Part shown: one piece after another, positions 1-64,000 of the stretch
How positions within the stretch are numbered: the first letter of the stretch is position 1
Layout of the letters: every line of letters starts with the position of its first letter
IMG/VR virus record: IMGVR_UViG_3300025896_000028
Length of the DNA: 64,000 nucleotides
Direction: 5' to 3' (one strand)
From: a virus
Translations under genes and position numbers: made by a program
Notes under the pieces: model-generated
Databases searched by the model: none
Seen by the model: only the letters and a program-made list of their open reading frames with translations
Told to the model about the DNA's origin: nothing

Positions 1-13
1 CTTAGAGTCAATA

Positions 14-1057
14 TTGCTTCAAGTTTGGTATCCGATTACCGTTGCTTCACTTTCTAGAGAAGTAAGAAAAATCGTTACTGCCGCATTCGTAAAAGGAACA
101 GCGTATGATGCTGGTCTTATCGACTTTCTAGTTGATTTCGTATTGAATGACTTCGGTTTCCGTGGTGTATCAAGTGTACAATCAGCTAAGATTGGTGGTT
201 CTGCTCACTTGGTGAACTTTAGAGGTTCAGATACCGTAGTAGCATCAAAATTAATCCGTGACCTTTATAACACAGAAACTGTGTATGGTTTATCAATCCC
301 AGCAACAGAGCACTCAATCATGACCCTAAACGGTGAAGAAGGTGAGTTAGCACTTATGATGCGTGTATTGAAAACTTATCCTACTGGATTGGTTGCGTGT
401 GTATCAGATTCATTTAACATATTCAGAGCGTGTTCTAAATATTGGGGAACTGATTTGAAAGAATTAGTTTTATCAAGACCAGCGACTCCAGGAAATCAAT
501 TGGTTATACGCCCAGATTCTGGTGATGTATTGATGACCTTAAAAGAAATCTTCAACATCTTATTCGATAAATTTGGTTACACAACCAATGAAAAAGGTTA
601 CAAGGTATTGCCACCACAAGTACGTGTTATTCAAGGTGATGGTGTGAACTTGGATTCAATCAAAGAAATCTACGCAATGTTAGATGAATTGAAAATCTCT
701 CCAGAGAACTTAGCGTTGGGTATGGGTGGTAAATTGCTACAAGCAGATATCAACAGAGATACGCAAAACTTCGCAACCAAAGCGTGTTATGCGATTGTTA
801 ATGGTGAAGAAAGAAATATCGTTAAGTCACCAACCGAAATGGATGCTGATGGTAACATTACAAAATCATTCAAAAAATCTAAACAAGGAAAACTTAAATT
901 GGTTAAGAATGACGATGGTACATACAGAACCGTTACATCAATGGATGCTGACTTTGATTCAGTAACAGATGAATTGATTGAAGTGTTTAGAAGTGGTGAA
1001 ATCCTTGTTGATTACACATTCGAAGAAATTAGAGAAAGAGCAAAAATAACAATTTAA
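14..1057 (+). CDS. Nicotinamide phosphoribosyltransferase (NAMPT/NadV)-like, 5'-truncated at window edge (could also be a Namat-type nicotinamide-ADPR transferase)
   Basis: ORF runs to the window start (track start is TTG at 14). C-terminal NAMPT-family sequence (..GMGGKLLQ.., ..VKSPTEMDADGN..). Confidence 0.8.
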   Translation: MLQVWYPITVASLSREVRKIVTAAFVKGTAYDAGLIDFLVDFVLNDFGFRGVSSVQSAKIGGSAHLVNFRGSDTVVASKLIRDLYNTETVYGLSIPATEHSIMTLNGEEGELALMMRVLKTYPTGLVACVSDSFNIFRACSKYWGTDLKELVLSRPATPGNQLVIRPDSGDVLMTLKEIFNILFDKFGYTTNEKGYKVLPPQVRVIQGDGVNLDSIKEIYAMLDELKISPENLALGMGGKLLQADINRDTQNFATKACYAIVNGEERNIVKSPTEMDADGNITKSFKKSKQGKLKLVKNDDGTYRTVTSMDADFDSVTDELIEVFRSGEILVDYTFEEIRERAKITI

Positions 1058-1069
1058 AAAAAGAAAAAC

Positions 1070-1675
1070 ATGTTAACATTATTAGCAAGTGCGACATTCA
1101 TACTATGGTTTAGTATTATCGCAGCGTTGGTGATTATTATATCACTAGAATTACAATCAGAAGGAACTGCGACAACAGCTTTTAGCTTAGCAATCGCATT
1201 ATTAATTTGGAACTACGGTGGTATTGCATGGGCCTTTATGACCGCCAACATACTCGTAACCGTTTTATTTATCGTAGGATATTTGGTATGTGGGGTTGTA
1301 TGGTCATTCTTAAAATGGAATGAGTTTGTAAAATCAGTATATCGAAAATTTAAAGCCACAAACGATAAGTTTGGTGCGTTAAAAAATCCAAATGATATCA
1401 TTAATTTATGTGAAAGATTAAGACTAGTTGGTATTAGTGTTTATGGTAGTGATGTTAAAACAATATCAGATATCGCAAGTAAAATCATGCCAAAAGGTTT
1501 AGATAACAAAGCATCGATTGTAGCTTGGATTTCATACTGGCCTTTATCATTATTGGGTACGTTATTAAATAACCCATTCCGAAGATTATTTGAATACACT
1601 TATAGTCTTGTATCTGGCTTGTATGACAAAATTAGTGCAAACCATAAAGCTAACGCACTTAAAAACTTAGAATAA
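1070..1675 (+). CDS. membrane protein (multiple TM helices)
   Basis: Hydrophobic segments at N-terminus and mid-protein; tightly packed after the NAMPT-like gene. Confidence 0.55.
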   Translation: MLTLLASATFILWFSIIAALVIIISLELQSEGTATTAFSLAIALLIWNYGGIAWAFMTANILVTVLFIVGYLVCGVVWSFLKWNEFVKSVYRKFKATNDKFGALKNPNDIINLCERLRLVGISVYGSDVKTISDIASKIMPKGLDNKASIVAWISYWPLSLLGTLLNNPFRRLFEYTYSLVSGLYDKISANHKANALKNLE

Positions 1676-2064
1676 TGGGGATGAGAGCTAAATTTGCTGT
1701 ATTGATTGAAACTAATCAGTACGCTGGGAACTTTGAAAGAGAAATGTGTGCACATCTAACTGGTCACGTTGGTGATTGCGAAGTTGGTGACGAATTAATC
1801 GATGAAACTGTTGCAGAATTTTTCGATGATGTTATCGGAAATGAAGCTGATGATAATGGTACGTATAGACCAGTAGCGTTGGGTAACGATATCGATGGTG
1901 GTACCAATCAAGGTGTTGTGATTTTCTTTGATGAAGAACCAACACAGGAACACTTGGATATGATAAAAGAAAGACTTGGAACTTTCACATATACCAAAGG
2001 GTTAGAAATAAAAAGTGTGGAATTGATTGAATTTCATAGAAGCACGACTAAAAAAACTATTTAA
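1675..2064 (+). CDS. hypothetical protein, acidic
   Basis: Start overlaps upstream stop (ATGA-type coupling); no recognisable motif. Confidence 0.5.
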   Translation: MGMRAKFAVLIETNQYAGNFEREMCAHLTGHVGDCEVGDELIDETVAEFFDDVIGNEADDNGTYRPVALGNDIDGGTNQGVVIFFDEEPTQEHLDMIKERLGTFTYTKGLEIKSVELIEFHRSTTKKTI

Positions 2065-2065
2065 A

Positions 2066-2569
2066 ATGAAAAATACAAACGAAAAAACAACTGACGAATT
2101 CGTATTCTTTTGGAATGGAATCTACAGTCAGTGGTATTCGTCTAAGTTCAGCATTGCTGGAATCGAATATAATTGCTGTGAGCAATACATGATGGCGATG
2201 AAAGCATTGACATTCAACGACCAAGAGAGTCATGATGCTATCATGGCTGCCGCTAGACCAGTTGACCAAAAATCTTTGGGTCGTACAGTTAAAAACTTTA
2301 ACACAGACAAATGGAATGAAGTGTGTCGAGAATTTGTTTACCAAGGTAACTTGGCTAAATTCACACAAAATCCTAGTCTAAAGGTTGAGTTATTGAAAAC
2401 TGATGACAAAGAAATTGTTGAGGCTAGTCCATACGACAAGATTTGGGGTATTGGAATGGGTGTTGACCACAGAAACATCGAAGATAAAAGCAAATGGCAA
2501 GGAAAAAACTGGTTAGGTGAAGCCATTATGCGAGTAAGAGAAACTTTTAAAAAACAAGAAAATGATTAG
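2066..2569 (+). CDS. NADAR (YbiA/DUF1768) domain protein
   Basis: FFWNGIYSQWY..FSIAGIEYNCCEQYMMAMKA..ASPYDKIWGIGMG matches the NADAR family. Start re-set to the ATG at ~2066 (track starts at 2027). Confidence 0.7.
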   Translation: MKNTNEKTTDEFVFFWNGIYSQWYSSKFSIAGIEYNCCEQYMMAMKALTFNDQESHDAIMAAARPVDQKSLGRTVKNFNTDKWNEVCREFVYQGNLAKFTQNPSLKVELLKTDDKEIVEASPYDKIWGIGMGVDHRNIEDKSKWQGKNWLGEAIMRVRETFKKQEND

Positions 2570-3011
2570 ATATATCGATGGTGACCTAGTAAAGGATGCC
2601 GAAAATTACGAAGTAATTGCACATTGTTGCAACTGTTTTTGCACTATGGGTGCTGGTATTGCCCCGCAAATCAAACATAAATTCCCAGATGCTTACGCTG
2701 CTGACTGCAAGACAGTTCAAGGGGACATTAACAAGCTAGGTACTATTTCATATAGTGAAGCTACAAAACCGATTGTTGTTAACTTGTATGGCCAATATGA
2801 CTATACTGGAAGACGAAGTGGTCAGATGGATTTAGACTATGAAGCTTTACGTTCTGCGTTGAAGTTGATGAAAGCTAAATTCTCTGGTAAAACATTTGGT
2901 TTACCTAAGATTGGTGCTGGGTTAGCTGGTGGTGATTGGGCTACAATTGAAGCAATCATTGACGAAGAACTTCGTGGTGAGTATGTTACGATTGTAAACT
3001 ATGTACCGTAA
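2562..3011 (+). CDS. macro domain (ADP-ribose binding/processing) protein
   Basis: CNCFCTMGAGIAPQIK..VVNLYGQ.. pattern typical of MacroD/Appr-1-p processing domains; overlaps the upstream gene end. Confidence 0.7.
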   Translation: MIRYIDGDLVKDAENYEVIAHCCNCFCTMGAGIAPQIKHKFPDAYAADCKTVQGDINKLGTISYSEATKPIVVNLYGQYDYTGRRSGQMDLDYEALRSALKLMKAKFSGKTFGLPKIGAGLAGGDWATIEAIIDEELRGEYVTIVNYVP

Positions 3012-3787
3012 TGCACTACATAATACAACAAAATGTATTTAGAGAAACTAACTATGACATCATATTTGAAGCCTTAACCAAATTAGGTTTAGAGTATGAA
3101 GTCATAGAATGTTTACCTAACTCTGATAAGTTTGAATTTGTGACTGATAGAAAAGATGTATTTACATTCGGCTCTATTAGAATGGCTAAACTAGCAACTG
3201 AAAACGGTTGGGAACCTGGTTCTTTCTTTGGTGGAAACCACGATTACTCAATATACTCCGAACACTACAAAGAAAACTTATTGAACTACGATTGTGAAAT
3301 CAAAGAGTTTGAAGAAGAATTTGAATGGAACTACGGTGAAATAAAATTCATAAGACCATGCAAGGATTCAAAGTTGTTTACAGGACAAGTATTTACCAAA
3401 ACCAAATGGGATGATATGCTTGAGCAACGTAAACAAAATATAAACTACACCAAATTAACGGAACCACAACTAATTCAAATCGGTATACCGAAAACCATAT
3501 ACAAAGAAGCCAGAACGTGGATTGTTGATGGAAAGATTGTAACCAGTTCTTATTATCGTTTTGGTCAGTATGTTGCTTACGAAGAAAACGTTGAACCAGA
3601 GGGCTTAGAATTCGCTCAGAGAATGGTTGACTTGTATCAAGTTGCTGAGTGTTTTGTGATGGACATTTGCCTAACACCAGATGGTTGGAAGATAGTTGAA
3701 ATCAATTGCATTAATTGTTCTGGTTTTTACAAGGGTGACATGCAAAAGGTTTTGATAGCTTTGGAGAATAAATACAACCCAATATAA
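3011..3787 (+). CDS. ATP-grasp fold protein (phage DUF4343/R2K-like)
   Basis: C-terminal RTWIVDGKIV..YRF..FVMDICLTPDGWKIVEINCINCSGFY resembles ATP-grasp ligases common in phage NAD/ADP-ribose neighbourhoods. Confidence 0.55.
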   Translation: MHYIIQQNVFRETNYDIIFEALTKLGLEYEVIECLPNSDKFEFVTDRKDVFTFGSIRMAKLATENGWEPGSFFGGNHDYSIYSEHYKENLLNYDCEIKEFEEEFEWNYGEIKFIRPCKDSKLFTGQVFTKTKWDDMLEQRKQNINYTKLTEPQLIQIGIPKTIYKEARTWIVDGKIVTSSYYRFGQYVAYEENVEPEGLEFAQRMVDLYQVAECFVMDICLTPDGWKIVEINCINCSGFYKGDMQKVLIALENKYNPI

Positions 3788-3862
3788 TATTTTAGGTTTC
3801 TCTTGCTTTTTAATAAAAGTATTAGTACCTTTGTTAAATAACAATTTATAAAATTAACATTA

Positions 3863-4042
3863 ATGAATGAGCTTGTTAAAGTAGGTGTTGCCAACGAAGG
3901 TGAACAAACATTTCCACTAAGTGTCGTAAAAGAATGGCAACCAACTAACCTAACATATATTGGAAGTGCGGTATTCTTCAAAGTAGAAGATACATATTTT
4001 TCAATGAACACTTTAGATTTTAGAAACATTTTTGAATCATAA
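3863..4042 (+). CDS. small hypothetical protein (59 aa, below ORF-track cutoff)
   Basis: ATG about 30 nt downstream of a TAccTTTG promoter motif at ~3831; plus-strand ORF MNELVKVGVANEGEQ.. fills the gap. The minus-strand ORF 3727..4029 in the track is judged spurious. Confidence 0.4.
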   Translation: MNELVKVGVANEGEQTFPLSVVKEWQPTNLTYIGSAVFFKVEDTYFSMNTLDFRNIFES

Positions 4043-4044
4043 CT

Positions 4045-4488
4045 ATGAGTATAATTAAATCGATTCTAACGAATCACTTCGAGTACAAGATTACTAGAAA
4101 CTGGGACCGAACATTTTGGGCTTTTGATATTCATGGTACAATTCTTAAACCAAACTATACATTTGGTAGTACGCCAGATGAATTTTATCCAATGGCAAAA
4201 CAAACATTACAGTTCATCAGTCAACGACCAGACATTGTAATGTTCCTTTATACCTGTTCACACCCTAACGAGGTTGATGAGTATTTGGAATTGTTCAAAA
4301 AGAATGACATTCATTTTAAGTATGTGAATGAGAACCCAGAGGTTCCGACACAAACTAATGGATATGGATGTTACGATAAAAAACCTTACATGAATGTTTT
4401 GTTTGAGGACAAAGCTGGATTTGACCCAGAGAACGATTGGGGTTTGGTTTTAAATTTATTAACCGCTAACTATAATGGCAAGGATTAG
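4045..4488 (+). CDS. hypothetical protein
   Basis: ORF in operon context; no recognisable motif. Confidence 0.5.
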   Translation: MSIIKSILTNHFEYKITRNWDRTFWAFDIHGTILKPNYTFGSTPDEFYPMAKQTLQFISQRPDIVMFLYTCSHPNEVDEYLELFKKNDIHFKYVNENPEVPTQTNGYGCYDKKPYMNVLFEDKAGFDPENDWGLVLNLLTANYNGKD

Positions 4489-4837
4489 TGATTTATTAAC
4501 GTACAACTCAAATAAATTTGATAACATGAAGATTAAAACTGCTTCCGATGAAACAGTTTTATTATCTAGTAGTGAAGTCAAAGAAATTCTAACCAAATAT
4601 CTAAACGATGAGTTAGACTTTTTCGCAAAAGGTATCACAAAAGAAACGAAATCAGCGTTGACTGAAAGAGTTAACTTTAGACTTAAACAAATTGAAAGTA
4701 GCCTTGTTAGACATGTTGATGATAAAATAAACGGTATAACGGAAAAAATAGTTTCTTTGTCTACGAATAGAGTTATTGAGGAAGAAGTAAACAGACGGGT
4801 TGAGGCTCGTTTGAAAAAAATAAAAGATTCACTTTAA
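4475..4837 (+). CDS. hypothetical coiled-coil protein
   Basis: Overlapping start; charged heptad-like sequence. Confidence 0.5.
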   Translation: MARISDLLTYNSNKFDNMKIKTASDETVLLSSSEVKEILTKYLNDELDFFAKGITKETKSALTERVNFRLKQIESSLVRHVDDKINGITEKIVSLSTNRVIEEEVNRRVEARLKKIKDSL

Positions 4838-4847
4838 AAGTAAAAAT

Positions 4848-5147
4848 ATGAAAACAAAATTATTCATGACAGTATTTGTGCTGTTATTATTGACTGGATG
4901 TGCTGATGTGGCACATATACAATTCCTTGACCCTAACCAAGAAATCTATGGTTTCTGGGGTGGTGTTTGGCACGGTATGATTATGTTCCCAGCATTTATC
5001 TGTAGTCTTTTCTCAGATAACATTGCTATCTACGCTATAAACAATAACGGTTTCTGGTATAACTTCGGTTATGTTGGTGGGTTAGGTATTATAATCAAGG
5101 GTATCAAAATCTTTTTTGCTGGTTTAAGAAGTTTAAACAATAGATAA
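4848..5147 (+). CDS. small membrane/lipoprotein
   Basis: Signal peptide with lipobox-like LLLLTGC; hydrophobic segments. Confidence 0.5.
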   Translation: MKTKLFMTVFVLLLLTGCADVAHIQFLDPNQEIYGFWGGVWHGMIMFPAFICSLFSDNIAIYAINNNGFWYNFGYVGGLGIIIKGIKIFFAGLRSLNNR

Positions 5148-5905
5148 TGAAAAAGAAAATCGTAATTTTTAGTGGTGCTGGTTTAGATAGAGAGTCGGGT
5201 GTATTAACATTCCGTGACTGTAAAGATGGCCTTTGGAATAACCACAAAATCGAAGATGTTGCTACACCAGAAGGATGGGCTAAAGACCGAAGTAAAGTTC
5301 TAGATTTTTATAATGAAAGAAGAAGACAAATGCCAGAAGTTGTACCTAATGATGCACATATTGGTTTAGTTGAATTAGAAAAAGAATTTGATGTAATACA
5401 CGTTACACAGAATGTAAGTGACTTATTGGAAAGAGCTGGGGCGACAAACATTATTCACTTGCATGGTGAGTTGACCAAAGCTAGAACAAGCTTCGCAATG
5501 AATAACCCTAATGTTGTTGCATCACAACACGTATATGATATTGGTTATGATGATATTAATTTGGGTGATTTAGATGCAGAATATGAATCTCAATTAAGAC
5601 CACATATTGTATGGTTTAGTGAATATCCATTTGGGGTTGATAAAGCAAATCAAGCATTTAGAGATGCTGATGTTGTTTTGATTATAGGTACAAGTCTTCA
5701 AATTAGTTATACCATTGGATTTTTTGGGTTAACAAAATTAGAGACTCCTATTATCTATATTGACCCAGAACCAAGTCATGACTTGGATTATACTTATCGA
5801 GAATTAAAAGTTGAATATATAACCAAGACAGCAGTTGAAGGTGTAACACAAGTAGTAAATAGATTATTAACACAAGCAATCGGAGACGATAAAAACGACA
5901 AATAA
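5147..5905 (+). CDS. Sir2-family protein lacking zinc-binding cysteines (SirTM-like)
   Basis: N-terminal VIFSGAGLDRESGVLTFRD Rossmann motif of sirtuins; no CxxC..CxxC module. Confidence 0.7.
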   Translation: MKKKIVIFSGAGLDRESGVLTFRDCKDGLWNNHKIEDVATPEGWAKDRSKVLDFYNERRRQMPEVVPNDAHIGLVELEKEFDVIHVTQNVSDLLERAGATNIIHLHGELTKARTSFAMNNPNVVASQHVYDIGYDDINLGDLDAEYESQLRPHIVWFSEYPFGVDKANQAFRDADVVLIIGTSLQISYTIGFFGLTKLETPIIYIDPEPSHDLDYTYRELKVEYITKTAVEGVTQVVNRLLTQAIGDDKNDK

Positions 5906-5906
5906 G

Positions 5907-6260
5907 ATGCATTATTTTGTAGAAGGAACAATTAGACACATTGGTGAAGTACAGACATTTGGTGATAAATTCAAAAAAAGAGAATTTATCCTTGAAACTG
6001 ATGAAGCTTACCCAGAAAAATTAAAGTTAGATTTCATTAATGACAATGTAGATGCCTTGGATACCTTTATGGTAAACGAAGTTGTTACAGTTGCGTTTGT
6101 GGTTAAGGGTAGTGAATATCAAGGTAAGCACTACACCAATTTACGAGCAATAGCAATTTGTGAAGTTATTGACGAAAGAGCAGCAAAAGAATTCGCTAAA
6201 GCGAAAAAAGATAACAAAAGAGTTCAGCAATTGCTTGACTCCGTTAAAGTGAAAAAATAA
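5907..6260 (+). CDS. DUF3127 family protein
   Basis: GEVQTFGDKFKKREFILETDEAYPEKLKLDF..VAFVVKGSEYQGKHYTNLRA matches the Bacteroidota DUF3127 pattern. Confidence 0.6.
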   Translation: MHYFVEGTIRHIGEVQTFGDKFKKREFILETDEAYPEKLKLDFINDNVDALDTFMVNEVVTVAFVVKGSEYQGKHYTNLRAIAICEVIDERAAKEFAKAKKDNKRVQQLLDSVKVKK

Positions 6261-6535
6261 TGAAAAAAATAATATCTATCCTAATTTTAGGGTTATTTAT
6301 ATCTTGCAATAAGCCAAGTGATAAATATGTAGATTCACCAACACGTTTTGTAATTACTGGAATGCAAGGTGATAATAGTTTACAGCAAATGTCAATTTAT
6401 GAAGTAGAAGTAATTGATGGTAATTACTTTTCACATAGAGATGGGAACAACTTATCTTTTAGGTTTACAGATTCAGTTAACAAATTTAAGTTAGGTGATA
6501 TTATTAATTTCGAAAGAAAAAACATCATAGAATAA
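6260..6535 (+). CDS. lipoprotein
   Basis: Signal peptide ILILGLFISC (lipobox). Confidence 0.5.
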   Translation: MKKIISILILGLFISCNKPSDKYVDSPTRFVITGMQGDNSLQQMSIYEVEVIDGNYFSHRDGNNLSFRFTDSVNKFKLGDIINFERKNIIE

Positions 6536-6891
6536 TGAGTGTATTAAAATTAGAGTTAAAAGAAGAACACGTAAAATTACTTAAACATTTACGTTGGAGT
6601 CTTAACCCTCAAAATTTCATTGTTGGAGTTTCTGAGGAAGATGAACCAGCACCATTTGGTGAGAATAACATATATGAGGCAATTGACCTTATTCTTAATG
6701 GTGTCCCAAAGGAATTCGACCCGTTTAACACTGAAGAAATTCCTCAGTATTCTGATGAACAAAAAGCTGAGTGGGATAAATTATATTCTGAATTGCCGAT
6801 GGCATTGGATATTATTTTATATCGAGGTAGCTTTGAGTTAGGTAATTATAAAACTAAATTCCACGATAGAGTGTGGAAAAAAACAAACTAA
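6535..6891 (+). CDS. hypothetical protein
   Basis: ORF in operon context; no recognisable motif. Confidence 0.5.
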   Translation: MSVLKLELKEEHVKLLKHLRWSLNPQNFIVGVSEEDEPAPFGENNIYEAIDLILNGVPKEFDPFNTEEIPQYSDEQKAEWDKLYSELPMALDIILYRGSFELGNYKTKFHDRVWKKTN

Positions 6892-7221
6892 AATGAAAAC
6901 ATTAAAATTAATTGGTTATTTTCTAGCGGCATTGCTAGTGTTATTTATCATCAAAGGTATGTTCTTTGGAATATTCCTATTCACTATTGTATTGAAATAC
7001 ATACTGATAGCTGCTGTCGTTGCTGGAGTTCTTTATTTGTTTAATCGAAAAGGTAATAAATAGTAAATGATTTTTCTTTATTATTTTCTTGGGTTGATAG
7101 TCTTTATACATGTTGTAAGAGGACTATCTTATGCAATACATAAGATTATCTTATTCAACAAATATTTAAAGAAAGTTAAAAGAGAACTAGTAAATTATTT
7201 CAAAAAACATAAATAAATATT

Positions 7222-7251
7222 TGTTTATTCAAAATTTTTTATGTACCTTTG
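7222..7251 (+). promoter_or_regulatory. Bacteroidota-type sigma-A promoter (TTTG-N20-TACCTTTG)
   Basis: tttgtttattcaaaattttttatgTACCTTTG lies 16 nt upstream of the ATG at 7268. Confidence 0.6.
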
Positions 7252-7267
7252 TTAAAAATAAATAACT

Positions 7268-8260
7268 ATGAATGATTCAGTATTAGTAGCATTAGATGGT
7301 AGAGAAGATTTAGCGAATAACGTTATTGATTTTATCAATAACAATTCAAAGATAAAAGAGAAAGTAAAGCTAGACATAATCAACAGTCAGAAATTTTCTG
7401 ATGGTGAGTTATGTGTGGATTTCGAAACATCAATTAGAGGCAAGCGAGTATATATTCTATCTAGTCCTAACAATTCAGATGAAATCATAAAGTTAAACCT
7501 AGCGATAGATGCCGCCAAACGTGCAGCTGCTAGAGAGATTATTCCAATCTTACCTTATTTTCCATACGCTCGTCAAGACAAGAAAGACCAATCACGTGGA
7601 CCTATCGGTGCCAAGGTTATGGTTGAAATGATTGAGCATCGTGGAGCAACAGGTGTTATCACATTTGATTTACATGCTGACCAAATCCAAGGGTTTTTCA
7701 ATATCCCAGTTACACACTTAGAAGGTAAAAACGTATTTGATTCATACATCGCTTCGATATATGATGAAGACACTATTCTTTGTGGACCAGATGCTGGTTC
7801 TGGTAAACGTGTTAAACGTATGAAAGACCAATTATCTAACTACCACGACATTTCAATCAATTATGTAATGTTGGATAAGACTCGTAAACAAGCCAACGTT
7901 ATTGACGATATGGTAATCATTGGTGATGTTAGTGGTAAGAACGTAATCATCTTGGATGATATGGTTGATACTGCTGGAACACTTTGCAAAGCCGCTGAAG
8001 TTATTATGGAAGCTGGTGCTAAAAGTGTAAGAGCAATCATTAGTCATGGTATCTGTTCTGGTCCAGCTTTGGCTCGTATTGAAAATTCAGTTCTAACTGA
8101 ATTGGTTATTAGTGATTCCTTAAGAAAACCAACAGATTACAATGGTATCTTTGGTAATGATAAAATCAACGTGATTAGCATGTCAAAACAAATAGGTTTA
8201 GCTGTTAGTGCTATCAATAGTAAAACAAGCTACGAAGGACTTAAAAAAGAAAGATTCTAA
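7268..8260 (+). CDS. ribose-phosphate pyrophosphokinase (PRPP synthetase) homolog; possibly an ADP-ribose pyrophosphokinase (Adps-type)
   Basis: KFSDGE, DLHADQIQGFFNIPV and PRPP-binding loop VIILDDMVDTAGT are Prs-family hallmarks. Confidence 0.85.
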   Translation: MNDSVLVALDGREDLANNVIDFINNNSKIKEKVKLDIINSQKFSDGELCVDFETSIRGKRVYILSSPNNSDEIIKLNLAIDAAKRAAAREIIPILPYFPYARQDKKDQSRGPIGAKVMVEMIEHRGATGVITFDLHADQIQGFFNIPVTHLEGKNVFDSYIASIYDEDTILCGPDAGSGKRVKRMKDQLSNYHDISINYVMLDKTRKQANVIDDMVIIGDVSGKNVIILDDMVDTAGTLCKAAEVIMEAGAKSVRAIISHGICSGPALARIENSVLTELVISDSLRKPTDYNGIFGNDKINVISMSKQIGLAVSAINSKTSYEGLKKERF

Positions 8261-8451
8261 TGGCTGACTTTAACTTAAACGAAAAAGAAGTGGAAACACT
8301 TGCAAAGCTTGAAGAAAGCGTGAATTTATTACACGGTAAAGTTGGTAAGGTGTCTTATATTTTTTCTCACACTGGTATCGGTGTTCATGTAAAAGTAAGA
8401 TTTGAAGACTACGGGATTGAAAAAGATATAACCGATTATGACTCATGGTAA
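8260..8451 (+). CDS. small hypothetical protein
   Basis: Coupled start (TAATG); no recognisable motif. Confidence 0.45.
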   Translation: MADFNLNEKEVETLAKLEESVNLLHGKVGKVSYIFSHTGIGVHVKVRFEDYGIEKDITDYDSW

Positions 8452-9095
8452 TGGAAAAAGGATATAAAATACTTCAGAAAGCTTTTGACACAGAATTCTT
8501 AGACTTTTTTAGTAGAGATTTTGAAACAGTTGCTTTGCAATGTAAAGACGAAAATGTTTTTAGAACCAAGAATGGTGATGTAAAACAAATACAGAATTGC
8601 CAAGGGTATCATTTGTTTATGCGTTTAGCTAAACACATAAAAAAAGTCTTGGGTTATGATGGTGAAGTTATTAACATGCAGTATTTTATCAAACATCCAG
8701 ATTACAAGATAACAGCCCCACATCAAGACGGTGCGTACTTTGACAACAATGATGATGATATTTTAACCTTTTGGATTCCTTTGCATGATGTTGATGTTTC
8801 GACTTCAACTATGTTCTATGCTGATTGGGATGGCAAACGAGAAATAATCAACCATGAAAATTGTGGTTCAAATGTAAGAACTAGAACTGGTAAGACTGGT
8901 ATGTCACAATATACATCCGAAATTCCATTGGAAGACTTTACACCAGTAAAGTTGAAGTATGGTGATTGTGTTGTCCATAATCAATTCTCAGTTCATTATT
9001 CAAACGAAAATTCAACAACAAAACCAAGAATAGCAATTACATGCATTCTTAAACTAAACAAAAATGGAGAATCCAAATTACCCACACAGATTTAG
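8445..9095 (+). CDS. 2OG-Fe(II)/phytanoyl-CoA dioxygenase-like oxygenase
   Basis: HQDGAYFD (HxD) and a downstream His in a jelly-roll-like context. Confidence 0.5.
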   Translation: MVMEKGYKILQKAFDTEFLDFFSRDFETVALQCKDENVFRTKNGDVKQIQNCQGYHLFMRLAKHIKKVLGYDGEVINMQYFIKHPDYKITAPHQDGAYFDNNDDDILTFWIPLHDVDVSTSTMFYADWDGKREIINHENCGSNVRTRTGKTGMSQYTSEIPLEDFTPVKLKYGDCVVHNQFSVHYSNENSTTKPRIAITCILKLNKNGESKLPTQI

Positions 9096-9318
9096 CTTCA
9101 CGTATTCCGACAACAATAGAAATCCTATTCAATGTACTGTACTATGTAAAGAAAAACCTAATTATATTGATTTGGAAGACTTGATTTACGTTAAGTTTAA
9201 TCATTACATAACTGAAAACAAATCAGTTAAAATTTCAAAAAACAACATTATTAAGTTTCTGAATAACAATGGTATAGAGTGTGTTAATAGAGCTTATTAC
9301 AAATCTAATAAAAAATAA
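9064..9318 (+). CDS. hypothetical protein
   Basis: ORF in operon context; no recognisable motif. Confidence 0.4.
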   Translation: MENPNYPHRFSFTYSDNNRNPIQCTVLCKEKPNYIDLEDLIYVKFNHYITENKSVKISKNNIIKFLNNNGIECVNRAYYKSNKK

Positions 9319-9319
9319 C

Positions 9320-10090
9320 ATGGGATTATCTTTAGGAGATAGAATGAAAGAATTCTACGAAAACAGAACAAAAACTTTTTTGAATAGAAGAACCATTACC
9401 ATCATTAGACTTGATGGGAAAGGATTCTCTAAATTCACTAAAAATTTAAACAAACCATTCGATGATGGATTCAGTGATGACATGGATGCAACAGCAATCT
9501 TTTTATGTGAGAACATTCAAGGTGCCAAGTTTGCTTATACACAATCTGACGAAATTAGCGTGGTGTTGTGCGACTATGATACACTTGAAACAAGTGCATG
9601 GTTCGACTATAGCGTACAAAAGATGACAAGTATTGCAGCCTCTTTGGCAACTGCTAAGTTCAACCAATTAAGACATTTAAGGTCAACAATGCAAGGTATG
9701 GAAGGGTTAGCTGAAAGCTTAAACAAACTAGCTTTCTTTGATGCTCGTGTATTCCAAGTTCCTACTGTTGATGAAATGGTTAACGCAATGATTTTCAGAC
9801 AGCAAGACTGTACTAGAAATAGTATTAGTATGGCAGCATCTGCTAACTTCTCTCACAAACTATTAGAGGGTAAATCTGGTAGTGATAAACAGGAAATGTT
9901 ATTTAACGAGAAGGGTATCAATTGGAATGACTATAAAACCAAGTATAAACGTGGTGTAGTTATCAAAAGAGTAGCTGATATAGACTATAGTGGTGAAGCA
10001 GCTGCTGTTAGACGTAACTGGGTACCATTAGAAACACCTATATTCACTAGTGATAGGGATTTTCTAATAAATCTTATGCCTAAATTGTAA
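9320..10090 (+). CDS. tRNA-His guanylyltransferase (Thg1)-like 3'-5' nucleotidyltransferase (TLP)
   Basis: IIRLDGKGFSKFT, YTQSDEISVVL and RQQDCTRNSI match Thg1/TLP catalytic motifs. Start set to the ATG at 9320 (track begins at 9281, overlapping the upstream gene). Confidence 0.8.
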   Translation: MGLSLGDRMKEFYENRTKTFLNRRTITIIRLDGKGFSKFTKNLNKPFDDGFSDDMDATAIFLCENIQGAKFAYTQSDEISVVLCDYDTLETSAWFDYSVQKMTSIAASLATAKFNQLRHLRSTMQGMEGLAESLNKLAFFDARVFQVPTVDEMVNAMIFRQQDCTRNSISMAASANFSHKLLEGKSGSDKQEMLFNEKGINWNDYKTKYKRGVVIKRVADIDYSGEAAAVRRNWVPLETPIFTSDRDFLINLMPKL

Positions 10091-10167
10091 ATAATTAGGT
10101 ATGAATGTTGCAAATATACAATTAAATTCGTATTTTTGTATAAAATAACAAGTTTTAAAATAATAAA

Positions 10168-11748
10168 ATGGATTTTAAAGAATTAACTACAGAACAAATT
10201 GACTATGCTAGGGGTATTTATCAAGATAAAACTTTATCATGGGATGATAGAATGAATATTTTGGTTAAATTCTTTGGTAAATCAGAAAGAACAGTAAGAA
10301 AATGGTGTTCAGAACGATTAAATTTCAAAGAAAAGACTGAAATCGAACCAGAACAGTACGTAAAAGCTAAAGCTAAGGTACATGATGGTACTAAAAAACG
10401 ATTTATCATCACTTGGGCACAGAATAACACACCAGTACATAAGGGTTTCCTTAAGAATATTGAAGCTTATGCTGAATATATCAATGCGGATGTCCACGTA
10501 ATTGCTGGTAGGTATAAAAACCCAACTAGTATATGGTCAAATGACCAAGAAAATGAAGAATTTTGGGCTGATGAAGTAGTAAAATACCTAGATGCCAATA
10601 GACATGACATACATAAGTATGTTTCTATCCTATCAGATATCAAGATACAAGCTACTGCGGTTAATCCTATGACTGGGTTACAAGCATTGAGTGGTGTTAA
10701 TTCATCTATCTTCGGTAGTCCAAAGGTACAAATGGAAATGATTCCAGTACTAGAGGGTAATAAGCCTAAGATTATGCTTACCACTGGTTCTATTACCAAG
10801 AAAAACTATACTGATTCTAAATCTGGTAAGACTGGTGAGTTTCACCACACGTTTGGGTTTGTTATTGTTGAAATCAAAGATGATGAAACATTCTTTGTTA
10901 GACAAGTAACTGCCGATGATAAAACAGGTAACTTTAGTGATTTATATTACAGAGTTGAAGGTGGTTCTATTAGTGGTTTAAACACTATAGCTGCTGCTGT
11001 TCTAGGTGATATTCACTACGGACACCATGACCAAGAAGTTCTTGATTCAACTATGGGATTGTTAGATTCATTAAAACCAAAACACGTGATTCTTCATGAT
11101 GTTTTTGATGGAAATTCTATCAGTCATCACGAAATGAAAGACCCTTTTATTCAATATGGTAAAGAAGTTGCTGGAACCAACGACTTGGGTAAAGAGATTG
11201 ATTTGATGTTAGATGGATTGGGTGCATTCGCTAAGTTCGATAACGTTGTGATTGTTAGAAGTAACCATGATGATTTCTTAGACCGTTGGTTAAAGAATGA
11301 AGATTGGAAGAAACAACCAACATACAAGAACTCAAGACTTTACATGAAAATGTCTGATATGTTGTTGGAACAATATGGCAATGACCCTTACAATGTGAAA
11401 GGTGTTATTCCATGTATCATAAACGAGAAATTCCCTAAGTTCATTACTCTTGGTAGAAGTGCCACATATAGAGTTAAAGATTGGGAGCTTGGACAACATG
11501 GTGATATTGGTTCAAACGGTAGCCGTGGTTCATTGTTACAATTCCGTAAATTGAACACCAAGATTATCGTAGGTCACTACCATAGTCCAGGAAGAAAAGA
11601 CGGAGCATTGGCAGTGGGAACATCAACCAAGTTAAGAGTTGGTTATAACAAAGGGGCCAGCACATGGTTACAATCACACGTGATTATCCATAACGATGGA
11701 AGGTCACAACACATAAACTTCATTAACGGAGAGTTTACAACATTTTAA
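10168..11748 (+). CDS. calcineurin-like metallophosphoesterase with long N-terminal extension
   Basis: Metallophosphoesterase motifs GDIHYGHHD, LHDVFDG, VRSNHDDF and GHYHSP. No Walker A motif. Confidence 0.7.
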   Translation: MDFKELTTEQIDYARGIYQDKTLSWDDRMNILVKFFGKSERTVRKWCSERLNFKEKTEIEPEQYVKAKAKVHDGTKKRFIITWAQNNTPVHKGFLKNIEAYAEYINADVHVIAGRYKNPTSIWSNDQENEEFWADEVVKYLDANRHDIHKYVSILSDIKIQATAVNPMTGLQALSGVNSSIFGSPKVQMEMIPVLEGNKPKIMLTTGSITKKNYTDSKSGKTGEFHHTFGFVIVEIKDDETFFVRQVTADDKTGNFSDLYYRVEGGSISGLNTIAAAVLGDIHYGHHDQEVLDSTMGLLDSLKPKHVILHDVFDGNSISHHEMKDPFIQYGKEVAGTNDLGKEIDLMLDGLGAFAKFDNVVIVRSNHDDFLDRWLKNEDWKKQPTYKNSRLYMKMSDMLLEQYGNDPYNVKGVIPCIINEKFPKFITLGRSATYRVKDWELGQHGDIGSNGSRGSLLQFRKLNTKIIVGHYHSPGRKDGALAVGTSTKLRVGYNKGASTWLQSHVIIHNDGRSQHINFINGEFTTF

Positions 11749-11749
11749 T

Positions 11750-12175
11750 ATGGAAGATAATACAATTGAGATTAATGTGGATTTTGATGGAACGTGTGTA
11801 ACACATAGTTTCCCAGATGTGGGGTCAGACATAGGTTCTGTCCCCGTATTGAAAAGACTGACAGATAAAGGTCATAGACTTATTATCTTCACCATGAGAA
11901 GCAATCGACCATTTACCAAGTATGATGGTACGATTGACAATAATGGTTTGAATGATGTGGTTAAATGGTTCGCAGACAATGACATACCAGTTTATGGTAT
12001 TCAAACGAATCCGACCCAACACACATGGACTGAAAGTCCTAAAAGCTACGCACCATTAATGATTGATGATAGTGCTTTGGGTTGTCCTTTGAAGTATGAT
12101 TTAAGAATCTCACCCAGACCTTTTGTTGACTGGGGTAAGGTTGAGGAATGGTTAGAAAGTAGAGGTTTAATTTAA
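11750..12175 (+). CDS. HAD-superfamily phosphatase-like protein
   Basis: N-terminal DFDGT (DxDGT) motif. Confidence 0.5.
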   Translation: MEDNTIEINVDFDGTCVTHSFPDVGSDIGSVPVLKRLTDKGHRLIIFTMRSNRPFTKYDGTIDNNGLNDVVKWFADNDIPVYGIQTNPTQHTWTESPKSYAPLMIDDSALGCPLKYDLRISPRPFVDWGKVEEWLESRGLI

Positions 12176-12187
12176 AAATAAAAAACA

Positions 12188-12370
12188 ATGTACAAATTAT
12201 CGATTACTACACTTAAAGCTTTAAAGGCAGCTTTGGTAAACTCAAATGAAGTACTAACTGAATTGAGGGAAACAAATGATTTGCCATGGATATCTGGTGC
12301 AATCAAAAAAAACGAGGAACAAATTAGAATATTAACAGAACAATATTACATCGATGAAAGCACAAATTGA
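12188..12370 (+). CDS. small hypothetical protein
   Basis: ORF in operon context; no recognisable motif. Confidence 0.4.
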   Translation: MYKLSITTLKALKAALVNSNEVLTELRETNDLPWISGAIKKNEEQIRILTEQYYIDESTN

Positions 12371-12686
12371 TTTCTCTGAATTTTTAGAGATAGAAGGAAA
12401 ATTGGAAATTAAAATTGGTCGCATAACAGCATCTGAATCGGTACCAAAAAGCTATGGTATTAAATTAACCGTTGATTTCGGTAACGATGATGTTAGAACA
12501 GTTTTCACCAATTTAGGTAAAACATATAAACCAGAACAATTTATTGGTTTTGTAACACCATTCGTAACCAACTTGGCTCCAAGCGAAATCAAAGGTGTTT
12601 TGAGTCAAGCAATGATACTAGTTCCCCAAAACCTTAATGGTGATGATGAATGGTATGATTATTCAATAGGAACTAAATTATTATAA
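12354..12686 (+). CDS. tRNA-binding (CsaA/Trbp111/EMAP-like OB-fold) protein
   Basis: F.EF..L.L.IG.I..AE..P.SY..KL.VDFG......VF.....Y.PE.L.G pattern of the tRNA_bind domain. Confidence 0.6.
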   Translation: MKAQIDFSEFLEIEGKLEIKIGRITASESVPKSYGIKLTVDFGNDDVRTVFTNLGKTYKPEQFIGFVTPFVTNLAPSEIKGVLSQAMILVPQNLNGDDEWYDYSIGTKLL

Positions 12687-12687
12687 T

Positions 12688-12969
12688 ATGAAAAAGATTT
12701 ACAAATTTGAGGCCGATTTTGGTCGCATGGGAGAATTAGAAGGCGTATTCGTATCAACTGATGAAAAATTAGAAGCGTTATACGGAAAAGAAATTTATTT
12801 TGGTGAAGTGTTAGGTAAACATTCGGAAGTTATTTTAACACTAGATGTAGAACATATCACTGAAGTAACTGATGATGAAAAATTCATTGAACTTTTCGTA
12901 TTCTACAGGTTAGAAAATGGTTACAATCCTTTTGATTACTACGAAGAAGACGAAGAAGACGAAGAATAA
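12688..12969 (+). CDS. hypothetical protein with poly-acidic C-terminus
   Basis: Ends EEDEEDEE, encoded by a gaagaagac repeat. Confidence 0.45.
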   Translation: MKKIYKFEADFGRMGELEGVFVSTDEKLEALYGKEIYFGEVLGKHSEVILTLDVEHITEVTDDEKFIELFVFYRLENGYNPFDYYEEDEEDEE

Positions 12970-13421
12970 TGGCAAAGGTAATTGCAGCTGGTTTATTTAT
13001 CGTAAGAAAGGATAAAAAACTATTGATTTGTCATCCGACAAATCATGCCGAAGACTTTTACAGCATACCCAAGGGTAAGGTAGAGAAAGATGAAACTTTT
13101 TTAGAGGGTGCTTTTAGAGAAACCTATGAAGAAACTAATCTAAGTTTAAAAGATAGTAATAAATTTACTATTTACCCTTTGCAATCAGTCAACTATACAC
13201 ATAAAAGAAAGATACTATATCCTTTTTTATGTTTAGAGAACTTTGATTCAAAGATTGAATGGGGTGCTGTTGAGTTAAAGTGTAATTCCGATGTAGAAGA
13301 TGCTCGTGGTAACTTCCCAGAAATGGATGGTTATAAATGGGTAACACTAGAAGAAGCTAGACCACTGTTACATAACACACAGGCAGCTTGTATCGATAAG
13401 ATTTTACAAATAATTGGATAA
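12969..13421 (+). CDS. NUDIX hydrolase
   Basis: Nudix box GKVEKDETFLEGAFRETYEETNL. Confidence 0.75.
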   Translation: MAKVIAAGLFIVRKDKKLLICHPTNHAEDFYSIPKGKVEKDETFLEGAFRETYEETNLSLKDSNKFTIYPLQSVNYTHKRKILYPFLCLENFDSKIEWGAVELKCNSDVEDARGNFPEMDGYKWVTLEEARPLLHNTQAACIDKILQIIG

Positions 13422-13423
13422 TC

Positions 13424-13645
13424 ATGCAAATAGATTTACATGGGACTAAACATGAAGATGTAATAAGAAAGATTGACATGTTTATATGGGAGTGTATTCA
13501 AAACAACACATCTCAAGGAAAGATAATAACTGGGAATTCTCAGATTATGAAACAAATAGTTACAAGTTGTTTGGCTGAACATGGGTTAACACCTAACAAT
13601 TTATTAGCAAATAACAACGTGGGTAGCATTACCTTTGACTTATAA
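13424..13645 (+). CDS. Smr-domain protein (small MutS-related nuclease domain)
   Basis: MQIDLHG...GKIITG pattern of Smr. Confidence 0.6.
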   Translation: MQIDLHGTKHEDVIRKIDMFIWECIQNNTSQGKIITGNSQIMKQIVTSCLAEHGLTPNNLLANNNVGSITFDL

Positions 13646-13896
13646 TGTGGTATGTGTATATCTTAGAGTGTGCCGATAGTACGTTGTACACTGGGATAAC
13701 AACAGACATACAAAAACGCATTTTAACGCACAATAAAGGTAAAGGTGCAAAATATACCAAGACAAGATTACCAGTTGCTCTAAGGGCTTCATTTGAAGCC
13801 GTAGATAGAAGTAACGCAAGCAAAGAAGAATATAGAATCAAACAACTAACTAGAAAAGAAAAGTTAGAATTTATAAACAAATTAAACAACAAATAA
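13645..13896 (+). CDS. GIY-YIG nuclease-domain protein
   Basis: WYVYILECADSTLYTGITTDIQKRILTHN. Confidence 0.7.
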   Translation: MWYVYILECADSTLYTGITTDIQKRILTHNKGKGAKYTKTRLPVALRASFEAVDRSNASKEEYRIKQLTRKEKLEFINKLNNK

Positions 13897-15155
13897 TGGC
13901 AGAAGTGAAAAAAGTATGGAATGAGGATGACAACAGATTATACCCAGCGTATCCATCAAAGGAATTTGACAATTTAGAGAACGCAATCTATAACGTAGGT
14001 ATAGATGAGTATGGTCGTTTCTTTTTAACAAAAAGTAGTGATGGTTTTGTTTTCGACTATAAGATTTATGGTTTAGAAACTGAATTGGTTGAACGTGTAA
14101 TCAAAACCTACAACGCAACATCAAATGGAAACTTAGGTATTCTATTGAACGGGTTGAAAGGTACTGGGAAAACTGTTAGCTCGAAAATTATCGCTAGCAG
14201 ATTAAACCAACCAATTATCCTAGTGGATGCTGCAATCAAGGGAATTCATATCTTTTTAAATGGTATTTCTCAAAATATTACGATATTTATTGATGAGTAC
14301 GAAAAGGTATTTGGTGAATCTACGTCAATGCTAACAATCATGGACGGTGCGATGAATTCAGACCACAGACGAGTATTTTTATTAACTACAAATGAGTTGT
14401 ATGTTGATAGAAATCTTATCCAAAGACCTGGAAGAATTCGTTATCTTAAGAAATTTGAAGACCTTAAACCAGAAATTGTTGAGGAAATCGTTGACGATGT
14501 ATTGGTGCACAAACAATTCAAACAAGAATGTGTTCAATTCATTTCTAACTTGGAAACAATTACTGTTGATATTGTGAAAGCAGTTATTAATGAAGTAAAC
14601 ATCCACGAAGAAGGACCATCAGCATTTGAAAGTATCTTCAACGTTAAAAAATTGAAAGGGTCGTACAATATTTCTATCAAAGAAGAAGATGGAACAATGG
14701 CTCAATTGGCTAACAGCGTTAAGGTTTATCCAAGACCAACCTATGGTGATAACAATGTGAACTATAGATTTGAAATTGATGGTCAATCAATTGGTATGAT
14801 TACGAGAGTAATCGACTGGACTACAGTTGAAGTTTCACCATTTGATGGTGAGAAGGGTAAGAAATTAGGTTTCGATAAACCAATTATCTTAAAGGTTTCT
14901 GATGCTGATGTTGTTAACTATTCATACGCTTATGATGGGTACGGTAGTTCAATGATTGATAAACCTAGCAAAAGCATTTCTAAGTTTGCTAAAAACATCA
15001 TGAAAGCTGTTGATGAAGATGATGAAGATAGTGAGAACATCTTTGAAACTAAAGAAAAAACAGTTTCAAGACCAGTATCAGTAGGAAGTGTAATTCAAAC
15101 GCAATCAGAAGCATTTCCATGGGATGACCTTAATGATGAAGTAAGTGCTGGGTAA
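13896..15155 (+). CDS. AAA+ family ATPase
   Basis: Walker A LNGLKGTGKT, Walker B IFIDEYE, sensor LLTTN. Confidence 0.65.
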   Translation: MAEVKKVWNEDDNRLYPAYPSKEFDNLENAIYNVGIDEYGRFFLTKSSDGFVFDYKIYGLETELVERVIKTYNATSNGNLGILLNGLKGTGKTVSSKIIASRLNQPIILVDAAIKGIHIFLNGISQNITIFIDEYEKVFGESTSMLTIMDGAMNSDHRRVFLLTTNELYVDRNLIQRPGRIRYLKKFEDLKPEIVEEIVDDVLVHKQFKQECVQFISNLETITVDIVKAVINEVNIHEEGPSAFESIFNVKKLKGSYNISIKEEDGTMAQLANSVKVYPRPTYGDNNVNYRFEIDGQSIGMITRVIDWTTVEVSPFDGEKGKKLGFDKPIILKVSDADVVNYSYAYDGYGSSMIDKPSKSISKFAKNIMKAVDEDDEDSENIFETKEKTVSRPVSVGSVIQTQSEAFPWDDLNDEVSAG

Positions 15156-15176
15156 TAAATAATAATCTAATAGAGT

Positions 15177-15416
15177 ATGTATAGCGAAATAAAACATGTG
15201 GGTGAAGGTAAGTTTGAAGCTTTGATGGCTGATGGTTCCGTAAAGGAAGTCGGGCCGACACTTCGTGGGATAATCCGTTATACATACTTTGAAGATTATA
15301 CCCTTCCACCTTTGGGTTGGACTGTTAATCGAGAAGTTTTACTGAACGATTACCAAGAAAAGGTACTTCCAGATATTATTGCTGGTAAAATAACCCCGAA
15401 TACTATGAACTATTAA
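15177..15416 (+). CDS. hypothetical protein
   Basis: ORF in operon context; no recognisable motif. Confidence 0.4.
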   Translation: MYSEIKHVGEGKFEALMADGSVKEVGPTLRGIIRYTYFEDYTLPPLGWTVNREVLLNDYQEKVLPDIIAGKITPNTMNY

Positions 15417-15420
15417 AAAA

Positions 15421-15621
15421 ATGTTAATTACAAGAAGAATCGATTTAGGAGAATACATTGTTGAGATTGAATATGATGACGTTACAGGAGCTATAGAAGT
15501 TAGCGTATTGGATGAGCTAGAAGGAATTATTGAATACATGTCAATAACCAATGCTGAACCTAACAAGGATATCGATGAAGACAATGAAGGTCTTACTAAT
15601 TTGGACATTGGTTTAAATTAA
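15421..15621 (+). CDS. hypothetical acidic protein
   Basis: ORF in operon context; no recognisable motif. Confidence 0.4.
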   Translation: MLITRRIDLGEYIVEIEYDDVTGAIEVSVLDELEGIIEYMSITNAEPNKDIDEDNEGLTNLDIGLN

Positions 15622-15628
15622 AAGTTTT

Positions 15629-15907
15629 ATGGACGAAATAGATTTAAAAGTAGAAACTAGAACAATTACTGGTGGTAAAATCATTAAGATGACCGTTAGA
15701 AATATGTTCTATGTGGGTTTTATTGGTAAAATTAAAACAATACTTGTTTGGTTTTTTTACAAAAGAGGTATCTCATTCCGAGATTACCTAGATACACCAG
15801 TTACATATAGAGTAGAAATGGATGAACTTCACTGTTATCATCACATTGATGCTGAAAAAGAATTAGAAGAATTATTAAAAGAACAAGCAAAATGGGAAAA
15901 GCAATAG
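15629..15907 (+). CDS. hypothetical protein
   Basis: ORF in operon context; no recognisable motif. Confidence 0.4.
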   Translation: MDEIDLKVETRTITGGKIIKMTVRNMFYVGFIGKIKTILVWFFYKRGISFRDYLDTPVTYRVEMDELHCYHHIDAEKELEELLKEQAKWEKQ

Positions 15908-16359
15908 AAATACAAGCACCTAACTCAATACCCCTAACTCACGACTTAAAAGTCTTTTTGGGTGGTTCAATTGAAATGGGTAAAGCCATAAATTGGCAAA
16001 AAACACTTATCGAAGCATTGGCTGACAAACCAATCTTATTCTTAAATCCTCGTAGAGATGATTGGGATTCATCATGGATACAAAACATTAATGACGAGCA
16101 GTTTAGAACACAAGTAGAATGGGAATTAGATTCGATGGAACGTGCTGATATCATTGTTATGGTATTTGACCCTAACACTATGTCACCAATATCTTTATTG
16201 GAATTGGGATTACATTCAAAAAGTGGTAAGTTAGTTGTTATGTGTCCAGAAGGTTTCTGGCGAAAAGGTAATGTTGATATTGTTTGTAACACATATGACA
16301 TACCAATGGTTGAATCCATAGAAGAATTGATTCAATTTATCTTAGAAGATTTATGTTAA
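15892..16359 (+). CDS. nucleoside 2-deoxyribosyltransferase-like protein
   Basis: KVFLGGSIEMG..ADIIVMVFD..LELGLHSKSGKLVVMCPEG resembles the Nuc_deoxyrib_tr family. Confidence 0.55.
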   Translation: MGKAIEIQAPNSIPLTHDLKVFLGGSIEMGKAINWQKTLIEALADKPILFLNPRRDDWDSSWIQNINDEQFRTQVEWELDSMERADIIVMVFDPNTMSPISLLELGLHSKSGKLVVMCPEGFWRKGNVDIVCNTYDIPMVESIEELIQFILEDLC

Positions 16360-16889
16360 CAAAGATTCATAATAGTACGTTTCCAATTTTTTTTCAAGGT
16401 GATGAACTTAAGTACGTTAATTCAAGAGGTCTTAAAAACTTTGCTGACTTGGATACTAATATTGAAACTCATATAAGGAAAATAAAAGCCAATAACCCAG
16501 ATTCTGAAATAGAGGTAGTTTTTTATAGCCTTGAGAATGTGTTTAATGGTAAGTTAAGTTTAAATCTGGATGGTACGCAATCTTTTTTGATGGCTAGATA
16601 TGCTTATGTTGATGTTTCAGTGGGCCCCATCTATATCGTTGATTCACATGATAATGTAATCTTAGATTCTTTAAGATATTATAAGTACAAATTATACAAT
16701 CCAAACGAATCAGAACGAAATAACCCAGACGAATTTCAAGGTAAGCATGTCGTATGGTTTCAACCAGTTAGCTATAATGAAAAACTTAAACATAAAATAG
16801 GTTGGTCGGAAAAATTAAGTAGAATTACCGATGAAAATTTCATAAAACAATTAGAATTAGAATTGATTAAAAAAATAATAAATGAATAA
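16353..16889 (+). CDS. hypothetical protein
   Basis: ORF in operon context; no recognisable motif. Confidence 0.45.
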   Translation: MLTKIHNSTFPIFFQGDELKYVNSRGLKNFADLDTNIETHIRKIKANNPDSEIEVVFYSLENVFNGKLSLNLDGTQSFLMARYAYVDVSVGPIYIVDSHDNVILDSLRYYKYKLYNPNESERNNPDEFQGKHVVWFQPVSYNEKLKHKIGWSEKLSRITDENFIKQLELELIKKIINE

Positions 16890-17376
16890 AAAGAAACAGC
16901 ATAAGCTTAATTCAGAAATCATCGCAAAAGAAGTGCGTGTTGCTGAAGAAGGTGGTATTATGGCGTTATCAGCAGCCCTAGCAATTGCTGAATCTAGAAA
17001 CATGGATTTGGTTCTTATCAACGATAAGACAGTCCCAGTAATTTGTAAGATAATGAACTACGAGAAGTTCATCTACGAATTAAGCAAGAAGCCTAAAAAC
17101 AAAGGGTTAGACGTAAAAGAAATCAAGCTTGGACCGAATACAACAGATAATGATTTGGAATACCGAATCAAACACATGGTTGAATTCCTTAAAAAAGGTC
17201 ACAGAGTTAAGATTAGCCTTCAGTTCAGAGGTCGTCAAATGCAACACATTGATATTGGACAACAACAAATACTTAAAATGATTGTTGCCGTTGAAGAATT
17301 TGGGTCAGCAGAAGCTATGCCTAAGTTAGAAGGTAAAAAAATGTTTGCGGTAATCAAACCGAAAGTGGTTAAATAA
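16882..17376 (+). CDS. infC: translation initiation factor IF-3 homolog
   Basis: Aligns end-to-end with bacterial IF3: INSEIIAKEVRV.., KIMNYEKFIYE.., LQFRGRQMQH.., C-terminal KKMFAVIKPK. Confidence 0.8.
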   Translation: MNKKKQHKLNSEIIAKEVRVAEEGGIMALSAALAIAESRNMDLVLINDKTVPVICKIMNYEKFIYELSKKPKNKGLDVKEIKLGPNTTDNDLEYRIKHMVEFLKKGHRVKISLQFRGRQMQHIDIGQQQILKMIVAVEEFGSAEAMPKLEGKKMFAVIKPKVVK

Positions 17377-17378
17377 CC

Positions 17379-17407
17379 TTGACACTTATTTTTATTATGA
17401 CTATAAT
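17379..17407 (+). promoter_or_regulatory. perfect sigma-70 consensus TTGACA-N17-TATAAT
   Basis: ttgaca cttatttttattatgac tataat, 5 nt upstream of the ATG at ~17413. Unusual in a genome otherwise using TAnnTTTG promoters. Confidence 0.35.
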
Positions 17408-17412
17408 TGTAT

Positions 17413-17886
17413 ATGGAAAAATTCATATACGATTATTTGTCAAAAAATTATTACATTGATACTAGCGAAGTTGGTAACGATGGGATATACTCTATTTCCG
17501 ATGATAGGAAATTTAAAACACCGCATTGTGGTAAAAAGCTAACCAATGAGTTAATCACTGTATTTAACATTGCAGAAGAAGAAGCTAAGCTTTTTATCCA
17601 TCTTTGGTCTAGCAACATAAAACCAGATGTAGACTTAGAATTCTACTGGCAAACCCTAGAAACTTTATTTGAAAACGTAGCGTTTCCAATGGTTCGAAGA
17701 GTATTTGCACAAACCCTAGCTATGGATTTGGTACCAGTTGTACCATTGTCAATGCCTAATCTTGATTTGGTTTATTTGGATTTTCAATACAAAGAAGAAA
17801 CTTTGTATGAAAAGGTTAAAAATAAAATTATTGAAGTTATGGAGAATATTTATTATAGAATATTAGGATTATTCAAAAATAATTAA
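17413..17886 (+). CDS. hypothetical protein
   Basis: Track start at 17407 is a TTG; the ATG at ~17413 is preferred. Confidence 0.5.
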   Translation: MEKFIYDYLSKNYYIDTSEVGNDGIYSISDDRKFKTPHCGKKLTNELITVFNIAEEEAKLFIHLWSSNIKPDVDLEFYWQTLETLFENVAFPMVRRVFAQTLAMDLVPVVPLSMPNLDLVYLDFQYKEETLYEKVKNKIIEVMENIYYRILGLFKNN

Positions 17887-17909
17887 TACCTTTGTAAACG
17901 AAATGAAAA

Positions 17910-18290
17910 ATGAAATTTAACATATTAAAAACTAGACGAGGAAAATTAGGTAGCAAGATTCAAATTGAATTAGATAAAACCAAACCAAATCTAGAAACTA
18001 TTCTTACGTTAGTAGATGACTATGAGAAAAATAACTTGGAATCAATCGAGAAATTGAGAAAGGAAAAGTTATACGAAACGAAAAGAATAAACGGTGCTTT
18101 AAAACAAACTATTAACGCACACGGACCAATAACAGCAGTACTGATTGGTTCAGCAACAAAAAGAATACACGGGTCGCTATTGGCCAATGGAACCACAGAC
18201 CAACAAGATTATGTGAAAATAAATAAAGGGTCATTCATACTAGGAATGATTTTTATAATAATCACAATCGGAGTGTTGGTCATAATTTAA
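17910..18290 (+). CDS. hypothetical protein with C-terminal TM anchor
   Basis: TAccTTTG motif at ~17886 about 17 nt upstream; hydrophobic C-terminus. Confidence 0.5.
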   Translation: MKFNILKTRRGKLGSKIQIELDKTKPNLETILTLVDDYEKNNLESIEKLRKEKLYETKRINGALKQTINAHGPITAVLIGSATKRIHGSLLANGTTDQQDYVKINKGSFILGMIFIIITIGVLVII

Positions 18291-18295
18291 AAACT

Positions 18296-28553: not shown

Positions 28554-28841
28554 TTGCAAAAACACTTGCATATTAAATAAAAAGGTAGTACCTTTGTAAT
28601 ATAATTACGCATAGAAAGATAAACAAGTAAGTGCCATACAGCTATGGAGACAAAATATGGGAAGTGAAAGACCCCATACCTTACAACACAACAAGAAGTG
28701 TTATGTTTGTTGAGTATGATAATGAAAGGGTAGTCAGAATAACTAAAGTATTTTTGCAAGAGGAAATAGTTATAGGGGTTCAACTCCCCCATACGCCAAG
28801 TGCTGGGGTATGAGACAGATTTATCCCAATCTTGATGGATG

Positions 28842-28935
28842 TGTGATTAACGGAGAAGCTTTGGATGGAAGTTGGGTTCGAGTCCCAAGGAAGGTCATGG
28901 CTGATAGCTTAGCGGCTTGTAGAGGTTCGAATCCT
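28842..28935 (+). tRNA. tRNA-like element (~94 nt, isotype unresolved)
   Basis: Perfect 7-bp acceptor ggagaag/cttctcc; T-arm agagg-ttcgaat-cctct. Contains an internal hairpin ttggg-ttcgagt-cccaa whose loop would present CGA. D-region is non-canonical. Confidence 0.35.
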
Positions 28936-29374
28936 CTCTTCTCCACGCTACTTTAGTCAGTTTATGAACTGGCACTTGCAGTGGGATTCTGCACATGATG
29001 ATTTTTTTGTTCGAGGTTAACAGATAGTGGAACCACCATTAATGCCAGTAAGGTCTGGCGTGTGACACAAGGCTTAGCGGCTGGGAGTGTAATCAAAACC
29101 AATTAGACTTGGTATGTCTATCCACTATTAGTCAATTACAAATGGCGTATGTTAATTAAGAGGTAGCACTGGCAACTATGCCGTAAATAGTAGGGAGTAC
29201 AAGTTCCTAAAGAGATGAAGCAGATGCAATATTCTCGTGCATGTACGCTACTCACCGATTTGTATAGGTGACAAGAATTAGATAAGTGGTGGAAAAGCTA
29301 AGCTGACTTCATTAGAAGTGGTGGTTCTGGGAGAATCTTAAATTAGTAGACACATAACGGCTTGGAGCAATTGG

Positions 29375-29445
29375 GGATAGCTCGTTAAACACTCAATCCG
29401 AGCGTGGCTAGCTTGGCGGTGCAAGTTCAAATCTTGCCTTATCTA
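29375..29445 (+). tRNA. tRNA-like element (~71 nt)
   Basis: T-arm gcaag-ttcaaat-cttgc; acceptor ggatagc/cttatct pairs at 6 of 7 positions; weak D-arm. Confidence 0.3.
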
Positions 29446-29482
29446 CTAAAACTGGTGACAGAGTAAGCTGAACACACATAGT

Positions 29483-29806
29483 ATGAAACTAAAAAGAGAA
29501 AATGTTTTCCCATGGGAAAATGCTATTAATGACCTTCTTTACGAAATGGAAGGTAATGAAGATTATTTAAAAGGTGCTGAAGATTTTTTAAAACTTTTAA
29601 ATGATAAAAGACTATTAAATAGTAAATATCAAATTGGCGATTTAGTCAAGATTAATTTCGGTGATACTGGAACAATTAAAAATTGTAAAGTCATAAAAGT
29701 ACATTTTACACATGATAAAATATTATATGATGTTACAGTTCAACTTAATGTGACACACATCACTAGACTATACAACATTGACAGCGTTTTCGTTGTCGGA
29801 AAATAA
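29483..29806 (+). CDS. hypothetical protein embedded in the RNA-gene region
   Basis: 107-aa ORF with an ATG start between tRNA-like elements. Confidence 0.45.
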   Translation: MKLKRENVFPWENAINDLLYEMEGNEDYLKGAEDFLKLLNDKRLLNSKYQIGDLVKINFGDTGTIKNCKVIKVHFTHDKILYDVTVQLNVTHITRLYNIDSVFVVGK

Positions 29807-30158
29807 AAACCGTTCGTAAGGAAGAATGATTGGAAGTTCTTTTGTTTGAAATGTTAGTTTTTAATTTGAGGGGTACGTAACCCGATAACAAGGTTCCTAG
29901 CATTAGAAAGAAAAGTATTCGCTGGTGGTCATAAGCCAGAGATTGTGGGTTCGAGTCCCATCCTTACCACAAGTCGCTTTGATGTTCCACTATGGAGAGC
30001 AGTTTGGATAGTTATGAAACTGGTAGCAGAATAGAGGTTTTAAAAGTTTAACCATAATAAAGCACGGCTTATTCCCAAAGAAAGGGGTTTCCTAGCCTAA
30101 TACAGAAACAAAAATAACATGAGGGTGTGTTAACCGAGGCTAAAGGTAGCACCCAAAT

Positions 30159-30362
30159 GGTTAGATGGCAGAATGGAATTGCTAATTAACAAGGTTAAGT
30201 AATGGGTTGCCGATGAGATGAGTTAGTGGACAAGTCGTGTAAACAGGTGTAACATTCATCAACCCAATAAAAGTCGTAATAATAATAAAACCTTATGTCC
30301 CAGTCAAATGGTGTCGACTAAGCGACTATAATTACACACAGGTTCGATTCCTGTTCTAACCA
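30159..30362 (+). tRNA. tRNA-like element with a ~130-nt insertion between D-arm and T-arm (candidate intron-containing tRNA)
   Basis: Perfect acceptor ggttaga/tctaacc; U8; canonical D-arm gcag-aatggaa-ttgc; candidate anticodon stem aatta/taatt flanking the insertion; T-arm acagg-ttcgatt-cctgt; ends ..ACCA. Confidence 0.35.
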
Positions 30363-30594
30363 CGAAGCCTGTTCGAGAGGTAAATCTAAGCGTAATCCTC
30401 TGACGTATAAGGTGCTTAGCTGATTGAGAAGCAGTCTTGGACAATGTGTCTGAAAATATCTTGACTATTCGGAAAGACGAAGATTACTACTTGACATGAG
30501 GCGTTAGCGACACCGAGAGTAGGGTAACAAAGAAAGACGCTCCGTGATGCTAATGATTCGGATATATGTTACTCGTTGCTGGTAGTAATCAAAT

Positions 30595-30668
30595 GGGAGT
30601 ATAGTACAATAGTATAGTATAAAGCGGCTGTAGCTGCGAGAACACGGGTTAGAGTCCCGTTACTTCCA
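30595..30668 (+). tRNA. tRNA-like element (74 nt), anticodon arm non-canonical
   Basis: Acceptor gggagta/tacttcc (7 bp including one GU); D-stem gtac/gtat; T-arm acggg-ttagagt-cccgt; discriminator A. The anticodon position is occupied by a gcggc-tgta-gctgc tetraloop hairpin. Confidence 0.4.
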
Positions 30669-30781
30669 CAAGAAATCCAACGGTTAAGCCCTATGGTCAC
30701 TGTACACAAACTATGGTAATTGGCAATGACGATGTGCACTCTTCATACTGCAATGGTTGACACTAGGAAAGACTAGAAACT

Positions 30782-30880
30782 GCGAGAGTGGCGAAGTTGG
30801 TAAACGCTAAGGTCTTTAGCCCGAAGTACAAGGGAACAACTAGGGACGTGGTGTCGGTGGTTCGAGTCCACCCTCTCGCA
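30782..30880 (+). tRNA. tRNA-like element (~99 nt), possibly type II or intron-containing
   Basis: Perfect acceptor gcgagag/ctctcgc; 3-bp D-stem gcg/cgc with an 11-nt loop; T-arm ggtgg-ttcgagt-ccacc; discriminator A. 48 nt lie between the D-arm and T-arm. Confidence 0.45.
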
Positions 30881-30977
30881 CAAAATTGGGGAATAGCAAC
30901 ATGAAGGTCGGCAAACTTTCAGACGGTTATAATCCTTTCTATCACGTTTAGCTTTGCCGAGCGACATGGTGATAGTT

Positions 30978-31048
30978 GATTCATTAGTGGAGTGGAACCA
31001 CGGGGGGCGTTGAGCCCGCAGACACTGGTTCGAATCCAGTATGAGTTT
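30978..31048 (+). tRNA. tRNA-like element (~71 nt)
   Basis: Acceptor gattcat/atgagtt (2 GU pairs); D-arm gtgg-agtggaa-ccac; T-arm actgg-ttcgaat-ccagt; weak anticodon stem with loop ttgagcc (possible GAG). Confidence 0.35.
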
Positions 31049-31156
31049 CTAGGTTATACTATTAAAGCGACATTGGTTGAGTAGTCCAGTGAGGGCACAC
31101 ATTAACAGTTTTAGCGAAAGGCTAAGGTGATAGACCACCATATAGTATAACCGAAT

Positions 31157-31255
31157 ATATAGCTAGCTCAGTGGTAGAGTGCCGAAATGGGAGCACATCG
31201 GAAGATGCAGTACCAATCGCTTGCGGAGATGGGGGTTCGATTCCCTCGCTATGTA
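31157..31255 (+). tRNA. tRNA-like element (~99 nt)
   Basis: Acceptor atatagc/gctatgt; D-arm gctc-agtggta-gagt; T-arm ggggg-ttcgatt-ccctc; 49 nt lie between the D-arm and T-arm. Confidence 0.45.
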
Positions 31256-31272
31256 CTAAAAAAGAATACAAT

Positions 31273-31968
31273 ATGAAGATAGTAGCACTAGGTGATACAC
31301 ATGGTCGTGTATTATGGGAAGAAATCGTGAAAAAAAATAAGGATGCTGATAAAATTATCTTCATAGGTGACTATTTTGATACTCATTACGATATAACTAC
31401 TGACCAACAGATAGAAAACTTCACAAAAATTTTAGAATTCAAGAAAAATAACATGGAACAAGTAGTTTTACTTCTTGGTAACCATGATTTTCACTATTTA
31501 AAAGGTGCTGGTGAGAAATATTCTGGTCATGATACCTTCAGAGCGTTAGATATTAACATAGTTTTGCAACCCGCAGTCGATTCTGGACTAATTCAGATGT
31601 GTTTTAAACATGACAAATACGTTTTTACACATGCTGGGGTAACAAAAACATGGTGTTTACGCAATGGAATCAAAACAAATGACCTAGAAAAGGAGATAAA
31701 TGATAAATTTACTACTGAATTAGATTCATTTTGCTTTGCATATGGACAAAATATGAGTAGAACAGGTAATGATGTGACTCAATCACCTATATGGGTGCGT
31801 ATTCCATCACTATTTGCTGATGCTATTGACGATATTACCTATGTAATAGGGCATACTACACAAGAAAGTATCGTAATTACTGATAAAATCATAGCTATAG
31901 ACACTATAGGTACTAGTGGGGAATACCTAGTAATAGAAAATAATGTACCCACACCAGAAAAACTTTAG
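31273..31968 (+). CDS. calcineurin-like metallophosphoesterase
   Basis: IVALGDTHGR, FIGDYFD and LLGNHDFHY motifs. The track's 5' extension (31171) overlaps the tRNA-like element, so the start is re-set to the ATG at ~31273. Confidence 0.7.
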   Translation: MKIVALGDTHGRVLWEEIVKKNKDADKIIFIGDYFDTHYDITTDQQIENFTKILEFKKNNMEQVVLLLGNHDFHYLKGAGEKYSGHDTFRALDINIVLQPAVDSGLIQMCFKHDKYVFTHAGVTKTWCLRNGIKTNDLEKEINDKFTTELDSFCFAYGQNMSRTGNDVTQSPIWVRIPSLFADAIDDITYVIGHTTQESIVITDKIIAIDTIGTSGEYLVIENNVPTPEKL

Positions 31969-32000
31969 GATATTAACTAAATTAATCGTACCTTTGCACT

Positions 32001-32444
32001 ATGAAATCAATAACGAAAAACAAACGAGCATATTTTGAATACAATATACTCGAAAAGCACATAGCTGGTATTCAACTACAAGGTTCCGAGGTCAAATCAA
32101 TAAAATCAAGCAAGGTTTCTATAGTGGAAGCCTATTGTTTTATTACCAATGATGAAATCTTTATCAAAGGAATGCACGTAACCGAACACAAAGAAGGTGG
32201 CAAGTACTACAACCATCAACCGCTAAGGGATAGAAAGCTTCTTATGAAAAAGAAAGAAATAATCAAGCTACGTGAAAGTATTTCACAAAAAGGCTTGACT
32301 ATTGTGCCATTGGAGATTATACTATCAAACACTGGATTCATTAAATTGGAAATTGGTCTTGCCAAAGGTAAGCACCTATACGACAAACGCAATAGTTTGA
32401 AAGAGAAAGACTTAAAAAGAGAAGTTGAAAGAAACTTAGATTAA
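32001..32444 (+). CDS. smpB: SsrA-binding protein SmpB homolog
   Basis: NKRAYFEYNILEKHIAGIQLQGSEVKSIK.., ..RDRKLLMKKKEI.., ..LEIGLAKGKHLYDKR.. align with bacterial SmpB. TAccTTTG motif at ~31990. Confidence 0.85.
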   Translation: MKSITKNKRAYFEYNILEKHIAGIQLQGSEVKSIKSSKVSIVEAYCFITNDEIFIKGMHVTEHKEGGKYYNHQPLRDRKLLMKKKEIIKLRESISQKGLTIVPLEIILSNTGFIKLEIGLAKGKHLYDKRNSLKEKDLKREVERNLD

Positions 32445-32537
32445 TTAGGATAATAAGAAGATTATTCCTACCGTCCTGTGGCTATACGAGGTTGTTGCCG
32501 AATTAAAAACCGACCTCACAAACTAATATTTAAAATT

Positions 32538-32831
32538 ATGACTGATATTTCAAAAAATACCGAATTGCAACAATCTTGTATAACCGCTGTTATGAACTGG
32601 ATTTCTTGCGATGAAAGATTACCAATGTGTTACAGTACAGGAAACTGGGACGGAAAAAAAAGCGATAATTTTATTGGTGAAACAATTACAGGAAAACAAT
32701 TTATAGGCTGTTGTTACGAGGGAACGATGGACGGTTCTAAATTCTTTGATTGGTATCAAATAGATGAATTGAATAACAATGATTGGACGATTAATGAAAC
32801 TGTTTCTCGTTGGTTACCAATTCCGTTTTAA
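32538..32831 (+). CDS. DUF551-like phage protein
   Basis: C-terminal ..WTINETVSRWLPIPF resembles the DUF551 tail W..W.PLP. Start re-set to the internal ATG (MTDISKN). Confidence 0.35.
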   Translation: MTDISKNTELQQSCITAVMNWISCDERLPMCYSTGNWDGKKSDNFIGETITGKQFIGCCYEGTMDGSKFFDWYQIDELNNNDWTINETVSRWLPIPF

Positions 32832-32900
32832 TCTAGTTCATAACTTTACACTTAAACATTAAATACTTAAACATTAAACAACTAAACCCCAAATTTTTTT

Positions 32901-33785
32901 ATGAGACAATTTAAAATTGCACAGAAGTACACAAACACTGAGAACGATTCATTTAAACAATACTTAAAAGACATATCTGGTATTCCTATGTTCACACCAG
33001 AGGAAGAAAAGATATGCACTGAAAAAGCTAGTAAAGGTGATAGAAAAGCGATTGACGAATTGGTGCGTAGAAACCTACGTTTCGTAGTATCGGTTGCGAA
33101 GCAATATGCAACTGAAAATGTTCACTTGGAAGACTTGGTTAACGAAGGTAACATTGGGTTGGTATTGGCGGCTGAGAAGTTCACACCAGATATGGGTTAC
33201 AAATTTATTTCATACGCTGTATGGTGGGTTAGAAAAATCATAATGGAACATATTACCAAGTATGGTAAATTGGTTCGTATTCCAGCAAACAAGGTTAACA
33301 ACTTGTCTAAGTTGGATAAGTATATCCAAGAGTTGGAACAAAAAGCTGGTCGTAGTGTTGACATCAACGAAGTTATTAGTGAGTTCGGTAACGAGTTATC
33401 TAGCGAAGACTTTATGTTCTTAGATGTATTGAATACATACAACATGGATTCAATGGACCGAACAATTGGAACTGATGATGGTGGTAATGGTTCTATGTTA
33501 TCAGACTTAATCTCTGATGATTCAACATATAAAGCTACAGACCATTTATTGAATCAACAAGATATTCAATCAGAGATTGCGGCTAGCCTAGATATCTTGA
33601 AGCCAAGAGATAAACGTATCATGGAAGCATTGTTCGGGTTGAATGGGGCAATACCAATGACCTTGAAAGAGATTGGTGATGAAGTTGGTATCACACGTGA
33701 AATGGCTCGTCAAGTTAAAGAGAAATCACTTAAGAAATTAAGACAAAATGCTAGAGTAAATTTAGCTTACAATGAATTGAACTAA
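32901..33785 (+). CDS. sigma-70 family RNA polymerase sigma factor (regions 2-4)
   Basis: Region 2 RRNLRFVVSVAKQY, region 2.4 YAVWWVRKIIMEHI, region 4 HTH LKEIGDEVGITREMARQVKEKSLKKLR. Confidence 0.8.
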   Translation: MRQFKIAQKYTNTENDSFKQYLKDISGIPMFTPEEEKICTEKASKGDRKAIDELVRRNLRFVVSVAKQYATENVHLEDLVNEGNIGLVLAAEKFTPDMGYKFISYAVWWVRKIIMEHITKYGKLVRIPANKVNNLSKLDKYIQELEQKAGRSVDINEVISEFGNELSSEDFMFLDVLNTYNMDSMDRTIGTDDGGNGSMLSDLISDDSTYKATDHLLNQQDIQSEIAASLDILKPRDKRIMEALFGLNGAIPMTLKEIGDEVGITREMARQVKEKSLKKLRQNARVNLAYNELN

Positions 33786-34081
33786 TGGACATTGTAAAAC
33801 ATAACGTAATGCTTGTGAAGGTTTATATTCGCAAGCATTATAAAGTTTATAGGATATACCCGTTTACCGATGACATTTCAAATGGTTATCGAAGCTTTAG
33901 TATTTTTAGCTATGAGGAAAAGTGTGAAGTCAATAACTTTAACGTCTACAATTTATTGAATAAATTATTTGGTGTTGAAGATACGATAGTTGCAGCAGCC
34001 TTCAAAGAAATATGTAACGAGGAAATATTAAAATTACAATCCACGCAATTAAAAATAGACTATGAAGGAGATAGTATCTAA
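33785..34081 (+). CDS. hypothetical protein
   Basis: ORF in operon context; no recognisable motif. Confidence 0.4.
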   Translation: MDIVKHNVMLVKVYIRKHYKVYRIYPFTDDISNGYRSFSIFSYEEKCEVNNFNVYNLLNKLFGVEDTIVAAAFKEICNEEILKLQSTQLKIDYEGDSI

Positions 34082-34400
34082 ATTTTTAGAAGACCAATAT
34101 CGATTTACGTTATCAACGTATTCATCTTATATGTTACAGGATAGATATACAAAACAAGATGTATATCTTAGGACTGTATTTGAAAACCTTAAAACTATTT
34201 TTGGTGTTGAGGACGATGAACTACAAGACATCTGGGATTTCTGGGCCGATAAAAAGATTATTGAATTGAATAACCGTATCACGGATATTCGATACAAGGT
34301 TTTTGAGATTACAGGTCATGATGTTGAAGTTGGAATCAACGAAATCAATGCGGCTTTAAGCAAGGACGACCTAGAACAAATAATAAGGATGAATGAATAA
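34062..34400 (+). CDS. hypothetical protein
   Basis: ORF in operon context; no recognisable motif. Confidence 0.4.
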   Translation: MKEIVSKFLEDQYRFTLSTYSSYMLQDRYTKQDVYLRTVFENLKTIFGVEDDELQDIWDFWADKKIIELNNRITDIRYKVFEITGHDVEVGINEINAALSKDDLEQIIRMNE

Positions 34401-34475
34401 GTCATGTACACAAATGTGTACATAGAGGTTGTCTTTTATTGAAAAACTAGATATTTATATTAAAAGAAATACGTC

Positions 34476-34841
34476 ATGATAAAAACATTTATAAAACAAG
34501 CTTTGAGAGAAAACTTATTCAAACGCTTGGCAGAGAAAAGTAAAAATACGCCAGAGCCTAAATCTGATGATGAAGAAACTAGCAAAGAATATGGTGAGCT
34601 TTCACCAAAAGAGAAAAAGAAAGTAGATACTCAAACCATTGAGATTAGACAAGCTGTTGGTCCTGGGAAATCCCTTAAGATTTCTCAAGCCATTGAAGAC
34701 GCTAACTTAGGTTCGGCAACAGATGCCAGTGCGAGAGGTAAATTCACACAGAAAATCTTCGGTAGAAATGATAGACATCTTTCACCAAAAGAGGCAGCCG
34801 CTCTTAGTAAGGTAACTAAGAATCCTGGTGCTTATAACTAA
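34476..34841 (+). CDS. hypothetical Lys/Glu-rich protein
   Basis: ORF followed by a terminator. Confidence 0.45.
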   Translation: MIKTFIKQALRENLFKRLAEKSKNTPEPKSDDEETSKEYGELSPKEKKKVDTQTIEIRQAVGPGKSLKISQAIEDANLGSATDASARGKFTQKIFGRNDRHLSPKEAAALSKVTKNPGAYN

Positions 34842-34849
34842 TACACACT

Positions 34850-34880
34850 AACCCCGACACTGTTCGGGGTTTTTTATTTC
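34850..34880 (+). terminator. rho-independent terminator
   Basis: accccgacactgttcggggt followed by tttttattt. Confidence 0.65.
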
Positions 34881-34952
34881 TGAGTCTTTTTTTCTATCAT
34901 AGTTTATCATTTTATAAGTTAACGGTGATTACTGCCGATATAAACGATTTTC

Positions 34953-35408
34953 TTAAATTAAATGATATAGATTTTTATTTAGTTTATAAATTTTATTAGC
35001 TTCTTCTTCAGTATCAAAATAACCAATGTGTTTTTTAACATTATTTACGGTTATTTGTACGTGCCATTTTTTTATATTTTTATGATAATAAAAACCTTTA
35101 CCTTTAGTGTTCCACATATTTTGACCACGAGTCACACTTCTTAAATTATCGATTCTATTATCTGAACGTATTCTATTTATATGGTCTATTTCTTCAACAC
35201 ATTCCTTATTAACCCAATACCATGCAAAGATATGACCTTTTAAATAATATCTCTTTTTTTCATAATTGAAGTTTATTTCGAAATATCCTCTACCGTCCAT
35301 ATTTTTTAAAACACCACCTCTAACACCATAAATAATTCCAGTTTCTGGGTTGTAGGTAAAACCTTTATCTATAACTATTTTACACTTTTCTTCTTTTGTC
35401 ATATACAA
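34953..35408 (-). CDS. HNH homing endonuclease (free-standing)
   Basis: Only convincing minus-strand gene. GYFEINFNYEKKRYYLKGHIFAWYWVNKECVEEIDHINRIRSDNRIDNLRSVTRGQN is an HNH_3/NUMOD-like motif. Confidence 0.75.
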   Translation of the reverse strand: MYMTKEEKCKIVIDKGFTYNPETGIIYGVRGGVLKNMDGRGYFEINFNYEKKRYYLKGHIFAWYWVNKECVEEIDHINRIRSDNRIDNLRSVTRGQNMWNTKGKGFYYHKNIKKWHVQITVNNVKKHIGYFDTEEEANKIYKLNKNLYHLI

Positions 35409-35627
35409 ATATAGTTAAAAAAATAAAATAGTCAACACGTAAACCCAATCACCGTATTTGGTGTTGGGTCGCATGGCTTTGGTTGTAGTTGGTTAGACTA
35501 CAAGTTTTATGTAAGTTCTGCAAAGGTATAACAAACTTTTTTAATATGCAAGTAAAATTTACCATTTTTTATTTGGTACATTCAAATATTATATGTACCT
35601 TTGTCTTTTAATTTAATAAAGAATAAA

Positions 35628-35834
35628 ATGAAAGCAAATGGAAATTATTTACCTTGGGAATCTGGATATTATGAAAGTTCTGGTTCATATAAAAAAAGTA
35701 ATGGGGAATTAATACTTTGTTATACTTATTATTTTTCTGGAAAAGCAGAACAAATAGAAACTAAATTTCCAATAGATTGTGCTAAATTAAATGAAGAAAT
35801 AGAAAAAAGATGTAATTTAAAATTAATAAAATGA
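35628..35834 (+). CDS. hypothetical protein
   Basis: Track start 35601 is a TTG inside the promoter motif; the downstream ATG (MKANGNYLPW) is preferred. Confidence 0.4.
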   Translation: MKANGNYLPWESGYYESSGSYKKSNGELILCYTYYFSGKAEQIETKFPIDCAKLNEEIEKRCNLKLIK

Positions 35835-36232
35835 CGAAAGAAATCCAACTACTTACAAGAGCGAAAAAAACGATTGTAGAAGAAGTTAAAGAAACTATCA
35901 ACCTAGAGTATCCGACACAAGACAAGTTTTACAAAAGAAATGACGATGGTGCCTTTTTTGCTAGAGGTGTTATCTTATTTGGTATTCTTGTAAAATACTC
36001 GACTACTTTTTTACTTTTTGAAGTTGAAAGAGGAAAGCAATTCTACACTGATTTTGTACCGACTAAAGATTGTAGACAAGATTACTGGCTTTCTGATACC
36101 AATGATATTAGACGAACAGCCTTAGATATTATGCGTGGTAAAGACCGTGAATTTGTTGAAATAACCAAAGAAGAATTTATCGCAGAAAGAGAACGTTTAT
36201 TAAACGAACCATTTGATGAAGATTTTTTCTAG
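35831..36232 (+). CDS. hypothetical protein
   Basis: ORF in operon context; no recognisable motif. Confidence 0.45.
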   Translation: MTKEIQLLTRAKKTIVEEVKETINLEYPTQDKFYKRNDDGAFFARGVILFGILVKYSTTFLLFEVERGKQFYTDFVPTKDCRQDYWLSDTNDIRRTALDIMRGKDREFVEITKEEFIAERERLLNEPFDEDFF

Positions 36233-36296
36233 GATTTATTTGGTAGATTAAAATATTATCATTACCTTTGCATTCTAATCATTAACACTAACCATT

Positions 36297-36650
36297 ATGA
36301 GCAATCAAATTAGCATCGTTACTAACTTTATTAAAGAGTACGAAAACATTGAAGCATTATTAGAAGTTTCCAGAGTAGAACAAAGCAAATTAGACTGTGA
36401 ACTTTCTGAATTTTACCATAACTTAGAAGGAACCAAGTTAGGTGCTATCTATAAGTCACACGAGAAATTAAAATACTTACAAGTTTTGTTAGCAAAACGC
36501 AGAGAGAACAAATTAGACGTTATTATATTGAGTTCTACTTGTGATACTCTTAGAGCATCAATCAAAGCATTGAAGCTATCAAACACTAAGCGTTTGGCTA
36601 GACATGATGAAGTATTGGTAGAGATTAAAGAACGAGCAATAAAAGATTAA
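36297..36650 (+). CDS. hypothetical protein
   Basis: ttacctttgc motif ~30 nt upstream. Confidence 0.45.
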   Translation: MSNQISIVTNFIKEYENIEALLEVSRVEQSKLDCELSEFYHNLEGTKLGAIYKSHEKLKYLQVLLAKRRENKLDVIILSSTCDTLRASIKALKLSNTKRLARHDEVLVEIKERAIKD

Positions 36651-36652
36651 TT

Positions 36653-37324
36653 ATGGCAACAACGGTAGAAAAAATACGTGATTTAGATTATGATGAACTA
36701 ATCACACTGGGTCTTATTGAACAAGACGATGATTTACGTGATATATTCAATGGTGAAATCAATATGCCTTTCTCTATACTGTATAGATTACAGAAAGAAG
36801 GAAGACTAAACGATGAAACCAAAGAGTTAATATCGACTATCTTCCAAATGATTATTCTTACCAAAAAAGAATTAATTGATAAGTACTTGCGTTTAGCCAG
36901 TAACGATGGAAAGGTTATCAATGTGTCTATGCCGATAACACCAGTTGAAGTAATTGAAGCAATTACCGAAGATGAAGATGAAGATGAAATTGAAGAAGTG
37001 GTTGAAGAACCTATCAAGGACATAATCAAGGACATAATCAAGGACAAAGTGTCCGTGAAGAAAGAAAGTGATATTCCTCGTAGATACGGCAAGGAGAAGA
37101 TTACCGCAGACATTGTAGCACAAGGTGGCAATGCCAAGCCAGTTCAACGTGCTATGTTAAAGGTAAACGACTTGAAGAACATCTATGTTAATTTATCAGC
37201 TAGAGGTATCAAGGACATGGTTGGTGGTACAAATCTGTTATCTGATGAAGATTGTAGAAAAATAGTATCGGTGATTACGATTGCTGAAAGACAATTAAGT
37301 GAAATTTTAAAAAAGAAAAAATAA
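36653..37324 (+). CDS. hypothetical protein with acidic tract and tandem IKDI repeats
   Basis: EDEDEDEIEEVVEEPIKDIIKDIIKDKV, encoded by a 12-bp tandem aaggacataatc. Confidence 0.5.
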   Translation: MATTVEKIRDLDYDELITLGLIEQDDDLRDIFNGEINMPFSILYRLQKEGRLNDETKELISTIFQMIILTKKELIDKYLRLASNDGKVINVSMPITPVEVIEAITEDEDEDEIEEVVEEPIKDIIKDIIKDKVSVKKESDIPRRYGKEKITADIVAQGGNAKPVQRAMLKVNDLKNIYVNLSARGIKDMVGGTNLLSDEDCRKIVSVITIAERQLSEILKKKK

Positions 37325-37561
37325 TATGGAAGTATTCGCAATACCATTATGTATCTTAGCATTTGCATTTCTTATGAATGGGTTTCCTAGTATCCACATT
37401 GGGACTAAGAAATACTATAAGAACAAAAAAGACAGATATGAAGATTCCGACCTATAATCCTATAAGGATGGGTGACCCCGTGTTCGCAAATGAATATGGG
37501 AAGAAAATGTTACGCTATCGTAAAAGCTTGGAGAAGAAACAAATAGAAGAAAACCGAAATA

Positions 37562-38644
37562 ATGAAAATCAGAAATAGTGTTAGGATTTATAGTGGTAAT
37601 ACTACTAGGAAAAATCATCTCAAAACACTTAGGAAAAAAGTTTTAAATTACCAAGATTATGTTGAGTATTATTTTATACAAAAAAGTGACGAAACTTTGT
37701 ATATTGAATGTCGAAAATACACTAAAGATTATTTAGAGTTTTCAGACTTAGACTATAAGGTAAAGGGTCTTATTGAATTTGATTTAATCAATAAAAAGCT
37801 AACCAAGTCTGTCAATTTCAATTCATATTGGTCTGATGCTAAGCTTTTAACTTATTTAGGTGTTGAGTTTTTATTAGATGATTCAATAAATAATCGTACT
37901 TATAATACTACTATTTATGATTTCATAAAGTCTATTTTTAAGATTTATACAAAGCCTAGTGACATATTAAAATCTATCATTGTTTCAGAAGGTTTCACTC
38001 TGAATAACTTTCCTATGAGTGATTTTAAGAGAGTAATAGGTTATGATAAAAATGTTTGGCAAAATAAAGTTTCACATTATATGTCAATATTTTTCTACAT
38101 GAAAAATGTTGTGGATTTAACTATGTTTTTCAAACATATTAGTAAATTGAAAAAAATGGCATTGGTTGATATGTTTCAAGATGCTAATACATTAGGTTAT
38201 AAAGTCAATATGCGTTGGAGTTATAATCGAATCAAACTTGAACACGAAAATTGGAGTTATGAGATAAGAGATAAGCGATTGTTATCGGAAGAAAATGAAC
38301 AATTATCAACGGGTTATACGTACCCTAAGATTGAAGGTGCTGAATTACTAACATCGAAATTTGCTTTGGTTTATGAAGGTCAAGAAATGAAACATTGTGT
38401 TGGTGGTTCTGGTTACTGGGAATCATGTAAAAGAGGTACTTCTGCAATTTATTCTTATAAAAATAAGCAATCCAAACATCTAAGAGCAACTATTGAAATT
38501 AAGATAGATACGAACAACGGTACAGTTACTTTGAACCAAATACAACGTAAAGGTAATCGTTTATATATTCCAGATGAAATAAAAGAATCTATTAGGAAGC
38601 AACTAAAAGGGTATGTAATACCAGAACTTAGAGAAAAAAAATAA
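37562..38644 (+). CDS. hypothetical protein (360 aa)
   Basis: Long ORF; no recognisable family. Confidence 0.5.
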   Translation: MKIRNSVRIYSGNTTRKNHLKTLRKKVLNYQDYVEYYFIQKSDETLYIECRKYTKDYLEFSDLDYKVKGLIEFDLINKKLTKSVNFNSYWSDAKLLTYLGVEFLLDDSINNRTYNTTIYDFIKSIFKIYTKPSDILKSIIVSEGFTLNNFPMSDFKRVIGYDKNVWQNKVSHYMSIFFYMKNVVDLTMFFKHISKLKKMALVDMFQDANTLGYKVNMRWSYNRIKLEHENWSYEIRDKRLLSEENEQLSTGYTYPKIEGAELLTSKFALVYEGQEMKHCVGGSGYWESCKRGTSAIYSYKNKQSKHLRATIEIKIDTNNGTVTLNQIQRKGNRLYIPDEIKESIRKQLKGYVIPELREKK

Positions 38645-38648
38645 AATA

Positions 38649-38682
38649 ATGACACTATCGTTTGGTAGTGTCATTTTTTTTG
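38649..38682 (+). terminator. rho-independent terminator
   Basis: atgacactatcgtttggtagtgtcat followed by ttttttttg. Overlaps the spurious 5' extension of ORF 38649. Confidence 0.55.
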
Positions 38683-38697
38683 TTTACCTTTGTACTA

Positions 38698-38978
38698 TGA
38701 AAAAATTAAAACAATTTAGCTACTGGAGTCAATTCGGTTTAGATAAAGGAACTCAGTACTATATCATGGCTTCATCACAGAAACAAGTTATTGCTTTATT
38801 TGATACTCTTGGAAAACACTTCTCCGCAAGTTATGTTAGAGATTACTTTTACCAAGCATGGGGCAACGATGGTGCTGAAATAATGAAAGATATTGAGATT
38901 ACCGAAGCTTGTATCTATGCGGTTAAAAGAACCGATAGTTTTGGTAAAGCAATCGAAGAACCAAAAAAAGTTGTCTAA
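38698..38978 (+). CDS. hypothetical protein
   Basis: ATG directly after tacctttgtact; the track start at 38649 lies within the terminator. Confidence 0.45.
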
Positions 38979-39053
38979 AAATTTGCACAAGTCAAAAATT
39001 TGTTTTACCTTTGTCGGGTATTAAAATACTAACACTAACAAAAACCAAAAGTC

Positions 39054-39686
39054 ATGTCAAAAAAAGTAGCAAAATTAGTAAGAGTATCGTTGGTAACAAG
39101 AGTAATTGTTGATGCTGATGCTTCCGAAACGGATATCCTTATCCAATCCCAAATGAAATTTATCGAACAAATCACAAACGAAATCCATGAGAACTTGGAA
39201 GAAATCGTTGATGATACTGAATGTCCTTATGAGGAATCAGAAGTAGAAGACATCGAAAACTATATTGATGTTTACGCTAGTGTTGAATTAGACACGTGGT
39301 TGCGTTGTAAAGAAGAAATCATGTCTTTTGCCATTGATGGTATAAATCATCACGATAACGAGTCCAGAATGACTCACGAAGACGACTGGAATATCAACCT
39401 AAGAATCCATAGAGAAGATTATGCTAGTCTTGAAAAGTTTTGTAACTATTTTGAAACGGTTGAAGTTGATGACGATAAGTCAGATGAAGTTTATGATATT
39501 TTGTGTGATGAATACTTACATTCTGATGTGACAAGTGGTGAAATGATTTATTCAACTACGTTAAGCTTAAAGTTTACCGAAGGTGATGTAAGAGAAGGTG
39601 TTCAAACATTCTTGGATTGGGATGATTCACCAGAAACCTTTGCAATCGAGAAAGGCGATAAACACTGGATAATTAAGTGTATCTAA
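39054..39686 (+). CDS. hypothetical acidic protein
   Basis: tacctttgtcgggtat motif upstream. Confidence 0.5.
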   Translation: MSKKVAKLVRVSLVTRVIVDADASETDILIQSQMKFIEQITNEIHENLEEIVDDTECPYEESEVEDIENYIDVYASVELDTWLRCKEEIMSFAIDGINHHDNESRMTHEDDWNINLRIHREDYASLEKFCNYFETVEVDDDKSDEVYDILCDEYLHSDVTSGEMIYSTTLSLKFTEGDVREGVQTFLDWDDSPETFAIEKGDKHWIIKCI

Positions 39687-39738
39687 AAATAATTTAAAAA
39701 AACCTGGGCAAAAATTTGCAAGTGTCCAGGATTTTACT

Positions 39739-39776
39739 TACCTTTGTACTCTAATCAATAATAAAAACTAAAAGCT
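39739..39776 (+). promoter_or_regulatory. conserved phage promoter plus leader (TACCTTTGTACTCTAATCAATAA..)
   Basis: Same 38-nt unit recurs upstream of ORFs starting at 40494, 41966, 43903, 48452 and 50114. Confidence 0.6.
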
Positions 39777-40178
39777 ATGTCAAAATTAACAAAAACACAG
39801 GAAATTAAATTAATGATTATCGAAAACTATATCGATAATTTTACTACCAACGATGATGAACGTGATACAATGAAAGCTAATGCTTTGATATACGTTGAAG
39901 AAGACCACGTTGATGAAATTGCACAATCTGGAATGAGTATGTTGCCAACTGAAAGACAGAATGTAATCACCAGAGTACGTCATTTACTTTGCGAGTTAGA
40001 TACTGACGAAGAAGTTGTTGAAGCTGTCAGAGCCATTGTTAACATGAAAGACCAAGATGCGTATGTTGATTGGGTTGATGGGATAATCGTTTGGGATAAG
40101 GTATCTAATACATTCACTTGTGAAGAATTTTTAGAAGAAATCGAATACTACGATGGATTTGAAAATGAATTAAACTAA
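39777..40178 (+). CDS. hypothetical protein
   Basis: Promoter-proximal ORF. Confidence 0.5.
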   Translation: MSKLTKTQEIKLMIIENYIDNFTTNDDERDTMKANALIYVEEDHVDEIAQSGMSMLPTERQNVITRVRHLLCELDTDEEVVEAVRAIVNMKDQDAYVDWVDGIIVWDKVSNTFTCEEFLEEIEYYDGFENELN

Positions 40179-40180
40179 TC

Positions 40181-40429
40181 ATGATGGAAAAGACACCAAA
40201 ACAAGTTACAGAGGACATCTTAAAATCATTAAGAGTACCTAACGCACCCGAAGGAATATTGCTTGAAAGCTATTTAGAAATCTGGGAAAAAAGTATCAAA
40301 AAGAAACTACTTGAAGGAGTATATCAAGAGATAAGTGAGAACACTTTGAAAGATTGTGAATATTTAACATTACCTACTGTCAAAGATATTTTGATTAGAC
40401 ATGGTGCTGATGTAAAAAAAATGAAATAA
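40181..40429 (+). CDS. hypothetical protein
   Basis: ORF in operon context; no recognisable motif. Confidence 0.45.
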   Translation: MMEKTPKQVTEDILKSLRVPNAPEGILLESYLEIWEKSIKKKLLEGVYQEISENTLKDCEYLTLPTVKDILIRHGADVKKMK

Positions 40430-40455
40430 AATTAGGATATGTCAAAAACATTCCT

Positions 40456-40493
40456 TACCTTTGTACTCTAATCAATAATAAAAACCAAAAGCT
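40456..40493 (+). promoter_or_regulatory. conserved phage promoter plus leader
   Basis: ccttacctttgtactctaatcaataataaaaaccaaaagct ATG. Confidence 0.6.
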
Positions 40494-40829
40494 ATGTCAG
40501 AATTAAAGTTTAAATTTAAAAAGAAAGGTAACAACATTGTAGCCTTTGATGCCGAAGACAACACGAAATCTTACGGAAAAATAAATATCAAAACTGGTGA
40601 GTGTACTGGTGGAACTCTTTGCTTCCAAGCACTACGTGACCATTTAGCAACCCTTGTTGTTAAAAAGACATACAAGGTTTGGCTTGTAGTTGAAGAATGT
40701 ACTGAATTTGCTGATGGTACGGAAGTCTACAAAGACTTGAAAGATGAAACTGCTAGTGTAGGTTCATTTGGAAAGCTTGAAAGTGCCTACGAGAGAATGG
40801 GTATCGTTGCAAATACATTTAACTACTAA
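40494..40829 (+). CDS. hypothetical protein
   Basis: ORF in operon context; no recognisable motif. Confidence 0.5.
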   Translation: MSELKFKFKKKGNNIVAFDAEDNTKSYGKINIKTGECTGGTLCFQALRDHLATLVVKKTYKVWLVVEECTEFADGTEVYKDLKDETASVGSFGKLESAYERMGIVANTFNY

Positions 40830-40841
40830 AAACCAAAAGCC

Positions 40842-41060
40842 ATGTCAAACACAATAAAAGTAATCGAGTACGCAGATTTTTCAAGTGAAGAAAATTTATT
40901 CTTCGAGCATAGAGGTGACGTTGTTTGTCTTTATGATGATTTAAGTGAACCATGTACATTGGGTTGGTTCAAAGTATGGTACGATTCCGAAATGGAAGAC
41001 AGAGAATACATTACAGTGAATGATACAATCATTTATTTGGATTCGATAGACGAACTTTAA
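40842..41060 (+). CDS. hypothetical protein
   Basis: ORF in operon context; no recognisable motif. Confidence 0.45.
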   Translation: MSNTIKVIEYADFSSEENLFFEHRGDVVCLYDDLSEPCTLGWFKVWYDSEMEDREYITVNDTIIYLDSIDEL

Positions 41061-41070
41061 AAACAAAACT

Positions 41071-41667
41071 ATGAATATATTTCCAAAGAGTGTCTTTAAA
41101 GGCACGAACGCAGATGGTACTAAATTTACCGCAAAGGAATATGATTTTTCAACGTATGCTAATATAGCTTCGATTAATTTCTTCATGTATCTATTGTTCG
41201 GTGCTTTATTCTCTGGATTTGTAGCACCTATAGTATTGTTGTTATCGGTACTATCTTTTAATGGTAGGTTTAATATGCTATACCTATTAGGTATAATATT
41301 CAGTACCTACTTCCTATATGATTGTTATCATGGGTGGATAATACTCTTGATGTTGAGTTTTTTATGTAATGGTACTACTGGAACAGAGTATTATTGGTTC
41401 ATAGACTTACTTGTAGCGTTGAATGTGGGTGTATTGGTTACGATTGGTGGTTTAATTGTCTTTGGAAGTCAAATATTTGACTTCATAAATGAAAAAATTG
41501 AAGATTATCATGCAAAGTTAGCTTATTTTTTCGGATTTGTACTACTAATTTTCGTATTTGGGTGTGTAAAAGGTAATGTTATTACAAATAAAGACAAAGA
41601 TTGGGTAAATAGAGCGTTGGAGTTGGGTAATTTTAATACAACACATAGTAACAATACTATACACTAG
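41071..41667 (+). CDS. integral membrane protein (4-5 TM)
   Basis: Multiple hydrophobic helices. Confidence 0.5.
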   Translation: MNIFPKSVFKGTNADGTKFTAKEYDFSTYANIASINFFMYLLFGALFSGFVAPIVLLLSVLSFNGRFNMLYLLGIIFSTYFLYDCYHGWIILLMLSFLCNGTTGTEYYWFIDLLVALNVGVLVTIGGLIVFGSQIFDFINEKIEDYHAKLAYFFGFVLLIFVFGCVKGNVITNKDKDWVNRALELGNFNTTHSNNTIH

Positions 41668-41861
41668 TCCAGGAAATGTAAAATTTATTAAAAATAAATG
41701 TAAATTTACTTGAAATTGTCCTAAAAAATCCGTACCTTTGTATTATAATAATAAAATATAATAAATAATATATAAATAACTAACTATAATAACTATACTA
41801 GTATGGTATTAGTTTTATGTTAGTGAGAAATATACTTGGTGGTTCTTGTATATTGGAGAAA

Positions 41862-41890
41862 TGGGTAGCTAGTCTACCCTTTTTTTTTAA
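41862..41890 (+). terminator. rho-independent terminator
   Basis: gggtagctagtctaccc followed by ttttttttt. Confidence 0.55.
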
Positions 41891-41965
41891 TATATTATAA
41901 AAAAATTAGGATATGTAAATATTAATACTTACCTTTGTACTCTAATCAATAAACAAATAGAAATT

Positions 41966-42271
41966 ATGGCAATGAAAATCAATACCAAGTTATTTACAGC
42001 TAACGAAATTGCAAGTAAATTCAATTACGGAAGAACTATACAAATCCTTGCTAACTTAGAGGAAATAGTATGTGAATTTCAAGAAGAAAAAGAAGCGTTA
42101 TCCAACATGGCGTTTCCACCAGAACAAACCATTAACGACATTGATAAACAATTACGTTACTTAGCGTTGAATATCAATACTGTAAAAGATGTTATTAATA
42201 ACCATGAGAGAAATTCTTTTGATAACCTTATGACTTCAATGGGAATTTCTGTAAATATTTCTAAGAATTAA
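41966..42271 (+). CDS. hypothetical protein
   Basis: Promoter motif at ~41930. Confidence 0.5.
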   Translation: MAMKINTKLFTANEIASKFNYGRTIQILANLEEIVCEFQEEKEALSNMAFPPEQTINDIDKQLRYLALNINTVKDVINNHERNSFDNLMTSMGISVNISKN

Positions 42272-42330
42272 TTAGGAAGTTCCAAATATTATTCTTACCT
42301 TTGTATCATCATTAACATAAACCAATAATT

Positions 42331-42828
42331 ATGAAAAAGAATTCAGCCATTGTAGATTGCAGAAAAAAAGTATTAACTATTATATTCAACGGAGAAGAAC
42401 ACGTAGTTGATTTAAGAGAAGGTGATTTACACGACAATTGGAACTCAATCCAAGATAAGAATGAAGTAGTATGGGATATCAACTTTAGTTGGGAAGATTG
42501 CAAAGGTGAGAAGCCTTATCTTAGTATCTATGCTTTGGAAGAACCAAACGAAGAAGGTTACCAATCAACCAATTGGGATGATTACACTTCAATCAATGTT
42601 AAGGCTATAGGTAATCGTGATGATTACTTCAAGGAAGAACGTTTCAAATACAGATTTGATTCAGCTTCAAGTCTTACTTTTAGGGTTTACGACCAAACAG
42701 ATAATTTGTTATTCAAAACAAAAAGTCTTAACAAAGCTAGTGACTTCGTAACCAACCATAAATGGTTGACAAGGTTGAATAGCTACATGATAGTAACCGA
42801 TGCTAATGGTGCTACTAAAAAAATCTAA
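42331..42828 (+). CDS. hypothetical protein
   Basis: Promoter motif at ~42296. Confidence 0.5.
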   Translation: MKKNSAIVDCRKKVLTIIFNGEEHVVDLREGDLHDNWNSIQDKNEVVWDINFSWEDCKGEKPYLSIYALEEPNEEGYQSTNWDDYTSINVKAIGNRDDYFKEERFKYRFDSASSLTFRVYDQTDNLLFKTKSLNKASDFVTNHKWLTRLNSYMIVTDANGATKKI

Positions 42829-42829
42829 G

Positions 42830-43261
42830 ATGAAAAAACTAATCTTCTTTTTACTGGTATCTACCGTGTGTTTCGGGCAATCAATTACAGTTGAAAATGT
42901 TACACTTACCTATAACAAAACGAACAACTCAATGCTTATTGTGATACCGCCTAAGTGCTTGGTGTTCCCAAACAATGACAAGAGGTTTGCTGTAAGGATA
43001 ACCAGAGAATACGACTTGGTTATGGAAATCAATGGGGTTCAATATACTATGGGTGATACATACTTTGCGTTTAGCGGGTTAACACGACCCACACATAGTG
43101 AAGAATTTTATGAGAACATAAAGAATTGCAAATGGTTAAGTAAACATTACAATTTTTTGTTTCCAAGTGTTGAAAAAGGTGAGTACATCTTGACCGTAAC
43201 AATAACACGTGATGATGGTACAGTTGTGATAACTAAAAATAATTCATTAATTATTAGGTAG
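42830..43261 (+). CDS. secreted/periplasmic protein (signal peptide)
   Basis: MKKLIFFLLVSTVCFGQ signal peptide; start re-set within the track ORF 42800. Confidence 0.45.
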   Translation: MKKLIFFLLVSTVCFGQSITVENVTLTYNKTNNSMLIVIPPKCLVFPNNDKRFAVRITREYDLVMEINGVQYTMGDTYFAFSGLTRPTHSEEFYENIKNCKWLSKHYNFLFPSVEKGEYILTVTITRDDGTVVITKNNSLIIR

Positions 43262-43309
43262 ATTAAAATCTTTTACTTACCTTTGTAATCTAATCAATAA
43301 ATAGAAATT

Positions 43310-43837
43310 ATGACAACTACGACATTTACAATTGACGATGCAATCCGAAATCAACGTGACCAATTATTTGCTTGGCGTAAAGTACTTACACCCGAAGCCT
43401 ATGGTGATTTGGTTATCTATGCTGAACAAAATAATAGAACCGCTAAACAACCTAAAGATATTATTCGTGGCACTAATTTGAGTGTTTTTATTGAAAACTA
43501 TTCAAATGAAATAAAAGCGGTTGATAATAATACAACAATGACAAAAATGAGTGCTGACGACCTTAGAAGTTTGCAACACGGTGATAAGGTTTATCTAGGT
43601 AATGGTTCAAGTATGCGTGGTTTACATTATGTTGGACGTATGCCAACAAGTGAAGAACATTATCTTATTTTTTGTGACGGACAATATCTTACACACTTAT
43701 ATATTCATAACGATAACACTTTCAATGGTGATTGGTTTATGGGCAAATATGATAGTGAGTTTGTTGGTAACTATATTAAAGACTGGCACTTAAAAAGAAT
43801 TGATAGTGTTGAAAGAATTTATTTTGAAAAAAAATAA
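43310..43837 (+). CDS. hypothetical protein
   Basis: Promoter motif at ~43278. Confidence 0.5.
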   Translation: MTTTTFTIDDAIRNQRDQLFAWRKVLTPEAYGDLVIYAEQNNRTAKQPKDIIRGTNLSVFIENYSNEIKAVDNNTTMTKMSADDLRSLQHGDKVYLGNGSSMRGLHYVGRMPTSEEHYLIFCDGQYLTHLYIHNDNTFNGDWFMGKYDSEFVGNYIKDWHLKRIDSVERIYFEKK

Positions 43838-43902
43838 GAAACAATTTGGTTAATTAGAATCTTTTACTTACCTTTGTACTCTAATCAATAAAAACAAATA
43901 TC

Positions 43903-44253
43903 ATGTCAAGACTTACAGGTAAAGAATTAGCATCAGAGTTAGCAGACTTCGTTAACTCTAGCAACAAAGAGAAGTATCAAGAGTTCATTCAGTCATTCAG
44001 CAATCAACACAGAACGCTACAACAATCAGCTTTCGGATTGGTGCTTCAATTGGTAGAACACATGGCTTCTGACGAGTACCATACAGATGCTAGAAACGCT
44101 GATTCCAAGAAAGTGGCACAAACCCTTATGAAAGGATTTAAAGTGGCTCAAACGGCTCAATATGTTGCCGAGGGAACTTCCGAGGTTAGAGCGAAAGAAT
44201 ACATGGAAATGGAAGGCTTTGACAAACCAAGTAGATATTTAGGATTCATTTAA
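43903..44253 (+). CDS. hypothetical protein
   Basis: Promoter motif at ~43869. Confidence 0.5.
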   Translation: MSRLTGKELASELADFVNSSNKEKYQEFIQSFSNQHRTLQQSAFGLVLQLVEHMASDEYHTDARNADSKKVAQTLMKGFKVAQTAQYVAEGTSEVRAKEYMEMEGFDKPSRYLGFI

Positions 44254-44263
44254 TATTAGAACT

Positions 44264-44614
44264 ATGAAACAGATAGACGAAACAGAATTTGACGAAAAAT
44301 ACAAATTGGTTATTAATCACTTTGAGAGAGCGAAACAACCAGACACGGTTGCTGACGAAGACTTGTGTTCTTTCAACGGATATATGTTTGAAACCTTTGG
44401 TGAAGAACTTGACTTCGTAAGAGAAATGGCTAAACAGAACCGAGTTATTACTATACTTGAAGGTGATGATGAAACTTGTTCTGGTGAGTGTGAAGCTTGT
44501 GAATGTGGTTCTACAATATACTACGTTAATGGGTATCACCTTGTAAATAGAATTGGGTATTTCGTAACCGAAGAACCTATCACCGAAGAATTTGAATGTA
44601 AATTAGACTACTAA
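44264..44614 (+). CDS. hypothetical Cys-rich protein
   Basis: Contains CSGECEACECGS, which looks like a Zn-binding cluster. Confidence 0.45.
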   Translation: MKQIDETEFDEKYKLVINHFERAKQPDTVADEDLCSFNGYMFETFGEELDFVREMAKQNRVITILEGDDETCSGECEACECGSTIYYVNGYHLVNRIGYFVTEEPITEEFECKLDY

Positions 44615-44919
44615 TGGCTGAAAAGAAACCAACAATGTGGGGAACTCACTACGGAACGACAATGGAGATATCGAAGCTATCGCACCAACACTTGTCAAAT
44701 ATCTGGTACTACTTCCATGTAGTATTGGAAACGAAGCCACCAATAGTTATCATTGAAGAATTGGCTAACCGATTTGGTTGTCTTAGACTGCCTTATCACC
44801 CACTTATTTCTTTTAGATACGAAATCGATGCTTTGGTTAGTAAAGGTTACACTACTGGTGAACCTAACGCTGATATCATTGATAAAGGATTTTGGATTGG
44901 AAAAATAAAATACGAATAA
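44614..44919 (+). CDS. hypothetical protein
   Basis: Coupled start (ATGG overlap). Confidence 0.45.
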   Translation: MAEKKPTMWGTHYGTTMEISKLSHQHLSNIWYYFHVVLETKPPIVIIEELANRFGCLRLPYHPLISFRYEIDALVSKGYTTGEPNADIIDKGFWIGKIKYE

Positions 44920-44956
44920 ATTAGGATTATTAAAATTAATACCATACCTTTGTACT

Positions 44957-45181
44957 ATGAAAAACAAAATACTAAATATCGGACTTAAGAACGACTTGCA
45001 AACTATCTTGGAAAACCCAGGAAATGTGTCAAGAGTTGAAAAGGGTACAGTAAGTGGCTTCTCAATCGAAGTTGACTTCAAAGAGGAAATGGCTTATAGT
45101 AGCTATGTTTATTACGAAGATGAAGCATTACGTGATTCAGACTTCAACGAACTTAAAAGACTTATCAAAGATGGAAAATAA
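44957..45181 (+). CDS. hypothetical protein
   Basis: tacctttgtact ATG context. Confidence 0.45.
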   Translation: MKNKILNIGLKNDLQTILENPGNVSRVEKGTVSGFSIEVDFKEEMAYSSYVYYEDEALRDSDFNELKRLIKDGK

Positions 45182-45506
45182 AACCTACGTTGTCTTGGAT
45201 AACGGACAACACGAGTACAATATCATAGAGCGAGAAAGAAAGAATGGTAGAACCTTATCGTTGCACTATTCTGAGGCTGATTTCTGGGCTTCTCGAATTA
45301 GAGGTAAGTTGGCTATGAAAATGACTATCACTGGCAACGGTGTTAGATTTAGTAAGAATGGTAAATCGTTAGACTATAGCGAATTGGCACACATGAGAAT
45401 GCTTATGAATTTTGAACAAGCTACTGATACCAACGAGTACAATAGATTAAAGCTTCAAGTTTATACGTCTATGAATGATACCAATACAAAACCAATTGAA
45501 ATATAA
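45171..45506 (+). CDS. hypothetical protein
   Basis: In-frame ATG (MENKTYVV) overlapping the upstream stop; the track's longer start at 45054 is rejected. Confidence 0.45.
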   Translation: MENKTYVVLDNGQHEYNIIERERKNGRTLSLHYSEADFWASRIRGKLAMKMTITGNGVRFSKNGKSLDYSELAHMRMLMNFEQATDTNEYNRLKLQVYTSMNDTNTKPIEI

Positions 45507-45527
45507 TTTGGTAGTTTAAAATAATTT

Positions 45528-46007
45528 TTGTACCTTTGCCCTATGAATATATTTGTATTAGATACCGACCCGAAAAAATGTGCTGAATATCATAATGATA
45601 AGCACTGCGTAAAAATGATACTTGAAACTGCACAACTTCTTTGTGGTGTACACTGGGTATTAGGTGGTGAAGCACCGTATAAACTTTCACACAAGAATCA
45701 CCCATGTGCTATTTGGACACGTGAATGTATTGAAAATTACATTTGGTTATGTGACTTAGGTCTTGAACTATGTGCCGAATACACGTATCGTTATGGTAAG
45801 CGACATAAGTCAGAAGACATCATTGAATGGTGTTTGATGAACCAACCAGATTTACGTGACAATGGTGATATTACGGAGTTCGCAGTAGCTATGCCAGATG
45901 AATGTAAAAATGATGATATAGTTCAAGCATATAGAACTTATTATATGGTTGAGAAACGTAACATAGCAGTTTGGAAAAACAGAGAAGTACCACAATGGTT
46001 TAATTAA
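45528..46007 (+). CDS. hypothetical protein
   Basis: Weak N-terminal resemblance to pyrimidine-dimer glycosylase (DenV) proteins; not reliable. Confidence 0.45.
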   Translation: MYLCPMNIFVLDTDPKKCAEYHNDKHCVKMILETAQLLCGVHWVLGGEAPYKLSHKNHPCAIWTRECIENYIWLCDLGLELCAEYTYRYGKRHKSEDIIEWCLMNQPDLRDNGDITEFAVAMPDECKNDDIVQAYRTYYMVEKRNIAVWKNREVPQWFN

Positions 46008-46069
46008 TTTCAAATAAATTTGGTAGTTCCAAATATTATTCTTACCTTTGTACTATAAAATTAGAAACT

Positions 46070-46657
46070 ATGACAGATAACTTTGATTTAATTCGTCCAT
46101 TATTGAAATTCACCAGTGAAGATGATTTTTACTTCATTCAAATCTTGAAGCGAAGAAAGGACAATCCTGGATTTAATACTGATGTTGCTGTTATCAAAGA
46201 ATACTTTGTTGATAGCTTAGAATACTTTGATAAGAAACGTGAAGACATGATTGAACAAGCGACCAAGAACAACGCTAGGGTTACAATCAGACTAAACAAG
46301 CGTTCTTACCAAAAGACAGCATTGAAGATGCTAGTTGATGTTGCCAATAAATTTGAGCAAGGTCAGTACAGAGCAGTTAAGTCTTCATTTTCAAGTTGTG
46401 CGGGTAAATACTCTGCTGATAAAGAAAAGACTTGGTTAGTCGATGTTGATTCCGAAGACTTGCAGAACTACAACATGGATGAAGTGGTAGTTGCTATCAA
46501 TGAATCTATGCCAGTTGGTGATAAGGTTTTGGGTAAGATACCAAGCAAGACTGGTTACCACTTATTGGTTAAGCCTTTTGATTTGAGAATATTTTCTGAA
46601 AAGTATAAAAGTCTTGACTTGAAGAAGGATAACCCAACTAATTTGTTCATACCTTAA
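46070..46657 (+). CDS. hypothetical protein
   Basis: Promoter motif at ~46043. Confidence 0.5.
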   Translation: MTDNFDLIRPLLKFTSEDDFYFIQILKRRKDNPGFNTDVAVIKEYFVDSLEYFDKKREDMIEQATKNNARVTIRLNKRSYQKTALKMLVDVANKFEQGQYRAVKSSFSSCAGKYSADKEKTWLVDVDSEDLQNYNMDEVVVAINESMPVGDKVLGKIPSKTGYHLLVKPFDLRIFSEKYKSLDLKKDNPTNLFIP

Positions 46658-46732
46658 AAAAGTTTAAAAAAAACTTGTGTATGTCAAAAATTATTCATAC
46701 CTTTGTAATCTAATCCTTAAATACTAATTATT

Positions 46733-46990
46733 ATGAATGCAGTAAAAGTTGAACCAGTAAAGACATCAACCAGAAAACGTCCTAACAAAACGTTTATCCA
46801 ACAAATGGCAGAGTTCAGAGGTCACATGACCGAGAATGAGAAAACTCAATTAAAGGGTCTGGAAGTTAAAAACGCATTGCAACGCATCAACAACCGAGCA
46901 ATGGACGAAAAGCTTAGCAATGAGCAAAACCTTGAATTGCAGAAAGCAATGGATATGTTTGTAAAAAGCATTGACAAGGTTCTAAAATAG
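46733..46990 (+). CDS. hypothetical protein
   Basis: Promoter motif at ~46698. Confidence 0.45.
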   Translation: MNAVKVEPVKTSTRKRPNKTFIQQMAEFRGHMTENEKTQLKGLEVKNALQRINNRAMDEKLSNEQNLELQKAMDMFVKSIDKVLK

Positions 46991-46994
46991 GCTA

Positions 46995-47290
46995 ATCGGG
47001 TTCTCTTATGCACGGGAGAGGAAAGTACCTACAAGGGATGTAGGTAGCCCTAACAATATATAGGATAGAGGGAAATACTAGCTAGGGATTTATCTTGTCG
47101 GATAATGAAATCACTCGCCATCGGCTCCAAACCCCCCCTCGACTCCTTAGACATAATTTGGGTTTTGGTGACTTACATACGTGCTAGTACTTGATTAGCG
47201 TTTGGCGGTGAAGACGGACAGTTGGAAAGACAACGAATCACAATCGGTTAGAAGGCAATCTTTTTGCATTTTGGTTGCCTTCGACATCGA
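46995..47290 (+). ncRNA. candidate structured non-coding RNA (ORF-free, GC-elevated)
   Basis: ~300 nt without ORFs; hairpins cctaca-aggga-tgtagg and gaaggcaa-N16-ttgccttc; GC noticeably above flanks. Confidence 0.3.
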
Positions 47291-47308
47291 TACTTAAAAA
47301 AAAGAAAA

Positions 47309-47506
47309 ATGACATCATTAGAAATCATACTTATCATAATTGTTTGGATAAACTTAGGGTTATTCATTTGTAAAAAAAGAAACTGGTATCAATCAGAAGG
47401 TGATGATGATGCTATCTTCACTTGTGTTTTTGGTGTAATATTTGCACCATTAAATCTTATTCTAACAATCGTTAAGGTTTATTTAATCAAAGACTGGGAA
47501 AACTAA
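47309..47506 (+). CDS. small membrane protein
   Basis: MTSLEIILIIIVWINLGLFI; start re-set from track 47264. Confidence 0.4.
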   Translation: MTSLEIILIIIVWINLGLFICKKRNWYQSEGDDDAIFTCVFGVIFAPLNLILTIVKVYLIKDWEN

Positions 47507-47840
47507 AAACTTATGAAAAAATTCTTTATAACATTCGCAATCTACTACATATCAATTTCTTTGGTAGTTGGATTTTTATCGTTGCTAACAGGTATTGGTG
47601 GTTTTATACCAATGAGAGTACTTATGTCAGCATTATTGGCTTATTTGAAACCAATTGATTTAACATTCAAAGGGTGATAATTGCTTTAACCATATTAGGA
47701 ATCATAGTGTTCTTCGGAATTGTAAGAATTATTGTACAACCTAGACAAGGGTTTTGGAATAATGTTTACTGTGTTTTCTATTTGGATAAAATCTTCAATC
47801 TTATTGAGGATATCAAAGAAAACTTAGACGATAGAAAATA

Positions 47841-48092
47841 ATGGCAAAGTATAGAATAATTACCGTATCTAGCAATGATTTAACCAAGACCAAATGGAAA
47901 ATCCAATACAAATCCTTCTGGGGTTGGAGAACTGTTAAAGGTGGTGAGAATCGAGATTTGACTGAACTTGAATTCGGTTCGTATGTTGAAGCAGAACACC
48001 GAATAATCAAAGTGTATTGCAACCGACATGGTGAAATCACCCAACCTAGACCTAACGAATACCATTACCACGAATATACCTATTACGTATGA
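47841..48092 (+). CDS. hypothetical protein
   Basis: ORF in operon context; no recognisable motif. Confidence 0.45.
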   Translation: MAKYRIITVSSNDLTKTKWKIQYKSFWGWRTVKGGENRDLTELEFGSYVEAEHRIIKVYCNRHGEITQPRPNEYHYHEYTYYV

Positions 48093-48388
48093 CACTAAAA
48101 ACACTGAAAATAAACGGAAAAGAATTTCAATATCAAGTAATAATTGATAATGGTGAAGATGGTTCTTTTGAATGGACGAAGTTCTATCAAGGTACAACAA
48201 CTACCATTTACAAAAAGTATTGGTTATTTGGTGAAGAACTTATTAAGATAGAACCTAGATTTGCTTTTAACATTTGGAAAAACATTGAAAGTGAAAACTA
48301 TACCAAAGCTGAAATTAGAAAATGGCTTGAACGTGAAGTAGAACTATTGGATAGAAAAGAAGAAATCAAAAGAGGTGAAATAATTTAG
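48089..48388 (+). CDS. hypothetical protein
   Basis: Coupled start (ATGA overlap). Confidence 0.45.
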   Translation: MTLKTLKINGKEFQYQVIIDNGEDGSFEWTKFYQGTTTTIYKKYWLFGEELIKIEPRFAFNIWKNIESENYTKAEIRKWLEREVELLDRKEEIKRGEII

Positions 48389-48451
48389 CAAAATATTTGG
48401 TAGATTAAAATATTATTCTTACCTTTGTACTCTAATCAATAATTTAAAGCT

Positions 48452-48763
48452 ATGGGCAATAAAGAAACAACATTCTATGATAGATTTGTAGGCGTTTTTA
48501 AAAAAACTAGAATTCCAGTAAAAGGTGATGAAGGAGTACTTCAAGACATTCTGACATTCTTTAGTTCAAACGACACAACTGATGGTTTAAAGCATAATAT
48601 CTTCGTAAAGGTAAGAGTTGTCGAAGTTTACCAAAAACTCGTGGAAATCGAAGTTATCGAAGTTGTAATCTCTGATTCAGCTAGTGACTGTGTTACAGAA
48701 TTAGTAACATCGAGTGTTCCTAAGTTTGTCAATCCGAAAAATATTAACTGGAAAGTAGAATAA
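48452..48763 (+). CDS. hypothetical protein
   Basis: Promoter motif at ~48420; followed by terminator. Confidence 0.5.
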   Translation: MGNKETTFYDRFVGVFKKTRIPVKGDEGVLQDILTFFSSNDTTDGLKHNIFVKVRVVEVYQKLVEIEVIEVVISDSASDCVTELVTSSVPKFVNPKNINWKVE

Positions 48764-48768
48764 AAACA

Positions 48769-48797
48769 AAGAGGGTAAATTTTACTCTCTTTTTTTG
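48769..48797 (+). terminator. rho-independent terminator
   Basis: agagggta-aattt-tactctct hairpin followed by ttttttg. Confidence 0.5.
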
Positions 48798-48841
48798 TTT
48801 ATATCAATTTTAATGCGTACCTTTGTATCAAACAAAATCTA

Positions 48842-49336
48842 ATGGAACAAACAAAACTAAAAGGTAAATTCGATTTACCCAAGACAAACTGGGATATATC
48901 AGAACTAACATGGGACGTAGTGTATCAAACTATTGAAAATGGAATCATCATAATCAAGCGAGTACCACTTCACCCAAACCAATATTCGTTGGCTAAGGTT
49001 GATAAAGAATGTGAGTTCAACATTAGAAGTTGTCCTAACTTGCACAATGGTGGTGAATTTGAAGATATGGCTGTTGTTATGGATGGTAGTCAAGATAGAA
49101 TCAAAGAGGTAGCTAAAATACTTGAAGGTAAAGAACTATTCAAAAGGCTTAACGACCATGCGAGAGATGCGTTGACAAATATGATAAAGTTGCCAGAACC
49201 GCAACCATTTGAGAATGACTGGGAAGAAATTCTATTTGATTTTATTGATTTTTATCCTTGCCAGTTGCCACACGAATTGTTTGAATGGTTGGAGAACAAC
49301 TATGAAATACCTAAAAAGAAAATCAATGAGAAGTAA
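48842..49336 (+). CDS. hypothetical protein
   Basis: tacctttgtatc motif upstream. Confidence 0.5.
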   Translation: MEQTKLKGKFDLPKTNWDISELTWDVVYQTIENGIIIIKRVPLHPNQYSLAKVDKECEFNIRSCPNLHNGGEFEDMAVVMDGSQDRIKEVAKILEGKELFKRLNDHARDALTNMIKLPEPQPFENDWEEILFDFIDFYPCQLPHELFEWLENNYEIPKKKINEK

Positions 49337-49464
49337 AACAGCACAGCGTATCTTACATGAAACACCACAAGAGGTTCAAGATAAGGTAAGAGCAGAAGGT
49401 TTCAAGAGAGCCAAGAAGCGATGCCGAATACTAAAATGGTTCCCATTTGCCAAACGTTTCTTTA

Positions 49465-49842
49465 ATGATTAGGCAAGAAAGTACTTATTATAAGGACTTT
49501 ACAATCAAGACATTCAGTGAATTTACTGGTGGTATTTTAACGAGATACATTCAATATAATAAGTTGGGGGAAGAAACGTATCAAGAAGTAATGGATGATA
49601 TTTCTGGTGTTGTTATTCTTTCTCGAATATCAAAGTATCGAGGTAAAAAATTAATAAGTAAGCATTATTCAGATGGTCAATGGGATAAATATTCGTATTC
49701 AAAAGCCAACAATACCTATCGGATAATGGTAAACCGACCCGCTGAAAAATCTATCTGGATTGGTATTTTTAACGCAGAAACGGATATCTGCATTGATAGT
49801 CGGTTATTAGATAAAAAAACAAAAAATGAGAAAAATAGATAA
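49465..49842 (+). CDS. hypothetical protein, RQExTYY paralog family member 1
   Basis: N-terminus MIRQESTYYKDFTIKTFSEF shared with ORFs 54408..54995 and 60560..60835. Confidence 0.5.
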   Translation: MIRQESTYYKDFTIKTFSEFTGGILTRYIQYNKLGEETYQEVMDDISGVVILSRISKYRGKKLISKHYSDGQWDKYSYSKANNTYRIMVNRPAEKSIWIGIFNAETDICIDSRLLDKKTKNEKNR

Positions 49843-50077
49843 ATTTAAGTTAATACTAATCACAATAATAAAAGGATTGTTCTTTATAGTTACATATTCA
49901 GCTATTTGGTTATGTCTATTCATTGATGTGTTGGTTAAAATTCTATCAATTGGAATGTTCGAGAGCTTTCTCACTGAAAACTTAACAAGATTCTCAATCT
50001 ATGTTATGAATAAAATGTTACAAATAGAATTTAAAATTATTTTTAAGAAATAATTTGGTAGTTTAAAATATTATCCT

Positions 50078-50113
50078 TACCTTTGTACTCTAATCAATAA
50101 ATAAAGAGAAATT
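50078..50113 (+). promoter_or_regulatory. conserved phage promoter plus leader
   Basis: ccttacctttgtactctaatcaataaataaagagaaatt ATG. Confidence 0.6.
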
Positions 50114-50521
50114 ATGGCAGAAACTAAAATGACCAAAACGCAAATCATCAACGAAACCTTCAACTTCTACAAAGCAAATCCTTCGTTGAGAGGTAAAAAC
50201 CCTAAAGGTAATCCAGAAACTTGTATGTATAACGGTGGTGATGGAAGACACTGTGCTGTTGGTAGATGCTTATCAGCTAAGTACAAAAAAATGGGTGCTG
50301 ATTTAGAAGGGAATCAAAACGTTATTACCGATTTGATTGAGTTGAATAAAGTTGAAAATCTTGATGAAATGCTGATTCCTCGTTATAGAGGTCATTCAAA
50401 GGAATTTTGGAGAAATATGCAACGTGTTCATGATGCTTCAAAGTTCTGGAATGAAGAAGGTCTTACCGAAGAAGGTATCAAAAATCTTAATGAATTAAAA
50501 GAATCTTACCATGGCTTATAA
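50114..50521 (+). CDS. hypothetical Cys/His-motif protein (tandem paralog A)
   Basis: CMYNGGDGRHCAVGRCL .. PRYRGH .. FW .. HD, shared with the next gene. Confidence 0.55.
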   Translation: MAETKMTKTQIINETFNFYKANPSLRGKNPKGNPETCMYNGGDGRHCAVGRCLSAKYKKMGADLEGNQNVITDLIELNKVENLDEMLIPRYRGHSKEFWRNMQRVHDASKFWNEEGLTEEGIKNLNELKESYHGL

Positions 50522-50921
50522 AAAATTAACCAAGTTAGAAATACTTGAAGAAACTTTGGAGTTTTACACTGCCGACCCTAAAAGACGTTCAATGGATGCC
50601 GATAGCAACTGTATGTATAATGGTGCTGATGGAACACATTGTGCTGTGGGTAGATGCCTTATGACAAAATACCACAAGTTAGGTAATAAGCTAGAAAAAA
50701 ATGATTGGGGTGTTGATGCTTTGTATGAAAAGTACCAATTTGGTAGCATTGACCCAATGTTGTCACCTAGATATAGAGGACATGAAATTGATTTCTGGAC
50801 TGAATTACAAGAACTTCACGATACAAGCTATCATTGGGATGAAAATGGTATAACTGAATCTGGTAAACGTTGGTTTGATAAAGTCAAAGGTCGAATTGAA
50901 GCAAATATATCCCATGACTAA
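50511..50921 (+). CDS. hypothetical Cys/His-motif protein (tandem paralog B)
   Basis: CMYNGADGTHCAVGRCL .. PRYRGH .. FW .. HD; overlaps paralog A by 11 nt. Confidence 0.55.
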   Translation: MAYKKLTKLEILEETLEFYTADPKRRSMDADSNCMYNGADGTHCAVGRCLMTKYHKLGNKLEKNDWGVDALYEKYQFGSIDPMLSPRYRGHEIDFWTELQELHDTSYHWDENGITESGKRWFDKVKGRIEANISHD

Positions 50922-51186
50922 CGAACCGACTTACGAGGAAAAAAGCCAATACTTACGAACACATGGTTGGCACACACTTTGGTCGGAAGATAATTGGATT
51001 GAAGAAGGTATTGAACACCAAAATTTAGACCATGCGGGTTGCTCAACCGATGTTGCCTACTATTCAGAGATAAATAGAGGTATAGACCAACCACATACTG
51101 GCGACTGGGGTAAGAATTACTATGACAAAGATGGTAATTATATAAGTTCAGAGGTTTATGATAAAGAAAATAAGTTAAAAAATTAG
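50875..51186 (+). CDS. hypothetical protein
   Basis: ORF in operon context; no recognisable motif. Confidence 0.4.
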   Translation: MIKSKVELKQIYPMTNEPTYEEKSQYLRTHGWHTLWSEDNWIEEGIEHQNLDHAGCSTDVAYYSEINRGIDQPHTGDWGKNYYDKDGNYISSEVYDKENKLKN

Positions 51187-51238
51187 GTAGTGTCAAATAT
51201 TATACTTACCTTTGTAATCTAATCTAAAAATAATAATT

Positions 51239-51796
51239 ATGAAAGCGAATACAAATTCTATTAGTGCAAAATTATATTGTTGGTTCTACGGTAAACGTGT
51301 AGGGCAATTGCCGAACAACCTATGTCCATATTTCTGGAAGTTGGTGTTGGCTTACATATTGTTTATCCCTTACGTTATTTTCTCGTTGCCAATGATAGTT
51401 TTTACTGAATTGTTGGATAAAAACTATTCAAACGGTGATAATAAAACTGGTGAGAGATTGGGTCTTAGCTTCCTTGCGTATTTTGGTCTTTTCTTGGTAA
51501 GCCTTATGGTTATTGCTGTGGGTGCATTTTTCACAACATACGTTAAAGATGGTTTCTGTTATAAATTTTACCCTATTGGTATTTTATTATGGCTTGTCGC
51601 TATCGTAATAGGTGGTTATCAAGGAATCAAAGCATGGCGTGAATACATCATTAATAGTAGAATAAAATACGATGAAAATGGTTACAGAATTTGGGAAGAA
51701 CCTAAAGAGAAAACACCTAACATGGTAATCGAATTTATCAAGGCTAAGTATGGTGAATACTGCCCTAGAATTGAGTGGTCTGATGGTAAGAAATAA
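51239..51796 (+). CDS. integral membrane protein
   Basis: Promoter motif at ~51207; multiple TM helices. Confidence 0.5.
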   Translation: MKANTNSISAKLYCWFYGKRVGQLPNNLCPYFWKLVLAYILFIPYVIFSLPMIVFTELLDKNYSNGDNKTGERLGLSFLAYFGLFLVSLMVIAVGAFFTTYVKDGFCYKFYPIGILLWLVAIVIGGYQGIKAWREYIINSRIKYDENGYRIWEEPKEKTPNMVIEFIKAKYGEYCPRIEWSDGKK

Positions 51797-52041
51797 TGGA
51801 GTACATAGACGAAAAATTTAAAATAAAGTCTGCCAAAGCAATGGAGAAACATATCACTAAGATTACTGCAATCGAAGTGATGTGTATCAAAATGGCTGAC
51901 GTTGTCCGAGTAATCTGGGCAGTCGATAATAAGCTACACCACTACGATATCAAAGGTAGTGTAATCTATGTAATCAAAGAAGATGACCTACAACTGGCTG
52001 TCGATTATGTTATGAATAGCGTAAAACAAATCAAAAACTAA
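51796..52041 (+). CDS. hypothetical protein
   Basis: Coupled start. Confidence 0.45.
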   Translation: MEYIDEKFKIKSAKAMEKHITKITAIEVMCIKMADVVRVIWAVDNKLHHYDIKGSVIYVIKEDDLQLAVDYVMNSVKQIKN

Positions 52042-52295
52042 TGAAATATTTTTATACCTTTGTAATCCTATTCCTTATTACCGTATCTTGTGTGAACCTT
52101 GAAAATATCTGCAAAGAATCAATCCGTATCAATGGTGAAGTTACCTATGCGATACCAACACCGAACAAAACGAGAATGGTAGTTATACAAACACCTAATG
52201 GTGAAGTAGTTATACACAGAGTACCATTGGAACAACCTTTAACAAATATACCAGTATGCTACAAACATGGAAAGCTATATTGGGTAATGCCTTAA
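52041..52295 (+). CDS. lipoprotein
   Basis: VILFLITVSC lipobox. Confidence 0.45.
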   Translation: MKYFYTFVILFLITVSCVNLENICKESIRINGEVTYAIPTPNKTRMVVIQTPNGEVVIHRVPLEQPLTNIPVCYKHGKLYWVMP

Positions 52296-52299
52296 AACT

Positions 52300-52557
52300 A
52301 TGAAAAAAATCTTATTATTACTAGCCATTGTATTGATGATGGTTAGCTGTCAAAAGAAAGGTGCTTATCAATACCTTATCTACATGAATGATGGTGAAGT
52401 CGTTAAGGCTTGGAGTGTTGAACCATCGGGCGGTGGACTATCTGTTACACCACCAATGGGTACTAGCGGACATTATTACTTGTCTAGTTCAACTTATACC
52501 AAAGCTCAATTCGTTGGGTCTAAGGGTTGCGGTTGCGGTTCAAACCCAAATCGATAA
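52300..52557 (+). CDS. lipoprotein
   Basis: LLLLAIVLMMVSC lipobox. Confidence 0.45.
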   Translation: MKKILLLLAIVLMMVSCQKKGAYQYLIYMNDGEVVKAWSVEPSGGGLSVTPPMGTSGHYYLSSSTYTKAQFVGSKGCGCGSNPNR

Positions 52558-52796
52558 TGGAAGATAAATTCAAATTAATAGCCAGAGTTCTAATCATATT
52601 GTTCTGGCTATTCGCTGTGTATAGTGTAGTTTTCATGTCAGACAATACATCAAATTGGTTAGTACTACCATTTCTAATTGGTATGTTTACACTAATAGGT
52701 CTTGCTGTTGTTTTGATGTTTGGTTTTGTAGGAATTTGCCAAGCAATTTTGTTTACATTTTTTAATTGGGCATTTGATACTGAATTTTTTGACTAA
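52557..52796 (+). CDS. small membrane protein
   Basis: Two TM helices; start re-set to the internal ATG (track starts at 52527). Confidence 0.4.
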   Translation: MEDKFKLIARVLIILFWLFAVYSVVFMSDNTSNWLVLPFLIGMFTLIGLAVVLMFGFVGICQAILFTFFNWAFDTEFFD

Positions 52797-52855
52797 ATAT
52801 TTGCGTATGTCAAATATTATACATACCTTTGTACTCTAATCTAAAAGAAACTATT

Positions 52856-53929
52856 ATGGGAAGTTGGTCAGTAAGCTGTGGAATAAGTAATATCGCTATT
52901 ACAGAAGGAAATGAATGTGTAATCATACCTATCAAAGGTGATAGCAGTGAGTATGGTGGTTACTTACCATCTACGTTACCTATCTTCGGTAGATACAATG
53001 ACTACGGTGGAATGGAAGACATCATTCATGACGACAATACCAAATTAATCGAAGACCACTTAGGTATCACGATTGATGAATTTGTTGAGTTCTTGGTTGA
53101 TGGTAAATTTACCTACGATAGAGATGAAGCTAAAGCTACCAAAGCAAAACTGGAAGCTAACGATAGACTTGAAGAAGTTGCTAACTGGCGTTTTATGTGG
53201 GTTGACAAGCAAGTCTATGAAGTAATGATTCAAAACTTAAACGTTCACGACCAAGGGTATATGGACTATGGCACACCAGAAATGGCAAAGCAATTAGGTT
53301 TAGAAGTAGTTGAAGGATTTGAGATTAATAACTACGACCCAAAAAGATTTAAAACCGTTTACAAAAAAAGTGATACTATCTTGTATTCTGATGGAAGCAC
53401 TTTGTTAAGTGATAAAAACCAATACGTTTACCACATGGGTAAAGGTAACGAGAGTAGCATTGAAACATACATTGATGTTCCAGAGGAATTGCAATACCTT
53501 AAAGGTAAAACCAAAAGCGAAGCGTGGAGATTGATGTCAGAAAGAAAACAAATGTCAACGCTAGGTTACATCTTTGGTGACAGATTTGGGTACATGGAAC
53601 GAGAGTTGGACATGAAAGCAATGATGTTATCGTTGGCGACTGATGGTGATGTTAAAAACGAAGAAAGCGTTAAAAAGATATTAGCCAAAGCTGAAAAATC
53701 AGCAACGATTGTTAATAAGTATTTCAAGAACTTGGATGCGTATGGCGATAGAATTGTTGACCTAATCAACATAAGAGGTAATATGCACCCAATGTCTAGT
53801 AGATATTACCCACACGTTTTGTACTTAACACCACAATGTGGAGAACATGAACACCACCAAAAGTTGCTTGAAGCATTTGCTGAAATCAATAAATCGTATA
53901 TTGAAGAATACGAAGAAGACGAAGATTAA
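52856..53929 (+). CDS. hypothetical protein (357 aa)
   Basis: Track start 52829 is a TTG inside the promoter motif; the ATG at 52856 (MGSWSVS) lies 24 nt after TACCTTTG. Confidence 0.5.
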   Translation: MGSWSVSCGISNIAITEGNECVIIPIKGDSSEYGGYLPSTLPIFGRYNDYGGMEDIIHDDNTKLIEDHLGITIDEFVEFLVDGKFTYDRDEAKATKAKLEANDRLEEVANWRFMWVDKQVYEVMIQNLNVHDQGYMDYGTPEMAKQLGLEVVEGFEINNYDPKRFKTVYKKSDTILYSDGSTLLSDKNQYVYHMGKGNESSIETYIDVPEELQYLKGKTKSEAWRLMSERKQMSTLGYIFGDRFGYMERELDMKAMMLSLATDGDVKNEESVKKILAKAEKSATIVNKYFKNLDAYGDRIVDLINIRGNMHPMSSRYYPHVLYLTPQCGEHEHHQKLLEAFAEINKSYIEEYEEDED

Positions 53930-53947
53930 TCTAAAAACAAAAATATT

Positions 53948-54430
53948 ATGTGCTTAATTACAACACAAAAAACAGCATTGATTGCTGACGAAGACATTAC
54001 AGTTTTCAAAGTATTAACTCAAAATCAAGGTTCTATTTATCAATCATTTAAGTATGAATTGGGTGTAGAATACACAGAAAAGATAGAACATTCAGATGAA
54101 TGGTGTTGTCTGGGTATTCTCGATATTGAATGGTTACATTCAAATTACCCTAATGGATGGAAAAGACACGCAGATTTAATTTGTCTAGGAGAAGGATTTC
54201 ATTCAATTGATAGTCTTGAAACTGCTAAGAAGGTTTTAAAAGAAGAATACGAAAGTACCAAGATTTTTGAGTGTACAATACCTAAAGGTTCAGAATACTA
54301 CAAAGATGCTGTCGGGTTTATGATTTCTAGTTCGTTGATAGTCAACAACCAATTAAAGTTTTCACTTCAATTTAATCAAGAAACTGGTTATTCTGAAGTA
54401 GTAGAAGATGCCAATGAAGAAGTTAGTTAG
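53948..54430 (+). CDS. hypothetical protein
   Basis: ORF in operon context; no recognisable motif. Confidence 0.45.
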   Translation: MCLITTQKTALIADEDITVFKVLTQNQGSIYQSFKYELGVEYTEKIEHSDEWCCLGILDIEWLHSNYPNGWKRHADLICLGEGFHSIDSLETAKKVLKEEYESTKIFECTIPKGSEYYKDAVGFMISSSLIVNNQLKFSLQFNQETGYSEVVEDANEEVS

Positions 54431-54995
54431 ACAAGAAACTACCTATTACGATAACTTTGACTTGAAAGAGTTTAAAGAGTATTACGATAATACCCTTACT
54501 ATACACGAAAGATACGATGAAAGAAATAATCTAATATTTTTCGATGATGGTAAGGGTTTTACCATGGAAAAAATATTCAAAACTAAGATTAGTAATGCTA
54601 AAAAAAATGTAACACAAAGTCAACTATTAGATTACTATAAAGATTCAGATGGTGCGTATTATGAATGTTTCTACTTTCCTAGAGAAACAATGAGTATTCA
54701 AGTTACAATACATGATAAATTTTCACCAAATCCATTACATGATGATTTTAGTACATATCGTTATTATGAATTGGAAGTTAAGATTACAAATCAAGACCAC
54801 AATTTGAATGACTTTAAATTGACGTGTACAAAAAACGATATCAAATATCCATGGGTTATTCAAACTTGTACTGGTAAAATGACATTGTATCGTTCTAGGA
54901 ATCACGAGAAAATGTTAGAAATCCTTAAAGATAAACTAGACATCACACATGAAATCTGGGAGTCAAACAATTATAAAATAAAATTTACATTTTAA
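54408..54995 (+). CDS. hypothetical protein, RQExTYY paralog family member 2
   Basis: LVRQETTYYDNFDLKEFKEYYDN. Confidence 0.5.
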   Translation: MPMKKLVRQETTYYDNFDLKEFKEYYDNTLTIHERYDERNNLIFFDDGKGFTMEKIFKTKISNAKKNVTQSQLLDYYKDSDGAYYECFYFPRETMSIQVTIHDKFSPNPLHDDFSTYRYYELEVKITNQDHNLNDFKLTCTKNDIKYPWVIQTCTGKMTLYRSRNHEKMLEILKDKLDITHEIWESNNYKIKFTF

Positions 54996-55047
54996 TTTGG
55001 TAGTATGAATTATTATACGTACCTTTGTAATCTAATATAAAAATACT

Positions 55048-55404
55048 ATGAGTCAAAACCGTATCAACGAAATCGAAAAAGAAATTCAAAAGCTAAGTCT
55101 TGAAAAAGAAAAACTAGAAGCTATAGAGAGAATACCACTGGTTGAACGTAAGGTTCAAAAATACTTAGATGGTGCTTACTCTGCAAAAGAACTAATGGCT
55201 CGACACAACTTGGATGATTTTGGCTTATGGCAAATCAAAGGTGAAGACCCTAACTGTGATATGGGCGGGTATCATCATGAACCAGACTTAGGTATCTTCG
55301 AGGGAACACTTAAAGAAGCACTAAGCTACGCAGTAGAACACCCAGATTTCTACGCTTGGGGTGGCGGTGGAAGAATAACTAAAGTATCAACAATCAAATC
55401 TTAA
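55048..55404 (+). CDS. hypothetical protein
   Basis: Promoter motif at ~55020. Confidence 0.5.
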   Translation: MSQNRINEIEKEIQKLSLEKEKLEAIERIPLVERKVQKYLDGAYSAKELMARHNLDDFGLWQIKGEDPNCDMGGYHHEPDLGIFEGTLKEALSYAVEHPDFYAWGGGGRITKVSTIKS

Positions 55405-55408
55405 AACA

Positions 55409-55792
55409 ATGAAAAACGCTATCTATTTACACCAGAAAAACATTCAAGAAATCTCAATGGAATCAAGACCACATGAGGATTTTGGGTACGACTACGACAA
55501 ACACGATGATTACATTGAATTAGGTGATGGTGTATTGACCGATGTAGGTCTTGTAGATATTGAAACACTTATCAATAACCTAACCCAATTAAGGTCGCAT
55601 GGTGCAACACACGTTAGTTGTGACTGGCATTGTGACCATGGTGAGTTAGATTTGTACGGAGTTGAATATCGTCTTGCTAAACAAGAGGAAATCGAAGCGT
55701 ACCACAACGCTAAGAAACTGAAAGAAGATGCCAAAAAACAACGTGAAATCGAAACGTTAGAAGCAAAGTTAAAAGCCTTAAAGAATGAGTAA
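55409..55792 (+). CDS. hypothetical protein
   Basis: ORF in operon context; no recognisable motif. Confidence 0.45.
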   Translation: MKNAIYLHQKNIQEISMESRPHEDFGYDYDKHDDYIELGDGVLTDVGLVDIETLINNLTQLRSHGATHVSCDWHCDHGELDLYGVEYRLAKQEEIEAYHNAKKLKEDAKKQREIETLEAKLKALKNE

Positions 55793-56090
55793 AGAGAGAA
55801 ATCAATTTATTGAAAGTGATGGTTTGTATTGGGAATCGGAAACACACGAATGGTTTCACGATAAGATTAGTACAGCCTATGCCCGTAAGAAAACAGTAAC
55901 TGCTACTGGTGAACTAGATGATGCTTTAAATGTAGTGTGTTTGGTTACTCGAAACAAGGAAACTGGTGAATACGATAGAGTTATGATGGATGTTTTAACT
56001 AACGAAATCATCTATGATACAAAGGTTTTGGAAGATATGGCGTTCCAAGTTGATAAAATGAAACTAGCTAAACGATTTAAAAATGAGTAA
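55785..56090 (+). CDS. hypothetical protein
   Basis: ORF in operon context; no recognisable motif. Confidence 0.45.
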   Translation: MSKERNQFIESDGLYWESETHEWFHDKISTAYARKKTVTATGELDDALNVVCLVTRNKETGEYDRVMMDVLTNEIIYDTKVLEDMAFQVDKMKLAKRFKNE

Positions 56091-56331
56091 TATGGATAAT
56101 GATTTAGAATTAAGATGCAATTTTATTAGCGTTGATTTTAAAATAGGTAGAAATTCCTACGGTGAGTTCTTTAAGATTGGTGACGAAGTTGGTCACGAGG
56201 GACATGATGGTGGAAGTGCAAAGATTTTGAGTTTTGAATTGGATGAAGAAAGCAACGAAGTGAAAGCCAACACAACGAGTGGTTGGTGTCACTTGGATTT
56301 TATTTTTAAAATAGGTGAAAATGAGCAATAA
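56083..56331 (+). CDS. hypothetical protein
   Basis: ORF in operon context; no recognisable motif. Confidence 0.4.
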   Translation: MSNMDNDLELRCNFISVDFKIGRNSYGEFFKIGDEVGHEGHDGGSAKILSFELDEESNEVKANTTSGWCHLDFIFKIGENEQ

Positions 56332-56668
56332 GAAAATATATTACAGAGTATGCCACAAAGATACCCTACAAGGGTTGTGGTATGATTACAAAGGAACATT
56401 CACTGGACTTATCCATGAGGAATTTAGCTTTTGTTTGAACAATAAACTTGAAATGGACTTCGACCCAGAGATTGTTGGTTGGCTTTCAGCTACCGATAGC
56501 TTAGAAACTCTATACCATTGGTTTACTGCCGAAGATATCATACAATTACAAGAACAAGGTTGGTTTATCCATGAGTTTGAAGCAACCGATGTGAAGTTCT
56601 ATGAGAGATTCCAACACCTTATCATCAAACAAGATACCTCTAAGGTAATCAGAACGATAGAACTATAA
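56315..56668 (+). CDS. hypothetical protein
   Basis: ORF in operon context; no recognisable motif. Confidence 0.45.
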   Translation: MKMSNKKIYYRVCHKDTLQGLWYDYKGTFTGLIHEEFSFCLNNKLEMDFDPEIVGWLSATDSLETLYHWFTAEDIIQLQEQGWFIHEFEATDVKFYERFQHLIIKQDTSKVIRTIEL

Positions 56669-56695
56669 TGGAAGTAGAATGCTCTCCAACTAGCG

Positions 56696-57013
56696 GTGGC
56701 GAAGGAACCGAATGGGTTTATGTTGCCAAGTGTGTTGACTTATGCGATATTGATTATGAATAGCCACGAACTAAAAACACTGTCAAATGAAGATGCAATG
56801 ACCTATGTTATTGATAATCATCAAGATAGAATGTGTGAACTATGTGAACTCCATATCTTAGGGTGTTGCCATAACACGAGTACCTATCAATGTGAGGGTA
56901 GCAAGTGTGATGTAGCGATAGATTACATGATGGAAGAACTAATTGATAATGCGGAAGCAGAGGAAGAACAATACGTTGAAACCTATTCGCCAATATTAAT
57001 CAATAGAAATTAA
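56696..57013 (+). CDS. hypothetical Cys-rich protein
   Basis: CELCELHILGCCH..CEGSKC. Confidence 0.4.
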   Translation: MAKEPNGFMLPSVLTYAILIMNSHELKTLSNEDAMTYVIDNHQDRMCELCELHILGCCHNTSTYQCEGSKCDVAIDYMMEELIDNAEAEEEQYVETYSPILINRN

Positions 57014-57201
57014 TGAGTAAACCAAAAAGATTCTGGTGTGAAGATGATTCTACCAGTCTTAAAGAAATTGTAAAATCAAAGAAGAACGGGAAGATACTAG
57101 AAATCGATGGTATTCAATATGAACGCATTGGTGATGATATGGTGCTTTGCCCTAAGTCTTCTCGCATAAAAAAATTAGTAGATGGAAATAAAGTTGTATA
57201 G
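57013..57201 (+). CDS. hypothetical protein
   Basis: ORF in operon context; no recognisable motif. Confidence 0.4.
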   Translation: MSKPKRFWCEDDSTSLKEIVKSKKNGKILEIDGIQYERIGDDMVLCPKSSRIKKLVDGNKVV

Positions 57202-57472
57202 GTTAGTAGAAGAAGTAAAAGTCAAAACAGAAAAATTAACAATTGAAGAATTTGTTGATTTGATGATTAAGTATAAACCTACGGGAATATTCAATACTTA
57301 CTATTCAAGCAAGTCACCATGTTGGCATATCACAGAATATATCCATGACTTCACCATTATGTATTACGCACATTCTTATGCTGATAAAACACCTAGAATG
57401 ATTAATCTGGATGATTTCTATCGCATGATATCGTATCAAGGTCTTGACCAATGTCATTTTGTTACAGATTAA
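57182..57472 (+). CDS. hypothetical protein
   Basis: ORF in operon context; no recognisable motif. Confidence 0.4.
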   Translation: MEIKLYRLVEEVKVKTEKLTIEEFVDLMIKYKPTGIFNTYYSSKSPCWHITEYIHDFTIMYYAHSYADKTPRMINLDDFYRMISYQGLDQCHFVTD

Positions 57473-57511
57473 TTAGGATATTAAAAAAACTTTATGTACC
57501 TTTGTACTATG

Positions 57512-58183
57512 AAAAACATATTCACATTACCGACACCAAATCCTAGTGAACTTTATAAGAATATAAATGGTGAATTGGGTTACACGAAAAATTTTTTTAT
57601 CCAAAACGATGGGTTTAATGATAATCAGCAAATCTATATCACCAACGATGAAGTAATAAAAACTGGTGACTGGTGTATGTCTTTATGTGATGATGAATCA
57701 TTTGAAGAAATATACAAGTGTGAAGATGTTGATTTGGTTGATGAAGAAGATAAAAAAATTATCTTTACCAAAGACCCAATTCTTATCAAAGATGGTGTAG
57801 AAACTATTCCAGATAATTTCATTGAATGGTTCCTTCAAAATCAAACTTGTGAAAGTATTGAAGTGAAAAAAAATTGTTGTGGAGAATGTGATGAACGTCT
57901 TTGTGAAATACATGATTTGCAACGAGAAGAAACTAAGTATAATACTTTTTATAAACTGATAATTCCTAAACACGAAACACTAAGTGAGAAATTAGATAAG
58001 ATAGTTTCGAAAGAACCAAGCAAGTTTTGGGCAGAAAGTGATGAAAGAATTAAAAGTAAAGAAATCACCTATACAGCAGATGAAGTTCTAGGATTTTTAC
58101 ATGATTATGAAGCCTTTAAATTTAATAGTTCCGTTCCAGTTAACATTGATGTTTGGTTTCATAAGAATAAAAAAAGAAAATAA
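57512..58183 (+). CDS. hypothetical protein
   Basis: ATG (MKNIFTLP) directly after tacctttgtact; track start 57494 lies within the promoter. Confidence 0.5.
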   Translation, partial: KNIFTLPTPNPSELYKNINGELGYTKNFFIQNDGFNDNQQIYITNDEVIKTGDWCMSLCDDESFEEIYKCEDVDLVDEEDKKIIFTKDPILIKDGVETIPDNFIEWFLQNQTCESIEVKKNCCGECDERLCEIHDLQREETKYNTFYKLIIPKHETLSEKLDKIVSKEPSKFWAESDERIKSKEITYTADEVLGFLHDYEAFKFNSSVPVNIDVWFHKNKKRK

Positions 58184-58219
58184 TTAGGATATCCCAAAAA
58201 TTTTACATACCTTTGTACT

Positions 58220-59119
58220 ATGAAAAACATACACCTAACAATAACACAAGAAAAAGCTTACCTTACCGTCATGAATGGTAGGGTTCGTTTTGATTATACA
58301 CCAATATTCGGTGAACCATCAATTAGAATGGATGCAGTGGATATGCACATCACAATCAATGAAGAACCAAAGCTTGATGAATGGGGAATCAATATTGATA
58401 ATAATGTCGTGTTTAAAGATAAAGGGTTTACATCTGATGAATACGGTAAACTATACTGCAAAAAAATCATTATGACCACCGACCAACAACTTATCAGAGC
58501 GGGTGTTCAAGAAATATCCATGGAAGTTCTGGAATGGTACGCCAAAAACCCAACACATGATTTTGTCAAGATTGAATCAGAAGTTAAATTTTACGATAAA
58601 CATGGTTTCTGTGTTAGTTTAATCTGTCAAGAAGGTGACTACGAAAAACTCATGTACTACATTGAGCTACCTAGTGAAAAAACATTAAGCATCAATAACT
58701 TTGTTAACGTGTTTAAGATACCTAAAAAGTATTTCGGTAGCAAAGAAGAACAAACCGACTGGAAACCATCAACAATAGCACATATGGAAGCTTGTGGTGT
58801 TGACCCAAATGATTTACCATATAACCCAAAAGGTAATTCAACTCACGAAGATAGACTTGCGAAAGCCTTGACCAAGTATGTAAGAGAAAAACATACACAA
58901 GAGGAATGTATCGGGTTTATCGATGGCTTCAATGAAAATGTAACGCTAGAGTTTAATCAAACTGAAAATACCAGTCAATGGTGCAAGGTTTTTGATGAAA
59001 TGAGAGCTTCACCTTACATTGATATGAAAGGTATGAGAGATTGTGATGTAACAGCTATTATTAGTTGGTTATCGTCTAACTATCATTTTCCAATTACAAA
59101 CAATAAACCTTACAGATAA
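58220..59119 (+). CDS. hypothetical protein
   Basis: ATG (MKNIHLTIT) directly after tacctttgtact. Confidence 0.5.
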   Translation: MKNIHLTITQEKAYLTVMNGRVRFDYTPIFGEPSIRMDAVDMHITINEEPKLDEWGINIDNNVVFKDKGFTSDEYGKLYCKKIIMTTDQQLIRAGVQEISMEVLEWYAKNPTHDFVKIESEVKFYDKHGFCVSLICQEGDYEKLMYYIELPSEKTLSINNFVNVFKIPKKYFGSKEEQTDWKPSTIAHMEACGVDPNDLPYNPKGNSTHEDRLAKALTKYVREKHTQEECIGFIDGFNENVTLEFNQTENTSQWCKVFDEMRASPYIDMKGMRDCDVTAIISWLSSNYHFPITNNKPYR

Positions 59120-59146
59120 AATTAAACAATTTAAAAAACAATAACT

Positions 59147-59335
59147 ATGCAAGAAGAATTAGAAGGATTATTGAACGAAATGGAATCAAAGATTGACCCA
59201 GAATTTGATTTTGAAGTGGAACACTGGGACAATGGAAACTTTGACGATAGCTATGAGTATGGCGTTGAAGTAGGTGAGGAATATGCTTACAGAGAAATCG
59301 TGGCGAAGCTAAAAGAAATCCTTAAAAAGAAATAA
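59147..59335 (+). CDS. hypothetical acidic protein
   Basis: ORF in operon context; no recognisable motif. Confidence 0.4.
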   Translation: MQEELEGLLNEMESKIDPEFDFEVEHWDNGNFDDSYEYGVEVGEEYAYREIVAKLKEILKKK

Positions 59336-59532
59336 GATGCCAGAAGTAGAACCTAAGTTTACACTAGAATTAACCAAAGCAGAAGCTTTAGGGTTAATGA
59401 GCTGTCTTGTTAGAACGTCAGCCAAAGGAACCGATTTGGACGTGGGTGAAATGATTGAAGATAAATTGGCAGAATTTCTAAATATTCTGTAATTTACTTG
59501 CTTTTTTGAAATAGTATTCGTACCTTTGTAGT

Positions 59533-59817
59533 ATGAAAATGACCTTAAAAGAATATCGAAAATTTGAAATGCGTAGACTAAGTGGTTTTATGCGATTCAT
59601 GGTGCGAATAAAATTGTTCAAACTTATCATAACCGACCAGAATGTTTGGAAAAACAATAATGATTATTATAGTGAAATTAGAATAAACATCTATAACCCA
59701 CTGACTTACATCATGTTGTTGTTTTATATACCATTGGCGTTTTTGATTAATGGTATAAACCCAGATTCATATCGAGATATCAAAAGGGAATTAAAAGAAC
59801 AATTTAAAAAGAAGTAA
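59533..59817 (+). CDS. small membrane protein
   Basis: tacctttgtagt ATG context. Confidence 0.4.
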   Translation: MKMTLKEYRKFEMRRLSGFMRFMVRIKLFKLIITDQNVWKNNNDYYSEIRINIYNPLTYIMLLFYIPLAFLINGINPDSYRDIKRELKEQFKKK

Positions 59818-60169
59818 TATGTTTCGACTACTACGAGTTTACCTAAAGGGTAAAAGAAATCTATTCAATAAATTATCACATAAAAGATATATGGAATTAC
59901 TTTCAAAAGCAAATAGTGTTTTTGATTGTTGCTACACCTTGAAGGAAATCCAATATCTTAGCAGTAAATACTAACTAATATGTGGAAAGAAGAAACACCA
60001 TTACAATTTTTAGCAAGTTGCATTTGGAATACCAGTGAAATTTTAAATATACCATTAGGTAGATTAGCACCAACTATATTTGGTTGGATGATAGGTGCGA
60101 AAAAAGAAAAGAAATAGTTTGGTAATCTGAAATATTATTCATACCTTTGTAATCTAATCATAAAGAAAC

Positions 60170-60559
60170 ATGAAATTAGCTATTAAACAATACGAGTACG
60201 AGAAGAAAGAAATCAACTCAAAAGAAATCGAACTTCCTACCGAAACTGCATATTACTTTGAAACAGGTGTAAGACGTTCTATTAGAATCGTTCCTAAGTT
60301 TACTACATGGAACAAAGAACATTACGATAAAGAAGAAGAACTATATGAGTTAAAAATTACTTGTGTGTATCTTTCTTCTGAATGTATCATTGAAAAGTTT
60401 ACTCTATATCCAAAAGACATTGAGAAAATATTCTATGCTGACAAACATAAACTGCTAGATTTCGTAAGAGCATTGGTTAACGATTGGTTTGATAATAGAA
60501 CCAAAGAAAAATTTGAAGCTGATTTGAACGAAGCCATAAGACAGCTTAAAGAAGAATAA
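60170..60559 (+). CDS. hypothetical protein
   Basis: Promoter motif at ~60142. Confidence 0.5.
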   Translation: MKLAIKQYEYEKKEINSKEIELPTETAYYFETGVRRSIRIVPKFTTWNKEHYDKEEELYELKITCVYLSSECIIEKFTLYPKDIEKIFYADKHKLLDFVRALVNDWFDNRTKEKFEADLNEAIRQLKEE

Positions 60560-60835
60560 ATGACAAGACAAGAATGTACATACCATTCTAATTTTGTACT
60601 GGCTTCCATTAAAGAATACTACAACGGAAAACTAGTCAAACACGAAACCTTTACCGACACAGGTGAAACAATGTATCTTTTTCGAGAAGAGGAGTATAGA
60701 GTTTTTTGGTACGAATATGTTTATGAGAATGGTGTGCTAGTATGGTTCTGGAACTCAGATGGGCATACGGTAACGTACAACGACAATGGTGTTATTAAAT
60801 CCATGTCGACCATAAAGCTGAAATCAGAAATTTAG
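60560..60835 (+). CDS. hypothetical protein, RQExTYY paralog family member 3
   Basis: MTRQECTYHSNF..IKEYYNGKL. Confidence 0.5.
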   Translation: MTRQECTYHSNFVLASIKEYYNGKLVKHETFTDTGETMYLFREEEYRVFWYEYVYENGVLVWFWNSDGHTVTYNDNGVIKSMSTIKLKSEI

Positions 60836-60916
60836 GAAAAGATTTGCATATGTGAAAAATAATACGTACCTTTGTATTATTAGAAACCGATTGCAAGGAC
60901 AAGTGCTAAATCTATT

Positions 60917-61345
60917 ATGAAACTTAAAGAAATTTTAAAAAACAACGTTTATTCTCATTTCGATGGAACTAACCCAACTCTTACTGGTTCGGGTCTTGAT
61001 GCCATGACACCATTTTTTAATGATATTGAAGAATTTAATGGTAAAATCATCGAAGTAATTCATACTTTAGATGATTTGGTAACAGTAAAAGGTGTTGAAA
61101 ACCTTAGTGAAAATGTAAAAATACAAACGCTATTTTTAATAAACGATGATGTTTTTATTCGATGCACATCTGATTCATTAAAAACACTTAATGAGAACAT
61201 AAAACAACAAAAATTGTATAGTGAGGAAGTTGTTGAGTTAGTTGCTCTTGAAATGGTTAGTTGGGCTATTGATAACATCGGTAATATTTCTGCTCAAAGT
61301 GGTAAAAAGTTTGATGAAGTATTAGGTAAATATAAAAACAAATAA
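60917..61345 (+). CDS. hypothetical protein
   Basis: tacctttgtatt motif upstream. Confidence 0.45.
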   Translation: MKLKEILKNNVYSHFDGTNPTLTGSGLDAMTPFFNDIEEFNGKIIEVIHTLDDLVTVKGVENLSENVKIQTLFLINDDVFIRCTSDSLKTLNENIKQQKLYSEEVVELVALEMVSWAIDNIGNISAQSGKKFDEVLGKYKNK

Positions 61346-61349
61346 GATT

Positions 61350-61757
61350 ATGAAAATCGAAAAACTAGAATCAAGAACAAAATGGCTATGCGAAGCCGAA
61401 GGTCACGAATACGTTAGAGAAGAAATCCAATGGGTTGATGGTGGAATAACAATAGGTTGGCATCTTAACGAAGATAGCACAGCAGATTACGAAGCACTAA
61501 CCGATGAACAATTGGAAACCTTATTCTGGCAAAATAATGTCAAAAAGAATAACCCAGTGTTCTATTCGTCAAACACCGACAAGTCATTTACCCCAACAGA
61601 AAAAGGTTGGTACATACAATACAGAACAGAATCGGGTGACGAAGGTGCTATCAAAGTTGATAGAGAGCCAACGTCTGATGAAGATGCACTACAATTGCTA
61701 AAAGAAATTGATGCTGATGAATTGTGGAATGTACATTACTACGCTCTGGTTGACTAA
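61350..61757 (+). CDS. hypothetical protein
   Basis: ORF in operon context; no recognisable motif. Confidence 0.45.
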   Translation: MKIEKLESRTKWLCEAEGHEYVREEIQWVDGGITIGWHLNEDSTADYEALTDEQLETLFWQNNVKKNNPVFYSSNTDKSFTPTEKGWYIQYRTESGDEGAIKVDREPTSDEDALQLLKEIDADELWNVHYYALVD

Positions 61758-61971
61758 ATGGTTAAACAGGAAGTAACATACTACCCAGATACATTTAGAA
61801 TCAAAGAATACAAAGAATATCATAACGATGTTTTAGTTGTTCACACCAAATATGATGAGAACAACAAAAAGGTTTATATATATCTAGCCTATGCTGATTT
61901 TCTATGGGAAACTAAAGAAAAAATATTGGTGTAGATTTGCATATATGAAATATTATATGTACCTTTGTACT

Positions 61972-62721
61972 ATGAAAAAAGATAAACTATACGGAGCAAT
62001 ACTTGGTGACCTCGTAGGACAACCCTACGAGTTTCCCATTATGGCAAACTTCCCACCAGAAGATACAATCAACCTACATAACCCAGATTCAGTATTTAGC
62101 GATGATACGCTAATGACACTGGCAACCGCCAAAGCAATCCTAGATAACCAATCATTCGAGGAAGCATACAAAGAAGTAGGTATGAGATACCAAGGCGACC
62201 ACTATGGCAAAGACTTCAAAGAATGGCTTAACTCACCAATGGGTACGATTAATAAATCTTGGGGCAACGGGTGTCTGATGAGAATAGCACCGTTTATGTA
62301 TCTATCAAACGCTTTGTTAACAACCAAAGAACTTATCGCTGAATCTTGCCTAACATCACACGTGAACGCTGAAAGCATTGTATATTCGTTGGAATTGGCT
62401 GAACTGTACTATACAAATCTTAATGAGTATGACTACTTTATTAAGTTTAAATTATTTCCATTTACAAAGTTTGAAGTGAAAGCCAAAGATACATTTAGAT
62501 TCTGTAAAAGTGCATTTATCTATCATTCAGATAAGAATACCCAAGATGCTATCAAAAATGTTGTTAGCTGTGGCGGTGATACAGATACCAACGCATCAAT
62601 AGTTGGTGAACTACTTAACTATCACCTTCAAGACCTAACACAAGCAGACATAGACTACGTAGAAAGTAAACTAGACCCTTATCTACTAGATATCCTTAAA
62701 CGATTTAATGAAAGATACTAA
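61972..62721 (+). CDS. ADP-ribosylglycohydrolase (ARH/DraG family)
   Basis: N-terminal LYGAILGDLVGQPYEF (GAxxGDxxGxPxE) and C-terminal SCGGDTDTNASIVGELL di-metal motifs. Start re-set to the ATG after tacctttgtact (track begins at 61891). Confidence 0.75.
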   Translation: MKKDKLYGAILGDLVGQPYEFPIMANFPPEDTINLHNPDSVFSDDTLMTLATAKAILDNQSFEEAYKEVGMRYQGDHYGKDFKEWLNSPMGTINKSWGNGCLMRIAPFMYLSNALLTTKELIAESCLTSHVNAESIVYSLELAELYYTNLNEYDYFIKFKLFPFTKFEVKAKDTFRFCKSAFIYHSDKNTQDAIKNVVSCGGDTDTNASIVGELLNYHLQDLTQADIDYVESKLDPYLLDILKRFNERY

Positions 62722-62993
62722 TGGAAGAAAAACCAATATACAGACTAGTAAAATCCTATAACGGACACTGGGGACTTAGATGGAACGGTAACCCAGACTA
62801 CGACTTCATGCCAAAGCAAGTTACCAGAGATAACCAAAAAGCCTACAATGCCAGAAGTGGTGACGCTTGTAATAGTATTAGAGTACCATCATTGAAACGT
62901 TCCGATAAGGTATGGAGAAATTTCTATAACCTATTTCCAAGTATCAAAGGACAGAAAACCTATAGAGGTTGTAAACTAAAAACAATAAAATAA
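62721..62993 (+). CDS. hypothetical protein, translationally coupled to the ARH gene
   Basis: TAATG overlap with the ARH stop codon. Confidence 0.45.
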   Translation: MEEKPIYRLVKSYNGHWGLRWNGNPDYDFMPKQVTRDNQKAYNARSGDACNSIRVPSLKRSDKVWRNFYNLFPSIKGQKTYRGCKLKTIK

Positions 62994-62994
62994 T

Positions 62995-63915
62995 ATGTCA
63001 GTTGAAAGCAATATATTACATATCGATTTTAAAATCGATATTAGTGGTGGATATTCAAATCCAATACCAGAAGTCTATATGTTTAAATACCGTTATAAAA
63101 CCTATACCTTTGAAGTAACATTGCCAATGTATAACAACGGTACACCATGGACAGATATCTTTAGCAGTGCAATCTCAAAGATAATTGAATTGGAAAATTT
63201 AACAATAAGCAAAGATTCTAGTTGGGGTGGTAGTGTATATTCAACAACTGATACTTATAGACTAGAAAAAAGAGAAAACTTAAACGATGATGAAGTTGCT
63301 GAAATAATAGGACATGGTGGTTTTAGTAGAACCTATTATGTTATCCATAAGTTAAATGATATTGACCATAAATCAATATTGAATGGTGTTACCTATGATG
63401 AAGATGATAACTGGGTAGATACAGAAAACTTGAAGGCTCTATATGATGCTGTTGAAAACTATAACAATCCTAAAACAATACTCGCTAATAAATTAGAAAT
63501 ATTAAAAAGCAAGTTCATTGATAGTATTGAACCAATATTCAAAGAATATACTGATAAGTTCCAATTGGAATTTGATGAATACTTGTTAATTATAGGTGCT
63601 TATAAATCTGGCGATATTGTTAAAACAATTTTTAATGAATTTTATGTTATTAGTGATATTAATAATGAAAATATTATTGGTAACTGTAAACTTACACTTA
63701 ATCATATCTTTCCAAAAAATTATGTTGAATTTCAAAACGATAGAGATATAAAACCCAAGGATATTAATGACCCATATTACTATGGTTATAGAGTGAATAA
63801 AAGTGGTGCAGTATCTATTAAAAAAACCAACGTATATGGTATCAACACTAAACTTGGTGAAATCAAAGACTTTAAAAAACCATCAGAGTTAAAAAAATTA
63901 ATGAACGATAATTAG
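62995..63915 (+). CDS. hypothetical protein
   Basis: Coupled start after the upstream stop. Confidence 0.5.
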   Translation: MSVESNILHIDFKIDISGGYSNPIPEVYMFKYRYKTYTFEVTLPMYNNGTPWTDIFSSAISKIIELENLTISKDSSWGGSVYSTTDTYRLEKRENLNDDEVAEIIGHGGFSRTYYVIHKLNDIDHKSILNGVTYDEDDNWVDTENLKALYDAVENYNNPKTILANKLEILKSKFIDSIEPIFKEYTDKFQLEFDEYLLIIGAYKSGDIVKTIFNEFYVISDINNENIIGNCKLTLNHIFPKNYVEFQNDRDIKPKDINDPYYYGYRVNKSGAVSIKKTNVYGINTKLGEIKDFKKPSELKKLMNDN

Positions 63916-64000
63916 GTTATTCCAATAACTTTGCGTACCTTTGTAAAAAAGAAATCAGTATGAGAAACATTCACGAAAACTACGTACCATATTCAGAATC

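Follow-up and report, generated by a model that had tools for sequence, protein, structure and literature searches.

A tRNA-Leu-like RNA gene with a unique 154-nt core in a jumbo phage, and the apparently undescribed family to which it belongs

Introns described as 'enigmatic' are found in tRNA genes of the Lak megaphages of Prevotella (Devoto et al. 2019, PMC6784885). The locus described here is like them in several respects, as both concern phages of Bacteroidota and tRNA genes with inserts of obscure mechanism that are highly conserved between genomes, and as one Lak insert is tRNA-like while some of the cores reported below hold T-arm-like hairpins. Compared by description, however, Lak genomes have few such tRNAs each, otherwise assignable (Tyr, Thr), whereas here a single tRNA-Leu-like frame holds more than 100 unrelated cores, with no consistent anticodon, in tandem arrays and with D-loop insertions. 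Group I introns likewise interrupt the anticodon region of bacterial-type tRNA genes, in tRNA-Leu(UAA) of cyanobacteria and in Patescibacteria (PMC13011429). Yet these introns are at least ~200 nt long, share a conserved P3-P9 core and are detectable with Rfam, whereas the segments here are 10-150 nt, unrelated in sequence and without a match. YrlA RNAs, which also occur in some phages, contain a tRNA-like module with an acceptor-like stem, a D-arm and a T-arm and have no anticodon function (Chen et al. 2014, PMC4201824). There the two ends of the RNA make up the Ro-binding helix, which takes the place of the anticodon stem, and a loop caps the acceptor, whereas the ends here lie at the acceptor; the window, by which we mean the whole 64-kb stretch of viral DNA analysed here, showed no Rsr/Ro gene.

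Non-decoding tRNA-like folds act as RNase P/Z cleavage signals in the t-elements of plant mitochondria, the mascRNA of MALAT1 and the TMER vtRNAs of MHV68. All of these are eukaryotic or organellar and carry their cargo outside the tRNA-like fold, whereas here the cargo lies inside it; the alternation of elements and ORFs in the arrays described below nevertheless resembles tRNA punctuation. Phage T4 makes two stable non-tRNA RNAs of ~120-140 nt ('species 1 and 2', rnaC and rnaD), which lie in its tRNA cluster, are processed with it and have an obscure role; by description they are not a multi-copy scaffold family, unlike the RNAs considered here. Finally, Ponchon and Dardel are said to have engineered a 'tRNA scaffold' for recombinant RNA expression, in which a structured RNA replaces the anticodon arm. 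The resulting chimera is processed by RNase P/RNase Z and protected from nucleases. Its architecture is the same as the one we infer below, but it is a laboratory design, and we know of no natural phage counterpart.

The window is part of a low-GC (~33%) jumbo-phage genome and is near-identical to a 233-kb IMG/VR contig (L001); related contigs reach 369 kb. At 30159-30362 (+ strand) the initial annotation placed a tRNA-like gene interrupted by a large insertion, for which it considered an intron, an inserted mini-element and a dead tRNA. The gene measures 204 nt from acceptor nt 1 to the discriminator A73. Its 5′ acceptor strand GGTTAGA (30159..30165, +) forms seven Watson-Crick pairs with TCTAACC (30355-30361), which is followed by the discriminator A (30362) and a conserved C (30363; together 30355..30363, +, by sequence inspection). 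The acceptor leads into T8 and G9 (30166-30167), a D-arm GCAG-AATGGAA-TTGC and position 26 (30166..30183, +), a segment that our covariance model R1 aligns to the D-arm of the family; within the D-arm proper (30168-30182), A14, A15, G18, G19 and A21 are in place on inspection. The T-arm ACAGG-TTCGATT-CCTGT follows at 30338..30354 (+), and its T-stem is identical to that of the main family. The acceptor, the U8 with its textbook D-arm (T8, A14, G18, G19 and A21 being read directly) and the T-arm are thus as first annotated. The '..ACCA' end is not, as it consists of the last CC of the acceptor and the A, followed by a further C; with A-C-G at 30362-30364, CCA is not encoded.

On inspection, a 154-nt core (30184..30337, +) replaces the anticodon and variable arms. 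It contains an AT-only helix, AATTA (30184-30188) with TAATT (30329-30333), plus the 4-nt ACAC, the family motif GAGATGAG at 30215-30222, a run of four TAA at 30277-30288, and possible helices AAGGTT/AACCTT and GGGTTG/CAACCC. Fold stability is no better than that of shuffles (z −0.5 for the whole element and +0.3 for the insert), and antisense targets of the core within the window were limited to chance-level matches of ≤12 nt; no target or ligand came to light for any core of the family. When the region was compared by megablast with 50,697 phage records there was no match, and neither default ARAGORN nor Rfam, at gathering score or at E up to 10, made a call on 30159-30362, the Rfam miss perhaps being due to its 204-nt length.

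The element is one member of a large family. Scanning public collections with its T-arm and acceptor 3′ strand returned 4 stretches in IMG/VR and at least 120 in metagenome contigs, and among the 163 matches listed, 147 have the complementary 7-nt strand upstream. These comprise at least 145 unique elements of 60 to ~162 nt, whose lengths peak broadly at 90-130 nt, above the tRNA-like 75-90 nt; at 204 nt, 30159-30362 is the longest among the elements listed. The common scaffold is AGTCAGG-UG-GCGGAAUGGUAGACGC…ACAGGUUCGAAUCCUGU-CCUGACU-A, and nearly all of those listed share the frame AGTCAGG-TG-GCGGAAT(T)GGTAGACGC … ACAGG-TTCGAAT-CCTGT-CCTGACT-A, the acceptor pair AGTCAGG/CCTGACT being present in 94 of the 112 Leu-type members listed. 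Within this frame the cores (~10-135 nt in the elements listed) are unrelated in sequence between paralogs, and some members have D-loop insertions as well. A C follows the discriminator in 139 of the 143 elements listed, and CCA is encoded just once. Cellular genomes nearly lack the scaffold: in 185,579 species-representative genomes there are 24 matches, all on MAG contigs, many of them binned as Chitinophagaceae, Sediminibacterium, Flavobacterium or other Bacteroidota. This near absence, together with a terminase large-subunit gene that begins 3 nt downstream of one member, marks the family as one of phages and not a host tRNA.

The Rfam tRNA model (RF00005) matches family members end to end (30-47 bits, model positions 1-71), and the cores match no Rfam family. 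Intron-less tRNA calls are made for a minority (25 calls among the 143 elements listed), several of them with abnormal loops. Genuine-looking tRNAs with the same acceptor and T-arm do occur, such as L139 Ile(GAT) and L075 Leu(GAG); real tRNAs therefore share the acceptor and T-arm, while the Leu-type frame is usually not a tRNA. In the literature covered, which was a part of the whole, we found no account of hypervariable cores in a common tRNA-Leu-like frame, so that an earlier description is possible; the family, large and found in phages of Bacteroidota, is apparently undescribed.

To place the element within this family we built R1 from 49 non-redundant members, leaving out the window phage and L001 and confining base pairing to the acceptor, the T-stem and a 3-bp D-stem, and searched both strands of the whole 64-kb window. 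The top match is exactly 30159-30362 (45.8 bits, E 6.3e-9), covering the full model (positions 1-98). R1 also finds four further members close to it, all on the + strand. These are a 99-nt member at 30782..30880 (34.6 bits, E 3.6e-6; Rfam tRNA 41.5 bits with 38 extra nt), a member at 29280..29445 that has a 51-nt D-loop insertion plus a core (27.3 bits, E 2.4e-4) and orthologs with compensatory T-stem changes in the relatives L011 and L013, a member at 28852..28945 with a second T-arm-like hairpin inside its core (24.3 bits, E 1.3e-3; Rfam tRNA 25.8 bits), and a weak 155-nt member at 29815..29969 (19.7 bits, E 0.017) whose acceptor covaries with those of L011 and L013. Over 37 matches from the window and divergent relatives, 97.7% of the scaffold cells are paired compared with ~40% when the 3′ partners are slid. 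Double-sided changes are present at all 15 of 15 scaffold pairs and 0 of 500 shuffles reach the observed values, in an alignment that was fitted to the model and contains a few ordinary tRNAs, the signal being large even so.

The element itself has the full-length scaffold (acceptor, UG, Leu-type D-arm, T-arm ACAGG-UUCRAWU-CCUGU and discriminator) as well as a unique core, the C after the discriminator and no encoded CCA. It departs from the family in having C48 (with A15 kept) and the acceptor GGUUAGA/UCUAACC instead of AGUCAGG/CCUGACU, and is therefore an outlying, divergent member. The relative L012 bridges the two, as its element at 3477-3600 is intermediate between 30159-30362 and the main family and it carries the compensatory acceptor variant GGTCAGA/TCTGACC. 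At the level of sequence, these results confirm 30159-30362 as a real RNA gene and a member of the tRNA-Leu-like scaffold family. We estimate a probability of about 0.5 that it is, beyond this, a functional RNA gene of a phage-specific tRNA-Leu-derived family, in which a gene-specific core replaces the anticodon and variable arms and is retained after processing, and the reading as an intron-bearing or dead tRNA is probably wrong.

The D-arm of the family is that of bacterial tRNA-Leu (E. coli sequence). Among the members listed, A15 is kept in 97%, U48 (the nt before the T-stem) in 89%, the D-loop GG in 91% and A73 in 88%, and in the main family U48 is the Levitt partner of A15. Bacterial LeuRS recognizes A73, U8-A14, A15-U48, G18-U55 and G19-C56, and the anticodon arm is dispensable for aminoacylation (PMC2377443). 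As these determinants are kept and the arm that is replaced is the dispensable one, leucylation is plausible for the main family; 30159-30362 carries the sequence determinants except U48. The presence of G73 in 12% of the members speaks against leucylation being essential.

If the inserted segment were an intron, ~133 nt (roughly 30195/6 to 30328) would be removed by self-splicing or a protein-dependent route to leave a 71-nt tRNA-Leu(AAG) decoding CUU. In silico removal of this segment does yield an ARAGORN tRNA-Leu(AAG), and splicing would agree with the Leu-type D-arm and A73, the correct placement of the AATTA/TAATT helix, the short members (L139, L075) that share the acceptor and T-arm and resemble real tRNAs, the GAG motif enriched in cores (see below) and the 'enigmatic introns' of Lak phage tRNAs (PMC6784885). 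The anticodon loop so formed, A-C-A-A-G-G-W, nevertheless has C33 where U33 is nearly universal. Its G37 fits a CUN-reading tRNA-Leu. The ability to be 'spliced' in this way is, however, equal to that of a shuffled control. Run in intron mode, ARAGORN finds an 'intron-containing tRNA' in 91 of the 111 real members and, once their cores have been shuffled, in 82-92 of the 111, and the anticodons it assigns are scattered over most amino acids, with none consistent in the family. Because shuffled cores score equally, these calls carry no information and reflect the frame alone. The same holds for the predicted anticodon stem. AATTA/TAATT and the 4-nt ACAC exist as annotated, but a helix of ≥5 bp at the anticodon position is found in 8 of 97 real elements and in 4-11 of 97 shuffled ones; as such a helix is not enriched in the family, the one here is not significant alone and may be due to chance. 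The unspliced element has no canonical 5-bp anticodon stem with a 7-nt loop containing U33 and purine 37.

The Infernal comparison also speaks against an intron, as Rfam gives no match to group I or group II introns or to any ribozyme family at E up to 10 in 27000-35000. The insert (~133-154 nt) is, as the initial annotation says, too short for a typical group I intron (at least ~200 nt), and group II introns measure at least ~400 nt. As the cores range from 10 to 150 nt and are unrelated in sequence, a shared catalytic core is not possible, and their diversity is too great for a common ribozyme. A hammerhead or other small ribozyme was considered and dropped, as CCGAUGAG is only partly like the CUGAUGA box and there is no Rfam ribozyme match. 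With a protein-dependent route in mind, we searched for BHB motifs whose excision leaves 68-95 nt. The one strict match would take the greater part of the D-arm with it, and such motifs turn up in 17% of shuffled cores, leaving no meaningful BHB; among the 50 window ORFs (~47 of them ≥140 aa), Pfam and PHROGs reveal neither a splicing endonuclease (EndA) nor a ligase (RtcB/Rnl), the window being 64 kb of a genome with ~170 kb more. D-loops carry inserts too, and in the lineage of this phage the inserts are more conserved than the stems, both of which are at odds with splicing. We therefore consider an intron-containing tRNA-Leu unlikely. What stands of the initial annotation is an intact acceptor, D-arm and T-arm around a large foreign segment; that this segment is an intron is unsupported.

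The conservation of the cores is best seen between relatives. In 31157-31255 the 45-nt core is almost invariant with respect to L011 and L013 while the acceptor and T stems carry six compensatory pairs, and 30782-30880 is 96% identical to its L011/L013 counterparts. The inserted segments are thus the most conserved parts in this lineage, contrary to what an intron would predict; a disposable intron or junk would be expected to change faster than the stems. Seven groups of elements share a core across contigs, and in these the similarity starts at acceptor nt 1 and stops just after the discriminator, with both flanks unrelated in 7 of 7 groups; a linkage of cores to neighbouring genes was rejected on this ground. 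Consensus folds of groups of 2-3 sequences contain core helices kept by compensatory substitutions (TGTAG/CTACA, TATAG/CTATA, TGTAA/TTACA; GGC/GCC vs CGC/GCG). The cores are unique and not copies of a mobile sequence, at variance with the mini-element first suggested. For the core of 30159-30362, no homolog was found in 169 loci besides that of the near-identical L001, which has the same sequence. Across the family, GAG[AU][AU]R is ~7-8x enriched in cores, in inconsistent positions and structural contexts; a binding motif is one possibility, and a Leu(GAG) anticodon loop, either vestigial or still in use, is another.

These data also bear on the idea of a decaying tRNA pseudogene with an anticodon region broken by a junk insertion. 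Such an origin would account for the lack of a canonical anticodon loop, for a core fold no stabler than shuffles and for default tRNA finders missing 30159-30362. The scaffold helices, however, are all perfect, the tertiary nucleotides are kept, and the element matches strongly to a covarying family under purifying selection. In addition, the element and its neighbourhood are 100% identical over 320 nt in L001, while the surrounding array is ~97-98% identical. A dead tRNA, as was proposed earlier, does not agree with a scaffold that is conserved and covarying in an element identical in a relative with ~97-98% surroundings, and we give this reading next to no weight.

The element lies in a noncoding array of ~2.7 kb (28.6-31.3 kb) whose sole interruption is a 107-aa ORF absent from relatives, and the T-arm motifs of the window are concentrated in 28.8-31.3 kb. 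The only default ARAGORN tRNA in the whole window is at 30978-31049; Rfam tRNA matches number three at gathering score, with a fourth in a permissive scan, none of which is 30159-30362. A promoter element GTACCTTTG (28588..28596, +) heads the RNA array and has no copy within it. The motif [G/T/A]TACCTTTG occurs 61 times in comparison with 14 expected, almost always on the + strand and just upstream of ORFs, and is the promoter element of the Bacteroidota type. The fixed-spacing Bacteroidota promoter pattern showed no enrichment, while the shorter GTACCTTTG motif is enriched; a scan for sigma-70 promoters and terminators was uninformative.

In other contigs the arrangement differs, as several hold three to nine tandem elements alternating with small ORFs; 38% of the elements listed have an ORF within 45 nt downstream, with a distance peak at ~15 nt. 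This alternation is what would be expected if the scaffold served only as tRNA-like punctuation, at which RNase P/RNase Z cut polycistronic phage transcripts, with the cores as tolerated expansion segments. As short identical repeats, such elements may also allow small genes to be shuffled by recombination, and both a near-invariant scaffold with unrelated flanks on either side between contigs and a core length unconstrained from 10 to 150 nt would fit. The cores, however, are conserved in unrelated contexts with compensatory changes and are nearly invariant in the lineage of this phage, punctuation would not need many distinct cores per genome, and the elements of the window are packed in a noncoding array and not between genes. 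We regard punctuation alone as improbable, though it deserves to be kept in mind.

The genes around the array encode SmpB (32001-32444, Pfam 1.5e-52), RNase II/R, IF3, a Thg1-like tRNA 5′-end repair enzyme, an RNA-repair-type HAD domain and NAD/ADP-ribose enzymes. With SmpB and RNase II/R encoded in the window, where no tmRNA was detected, the element could be a tmRNA-like partner of the phage SmpB, its tRNA-like domain and an internal message with four UAA rescuing stalled ribosomes. The four UAA are in frame in the core (30277-30288) and the frame is without an anticodon, as this would require. Against this, an in-frame UAA stands two codons upstream of the UAA run, so that there is no tag ORF; the G3:U70 alanine identity pair is absent, 3:70 being U-A; and the D-arm is complete, unlike that of the tRNA-like domain of tmRNA. 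A large family with unrelated cores is likewise not expected of a tmRNA, and around nine other SmpB loci no comparable element is present. ARAGORN -m (window region and 25 loci) and the Rfam tmRNA families (window region) found no tmRNA. We also considered a possible permuted tmRNA, with a T-arm at 28775 and, after it, CATACGCCA paired to TGGCGTATG at 29143, and gave it up since the T-arm piece is missing from L011 and L013. A role as a tmRNA is thus very unlikely.

In the reading we prefer, that of a functional RNA with a retained core, the acceptor stem, D-arm, T-arm and tertiary-core nucleotides would form the 'top half and elbow' of a tRNA. The 2.7-kb noncoding array (28.6-31.3 kb) would be transcribed as one precursor from the promoter at ~28590, host RNase P would cut at nt 1, RNase Z or an exonuclease would trim after A73, and the CCA-adding enzyme would complete the 3′ end. 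The tRNA frame would in this way give the RNA defined ends and stability, and the 154-nt core would stay in the mature RNA as its functional, diversifying part, for example as a protein- or RNA-binding module in phage-host conflict. The element would not decode codons; leucylation is possible and not required by the model.

More tentatively, the family as a whole may be a natural 'tRNA scaffold' class in Bacteroidota phages, in which a near-invariant, possibly leucine-chargeable frame presents >100 structured cores, often from many genes per genome, as effectors (decoys, aptamers, guides) in phage-host conflict; we consider this broader proposal possible, if somewhat doubtful. There is a fair chance that these tRNA-like noncoding RNAs are a new functional class. 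As intron-mode predictors assign arbitrary anticodons to such elements, inferences about codon usage or recoding drawn from these calls are unsafe, and the family, if it is what we propose, would account for many phage genes annotated as tRNAs with 'enigmatic introns', as tRNA 'pseudogenes' or as 'undetermined' tRNAs. Should the cores prove to be kept in the mature RNA and to be functional, phages would have arrived on their own at the tRNA-scaffold design of biotechnology. Stable RNA modules could then be taken from the family as they stand, and phages would possess many small structured RNAs with defined ends, a large and unexplored repertoire that would form a new layer of phage noncoding RNA.

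Several members of the family of tRNA-Leu-like scaffold RNAs, which share an acceptor, D-arm and T-arm frame around gene-specific cores, carry a second insertion of 20–51 nt within the D-loop, just 5′ of G18G19 (29280–29445 in the window and the related loci L102, L143, L113 and L129), and because of these insertions the expansions are not confined to the anticodon region. A nested second T-arm-like hairpin (GGGTTCGANTCCC) also lies in several of the cores, namely those of L142 (1519–1636), L031, L086 and the window element 28852–28945, where the inner hairpin occupies 28872–28888.

Outside the elements themselves, a small hairpin of the form NNNN-GAAAGA-NNNN stands 4–6 nt before the 5′ end of some elements. 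It is present at 30762–30775 (before the member beginning at 30782) and 30467–30480 in the window, at 3457–3470 and 3666–3679 in the related locus L012, and in 8 of the 143 family members. Its 4-bp stem covaries (CTAG/CTAG, CTTG/CAAG, CTCG/CGAG, GCTG/CAGC and CGTG/CACG), and the hairpin could act as a signal for processing or as a leader signal. The array spacers may themselves be functional RNAs. The spacer at 30881–30977, between two tRNA-like genes, differs from its counterpart in the relative L011 (4597–4692) at only 1 of 97 nt, while the genes that border it diverge more from L011 than the spacer does.

The array also holds tRNA-like genes of other kinds. The 74-nt gene at 30595–30668 (Rfam tRNA, 40 bits) carries A73 and G3:U70, the alanine identity set, and a 6-nt anticodon loop (CTGTAG) that becomes 8 nt when the last pair is opened; L011 and L013, another member of the lineage, are without a counterpart. 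The sole ‘standard’ tRNA of the array (window 30978–31049, L011 4693–4765, L013 2471–2543 and, in the near-identical relative L001, 5979–6050) varies in anticodon among these close relatives, with TTG in the window and L013, TGG in L001 and TTT in L011, and the window copy has G at position 33 rather than U33. At 31157–31255 a further tRNA-like gene combines a class-I-type D-arm with an anticodon region extended by 39 nt; this extra segment is almost unchanged in L011 and L013, and six compensatory pair changes distinguish the acceptor and T stems from those of the same two relatives.

Directly 3′ of element 29280–29445, within the RNA array, lies a 107-aa ORF (29483–29806) with no match in Pfam or PHROG. 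It is absent from L011 and L013, and L001 has a shorter, unmatched segment there; in this the ORF resembles a small mobile gene cassette. Among the few minus-strand ORFs of at least 140 aa, only that at 34953–35408 has a family match, to an HNH endonuclease; it is probably a homing endonuclease, and also shows weak similarity to an AP2-like domain that falls short of the Pfam cutoff (E 0.007).

The phage encodes SmpB (32001–32444), RNase II/R (19406–21334), IF3 (16882–17376), a Thg1-like tRNA 5′-end repair enzyme (9281–10090) and an RNA-repair-type HAD/PNK-like domain (18296–18811), though neither ARAGORN nor Rfam detected a tmRNA gene to accompany SmpB. An NAD+ salvage/ADP-ribose gene cluster (14–1057, 2027–3011, 5147–5905, 7268–8260, 12969–13421 and 61891–62721) comprises NAPRTase, NADAR, Macro, Sir2, PRPP synthetase, Nudix and ADP-ribosylglycohydrolase genes.

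Finally, the motif [G/T/A]TACCTTTG occurs at 61 sites in the window against 14 expected, nearly all on the plus strand and a few bases 5′ of ORF starts (for example 28588–28596, 31988–31996 and 7243–7251). This motif is a Bacteroidota-type promoter element and indicates the phylum of the host.

Follow-up and report, generated by a model that had tools for sequence, protein, structure and literature searches.

A complete SmpB gene in a clade of jumbo phages, beside a sigma-factor gene and with no tmRNA gene found nearby

One gene in the window (the whole stretch of phage DNA that was analysed, 64,000 nucleotides long) is predicted to encode a complete and intact SmpB, and no tmRNA gene was found in the roughly 80 kb around it or within 10 kb on either side of smpB in 35 relatives. 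Judging by its matches, the window's phage is a member of a large clade of jumbo phages (contigs of up to 369 kb), and over the available sequence (about 80 kb of a genome of about 233 kb) it is in an SmpB-only state. Trans-translation is the main bacterial ribosome-rescue pathway, and it affects the growth of several phages. The reading that we prefer, to which we give a probability of about 45%, is that the phage supplies a competent SmpB that would pair with the host's alanyl-tmRNA and with EF-Tu to rescue stalled ribosomes. We infer both the binding to host tmRNA and the benefit to the phage.

A phage-encoded SmpB is not new in itself, and the window is a well-documented further example. 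As of 2012–2014, smpB was present in 0 of 543 RefSeq phages (PMC4131195). In 2020, SmpB and tmRNA genes were reported in huge phages, in a study that only lists these genes (Al-Shayeb et al., PMC7162821); beyond that report, we found no dedicated study of phage-encoded SmpB in the literature. PHROG already groups phage SmpBs (phrog_6791), under the label “unknown function.” What is new here is the documentation of a large SmpB-only clade with a fixed linkage to a sigma-factor gene, of a neighbouring lineage that has the complete cassette, with a tmRNA that ARAGORN mostly misses, and of an anticodon-less alanine-type tRNA mimic in the RNA cluster that adjoins smpB. A protein-only clade set against a lineage with both halves suggests that phages actively manage ribosome rescue, and that the supply of SmpB can be limiting during infection. 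The interest of these findings rises if complete genomes confirm that the tmRNA was lost, or if SmpB binds the anticodon-less mimic. The features that we discuss are listed in Table 1.

Table 1. Genes, RNA elements, and the putative promoter discussed in the text, with their positions in the window.
Feature	Position	Strand	Remarks
RNA gene cluster	28588..31255	+	ORF-poor; from a GTACCTTTG box to the last tRNA-like gene; one canonical tRNA and seven atypical tRNA-like RNAs, no tmRNA
Atypical tRNA-like RNA	28852-28945	+	
Atypical tRNA-like RNA	29280-29445	+	
Atypical tRNA-like RNA	29816-29969	+	
Atypical tRNA-like RNA	30159-30364	+	
Atypical tRNA-like RNA, element d	30595-30668	+	
Atypical tRNA-like RNA	30782-30880	+	
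Canonical tRNA-Gln	30978-31049	+	Only default call by ARAGORN in the window
Atypical tRNA-like RNA	31157-31255	+	
Calcineurin-like metallophosphoesterase gene	31273..31968	+	Pfam Metallophos, E 9e-12; frequent upstream neighbour of smpB
GTACCTTTG promoter box	31988..31996	+	Putative; Bacteroidetes-type -7 element TAnnTTTG
smpB	32001..32444	+	Full-length SsrA-binding protein, 147 aa; ATG start; C-terminal tail ...GKHLYDKRNSLKEKDLKREVERNLD
117-aa ORF	32478..32831	+	Function not assigned; inserted between smpB and the sigma-factor gene; absent from the near-identical relative L001
Sigma-70-family factor gene	32901..33785	+	Pfam Sigma70 regions 1.2, 2, and 4; PHROG sigma factor, E 1e-52; conserved downstream neighbour of smpB

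The SmpB gene and its protein

An earlier note, made from the letters of the window alone, had taken this gene for an SmpB homolog, and the protein-family searches bear this out. The protein matches the Pfam family PF01668 (SmpB) with E 1.5e-52 and 177.8 bits, against a cut-off of 27, over profile positions 1–141 of 143. It also scores well above the cut-offs of two NCBIfam equivalogs: 174.9 bits versus 119.1 for TIGR00086, and 178.2 bits versus 130 for NF003843. Its sequence matches in the PDB are SmpB chains only (E 1e-34 to 1e-17). These include Thermotoga maritima 7LJP (E 1e-34), Aquifex 1P6V, Thermus 1J1H/4V8Q, and E. coli ribosome complexes, and the alignments extend into the C-terminal tail. 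An AlphaFold2 model of moderate confidence (mean pLDDT 69) has an OB-like beta-barrel core, with strands at residues 13–124, and then a C-terminal helix (129–146). When we compared the model to the PDB with Foldseek, the best 20 matches were all SmpB (20/20), with probability 1.00 and TM scores of 0.54–0.72.

In bacterial SmpBs, the C-terminal G-K-x-x-x-D-K-R motif and the basic helix are needed for ribosome entry and tagging. The earlier note asked for a check of this tail, and it proved to be conserved, in a protein that is neither truncated nor degenerate. The tail (...GLAKGKHLYDKRNSLKEKDLKREVERNLD) has the G-K...D-K-R motif and the basic helix, and it aligns to the tails of SmpB from T. 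maritima, A. aeolicus, and T. thermophilus. Among 34 aligned members of the clade, the motif (as G-K-x-L-Y-D-K-R) and the basic helix are near-invariant; the tail residues G123, K124, D128, K129, R130, K134, K136, D137, and R140 are all present in the window's protein and are at least 88–100% conserved in the clade.

We also compared 33 SmpBs from the phage clade with 79 bacterial SmpBs from GTDB genomes. Wherever a column reaches 80% conservation in the bacterial proteins, the phage clade has the same residue, so that no conserved bacterial residue was found to be replaced in this comparison; in 31 columns, conservation is at least 80% in both groups, with an identical residue in each. The lone difference to be flagged was a glycine inserted at position 66 of the window's protein, where most bacteria have a gap. 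The ratio dN/dS is 0.023 relative to the closest relative (dS 0.25) and 0.05–0.09 relative to more distant ones, which indicates that smpB is under strong purifying selection (0.02–0.09 overall). In the alignments, the conserved residues, and the dN/dS values, there is no sign of truncation, decay, or an altered active surface, and we found no sequence feature that sets the window's SmpB apart from rescue-competent SmpBs.

Overall, the window's protein shares with bacterial SmpB (PF01668, TIGR00086; structures 7LJP, 1P6V, and 2CZJ/4V8Q) the full domain, the barrel with its C-terminal helix, and the conserved residues, at 38–42% identity to the structures. It differs from bacterial SmpB in being encoded by a jumbo phage, in being at most 55% identical, in having no ssrA nearby, and in its fixed place beside a phage sigma-factor gene.

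These results bear on the proposal that the phage protein mimics SmpB in order to block trans-translation, either by sequestering the host's tmRNA or by occupying stalled ribosomes unproductively. SmpB in excess, or with a mutated tail, can be dominant-negative, which speaks for such a decoy. There is also a precedent on the RNA side: mycobacteriophage DS6A encodes a tmRNA that consists of the tRNA-like domain only, and inhibition of tmRNA is reported for a molecule of similar make, which may act by titrating SmpB (Hudson et al. 2014, PMC4131195). The tmRNAs of DS6A and of the Bxz1 group of mycobacteriophages resemble the window's smpB in being one half of the pair, but that half is the RNA and not the protein (PMC4131195). 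In an inhibitor, loss of the tail or divergence would be expected, whereas the residues required for productive activity (the D-K-R of the tail, the basic helix, and the glycine hinge) are near-invariant, the positions conserved in bacteria are all unchanged, and dN/dS is 0.02–0.09 across the whole protein. Because the tail and the bacterial-conserved residues are kept under strong purifying selection, mimicry is disfavoured, and we consider it highly unlikely.

A jumbo-phage clade with smpB upstream of a sigma-factor gene

The phage setting that the earlier note had assumed is supported by the nearest relatives, which are IMG/VR viral contigs of 206–369 kb. In one of these (IMGVR_UViG_3300033984_000473, 233 kb), SmpB is 99% identical and the DNA of the region is 96–97% identical to the window. 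In a protein database, we found more than 120 protein clusters with SmpB at 77–100% identity, on contigs of up to 368 kb. Among GenBank phages, tblastn found only distant SmpBs (41–49% identity), from Lak megaphages, the LR7565xx huge phages, and a few others, and blastn of the region against GenBank phages gave no DNA match. The SmpBs reported in huge phages (PMC7162821) and those of the Lak and LR7565xx records, which are 43–47% identical to the window's, are likewise phage SmpBs from genomes of over 200 kb; the window's lineage differs from them in having no close phage relative in GenBank and in that the missing linked tmRNA is documented across the clade.

The closest bacterial SmpBs are just 50–55% identical, with metagenome-assembled genomes (MAGs) of Flavobacteriales and Chitinophagales on top. 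Because the window's SmpB is at most 50–55% identical to any bacterial SmpB that we found, it is an old phage lineage rather than a recent capture from a host. The host of the phage is probably a member of the Bacteroidota, since the promoter motif described below fits the Bacteroidetes -33/-7 consensus; we count the nearest bacterial SmpBs alongside the motif as evidence for the type of host.

In 35 related loci, smpB lies directly upstream of a sigma-70-like gene, and in most of these sigma-linked loci a calcineurin-like phosphoesterase is encoded upstream of smpB. The window's phosphoesterase also has weak PHROG matches to phosphatase and RNA-ligase-associated families. Within the clade, SmpB is more conserved (71–85% identity) than the sigma factor (50–68%) or the phosphoesterase (51–65%). 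The gap between smpB and the sigma-factor gene is 456 nt in the window, versus 71 nt in L001.

The RNA cluster is not such a constant neighbour. In the window, 745 nt lie between the end of the last tRNA-like gene, at 31255, and the start of smpB, in agreement with the 0.7 kb of the earlier note. In most members of the clade, smpB is not near an RNA cluster, and in one of them (L002) just 219 nt separate the phosphoesterase gene from a gene for an AAA ATPase.

The window has 17 copies of the motif GTACCTTTG, as compared to 0.45 expected, and 16 of the 17 are on the + strand. TTTG- or TTG-like elements precede the copies by about 20 nt, and one of the copies heads the RNA cluster (28588). We take GTACCTTTG and the upstream TTTG/TTG elements to be the Bacteroidetes -33/-7 promoter consensus, so these sites are presumably promoters. 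Because the copy upstream of smpB ends 5 nt before the ATG, the sequence suggests a separate Bacteroidetes-type promoter for smpB, whose mRNA would be leaderless.

The tight and conserved linkage to the sigma-factor gene would fit a role for SmpB that does not involve tmRNA. The protein might regulate translation or transcription and be expressed together with the phage sigma factor, or it might be a chaperone or stabiliser of odd tRNA-like RNAs, as some members have smpB near a cluster of tRNA-like RNAs without normal anticodon arms. We think such a role improbable: the full canonical set of residues is conserved, including the tail that enters the ribosome, nothing in the sequence separates the protein from SmpBs that are competent for rescue, and the RNA cluster is missing near smpB in most of the clade.

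The search for a tmRNA and a neighbouring lineage that has one

The earlier note saw no recognisable tmRNA in the RNA cluster, and this was upheld by ARAGORN, by Rfam, and by a profile search, all of which were negative, with no canonical tmRNA nearby. With default settings, ARAGORN found no tmRNA in the 64-kb window and called the tRNA-Gln only. At the gathering score, Rfam found no tmRNA in the window either, and just three tRNA matches. When we searched positions 28400–32100 with Rfam at E ≤ 10, the only tmRNA matches were fragments of 12.5 and 10.7 bits, as compared to a gathering score of 47. (ARAGORN with introns and lowered thresholds made many calls of permuted tmRNAs with arbitrary tags at 28–32 kb; about 100 similar calls were made across the window. 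We regard these as noise.) From contigs with identical genes, we extended the window by about 9 kb on the left and about 7 kb on the right (about 16 kb in all), and these flanks contain no tRNA, tmRNA, or T-arm.

Across the clade, we searched within 10 kb of smpB on either side with ARAGORN, Rfam RF00023, a family-specific profile, and a custom scan for paired acceptors and T-arms. None of the 35 sigma-linked loci has a tmRNA within this distance (0/35). Of 80 SmpB loci with 10-kb flanks, ARAGORN calls a tmRNA in two. The acceptor/T-arm scan, with G3:U70 as a requirement, identified elements of 391–414 nt in a set of distant loci, where they closely follow smpB and are encoded on the other strand.

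These elements belong to a neighbouring lineage of phages that has a complete SmpB-tmRNA cassette. For example, in L074, SmpB is encoded at 10001–10408 on the + strand and the tmRNA at 11273–11669 on the - strand, as convergent genes. The tmRNA is a one-piece RNA of about 393 nt (391–414) and lies 0.45–1.5 kb from smpB. Its 5' end is GGGAGUGACACGGAAUUGAC, it carries the tmRNA-type D-loop GGAAUUGAC, and the tags, as read from the sequence, are 21–22 amino acids long and end in V-A (for example, GNVLNKMALVGLVRQDELVNVA and GNILDKMSAIGLIRAEEVVVA). Most of these tmRNAs are missed by ARAGORN. One of them reaches 68 bits with Rfam RF00023, versus the gathering score of 47, and because of this the negative Rfam results for the window's clade are meaningful. 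A profile of these tmRNAs identified 24 loci (E 1e-77 to 1e-141) and matched neither the window nor any of the sigma-linked loci. An exact 25-base motif of the same tmRNA is present in 73 IMG/VR contigs and in none of the contigs of the window's clade, including five of 206–369 kb, although a divergent tmRNA would escape an exact search.

In a neighbour-joining tree (without support values), the tmRNA-linked and the sigma-linked phage SmpBs adjoin each other and are apart from the SmpBs of Bacteroidota bacteria. There is no shared synteny: the neighbouring lineage has a tmRNA where the window's clade has the sigma-factor gene. Both groups carry an unusual tRNA-Ser-like RNA of 92–94 nt with a GGAAGGU motif. 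Because the neighbouring lineage has the tmRNA cassette and none was found in the window's clade, phages with related SmpBs seem to exist in two states, SmpB with tmRNA and SmpB only.

The neighbouring lineage also makes it conceivable that the window's phage has an ordinary complete pair, with a tmRNA gene somewhere in the roughly 150 kb of the genome outside of the region that we examined. An SmpB lineage that adjoins the clade in the tree has a canonical tmRNA close to smpB, huge phages with both genes have been reported (PMC7162821), and some relatives have extra RNA clusters far from smpB (in one, L293, at 50 kb). Against this, no tmRNA was found within 10 kb of smpB in the 35 clade loci, the neighbouring tmRNA motif is absent, by exact search, from the clade's IMG/VR contigs (five of them of 206–369 kb), and the sole RNA cluster of the window has no tmRNA. 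We consider a distant tmRNA gene to be unlikely, though a serious prospect.

If the phage instead relies on the tmRNA of its host, then it would make working SmpB from its own Bacteroidetes-type promoter, probably on a leaderless mRNA. This SmpB would bind an alanyl-tmRNA whose gene lies elsewhere, most probably the stable and abundant tmRNA of the host, and the complex would be delivered with EF-Tu to ribosomes that are stalled on broken or non-stop mRNAs. Truncated mRNAs would be expected when host and phage nucleases are active during infection, and ribosome rescue would thus continue during the reprogramming of the cell by the phage. tmRNA is a stable RNA, and SmpB is needed in matching amounts. 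Pairing across species is plausible because SmpB contacts conserved features of the tRNA-like domain. We count against this reading that an old phage lineage of SmpB, at about 50% identity to the bacterial proteins, could have co-evolved with a phage RNA. Of the three scenarios that the earlier note had placed side by side, the use of host tmRNA thus seems the best supported, the mimicry that would block trans-translation is disfavoured, and a partnership with an odd tRNA-like RNA stays under consideration just for element d (30595–30668), to which we now turn.

The RNA cluster and its anticodon-less alanine-type RNA

A regular-expression scan identified nine T-arm-like hairpins in the 64-kb window, all on the + strand and all between 28.87 and 31.25 kb, which excludes a tRNA-like domain elsewhere in the window. 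We considered and rejected several tmRNA-like arrangements within the cluster. A permuted, two-piece tmRNA was ruled out because each of the nine T-arms has an upstream partner for the 5' side of its acceptor stem. Another candidate was a single long tmRNA-like RNA at 29006–29972, interrupted by a 107-aa ORF, where ARAGORN had made a “tRNA” call at 29048–29968 with an 834-nt intron. Covariation with L011 pairs 29962–29968 with 29816–29822, and 29438–29444 with 29281–29287; the region therefore encodes two separate tRNA-like RNAs of about 155–165 nt, neither of which has G3:U70. Finally, we rejected a mini-tmRNA at 30159–30364 (204 nt), since this RNA has a U3-A70 pair, lacks a plausible tag, and was found only in the window and in L001.

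Element d is the only one of the T-arm-bearing elements in the window with a G3:U70 acceptor; the other eight do not have it. Its acceptor stem is GGGAGUA/UACUUCC, followed by A73, and the combination of G3:U70 and A73 is the alanine identity set. It folds as a cloverleaf with normal acceptor, D, and T arms, in which a 5-bp stem with a UGUA tetraloop takes the place of the anticodon arm. Because the tetraloop stands in for the anticodon loop, element d would be unable to decode. The Rfam tRNA model scores it at 40 bits, with the anticodon arm unaligned.

Comparisons with other contigs suggest that element d is under constraint. It is 100% identical over 141 nt in L001, while the RNA region overall is about 4% different. 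In L035, whose SmpB is 71% identical, it carries five changes; among them, a G-C pair of the capped stem is replaced by G-U, and the tetraloop differs. In L334, both the D stem and the capped stem show compensatory changes, and a variant in the contig of L011 has a longer stem capped by UUCG and a compensatory change in the acceptor stem. The architecture is thus kept through compensatory changes in L035, L334, and L293. The acceptor stem, with its A73, is identical to that of one tmRNA of the neighbouring lineage (L070).

Could element d be the partner of SmpB? In principle, SmpB and an alanine-accepting RNA without an anticodon could form a minimal, tag-less system that rescues ribosomes or caps proteins with alanine. 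Tag-less RNAs that coexist with SmpB are known from organelles (PMC11915505): jakobid mitochondria and some plastids have tmRNAs without a coding sequence (CDS), together with a nucleus-encoded SmpB, so that SmpB is kept with at most a tag-less partner (PMC11915505, PMC3590771). Those RNAs are organellar and homologous to tmRNA, whereas homology of element d to tmRNA is unsupported. The RNA of DS6A (PMC4131195) and element d are both short alanine-type acceptors without a reading frame, but element d has a D-arm of the tRNA type and is not demonstrably derived from a tmRNA. The alanine identity set, the intact acceptor, D, and T arms, the tetraloop in place of the anticodon loop, the acceptor shared with the tmRNA of L070, and the constraint just described all favour the idea, as does the restriction of the known copies to contigs of the window's clade type.

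Other evidence speaks against it. In place of the tmRNA-type D-loop GGNUUCGAC, which comes without a D stem, and the P2 helix, element d has a D stem of 4 bp (GUAC/GUAU), and it is recognised by the Rfam model for tRNA and not by the one for tmRNA; neither element d nor the rest of the RNA cluster reaches the RF00023 gathering score (47 bits). Its D region is tRNA-like, so it is not closer to the tRNA-like domains of tmRNAs than to tRNAs, and its resemblance to the tmRNA of the neighbouring lineage is limited to the acceptor stem and the T-arm. With 74 nt, it has no room for an internal tag frame with a resume codon, a stop, and pseudoknots, and without a reading frame the ribosome would stay unreleased. 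Also, the retained anticodon stem would presumably fill the position that SmpB takes on the tRNA-like domain of tmRNA (complexes 2CZJ and 1P6V). Finally, a search for the element-d pattern found it in four contigs, out of more than 35 in the clade, although this narrow pattern is too specific to give its distribution. Element d is a legitimate but weak and speculative candidate for the partner of SmpB, and we regard it as very improbable that the two form such a minimal system.

A broader proposal is that the clade lost its tmRNA, that SmpB and the anticodon-less alanine-accepting RNA (30595–30668 and its relatives) now form a tag-less system that adds alanine to stalled ribosomes or resolves them, and that such mimics are a widespread and unrecognised class of phage RNAs that act on translation or quality control. 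We view this proposal as a long shot. Among the matches listed, there are other, unrelated anticodon-less RNAs with G3:U70 in phage contigs, and none of these has SmpB nearby, which also weighs against element d as a partner. Among them are a 68-nt family that recurs, forms of 69 and 88 nt, and, again among the matches listed, one 79-nt RNA with a genuine tmRNA D-loop. Anticodon-less tRNA mimics of the alanine type in phages escape the standard tRNA finders.

A phage tmRNA and alanine-type tRNA-like RNAs

The phage SmpB lineage that lies next to the window clade in the neighbor-joining tree carries a one-piece tmRNA of 391-414 nt, which is convergent with smpB and 0.45-1.5 kb away from it. We show one example in the table, from L074 (L-numbers denote loci from other phage contigs), and the same tmRNA is present in 23 more loci (L066, L070-L077, L079-L083, L085-L093, and L095). 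The encoded tags are 21-22 amino acids long and end in V-A, not A-A. With its default settings, ARAGORN called only 2 of the 24 tmRNAs, and Rfam gave 68 bits for one of them.

Element d of the window is an anticodon-less tRNA-Ala-like RNA: it has G3:U70 and A73, the alanine identity set, and a tetraloop-capped stem in place of the anticodon loop. Related jumbo-phage contigs conserve this type of RNA and show compensatory changes in it.

Other anticodon-less tRNA-like RNAs with G3:U70 occur in unrelated phage contigs (L249 at 5995-6062, L254, L258, L261, L297, L302, and L321; L363; L359; L290). One form, a family of 68-nt RNAs that have a 4-bp stem and an AUUC loop, is recurrent; the other forms are RNAs of 69, 88, and 79 nt. 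The 79-nt RNA carries a tmRNA-type D-loop (GGUUUCGAC) and looks like a tmRNA that consists of the tRNA-like domain only. The loci that hold these unrelated RNAs contain no SmpB.

Locations of RNA features, an inserted ORF, and smpB fragments in the window and in other phage loci
Feature	Window	Other loci
One-piece tmRNA, neighbouring lineage		L074 11273-11669 (-)
Anticodon-less tRNA-Ala-like RNA (element d and relatives)	30595-30668	L035 5638-5711; L293 496-572; L334 10478-10551
94-nt tRNA-like RNA	28852-28945	
275-nt non-coding stretch	29006-29280	
Three tRNA-like RNAs (154-206 nt; acceptor stem, T-arm)	29280-29445; 29816-29969; 30159-30364	
107-aa ORF	29483-29806	
Hairpin motif ACUAGGAAAGACUAG, UUGAC just before	30757-30781	L011 3060-3080, 3467-3496
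99-nt tRNA-like RNAs	30782-30880; 31157-31255	L011 3498-3596; 3875-3973
Orthologous tRNA	30978-31049	L001 4979-5050; L011 3693-3765; L013 1471-1543
31-codon 5' fragment of smpB, terminated by a stop		L027 8513-8610; L029 8519-8602

Other RNAs of the window's cluster

In both of the 99-nt RNAs, the anticodon arm is replaced by a structured insert of 37-39 nt. The tRNA body of the downstream RNA has diverged from its L011 copy, with compensatory changes, and its insert, CCGAAAUGGGA(G/A)CACAUCGGAAGAUGCAGUACCAAUCGCUUGCGG, is almost invariant between the two. The D-arm of the upstream RNA is of the tRNA-Leu type, and this RNA hardly differs from its L011 copy over its whole length. In the orthologous tRNA, the window and L013 have the anticodon TTG (Gln), L001 has TGG (Pro), and L011 has TTT (Lys): one shared tRNA body has switched anticodon between close relatives.

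Of the two T-arm-like hairpins in the 94-nt RNA, the first is most plausibly an anticodon arm, with CGA as the anticodon in the loop UUCGAGU, and a long variable arm comes next. On this reading the RNA is tRNA-Ser-like, of type II, and its D-arm is aberrant. Its architecture, with a GGAAGGU motif, is also seen in the tmRNA-bearing lineage (L072, L079, and L095).

The three RNAs of 154-206 nt each have a large insertion at the expected position of the anticodon arm. Acceptor pairing in the first two is backed by covariation with L011; all three lack G3:U70 and have no match in Rfam. The 275-nt stretch precedes a tRNA-like gene. It shares 79% identity with L011 and L013 and could represent a further structured RNA (we found no T-arm and no Rfam match in it). 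The ACUAGGAAAGACUAG hairpin recurs immediately 5' of tRNA-like gene starts and may be a processing or promoter signal. The 107-aa ORF matches no family and separates two tRNA-like genes; it is an insertion, because the sequences that flank it (29452 and 29805) are contiguous in L001, L011, and L013.

Promoter-like motif, smpB fragments, and other features

The promoter-like motif GTACCTTTG has 17 sites in the window (for example, at 3825, 7243, 28588, 31988, 45530, 57496, and 61959). In five cases ATG begins 5 nt past the motif, which suggests that these genes are leaderless. The upstream elements are of two types, which may mark two promoter classes: TTTG/TTG and, at smpB, 57496, and 63935, TTAGGATATT.

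In L027 and L029, the smpB fragment lies 1.4 kb upstream of an intact smpB. It resembles the genes of other clade members more than it does the resident one, which suggests that recombination has replaced the gene.

About 4.9 kb downstream of smpB, two relatives have the Rfam DUF805b RNA motif (RF02914; L004 at 10904-10937 and L010 at 10896-10930), scoring just over the gathering score. NAD/ADP-ribose genes are densely packed at about 1-9100 in the window and at 1-10000 in L371. The set, which resembles phage NAD-reconstitution or anti-defence modules, comprises a NAMPT-type phosphoribosyltransferase, NUDIX, a PRPP synthetase-like protein, SIR2, Macro, and NADAR; an ADP-ribosyl glycohydrolase is encoded farther right, at about 61.9-62.7 kb of the window.

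Follow-up and report, generated by a model that had tools for sequence, protein, structure and literature searches.

Recurrent units resembling Bacteroidota sigma-A promoters ahead of small genes in an uncultivated jumbo phage

The window analysed here, a stretch of DNA of 64,000 nt, contains 36 copies of a recurrent unit, T(T/C)(T/A)G-N20-TACCTTTG, 35 on the (+) strand and one on the (-) strand (Table 1). Judged from sequence, these units are likely to be sigma-A-class promoters of the Bacteroidota type, belonging to an uncultivated jumbo phage (~230 kb) most closely related to a 232,931-bp contig. Strong promoter arrays are already known from phages, and the present one is a feature of that ordinary kind.

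The pattern TTDG-N20-TACCTTTG has 29 matches, all (+), where 0.06 are expected, and a scan with a PWM derived from the copies themselves (site threshold score >=20, CTTG allowed at -33) returned 35 (+) sites and one (-) site against ~0.02 in Markov shuffles. The repeated unit described in the initial annotation is thus real (36 copies versus ~0.02-0.06 by chance), and its tally of more than 25 within 38600-63960 stands, since 26 of the 36 lie there. That span is not the limit of the array; the other 10 copies, including the (-) one, are found at 3802-36296. All 14 start codons quoted earlier (39777 to 60170) have a unit directly upstream, and the picture of a unit before each gene shrinks to 25 of the ~60 ORFs in the span, or about one per 2.4 ORFs. 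Rather than occurring inside coding sequence in random orientation, every copy is oriented with its downstream gene and lies between genes, apart from overlaps with mis-called upstream starts; the suspected TTG starts called inside the motif are indeed present, for example at 45528, 52829, 35601 and 22150. The genes themselves are, as first described, short and almost all unannotatable: Pfam gave 2 hits in the ~60 ORFs of the span, and a PHROG comparison of 14 larger ORFs gave 3, of which a single one carries an annotation (membrane protein).

Table 1. Promoter-like units of the window, with one remnant; leader lengths in nt
Unit	Strand	-33 element	Leader	Start codon	Remarks
3802..3862	+	CTTG	25	ATG 3863	
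7220..7267	+	TTTG	12	ATG 7268	PRPP synthetase-like
17863..17909	+	TTAG	11	ATG 17910	
22160..22212	+	TTTG	17	ATG 22213	
27447..27499	+	CTTG	17	ATG 27500	
28565..28600	+	CTTG			no downstream ORF; faces non-coding tRNA region
31965..32000	+	TTAG	predicted leaderless	ATG 32001	ATG at predicted +1; SmpB, Pfam domain from residue 4
32445..32476	+	TTAGG			remnant, TTAGG..TACC|GTCC; sigma gene's own promoter, split by 393-nt insertion vs relative L052
35517..35552	-	CTTG			CTTG-N20-TACCTTTG, sole (-) unit; conserved 88-nt structured RNA next, HNH gene beyond
35572..35627	+	TTTGG	20	ATG 35628	
36239..36296	+	TTTGG	22, CTAATC	ATG 36297	
38661..38696	+		predicted leaderless	ATG 38697	overlaps terminator hairpin 38648-38675
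38982..39053	+	TTTGC	36	ATG 39054	
39715..39776	+		26, CTAATCAATAA	ATG 39777	
40432..40493	+		26, CTAATCAATAA	ATG 40494	
41709..41744	+	CTTG			no ORF; candidate ~145-nt sRNA 41745-41890 next, ending at terminator 41863-41879
41906..41965	+		24, CTAATCAATAA	ATG 41966	
42272..42330	+		23, ATCATTAAC	ATG 42331	
43254..43309	+		20, CTAATCAATAA	ATG 43310	left edge of cassette missing in relative
43845..43902	+		22, CTAATCAATAA	ATG 43903	right edge of same cassette
44921..44956	+		predicted leaderless	ATG 44957	
45507..45542	+		predicted leaderless	ATG 45543	Pyr_excise domain from residue 1
46019..46069	+		15	ATG 46070	
46674..46732	+	CTTG	23, CTAATCC	ATG 46733	conserved island, both flanks replaced in relative
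48396..48451	+		20, CTAATCAATAA	ATG 48452	
48794..48841	+		12	ATG 48842	directly 3' of terminator 48768-48792
50054..50113	+		24, CTAATCAATAA	ATG 50114	
51183..51238	+		20, CTAATC	ATG 51239	
52800..52855	+		20, CTAATC	ATG 52856	
54996..55047	+		16, CTAATA	ATG 55048	
57473..57508	+		predicted leaderless	ATG 57509	
58184..58219	+		predicted leaderless	ATG 58220	
59497..59532	+	CTTG	predicted leaderless	ATG 59533	
60118..60169	+		16, CTAATC	ATG 60170	
60843..60916	+		38	ATG 60917	
61936..61971	+		predicted leaderless	ATG 61972	ADP-ribosylglycohydrolase domain from residue 6
63912..63959	+		12	ATG 63960	ORF extends past window end

Bacteroidota sigma-A promoters have the form T-12 A-11 nn T-8 T-7 T-6 G-5 with TTTG at -33, and those of F. 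johnsoniae start transcription 4-5 nt past the -7 element and are AT-rich at -18 and -28 (Baez et al. 2019, PMC6847099). The sigma-A core proposed initially agrees with this published -33 TTTG, -7 TAnnTTTG and spacing; the units share their core with F. johnsoniae promoters, this species serving only as a proxy for the phage host. The -33 element is near-perfect, with T-35 and G-33 invariant; the -7 element TACCTTTG is invariant and followed by TA(C/A)T; and 20 nt separate the two in 36/36 units. E. coli-type promoters are not enriched in the window (111 versus 93.6 +/- 8.4). Short ORFs combined with a repeat superficially resemble cassette arrays, and a few units overlap hairpins, both of which might suggest a chance low-complexity repeat, a MITE, an integron attC-like site or a terminator instead of a promoter. 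Such an origin is extremely improbable given the lack of inverted-repeat architecture and the intergenic placement, and the strict orientation, the exact -33/-7 consensus with correct spacing and start-codon distances of 4 nt or 14-35 nt across the whole phage family effectively refute it.

Selection was gauged on 17 orthologous promoters shared between the window and a ~90%-identical relative. The -7 element is identical in 136/136 comparisons, and identity is 97.6% at -36..-32, 95.6% at -4..-1, 88.2% in the spacer and 85.2% at third codon positions, a pattern that points to purifying selection on the core positions and to almost neutral evolution of the AAATATTAT spacer. The spacer conservation claimed earlier is therefore not borne out; the spacer resembles the AT-rich -18 region already known from host promoters, and no extra regulator-binding site of the kind proposed could be demonstrated.

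A further question is whether the units are above all mobile regulatory cassettes, repeats that have spread and whose copies recombination keeps similar, as with the promoter-stem-loop repeats of T4-type phages; their extended similarity would then reflect ancestry and not function. A cassette at 43278-43869 is missing in relative L052, where a single hybrid promoter joins the upstream half and the downstream half of two window units; the unit at 46698 survives as an island of 73 conserved nt, with both flanks replaced; and at 32472, 45521 and 46018 a breakpoint between window and relative lies within a unit. We consider this account possible, if on the improbable side. Breakpoints near units (11/25) are not significantly enriched over the ~8 expected from gene boundaries alone, so the support for a role in recombination comes from individual examples, not from statistics, and a stem-loop adjoins only 3-4 units. 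Moreover, the copies differ freely in their spacers but are fixed at the -33, CC, TTTG and CTAAT positions, which indicates that selection acts on particular sites and that the repeats are not being homogenised as wholes. What the single cases do suggest is that promoter units, being direct repeats, may serve as occasional crossover points in the acquisition and loss of some gene cassettes.

Downstream of the core, the start site would be fused to one of two modules, an ATG at +1 or a short leader. The ATG spacing of 19-30 nt first given fails for 8 units, in which the ATG lies exactly 4 nt past the G of the -7 element (0.08 expected); the start codon is ATG in 8/8, and Pfam domains begin at residues 1-6 in three of the proteins. 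Since 4 nt is the published start-site distance, these 8 mRNAs are probably leaderless. The G-to-ATG distance is bimodal in the 199 units of 23 non-redundant related loci: 18 units form a peak at 4 nt, the 7-11 nt interval is empty, and a second, broad hump spans 14-35 nt. The leaderless class is absent from the initial annotation.

The remaining units with a leader would give mRNAs with short (11-38 nt), A-rich, unstructured 5' ends that lack a Shine-Dalgarno sequence and would undergo normal Bacteroidota initiation. An A at -3 is present in 18/25 leaders, and folding energies (mean MFE -1.5 kcal/mol, z +0.5) indicate that they are unstructured, both traits agreeing with Baez et al. 2019 (PMC6847099). 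The leader conservation noted at first is real but confined to 13 units, 12 of them in 38600-63960, whose predicted transcripts open with CTAAT(C) at +1; CTAAT occupies exactly +1 to +5 (a motif scan gave 12 true copies plus a one-mismatch match at 28589, and direct reading of the sequence added the copy at 36263). The motif keeps a constant, indel-free position with respect to the promoter but lies at a variable 16-26 nt from the ATG, which argues against a start-codon-anchored form of the translation enhancer suggested earlier. Positions +1..+11 are identical in 133/143 orthologous comparisons (93.0%) versus 362/425 third codon positions (85.2%), consistent with mild constraint on a lineage-restricted leader. 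With its position set by the promoter instead of the start codon, CTAAT(C) is most likely an initial-transcribed or 5'-end element; as this class has a pyrimidine at its predicted +1, transcription may actually begin at a shifted position.

It seems unlikely that the CTAATCAATAA leader is a functional RNA element controlling the fate of one mRNA class, whether by pairing with rRNA to enhance translation or as a 5' tag recognised by some factor of the phage or host. The exact placement and mild purifying selection would suit such an element. So would the persistence of (C/A)TAA(T/A)C at +1, both in another phage group and in L054 (5 units) and L057 (2 units), two relatives whose sigma shows just 60-67% identity. 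A conserved phage small RNA carries the same consensus, CU[AU]A[CU]CA, in its loop, and the phage encodes IF3. However, it is the promoter distance that is constant and not the ATG distance, the motif is missing from most genes, half of the units and relatives L053 and L058, and the leader has neither predicted structure nor an Rfam match. In bacterial genomes the leader motif is not enriched (37 matches versus ~35 by chance), and the anchoring is more simply accounted for by an effect at the DNA level, on start-site choice or promoter escape.

Which sigma factor reads the units is a related matter. ORF 32901-33785 (+), a gene missed in the initial annotation, encodes a full-length, Bacteroidota sigma-A-like sigma-70-family factor of 294 aa, with regions 1.2, 2 and 4 present and region 1.1 absent. 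It is ~40% identical to genuine Bacteroidota sigma-A, with a common N-terminus, and differs from the host protein in region 2.4 (WWVRKIIMEHI versus WWIRQSILQAL) and region 4.2 (TREMARQ versus TRERVRQ); it is a candidate cognate factor for the units. At -10/-9 the dinucleotide CC (TAccTTTG) is invariant in 36/36 units while neighbouring positions vary, a feature that, like its clade specificity, the first reading did not remark on. CC is only a minority variant in F. johnsoniae, whose promoter supplementary table lists TACCTTTG 24 times against 66 for TATTTTTG, 49 for TACTTTTG, 45 for TATCTTTG and 42 for TAATTTTG; F. johnsoniae sigma-A does not require it, so a plain host-sigma-A reading leaves CC unexplained.

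The units could be imagined as a promoter class peculiar to the phage and served mainly or exclusively by its sigma paralogue, which would tell phage from host DNA by the CC at -10/-9, the G at -32 and the unvarying 20-bp spacer. Besides the invariant CC, the altered recognition-helix residues of a complete sigma speak for this, as does the clade-specific dinucleotide among sigma-carrying phages (CC here; TA, CA or TC in sister clades) and the fixed 20-nt spacing, which is found in 'WW.RK/RR' sigma clades and not in loci with a host-like region 2.4 sigma. We nevertheless regard main or exclusive use by the paralogue as unlikely. The core matches the host consensus exactly, no column in an alignment of sigma regions 1.2-3.0 separates CC from non-CC clades, and an unrelated phage group (L002, L007, L008) also uses TA(CC/TA)TTTGTACTCTAAT, behind a different upstream half; differing hosts could equally account for the clade-specific dinucleotides. 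In relatives a canonical unit stands ahead of the sigma gene itself (L052 at 9957, L057 at 9959), so something other than the phage sigma must be the first to fire it.

On the preferred reading of the units as host-type sigma-A promoters, host RNA polymerase core with a sigma-A-type factor would bind them and start transcription 4-5 nt past the G, following the published geometry. There are no RNA polymerase genes within the window, which, together with the position of the relatives' sigma gene, implies that the host sigma-A holoenzyme would have to fire the units first and would be able to do so at the start of infection; the phage paralogue probably also uses them later. Terminators adjoin only 3-4 units, and with so few between them the units would yield nested, additive transcripts over the ~60 small ORFs.

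The repeated unit is a genuine Bacteroidota sigma-A-type promoter family, and statistically the case is overwhelming. In a window with a G+C content of ~33% and nearly all genes on the plus strand, the general pattern TTTG-N17-21-TAnnTTTG is found 22 times where 3.6 would be expected, and the stricter TTDG-N20-TACCTTTG has 29 matches against 0.06 expected. On the plus strand, 35 of 38 copies of TACCTTTG have TTTG, TTAG or CTTG exactly 20 nt upstream; non-promoter sites of this sequence number only 8 in 128 kb (both strands). A position weight matrix (PWM) built on -37 to -3 of 35 plus-strand copies finds, at a score of at least 20, 35 sites on the plus strand and one on the minus strand, compared with ~0.02 in Markov shuffles. 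All 36 units carry TACCTTTG as the -7 element, which fits TAnnTTTG with no G at nn; the -33 element reads TTTG (n=18), TTAG (n=11) or CTTG (n=7), and the spacer is 20 nt throughout.

Rather than falling equally often in coding sequence and in random orientation, all 36 units lie between genes or reach only into an upstream start called inside the motif, and all face the next gene; ~10 start codons are corrected. The single minus-strand copy precedes the sole substantial minus-strand gene, and two units (28589 and 41733, each named by a position inside it) have no ORF downstream. The array of more than 25 units that the initial annotation placed at 38600-63960 is present, with 26 copies, and a unit precedes 14 of the 14 start codons it quoted. 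The array is not confined to that span, since 10 more units lie at 3.8-36.3 kb, nor does each gene have its own: the span holds ~60 ORFs, and a unit stands before about one gene in two or three. CC at -10/-9 is lacking in just two good candidates, both weaker and more host-like (see table).

In Flavobacterium johnsoniae, used here as a proxy for the host, the -7 element is T-12 A-11 H H T-8 T-7 T-6 G-5, the start lies 4 or 5 nt past it, AT-rich positions occur at -18 and -28, and the -33 element is only weak (Baez et al. 2019, PMC6847099). The phage unit maps on this published element position for position, with TACCTTTG at -12 to -5 and T(T/C)(T/A)G at -36 to -33. Within the window, there is no enrichment of E. 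coli-type promoters (111 vs 93.6 +/- 8.4), and the T4 late motif TATAAATA is rarer than expected (4 vs 11.1), so that the initial reading of the core as a Bacteroidota sigma-A promoter stands. Promoters of sigma-ABfr reportedly combine a -33 TTTG with a -7 TAnnTTTG (Bayley 2000; Chen 2007); the phage units have in common with them both elements and their positions, the AT-rich -18 region, a predicted start 4-5 nt past the G, and short leaders that lack a Shine-Dalgarno (SD) sequence and carry A at -3. Compared with the F. johnsoniae promoters, however, the phage copies carry both elements at full consensus, hold the spacer rigidly at 20 nt, always have CC at nn, and are conserved from -4 to +11 as well. 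The unit consensus is not distinct from that of the host: the core is identical, and only CC, the fixed spacer length and a G at -32 are extra. The promoters are of a known type, and searches of the literature turned up no account of them or of the phage family that carries them.

Constraint was measured on 17 orthologous promoter pairs between the window and a 232,931-bp relative (IMGVR_UViG_3300033984_000473) that is ~90% identical over the region. Identity is 100% in the -7 element (136/136), 98.0% at -42 to -37, 97.6% at -36 to -32, 95.6% at -4 to -1, 93.0% at +1 to +11, 89.0% in the remaining leader and 88.2% in the spacer, with third codon positions at 85.2%. Judged by these figures, both core elements are strictly selected, the spacer is near neutral and the early leader is mildly constrained. 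The AAATATTAT spacer, put forward in the initial annotation as an extra conserved element, corresponds to the AT-rich -18 region of published promoters and is nearly neutral. Of what the initial annotation proposed beyond the core, part is accounted for by that region and part is redefined as a +1 module tied to the promoter and a class of leaderless units. Because CC at -10/-9 is invariant in the 35 plus-strand copies of the matrix while its flanks vary, and is found in the minus-strand copy also, it is under selection and not just inherited.

Eight units take the form TACCTTTG-tact-ATG, with the ATG exactly 4 nt past the G (0.08 expected) and its A at the published +1; all eight start codons are ATG. 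From this promoter geometry, their transcripts are predicted to have AUG at the 5' end. In three proteins of this class the domain opens close to the N-terminus (SmpB at residue 4, pyrimidine-dimer glycosylase at residue 1, ADP-ribosylglycohydrolase at residue 6), and the ATGs at 32001 and 58220 have no earlier in-frame start available, which argues that these are true starts. A survey of 199 units in 23 non-redundant related loci gives a family-wide spacing between the -7 G and the start codon that peaks at 4 nt (18 units, with another 4 at 5 nt), is empty at 7-11 nt and forms a broad hump at 14-35 nt. The sharp 4-nt peak, in the window and across the family, lends indirect but strong support to the start-site position and to a conserved leaderless class. 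Leaderless mRNAs are common in Actinobacteria, Deinococcus and Archaea and a minority in F. johnsoniae; the likeness here lies in AUG, and AUG only, at the predicted +1, whereas the phage class is deduced from promoter geometry and makes up a fixed fraction (~10-20%) within a single family of phage promoters. For a phylum in which translation initiation is unusual, leaderless phage mRNAs are predicted to form a conserved class.

Another 25 units have A-rich leaders of 11-38 nt, with A at -3 in 18 of them; in these 25 leaders SD sequences are absent and structure is essentially absent (mean MFE -1.5 kcal/mol, z +0.5). A-rich, unstructured, SD-less leaders with A at -3 are described initiation determinants in Bacteroidota (Baez et al. 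2019, PMC6847099). Thirteen leadered units carry CTAAT at +1 to +5, usually as CTAATCAATAA, in a register fixed to the promoter while the distance to the ATG varies (16-26 nt). The module is present in the ~90% relative and in part of loci L054 and L057, where sigma identity is 60-67%, and was not found in loci L053 and L058. A scan of all bacterial species genomes for TACCTTTGTAMTCTAATC returned 37 matches, against ~35 by chance, many of them in coding sequence of non-Bacteroidota and none with the full unit; the leader is not of host origin. A translation enhancer, one of the possibilities raised initially, or a structured leader is unlikely given the variable ATG register, the MFE z of +0.5 and the absence of Rfam matches; the module is read instead as a putative initial-transcribed or 5'-end element. 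The sequence TCTAATC is the reverse complement of GAUUAGA in the 790 loop of 16S rRNA; pairing there appears unlikely, a 7-mer match to a 1.5-kb rRNA being weak evidence and the leader-AUG distance unfit for the site. In an unrelated phage group (L002, L007 and L008; IMG/VR contigs 3300031521_000507, 3300029998_000165 and 3300031521_000076), with the motif TTTTTTATTGTCAA...TA(CC/TA)TTTGTACTCTAAT, the -7 element, discriminator and +1 module (TTTG-TACT-CTAAT) are as in the window, and the upstream half differs, with TTG spaced closer.

A better candidate than the additional regulator proposed initially is the phage's own sigma factor. Its ORF has Sigma70_r1_2, r2 and r4 domains (regions 1.2, 2 and 4) and matches primary sigma factors in PDB at 1e-42, SigA best. 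It is ~40% identical to genuine Bacteroidota sigma-A, with the N-terminus characteristic of that group and region 1.1 absent; region 2.4 reads WWVRKIIMEHI in the phage protein and WWIRQSILQAL in Bacteroidota sigma-A, and region 4.2 TREMARQ and TRERVRQ. Together with it, many proteins of ~290 residues and 57-94% identity make up a large family, found on contigs of 233-350 kb where the order of genes is conserved: RNase R-like, phosphoesterases, SmpB and sigma, with the small-ORF array after them. A pattern-based scan of IMG/VR gave 421 stretches with a sigma relative, more distant sigmas included. Among GenBank phages no close relative was found (best sigma identity 35%), and megablast of 38.6-63.5 kb against them gave 0 matches; protein matches to known phages reach at most 49% identity for a nuclease and 35% for sigma. 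In this genome the sigma gene lacks an intact unit because a 393-nt insertion relative to the ~90% relative splits its -7 element, TACC|GTCC at 32469.

Which sigma reads the units can be approached through 80 IMG/VR loci that encode a relative of the phage sigma. Across these, the 20-nt spacing dominates in clades with RK or RR in region 2.4, and each clade favours its own dinucleotide at -10/-9, CC in that of the window and TA, CA or TC in others. That the dinucleotide follows sigma clades would suit units read exclusively by the phage-encoded factor, although different hosts could explain the clade-specific preferences equally. In the F. johnsoniae promoter list, TACCTTTG is a minority variant (24 times, against 66, 49, 45 and 42 for four others), which hints at a lineage-specific requirement and leans the same way; yet in the sigma alignment no column of regions 1.2-3.0 separates CC from non-CC clades. 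Exclusive use is further opposed by the relatives, in which the sigma gene itself sits behind a canonical unit, so that the host sigma-A holoenzyme would have to recognize the units, and we consider it unlikely. In the most economical model, the host holoenzyme would be first to fire the units and the phage sigma would probably share them.

A bolder combination, very unlikely in our estimation, would join a private promoter code, made of a sigma-A paralogue and the -10/-9 dinucleotide, to the +1 CUAAUC as a 5' mark. If the former were true, each jumbo-phage lineage would use it to draw the core polymerase of the host onto its own DNA; if the latter, a common partner would read CUAAUC and sort one phage mRNA class from leaderless and host mRNAs. 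The tag is tied in this proposal to the loop of a small RNA encoded at 35433-35520 (minus strand), where the sequence recurs, and the phage IF3 might be connected with its partner. In E. coli, leaderless mRNAs are selected against by IF3, and the phage protein may thus bear on the two initiation modes found here. Unless the private code is real, current concepts are unchanged. What is gained is a sequence-defined promoter set for a widespread, uncultivated Bacteroidota jumbo-phage family; the units would also be of use as strong promoter parts in genetic work on Flavobacteriia and Bacteroidia.

Other phage sigmas, namely SPO1 gp28, phiEco32 gp36 and T4 gp55, read motifs clearly unlike the host consensus. 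The present case resembles them in pairing a sigma-70-family phage sigma with a highly uniform promoter set in one genome and differs in that the core is the host consensus. 'Group 2' jumbo phages have RpoD-like sigma factors and no RNA polymerase (Iyer et al. 2021, PMC7824862), and huge phages encode IF3 and SmpB (Al-Shayeb et al. 2020, PMC7162821). This ~230-kb phage is like both, with a complete RpoD-like sigma, IF3, SmpB and tRNAs, and no RNA polymerase subunit gene within the 64-kb window. Those accounts, in the portions consulted, catalogue genes and do not mention cognate promoters, whereas here the promoter set is defined and its dinucleotide varies by clade.

A second parallel is with T4 early promoters and with the promoter-early-stem-loop (PeSL) mobile regulatory cassettes reported for T4-type phages (Arbiol et al. 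2010). As there, dozens of near-identical strong promoters would be read by host holoenzyme before small unknown ORFs, similarity extends beyond the core elements, and repeats coincide with cassette gain or loss between relatives. The phage units differ in their Bacteroidota-type grammar and in that most lack a stem-loop: a terminator-like hairpin adjoins only units 38685, 41930 and 48818 in 34-54 kb (3 or 4 units), so that most transcripts probably run through into the next unit. The ~90% relative differs from the window by 13 indels or replacements. The cassette between units 43278 and 43869 is missing from it, and a single hybrid promoter (18750-18840 of that relative, L052) joins the upstream half of the former to the downstream half of the latter. 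Unit 46698 is a 73-nt island with flanks replaced on both sides, and further breakpoints fall inside units at 32472, 45521 and 46018. Breakpoints are not significantly enriched at units, however (11 of 25 near units, against ~8 expected from gene boundaries), and cassette shuffling is treated as an occasional side effect. A PcfJ-like gene and several small ORFs of the window are absent from the relative (see table).

The initial description of the array as small genes of unknown function holds: Pfam matches only 2 of the ~60 ORFs in the span, and of 14 larger ORFs searched against PHROGs, 3 matched, one with an annotation (membrane protein). By analogy, expression of the array early in infection is plausible. 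A Pfam 'Serglycin' match was dismissed as an artefact of the Gly-Ser linkers joining concatenated ORFs.

Coordinates of features in the window
Feature	Position	Strand	Remarks
NAD-/ADP-ribose-related and tRNA-related gene cluster	320-13896
NAPRTase-family	to 1057
Macro	2562-3011
ATP-grasp R2K	3011-3787
SIR2	5147-5905
PRPP synthetase-like	7268-8260
Thg1 tRNA-His guanylyltransferase	9320-10090
Weaker, host-like promoter	10107-10138		TTGCAA-N-TATTTTTG; PWM 13.9
Phage IF3	16882-17376	+	both domains; IF3_N 1.6e-19, IF3_C 4.7e-29
Weaker, host-like promoter	18845-18876		TTGCAA-N-TATCTTTG; PWM 11.6; after terminator; ATG 3 nt past -7 element
tRNA	30595-30668
tRNA	30782-30880
tRNA (Gln)	30978-31049
tRNA	31157-31255
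Phage SmpB	32001-32444	+	1.5e-52; adjoins tRNA cluster
Inserted segment	32469-32865		393 nt
DUF551-like ORF	32478-32831		within inserted segment
Phage sigma	32901-33785	+
HNH endonuclease	34953-35402	-	weak AP2 match
Candidate small RNA	35433-35520	-	~88 nt; conserved; behind sole minus-strand unit
Small ORF	35628-35834		absent from ~90% relative
PcfJ-like gene	37562-38644	+	absent from ~90% relative
Small ORF	40181-40429		absent from ~90% relative
Candidate small RNA	41745-41890	+	~135 nt; AU-rich
Small ORF	43310-43837		absent from ~90% relative
Gap without ORF or unit	46991-47308		318 nt; kept in relative
ADP-ribosylglycohydrolase	61972-62721

Rfam finds only tRNAs in the window; two members of the tRNA cluster are 99 nt long and undetected by ARAGORN, and no tmRNA was detected within the window. 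The 318-nt gap likewise gives nothing in Rfam at the gathering threshold. The ORF-less unit 41733 is followed by an AU-rich stretch closing in a terminator (41863-41879), which marks it as a candidate small RNA. Its identity to the ~90% relative is 97/98, where silent sites reach 85%; it has an MFE of -30.1 kcal/mol (z -2.0) and no Rfam match.

The minus-strand candidate RNA, also without an Rfam match, recurs in L052, L054, L057, L058, L059, L060, L063, L072, L086 and L089. The loop of its hairpin spans 7 nt and reads CUAACCA (CU[AU]A[CU]CA as the family consensus), resembling the leader motif CUAAUCA of the mRNAs; the hairpin is followed by a conserved GCCAUGC(A/G)ACCC and then a terminator-like hairpin. 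Compensatory changes occur at 5 of 14 predicted pairs, and a covariance model finds the RNA in 11 of 69 sources, in every case on the strand opposite to the sigma gene and at a distance of 1.1-2.3 kb downstream from it.

Follow-up and report, generated by a model that had tools for sequence, protein, structure and literature searches.

Bacteriophage T4 carries two stable RNAs in its tRNA cluster, species 1 and 2 (rnaC and rnaD), which are co-transcribed with the tRNAs and released by tRNA-processing enzymes. They are about 140 nt long, their function is unknown and no pseudoknot core has been reported for them. The GOLLD and ROOL RNAs are much larger (500–800 nt). They are ornate and strongly covarying, are often encoded by phages and often found beside tRNA genes, form multimeric cages and also await a function. 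Large conserved RNAs with multiple pseudoknots are rare, and those whose function has been solved are almost all ribozymes, riboswitches or cores of ribonucleoprotein machines. The RNA described here is phage-encoded, in some phages tRNA-linked, and of unknown function, as are the T4 RNAs (from an unrelated phage), and it resembles GOLLD and ROOL in its ornate, covarying structure. However, it measures 235–300 nt and is not matched by the GOLLD or ROOL models of Rfam. By analogy, these two groups would be its nearest functional counterparts, although neither is related to it in size.

The window is a 64,000-nt stretch of viral DNA (IMG/VR record IMGVR_UViG_3300025896_000028). Its genes lie nearly all on the + strand, and a recurring motif that includes TAnnTTTG, the −7 element of Bacteroidota promoters, stands ahead of them. 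Besides a tRNA region, the window has genes for an RNase II/R homologue, a Thg1-like enzyme, NAD-salvage enzymes, Sir2 and a sigma-70 factor. Relatives of the genes that flank the RNA reside on contigs of 230–331 kb, and the RNase II/R homologue finds its best phage matches in uncultured phages of 634–642 kb. Judged from these sizes, the window comes from a jumbo phage, with a Bacteroidota bacterium as the probable host.

An earlier note on this DNA, made from the letters of the window alone, had pointed to a segment of about 300 nt (46995–47290) that seemed free of ORFs, richer in GC than its surroundings and devoid of promoter motifs, and that contained two strong hairpins; a noncoding RNA was proposed. 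These descriptions are accurate. Stops break all six frames between 46991 and 47308, and the frame stays closed if TAG or TGA is read as sense, as TAA stops persist. The ORF-free stretch is limited by the TAG stop of an 85-aa gene (46988–46990) and by the next credible start, the ATG at 47309; a listed TTG ORF (47264–47506) is merely an upstream extension of the 47309 gene. The GC content of 46991–47308 is 0.428, against 0.335 for the window and 0.28–0.39 for the flanks (0.436 for the conserved unit, 47060–47295). A motif scan found no TAnnTTTG inside the stretch, the nearest occurrences being at 46698 and 46954. Both hairpins exist: TACCTACA-AGGGA-TGTAGGTA at 47026–47046, and GAAGGCAA (47251–47258) facing TTGCCTTC (47275–47282) across a 16-nt U-rich loop. 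Folding energy proves nothing for this stretch, because the single-sequence fold is unremarkable (MFE −82 kcal/mol, z = −0.80; 20 of 100 shuffles fold equally well). The evidence against chance thus comes from comparison with homologues and not from folding energy.

We recovered homologues, all read on the + strand, by two routes, the neighbouring 85-aa protein and DNA patterns of invariant bases. The 85-aa protein has 62 homologues. Contigs with close ones show a similar gap 3′ of the gene that can be aligned to the window; contigs with distant ones show no such gap. A pattern of invariant bases derived from the first alignment then yielded further copies, on 3 contigs of IMG/VR and in JGI metagenomes, where 12 of the 16 matches were true. 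In all, 18 distinct sequences were obtained from metagenomic jumbo-phage contigs. The family occurs in a jumbo-phage clade with relative contigs of up to 331 kb and Bacteroidota-type promoters. The scans demand exact motifs, and within that limit no IMG/VR contig beyond these 3 carries the RNA; a pattern for the 3′ domain gave only coding or chance matches in IMG/VR, and a 16-mer from the loop of helix C mostly chance matches. One sequence pattern run against 185,579 representative bacterial and archaeal genomes returned no copy (2 chance matches), and blastn with three RNA variants found no match in 50,697 GenBank phage records. As far as tested, with one pattern scanned against cellular genomes, the RNA is phage-specific. 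Neither nhmmer nor a covariance model detected a second or divergent copy in the window or in distant relatives.

The features of the locus are as follows.

46733–46990, + strand: 85-aa gene (family c2, no known domain), the upstream neighbour and not part of the RNA
46954–46961, + strand: possible internal promoter TATGTTTG, with TTG 19 nt upstream, within the 3′ end of the 85-aa gene
46991–47059, + strand: accessory 5′ extension, with hairpins TCTCTT/GAGAGG (47002–47021) and TACCTACA/TGTAGGTA (47026–47046), then AGCC
47060–47215, + strand: conserved core, starting with invariant GGAUA (47063–47067) and ending with near-invariant AAGAC (47211–47215)
47063 and 47293: sequence landmarks, GGAUAG and AUCGAUAC, respectively
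47068–47072 with 47136–47140, + strand: PK1, GAGGG with CCCUC in the loop of helix C; 5 pairs, 97.5% paired
47076–47082 with 47183–47189, + strand: helix A, UACUAGC with GCUAGUA; 7 of 7 pairs covary, 100% paired
47090–47105, + strand: hairpin B, UUAUCU-UGUC-GGAUAA; 6 pairs, 98% paired, 2 covary (UUAUC/GAUAA to UCAUC/GAUGA)
47112–47120 with 47203–47210, + strand: helix G, CAC-U-CGCCA with UGGCGGUG; 3 bp, 1-nt bulge, 5 bp; forms a pseudoknot with helix A
47123–47173, + strand: hairpin C, GGCUCCAAACCC (47123–47134) with GGGUUUUGGUGACU (47160–47173); 14 pairs, 97% paired, 10 covary
47179–47201, + strand: helix H, ACGU (47179–47182) with GCGU (47198–47201); 4 of 4 pairs covary, 100% paired
47221–47234, + strand: hairpin D, GUUG-GAAAGA-CAAC; 4 pairs, 3 covary; absent in the L043 variant
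47236–47247, + strand: single-stranded motif AAUCACAAUCGG, near-invariant (17 of 18 sequences), running into helix E
47243–47291, + strand: 3′ hairpin, with helix E (AUCGGU 47243–47248 with AUCGAU 47286–47291) enclosing helix F
47251–47258 with 47275–47282, + strand: helix F, GAAGGCAA with UUGCCUUC, the second hairpin of the earlier note
47309–47506, + strand: gene for a 65-aa two-helix membrane protein (family c7), the downstream neighbour

We counted pairs in a sequence-based MAFFT alignment of the 18 distinct sequences (alignment A3) that had not been fitted to any structure. The core has 48 pairs, of which 96.5% are canonical; sliding the 3′ partners by 1–3 columns, as a control, drops the canonical share to 33–48%. 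In 34 of the 48 pairs both sides have changed, and none of 500 shuffles attained the observed covariation score. The proposal of a noncoding RNA is therefore strongly supported by very strong covariation across the 18 homologues. Many G–U pairs form on the + strand (one G–U is found in 18 of 18 sequences, another pair, U–G, in 17 of 18). Such pairs would be mismatches on the opposite strand, so the + strand, which is also that of the neighbouring genes, is the folded one.

Helices A to F came from RNAalifold; the crossing helices PK1, G and H came from inspection and a scan of column pairs. On the comparative evidence the RNA folds into a compact core, with helices A, B and C interlocked by the three pseudoknotted helices; hairpin D and the long 3′ hairpin (E/F) come after it. 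Three of the five PK1 pairs have changed on both sides (for example to GAGAG/CUCUC in L005 and L066). Five of the eight pairs of helix G, which is 94% paired, have done so too (for example CAUCA/UGAUG, CAACC/GGUUG and CCCAUCA/UGAUGGG). The loop of hairpin C, about 25 nt long, contains the 3′ strand of PK1 and a conserved GA-UCC..GACAUAAUU. Helix H, found in the column-pair scan, encloses the 3′ strand of helix A and the loop CUUGAUUA; in this region GAUUA (47193–47197) is invariant, and over 90% of the sequences keep the G that follows it (47198). In a model-fitted alignment, helix E of the 3′ domain is 92% paired, and both partners have changed in 4 of its pairs. Helix F forms in every sequence with differing letters and is poorly aligned because of indels. 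The motifs that remain unpaired and invariant or nearly so are GGAUA, AGG, AA, CAUCGG, UCC..GACAUAAUU, CUUAnAU, GAUUAG, AAGAC and AAUCACAAUCGG. Three further elements were rejected. A long closing helix (GCUAAUC/GAUUAGC) exists only in the single-sequence fold, is not conserved and lacks its 5′ half in many homologues; pairing of the 5′ GGAUA with the 5′ strand of hairpin B has no covariation support when A3 is inspected by eye; and the sequence of helices E and F does not fit a kink-turn.

The proposed noncoding RNA thus stands, with a revised extent and architecture: the conserved unit is 47060–47295, made up of the core (47060–47215) and a 3′ domain, and the multi-pseudoknot core could not have been seen in the earlier reading. 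The first of its two hairpins is real but sits in a 69-nt 5′ extension found in only some homologues. The extension is conserved in the window, L031, L005–L007, L061 and L062 only, with a compensatory change from CCTAC/GTAGG to TCTAC/GTAGA, and is missing from L008–L010, L055, L057, L066 and others. In L031 it follows an inserted ParB-like ORF and not the 85-aa gene, showing that the extension travels with the RNA.

The RNA cores of L008 (2772–2950) and L009 (2772–2951) are only 78% identical, with all helices compensated, yet the 85-aa genes beside them are 100% identical, the denV-like genes 98% identical and the 3′ hairpins of the RNAs identical. This contrast between flanks and core indicates, as far as sequences can, that the core acts as an exchangeable functional cassette, through either exchange or rapid diversification.

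None of the 4227 models of Rfam 15 matched 46991–47308 at E≤10, in a 1-kb scan or with the 251-nt core, consistent with an uncatalogued family. At the gathering threshold, Rfam found only 3 tRNAs in the whole window (around 30.6–31.3 kb); scans of 17 homologous loci gave only tRNAs. A tRNA or tmRNA was excluded: ARAGORN called one tRNA, at 30978–31049, and nothing in the region of the RNA, where the tRNA and tmRNA models of Rfam were also silent. The literature searched contains no description of this RNA; its inclusion in a 2023 catalogue of 10,006 candidate phage RNAs is not excluded. On the comparative evidence, the structured RNA is genuine and under strong selection; its interlocked fold is unusual, and no relative of it has been catalogued. 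We rate it a new RNA class, orphan structured phage RNAs being already known as a general category.

We then considered the genomic surroundings of the RNA. In the closest relatives the order is a denV-like gene, the 85-aa gene, the RNA and the small membrane-protein genes c7, c0 and c10. In the window and most loci, the RNA lies directly 5′ of the small membrane-protein genes, separated by an A-rich spacer of 17–30 nt with no promoter between. The 85-aa gene adjoins the RNA in 13 of 18 loci and occurs without it in L011–L015 and L045–L047; the syntenic relatives L094 and L095 keep c7-c0-c10 and lack the RNA. A fixed tie of the RNA to the 85-aa gene or to c7 was rejected, since each occurs without it. 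The contexts differ in L043, L048 and L063. No partner protein could be identified, as all neighbours are without known domains: Pfam and PHROG searches were uninformative for the flanking small proteins, and family matches were confined to a 195-aa gene (a PHROG of unknown function) and the denV-like gene.

Promoters and tRNA genes border the RNA at several loci. L052 and L058 lack the 85-aa gene, and a phage promoter-type motif (ATTAATACATTTGTATTAAC) ends about 17 nt before GGAUAG. In L050 the order is promoter, tRNA-like element, RNA and a second tRNA-like sequence. A phage promoter thus lies directly or closely upstream of the RNA in three lineages. In L052 a tRNA-Met begins one base past the end of the RNA; in L057 a tRNA starts at its end, the Rfam coordinates overlapping the trimmed RNA end by 1 nt. 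The criterion exemplified by T4 rnaC and rnaD, an RNA gene within or abutting a tRNA transcription unit, is therefore met in L050, L052 and L057; the other 15 of the 18 loci, including the window, whose tRNA cluster is 16 kb from the RNA, show no tRNA or tRNA-like adjacency. In the window, the motif at 46954 is spaced much as the promoter-like one at 46698 is, but may be coincidental, since conserved Phe-Val codons overlap it.

Several other genes were noted at these loci. Two separate lineages (L031, 1388–2377 of the re-oriented ±3.5-kb stretch; L050, about 12800–13795) have an inserted ORF of 330–344 aa, with a ParB-like DGQQR motif, that parts the 85-aa gene from the RNA unit; it may be a free-standing homing-type nuclease aimed at this conserved position. 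L094 has a TnpB/Cas12f-like (OrfB_IS605) gene on the − strand (4350–5525). In L003, a distant relative, a 300-aa ORF (6228–7130) downstream of the homologue of the 195-aa gene has a Cas7/RAMP-type CRISPR look, by eye and from its translation only.

The tRNA region of the window lies in an almost ORF-free stretch of about 2.2 kb with 42% GC (28957–31170), which also contains tRNA-like T-arm sequences that no tool called as tRNA genes. Lak phages are reported to have large intergenic regions with high expression, and by comparison with these the stretch looks like an island of stable RNAs. Its tRNA genes are the following.

30595–30668: tRNA gene
30782–30880: tRNA gene, intron-bearing
30978–31049: tRNA gene
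31157–31255: tRNA gene, intron-bearing

Two more intron-bearing tRNAs are found in L057 (5206–5325 and 4764–4881). The introns lie in the anticodon loop and are short (23, 28, 47 and 25 nt; ARAGORN in intron mode). One of the intron-bearing tRNAs of the window has the anticodon UUA and would read the UAA stop codon; one of the L057 introns holds a T-arm-like hairpin of its own. Such tRNA introns have been called enigmatic in Lak megaphages (Devoto et al., bioRxiv 10.1101/356790), and no mechanism for removing them is known.

A small module, GAC(a) followed by a 4-bp stem with a GAAAGA hexaloop, occurs at 30468–30481, at 30763–30776, just 5′ of the tRNA that starts at 30782, and at 47221–47234, where it is hairpin D. 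Stem-GAAAGA-stem sites occur 6 times in the window, where 1.3 are expected, and the module may be a processing or protein-binding signal. Elsewhere in the window we noted genes for NAPRTase (14–1057), Sir2 (5147–5905), PRPP synthetase (7268–8260), the Thg1-like tRNA 5′-end enzyme (9281–10090), the RNase II/R homologue (19406–21334) and an ADP-ribosylglycohydrolase (61891–62721), which form a tool kit for NAD salvage and RNA repair. The + strand ORFs of at least 100 aa end in TAA (77), TAG (11) or TGA (0), and TGA appears to be shunned within reading frames as well as at their ends. Two further ORF-free gaps, 1676–2026 (351 nt) and 52296–52526 (231 nt), have a GC content of 0.38–0.39, above the window mean; ARAGORN found nothing in either.

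What, then, is the RNA? Our preferred explanation, which we hold with even confidence, is that 47060–47295, with the optional 5′ extension from 46991, is the gene of an uncatalogued, stable, structured noncoding RNA that stands free, acts in trans and is not a leader. The promoters of its own in L052 and L058, its tRNA neighbours, the neighbour genes that occur without it, its other contexts and its cassette behaviour all mark the RNA as an independent module. The conservation of neighbour genes in its absence, the adjacency to tRNA genes and the promoters favour a free-standing, processed, trans-acting RNA over a leader. Its size of about 235–300 nt is inferred, as no transcript data exist for its expression, ends or stability. 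The RNA would be transcribed rightward, from its own phage promoter or by read-through from the upstream gene, and would then be excised from a longer transcript, with its ends defined by tRNA processing at the loci where tRNA genes adjoin it. Its fold would hold the invariant unpaired nucleotides in fixed positions as a functional surface, and the RNA would act in trans as a scaffold that binds protein or RNA, or as a catalytic RNA, most plausibly within a stable-RNA and tRNA programme of the phage. It would not regulate the membrane-protein genes downstream. A ribozyme or tRNA-linked role is possible, and no activity data bear on it. An antisense or guide function was rejected because complements elsewhere in the window are no longer than chance: the longest complementary target in the 64 kb is 11 nt, and 9-mers are as numerous as expected by chance.

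The main rival to a trans-acting RNA is a cis-acting leader, either a riboswitch or a protein-binding element that controls the c7, c0, c10 operon. A cis role cannot be excluded at the window and at most loci, where the A-rich spacer is all that separates the RNA from these genes. In nearly every locus the RNA immediately precedes the next ORF, in the same orientation, and the divergent copy of L048, found on another contig of 122 kb, also has a c7 homologue after it. Large riboswitch aptamers (cobalamin, lysine, M-box, and orphan RNAs of the raiA type) share its size range, its combination of junction and pseudoknot and its position upstream of genes, and its compact pseudoknotted core with invariant unpaired purines is like that of a large aptamer. 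An alternative fold is also conceivable, since AUCGG occurs twice (47120–47124 and 47243–47247) and the 3′ AUCGAU could pair with either. In contrast to these aptamers, however, the RNA has no Rfam match and no expression platform: no terminator-like site was found on the + strand in 46600–47400, and the A-rich spacer ahead of the ATG stays unpaired, leaving no structure over the start codon. An intrinsic terminator was rejected, the only terminator-like call being on the − strand (47046–47026) and hairpin F being followed by GACAUCGAUAC without a U tract. Moreover, tRNA or tRNA-like genes separate the RNA from the next ORF in L050, L052 and L057, the c7-c0-c10 genes of L094 and L095 do without it, and the ORFs downstream in L043 and L063 are unrelated and do not encode membrane proteins. 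The single syntenic context offers no hint of a ligand. We consider a leader unlikely, if still to be taken seriously. By comparison, the idea that the stretch is no RNA at all is barely tenable. A decayed protein gene, a DNA-level site (an origin or a packaging site) or a chance GC-rich spacer could account for the unremarkable folding energy and for the small ORFs called in part of the region in some public contigs (e.g. L007 and L009). All are already contradicted by covariation, with its 34 compensated pairs and strand-specific G–U pairs, and the flanking promoters and tRNA genes share one direction. A decayed gene in particular, which the earlier note had named among the findings that would refute it, was rejected: all 18 homologues have stops in every frame and none has a usable one, the longest open stretch (29–68 codons) lies in no conserved frame, indels are not in multiples of three, and substitutions are paired across helices and not periodic.

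Two catalytic versions were also weighed. Small self-cleaving ribozymes are common in phage genomes, and interlocked pseudoknots within about 150 nt are typical of them (HDV-like, twister and glmS). The RNA might accordingly cut a polycistronic transcript at its own edge, separating the upstream mRNA from the RNAs downstream. It shares with these ribozymes a compact build of short helices interlocked by pseudoknots around invariant unpaired bases, all within about 150 nt; its conservation starts abruptly at UAGGAUAG, beside PK1; and it lies between cistrons or between tRNAs. Yet its strand order differs from that of HDV-like, glmS and twister ribozymes, it is far larger than the classes that cleave at their 5′ side, such a role would not need the elaborate conserved 3′ domain, and the scans at E≤10 gave no match to any known ribozyme model. 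A cleavage site is neither known nor to be deduced from sequence alone. Self-cleavage therefore seems improbable to us. Membership in the known self-cleaving classes or in group I or II introns was rejected for want of an Rfam match, the flanking genes being complete and intact without the element. The layout P2-P3-P4, with its characteristic helix sizes, belongs to the established anatomy of RNase P RNA, and the strand order here (5′ strand of A, hairpin B, 5′ strand of G, then the 3′ strands of A and G) equals P2-P3-P4-...-P2′-P4′. Like P2, helix A is 7 bp long; helix G follows the pattern of P4, with one bulged base between 3 bp and 5 bp, and is preceded by a pair of invariant A residues. 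In three lineages tRNA genes adjoin the RNA or are co-transcribed with it, and the phages encode a Thg1-like tRNA repair enzyme and tRNAs with 23–47-nt introns whose removal is unexplained. A reduced RNase P-like RNA, or another trans-acting ribozyme, could thus mature the unusual tRNAs of the phage, some of which bear introns. Against this, the universal CR-I (GAGGAAAGUCC) and CR-V (ACAGAA..GGCUUA) are absent, their counterparts reading UGAAAU-CACUCGCCA and GAUUAGCGUU-UGGCGGUG, and the bulged position, a conserved U in RNase P RNA, varies among U, A and C in the 18 sequences. No P1 helix emerged from a column-pair scan of the alignment lengthened by 25 nt at both ends; the 5′ end pairs instead into the loop of C. 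PK1, helix H and the 3′ domain are extra to the RNase P core, helix H and the 3′ domain having no counterpart in it, while a specificity domain is missing. All RNase P models of Rfam were silent at E≤10 on the 251 nt, and there is no long complementarity to the tRNA region. The likeness is thus one of topology only: the P2-P3-P4 test is met and is insufficient for membership, and we regard an RNase P-like or other tRNA-maturing ribozyme as very improbable. A new class of trans-acting jumbo-phage ribozyme built on an RNase P-like P2-P3-P4 core, which would help to mature the unusual tRNAs and possibly act on their anticodon-loop introns, is a decidedly doubtful conjecture, resting on resemblance.

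The modest size of the RNA puts it within reach of direct biochemistry and structure determination, and it adjoins tRNA genes in phages with unexplained intron-bearing tRNAs. If it were a regulator, it would still be a new aptamer class; if the ribozyme reading were true, its work could include the removal of tRNA introns, for which no mechanism is known in bacteria. Because the RNA travels with tRNA genes, its function could bear on the translation apparatus that huge phages carry for themselves.
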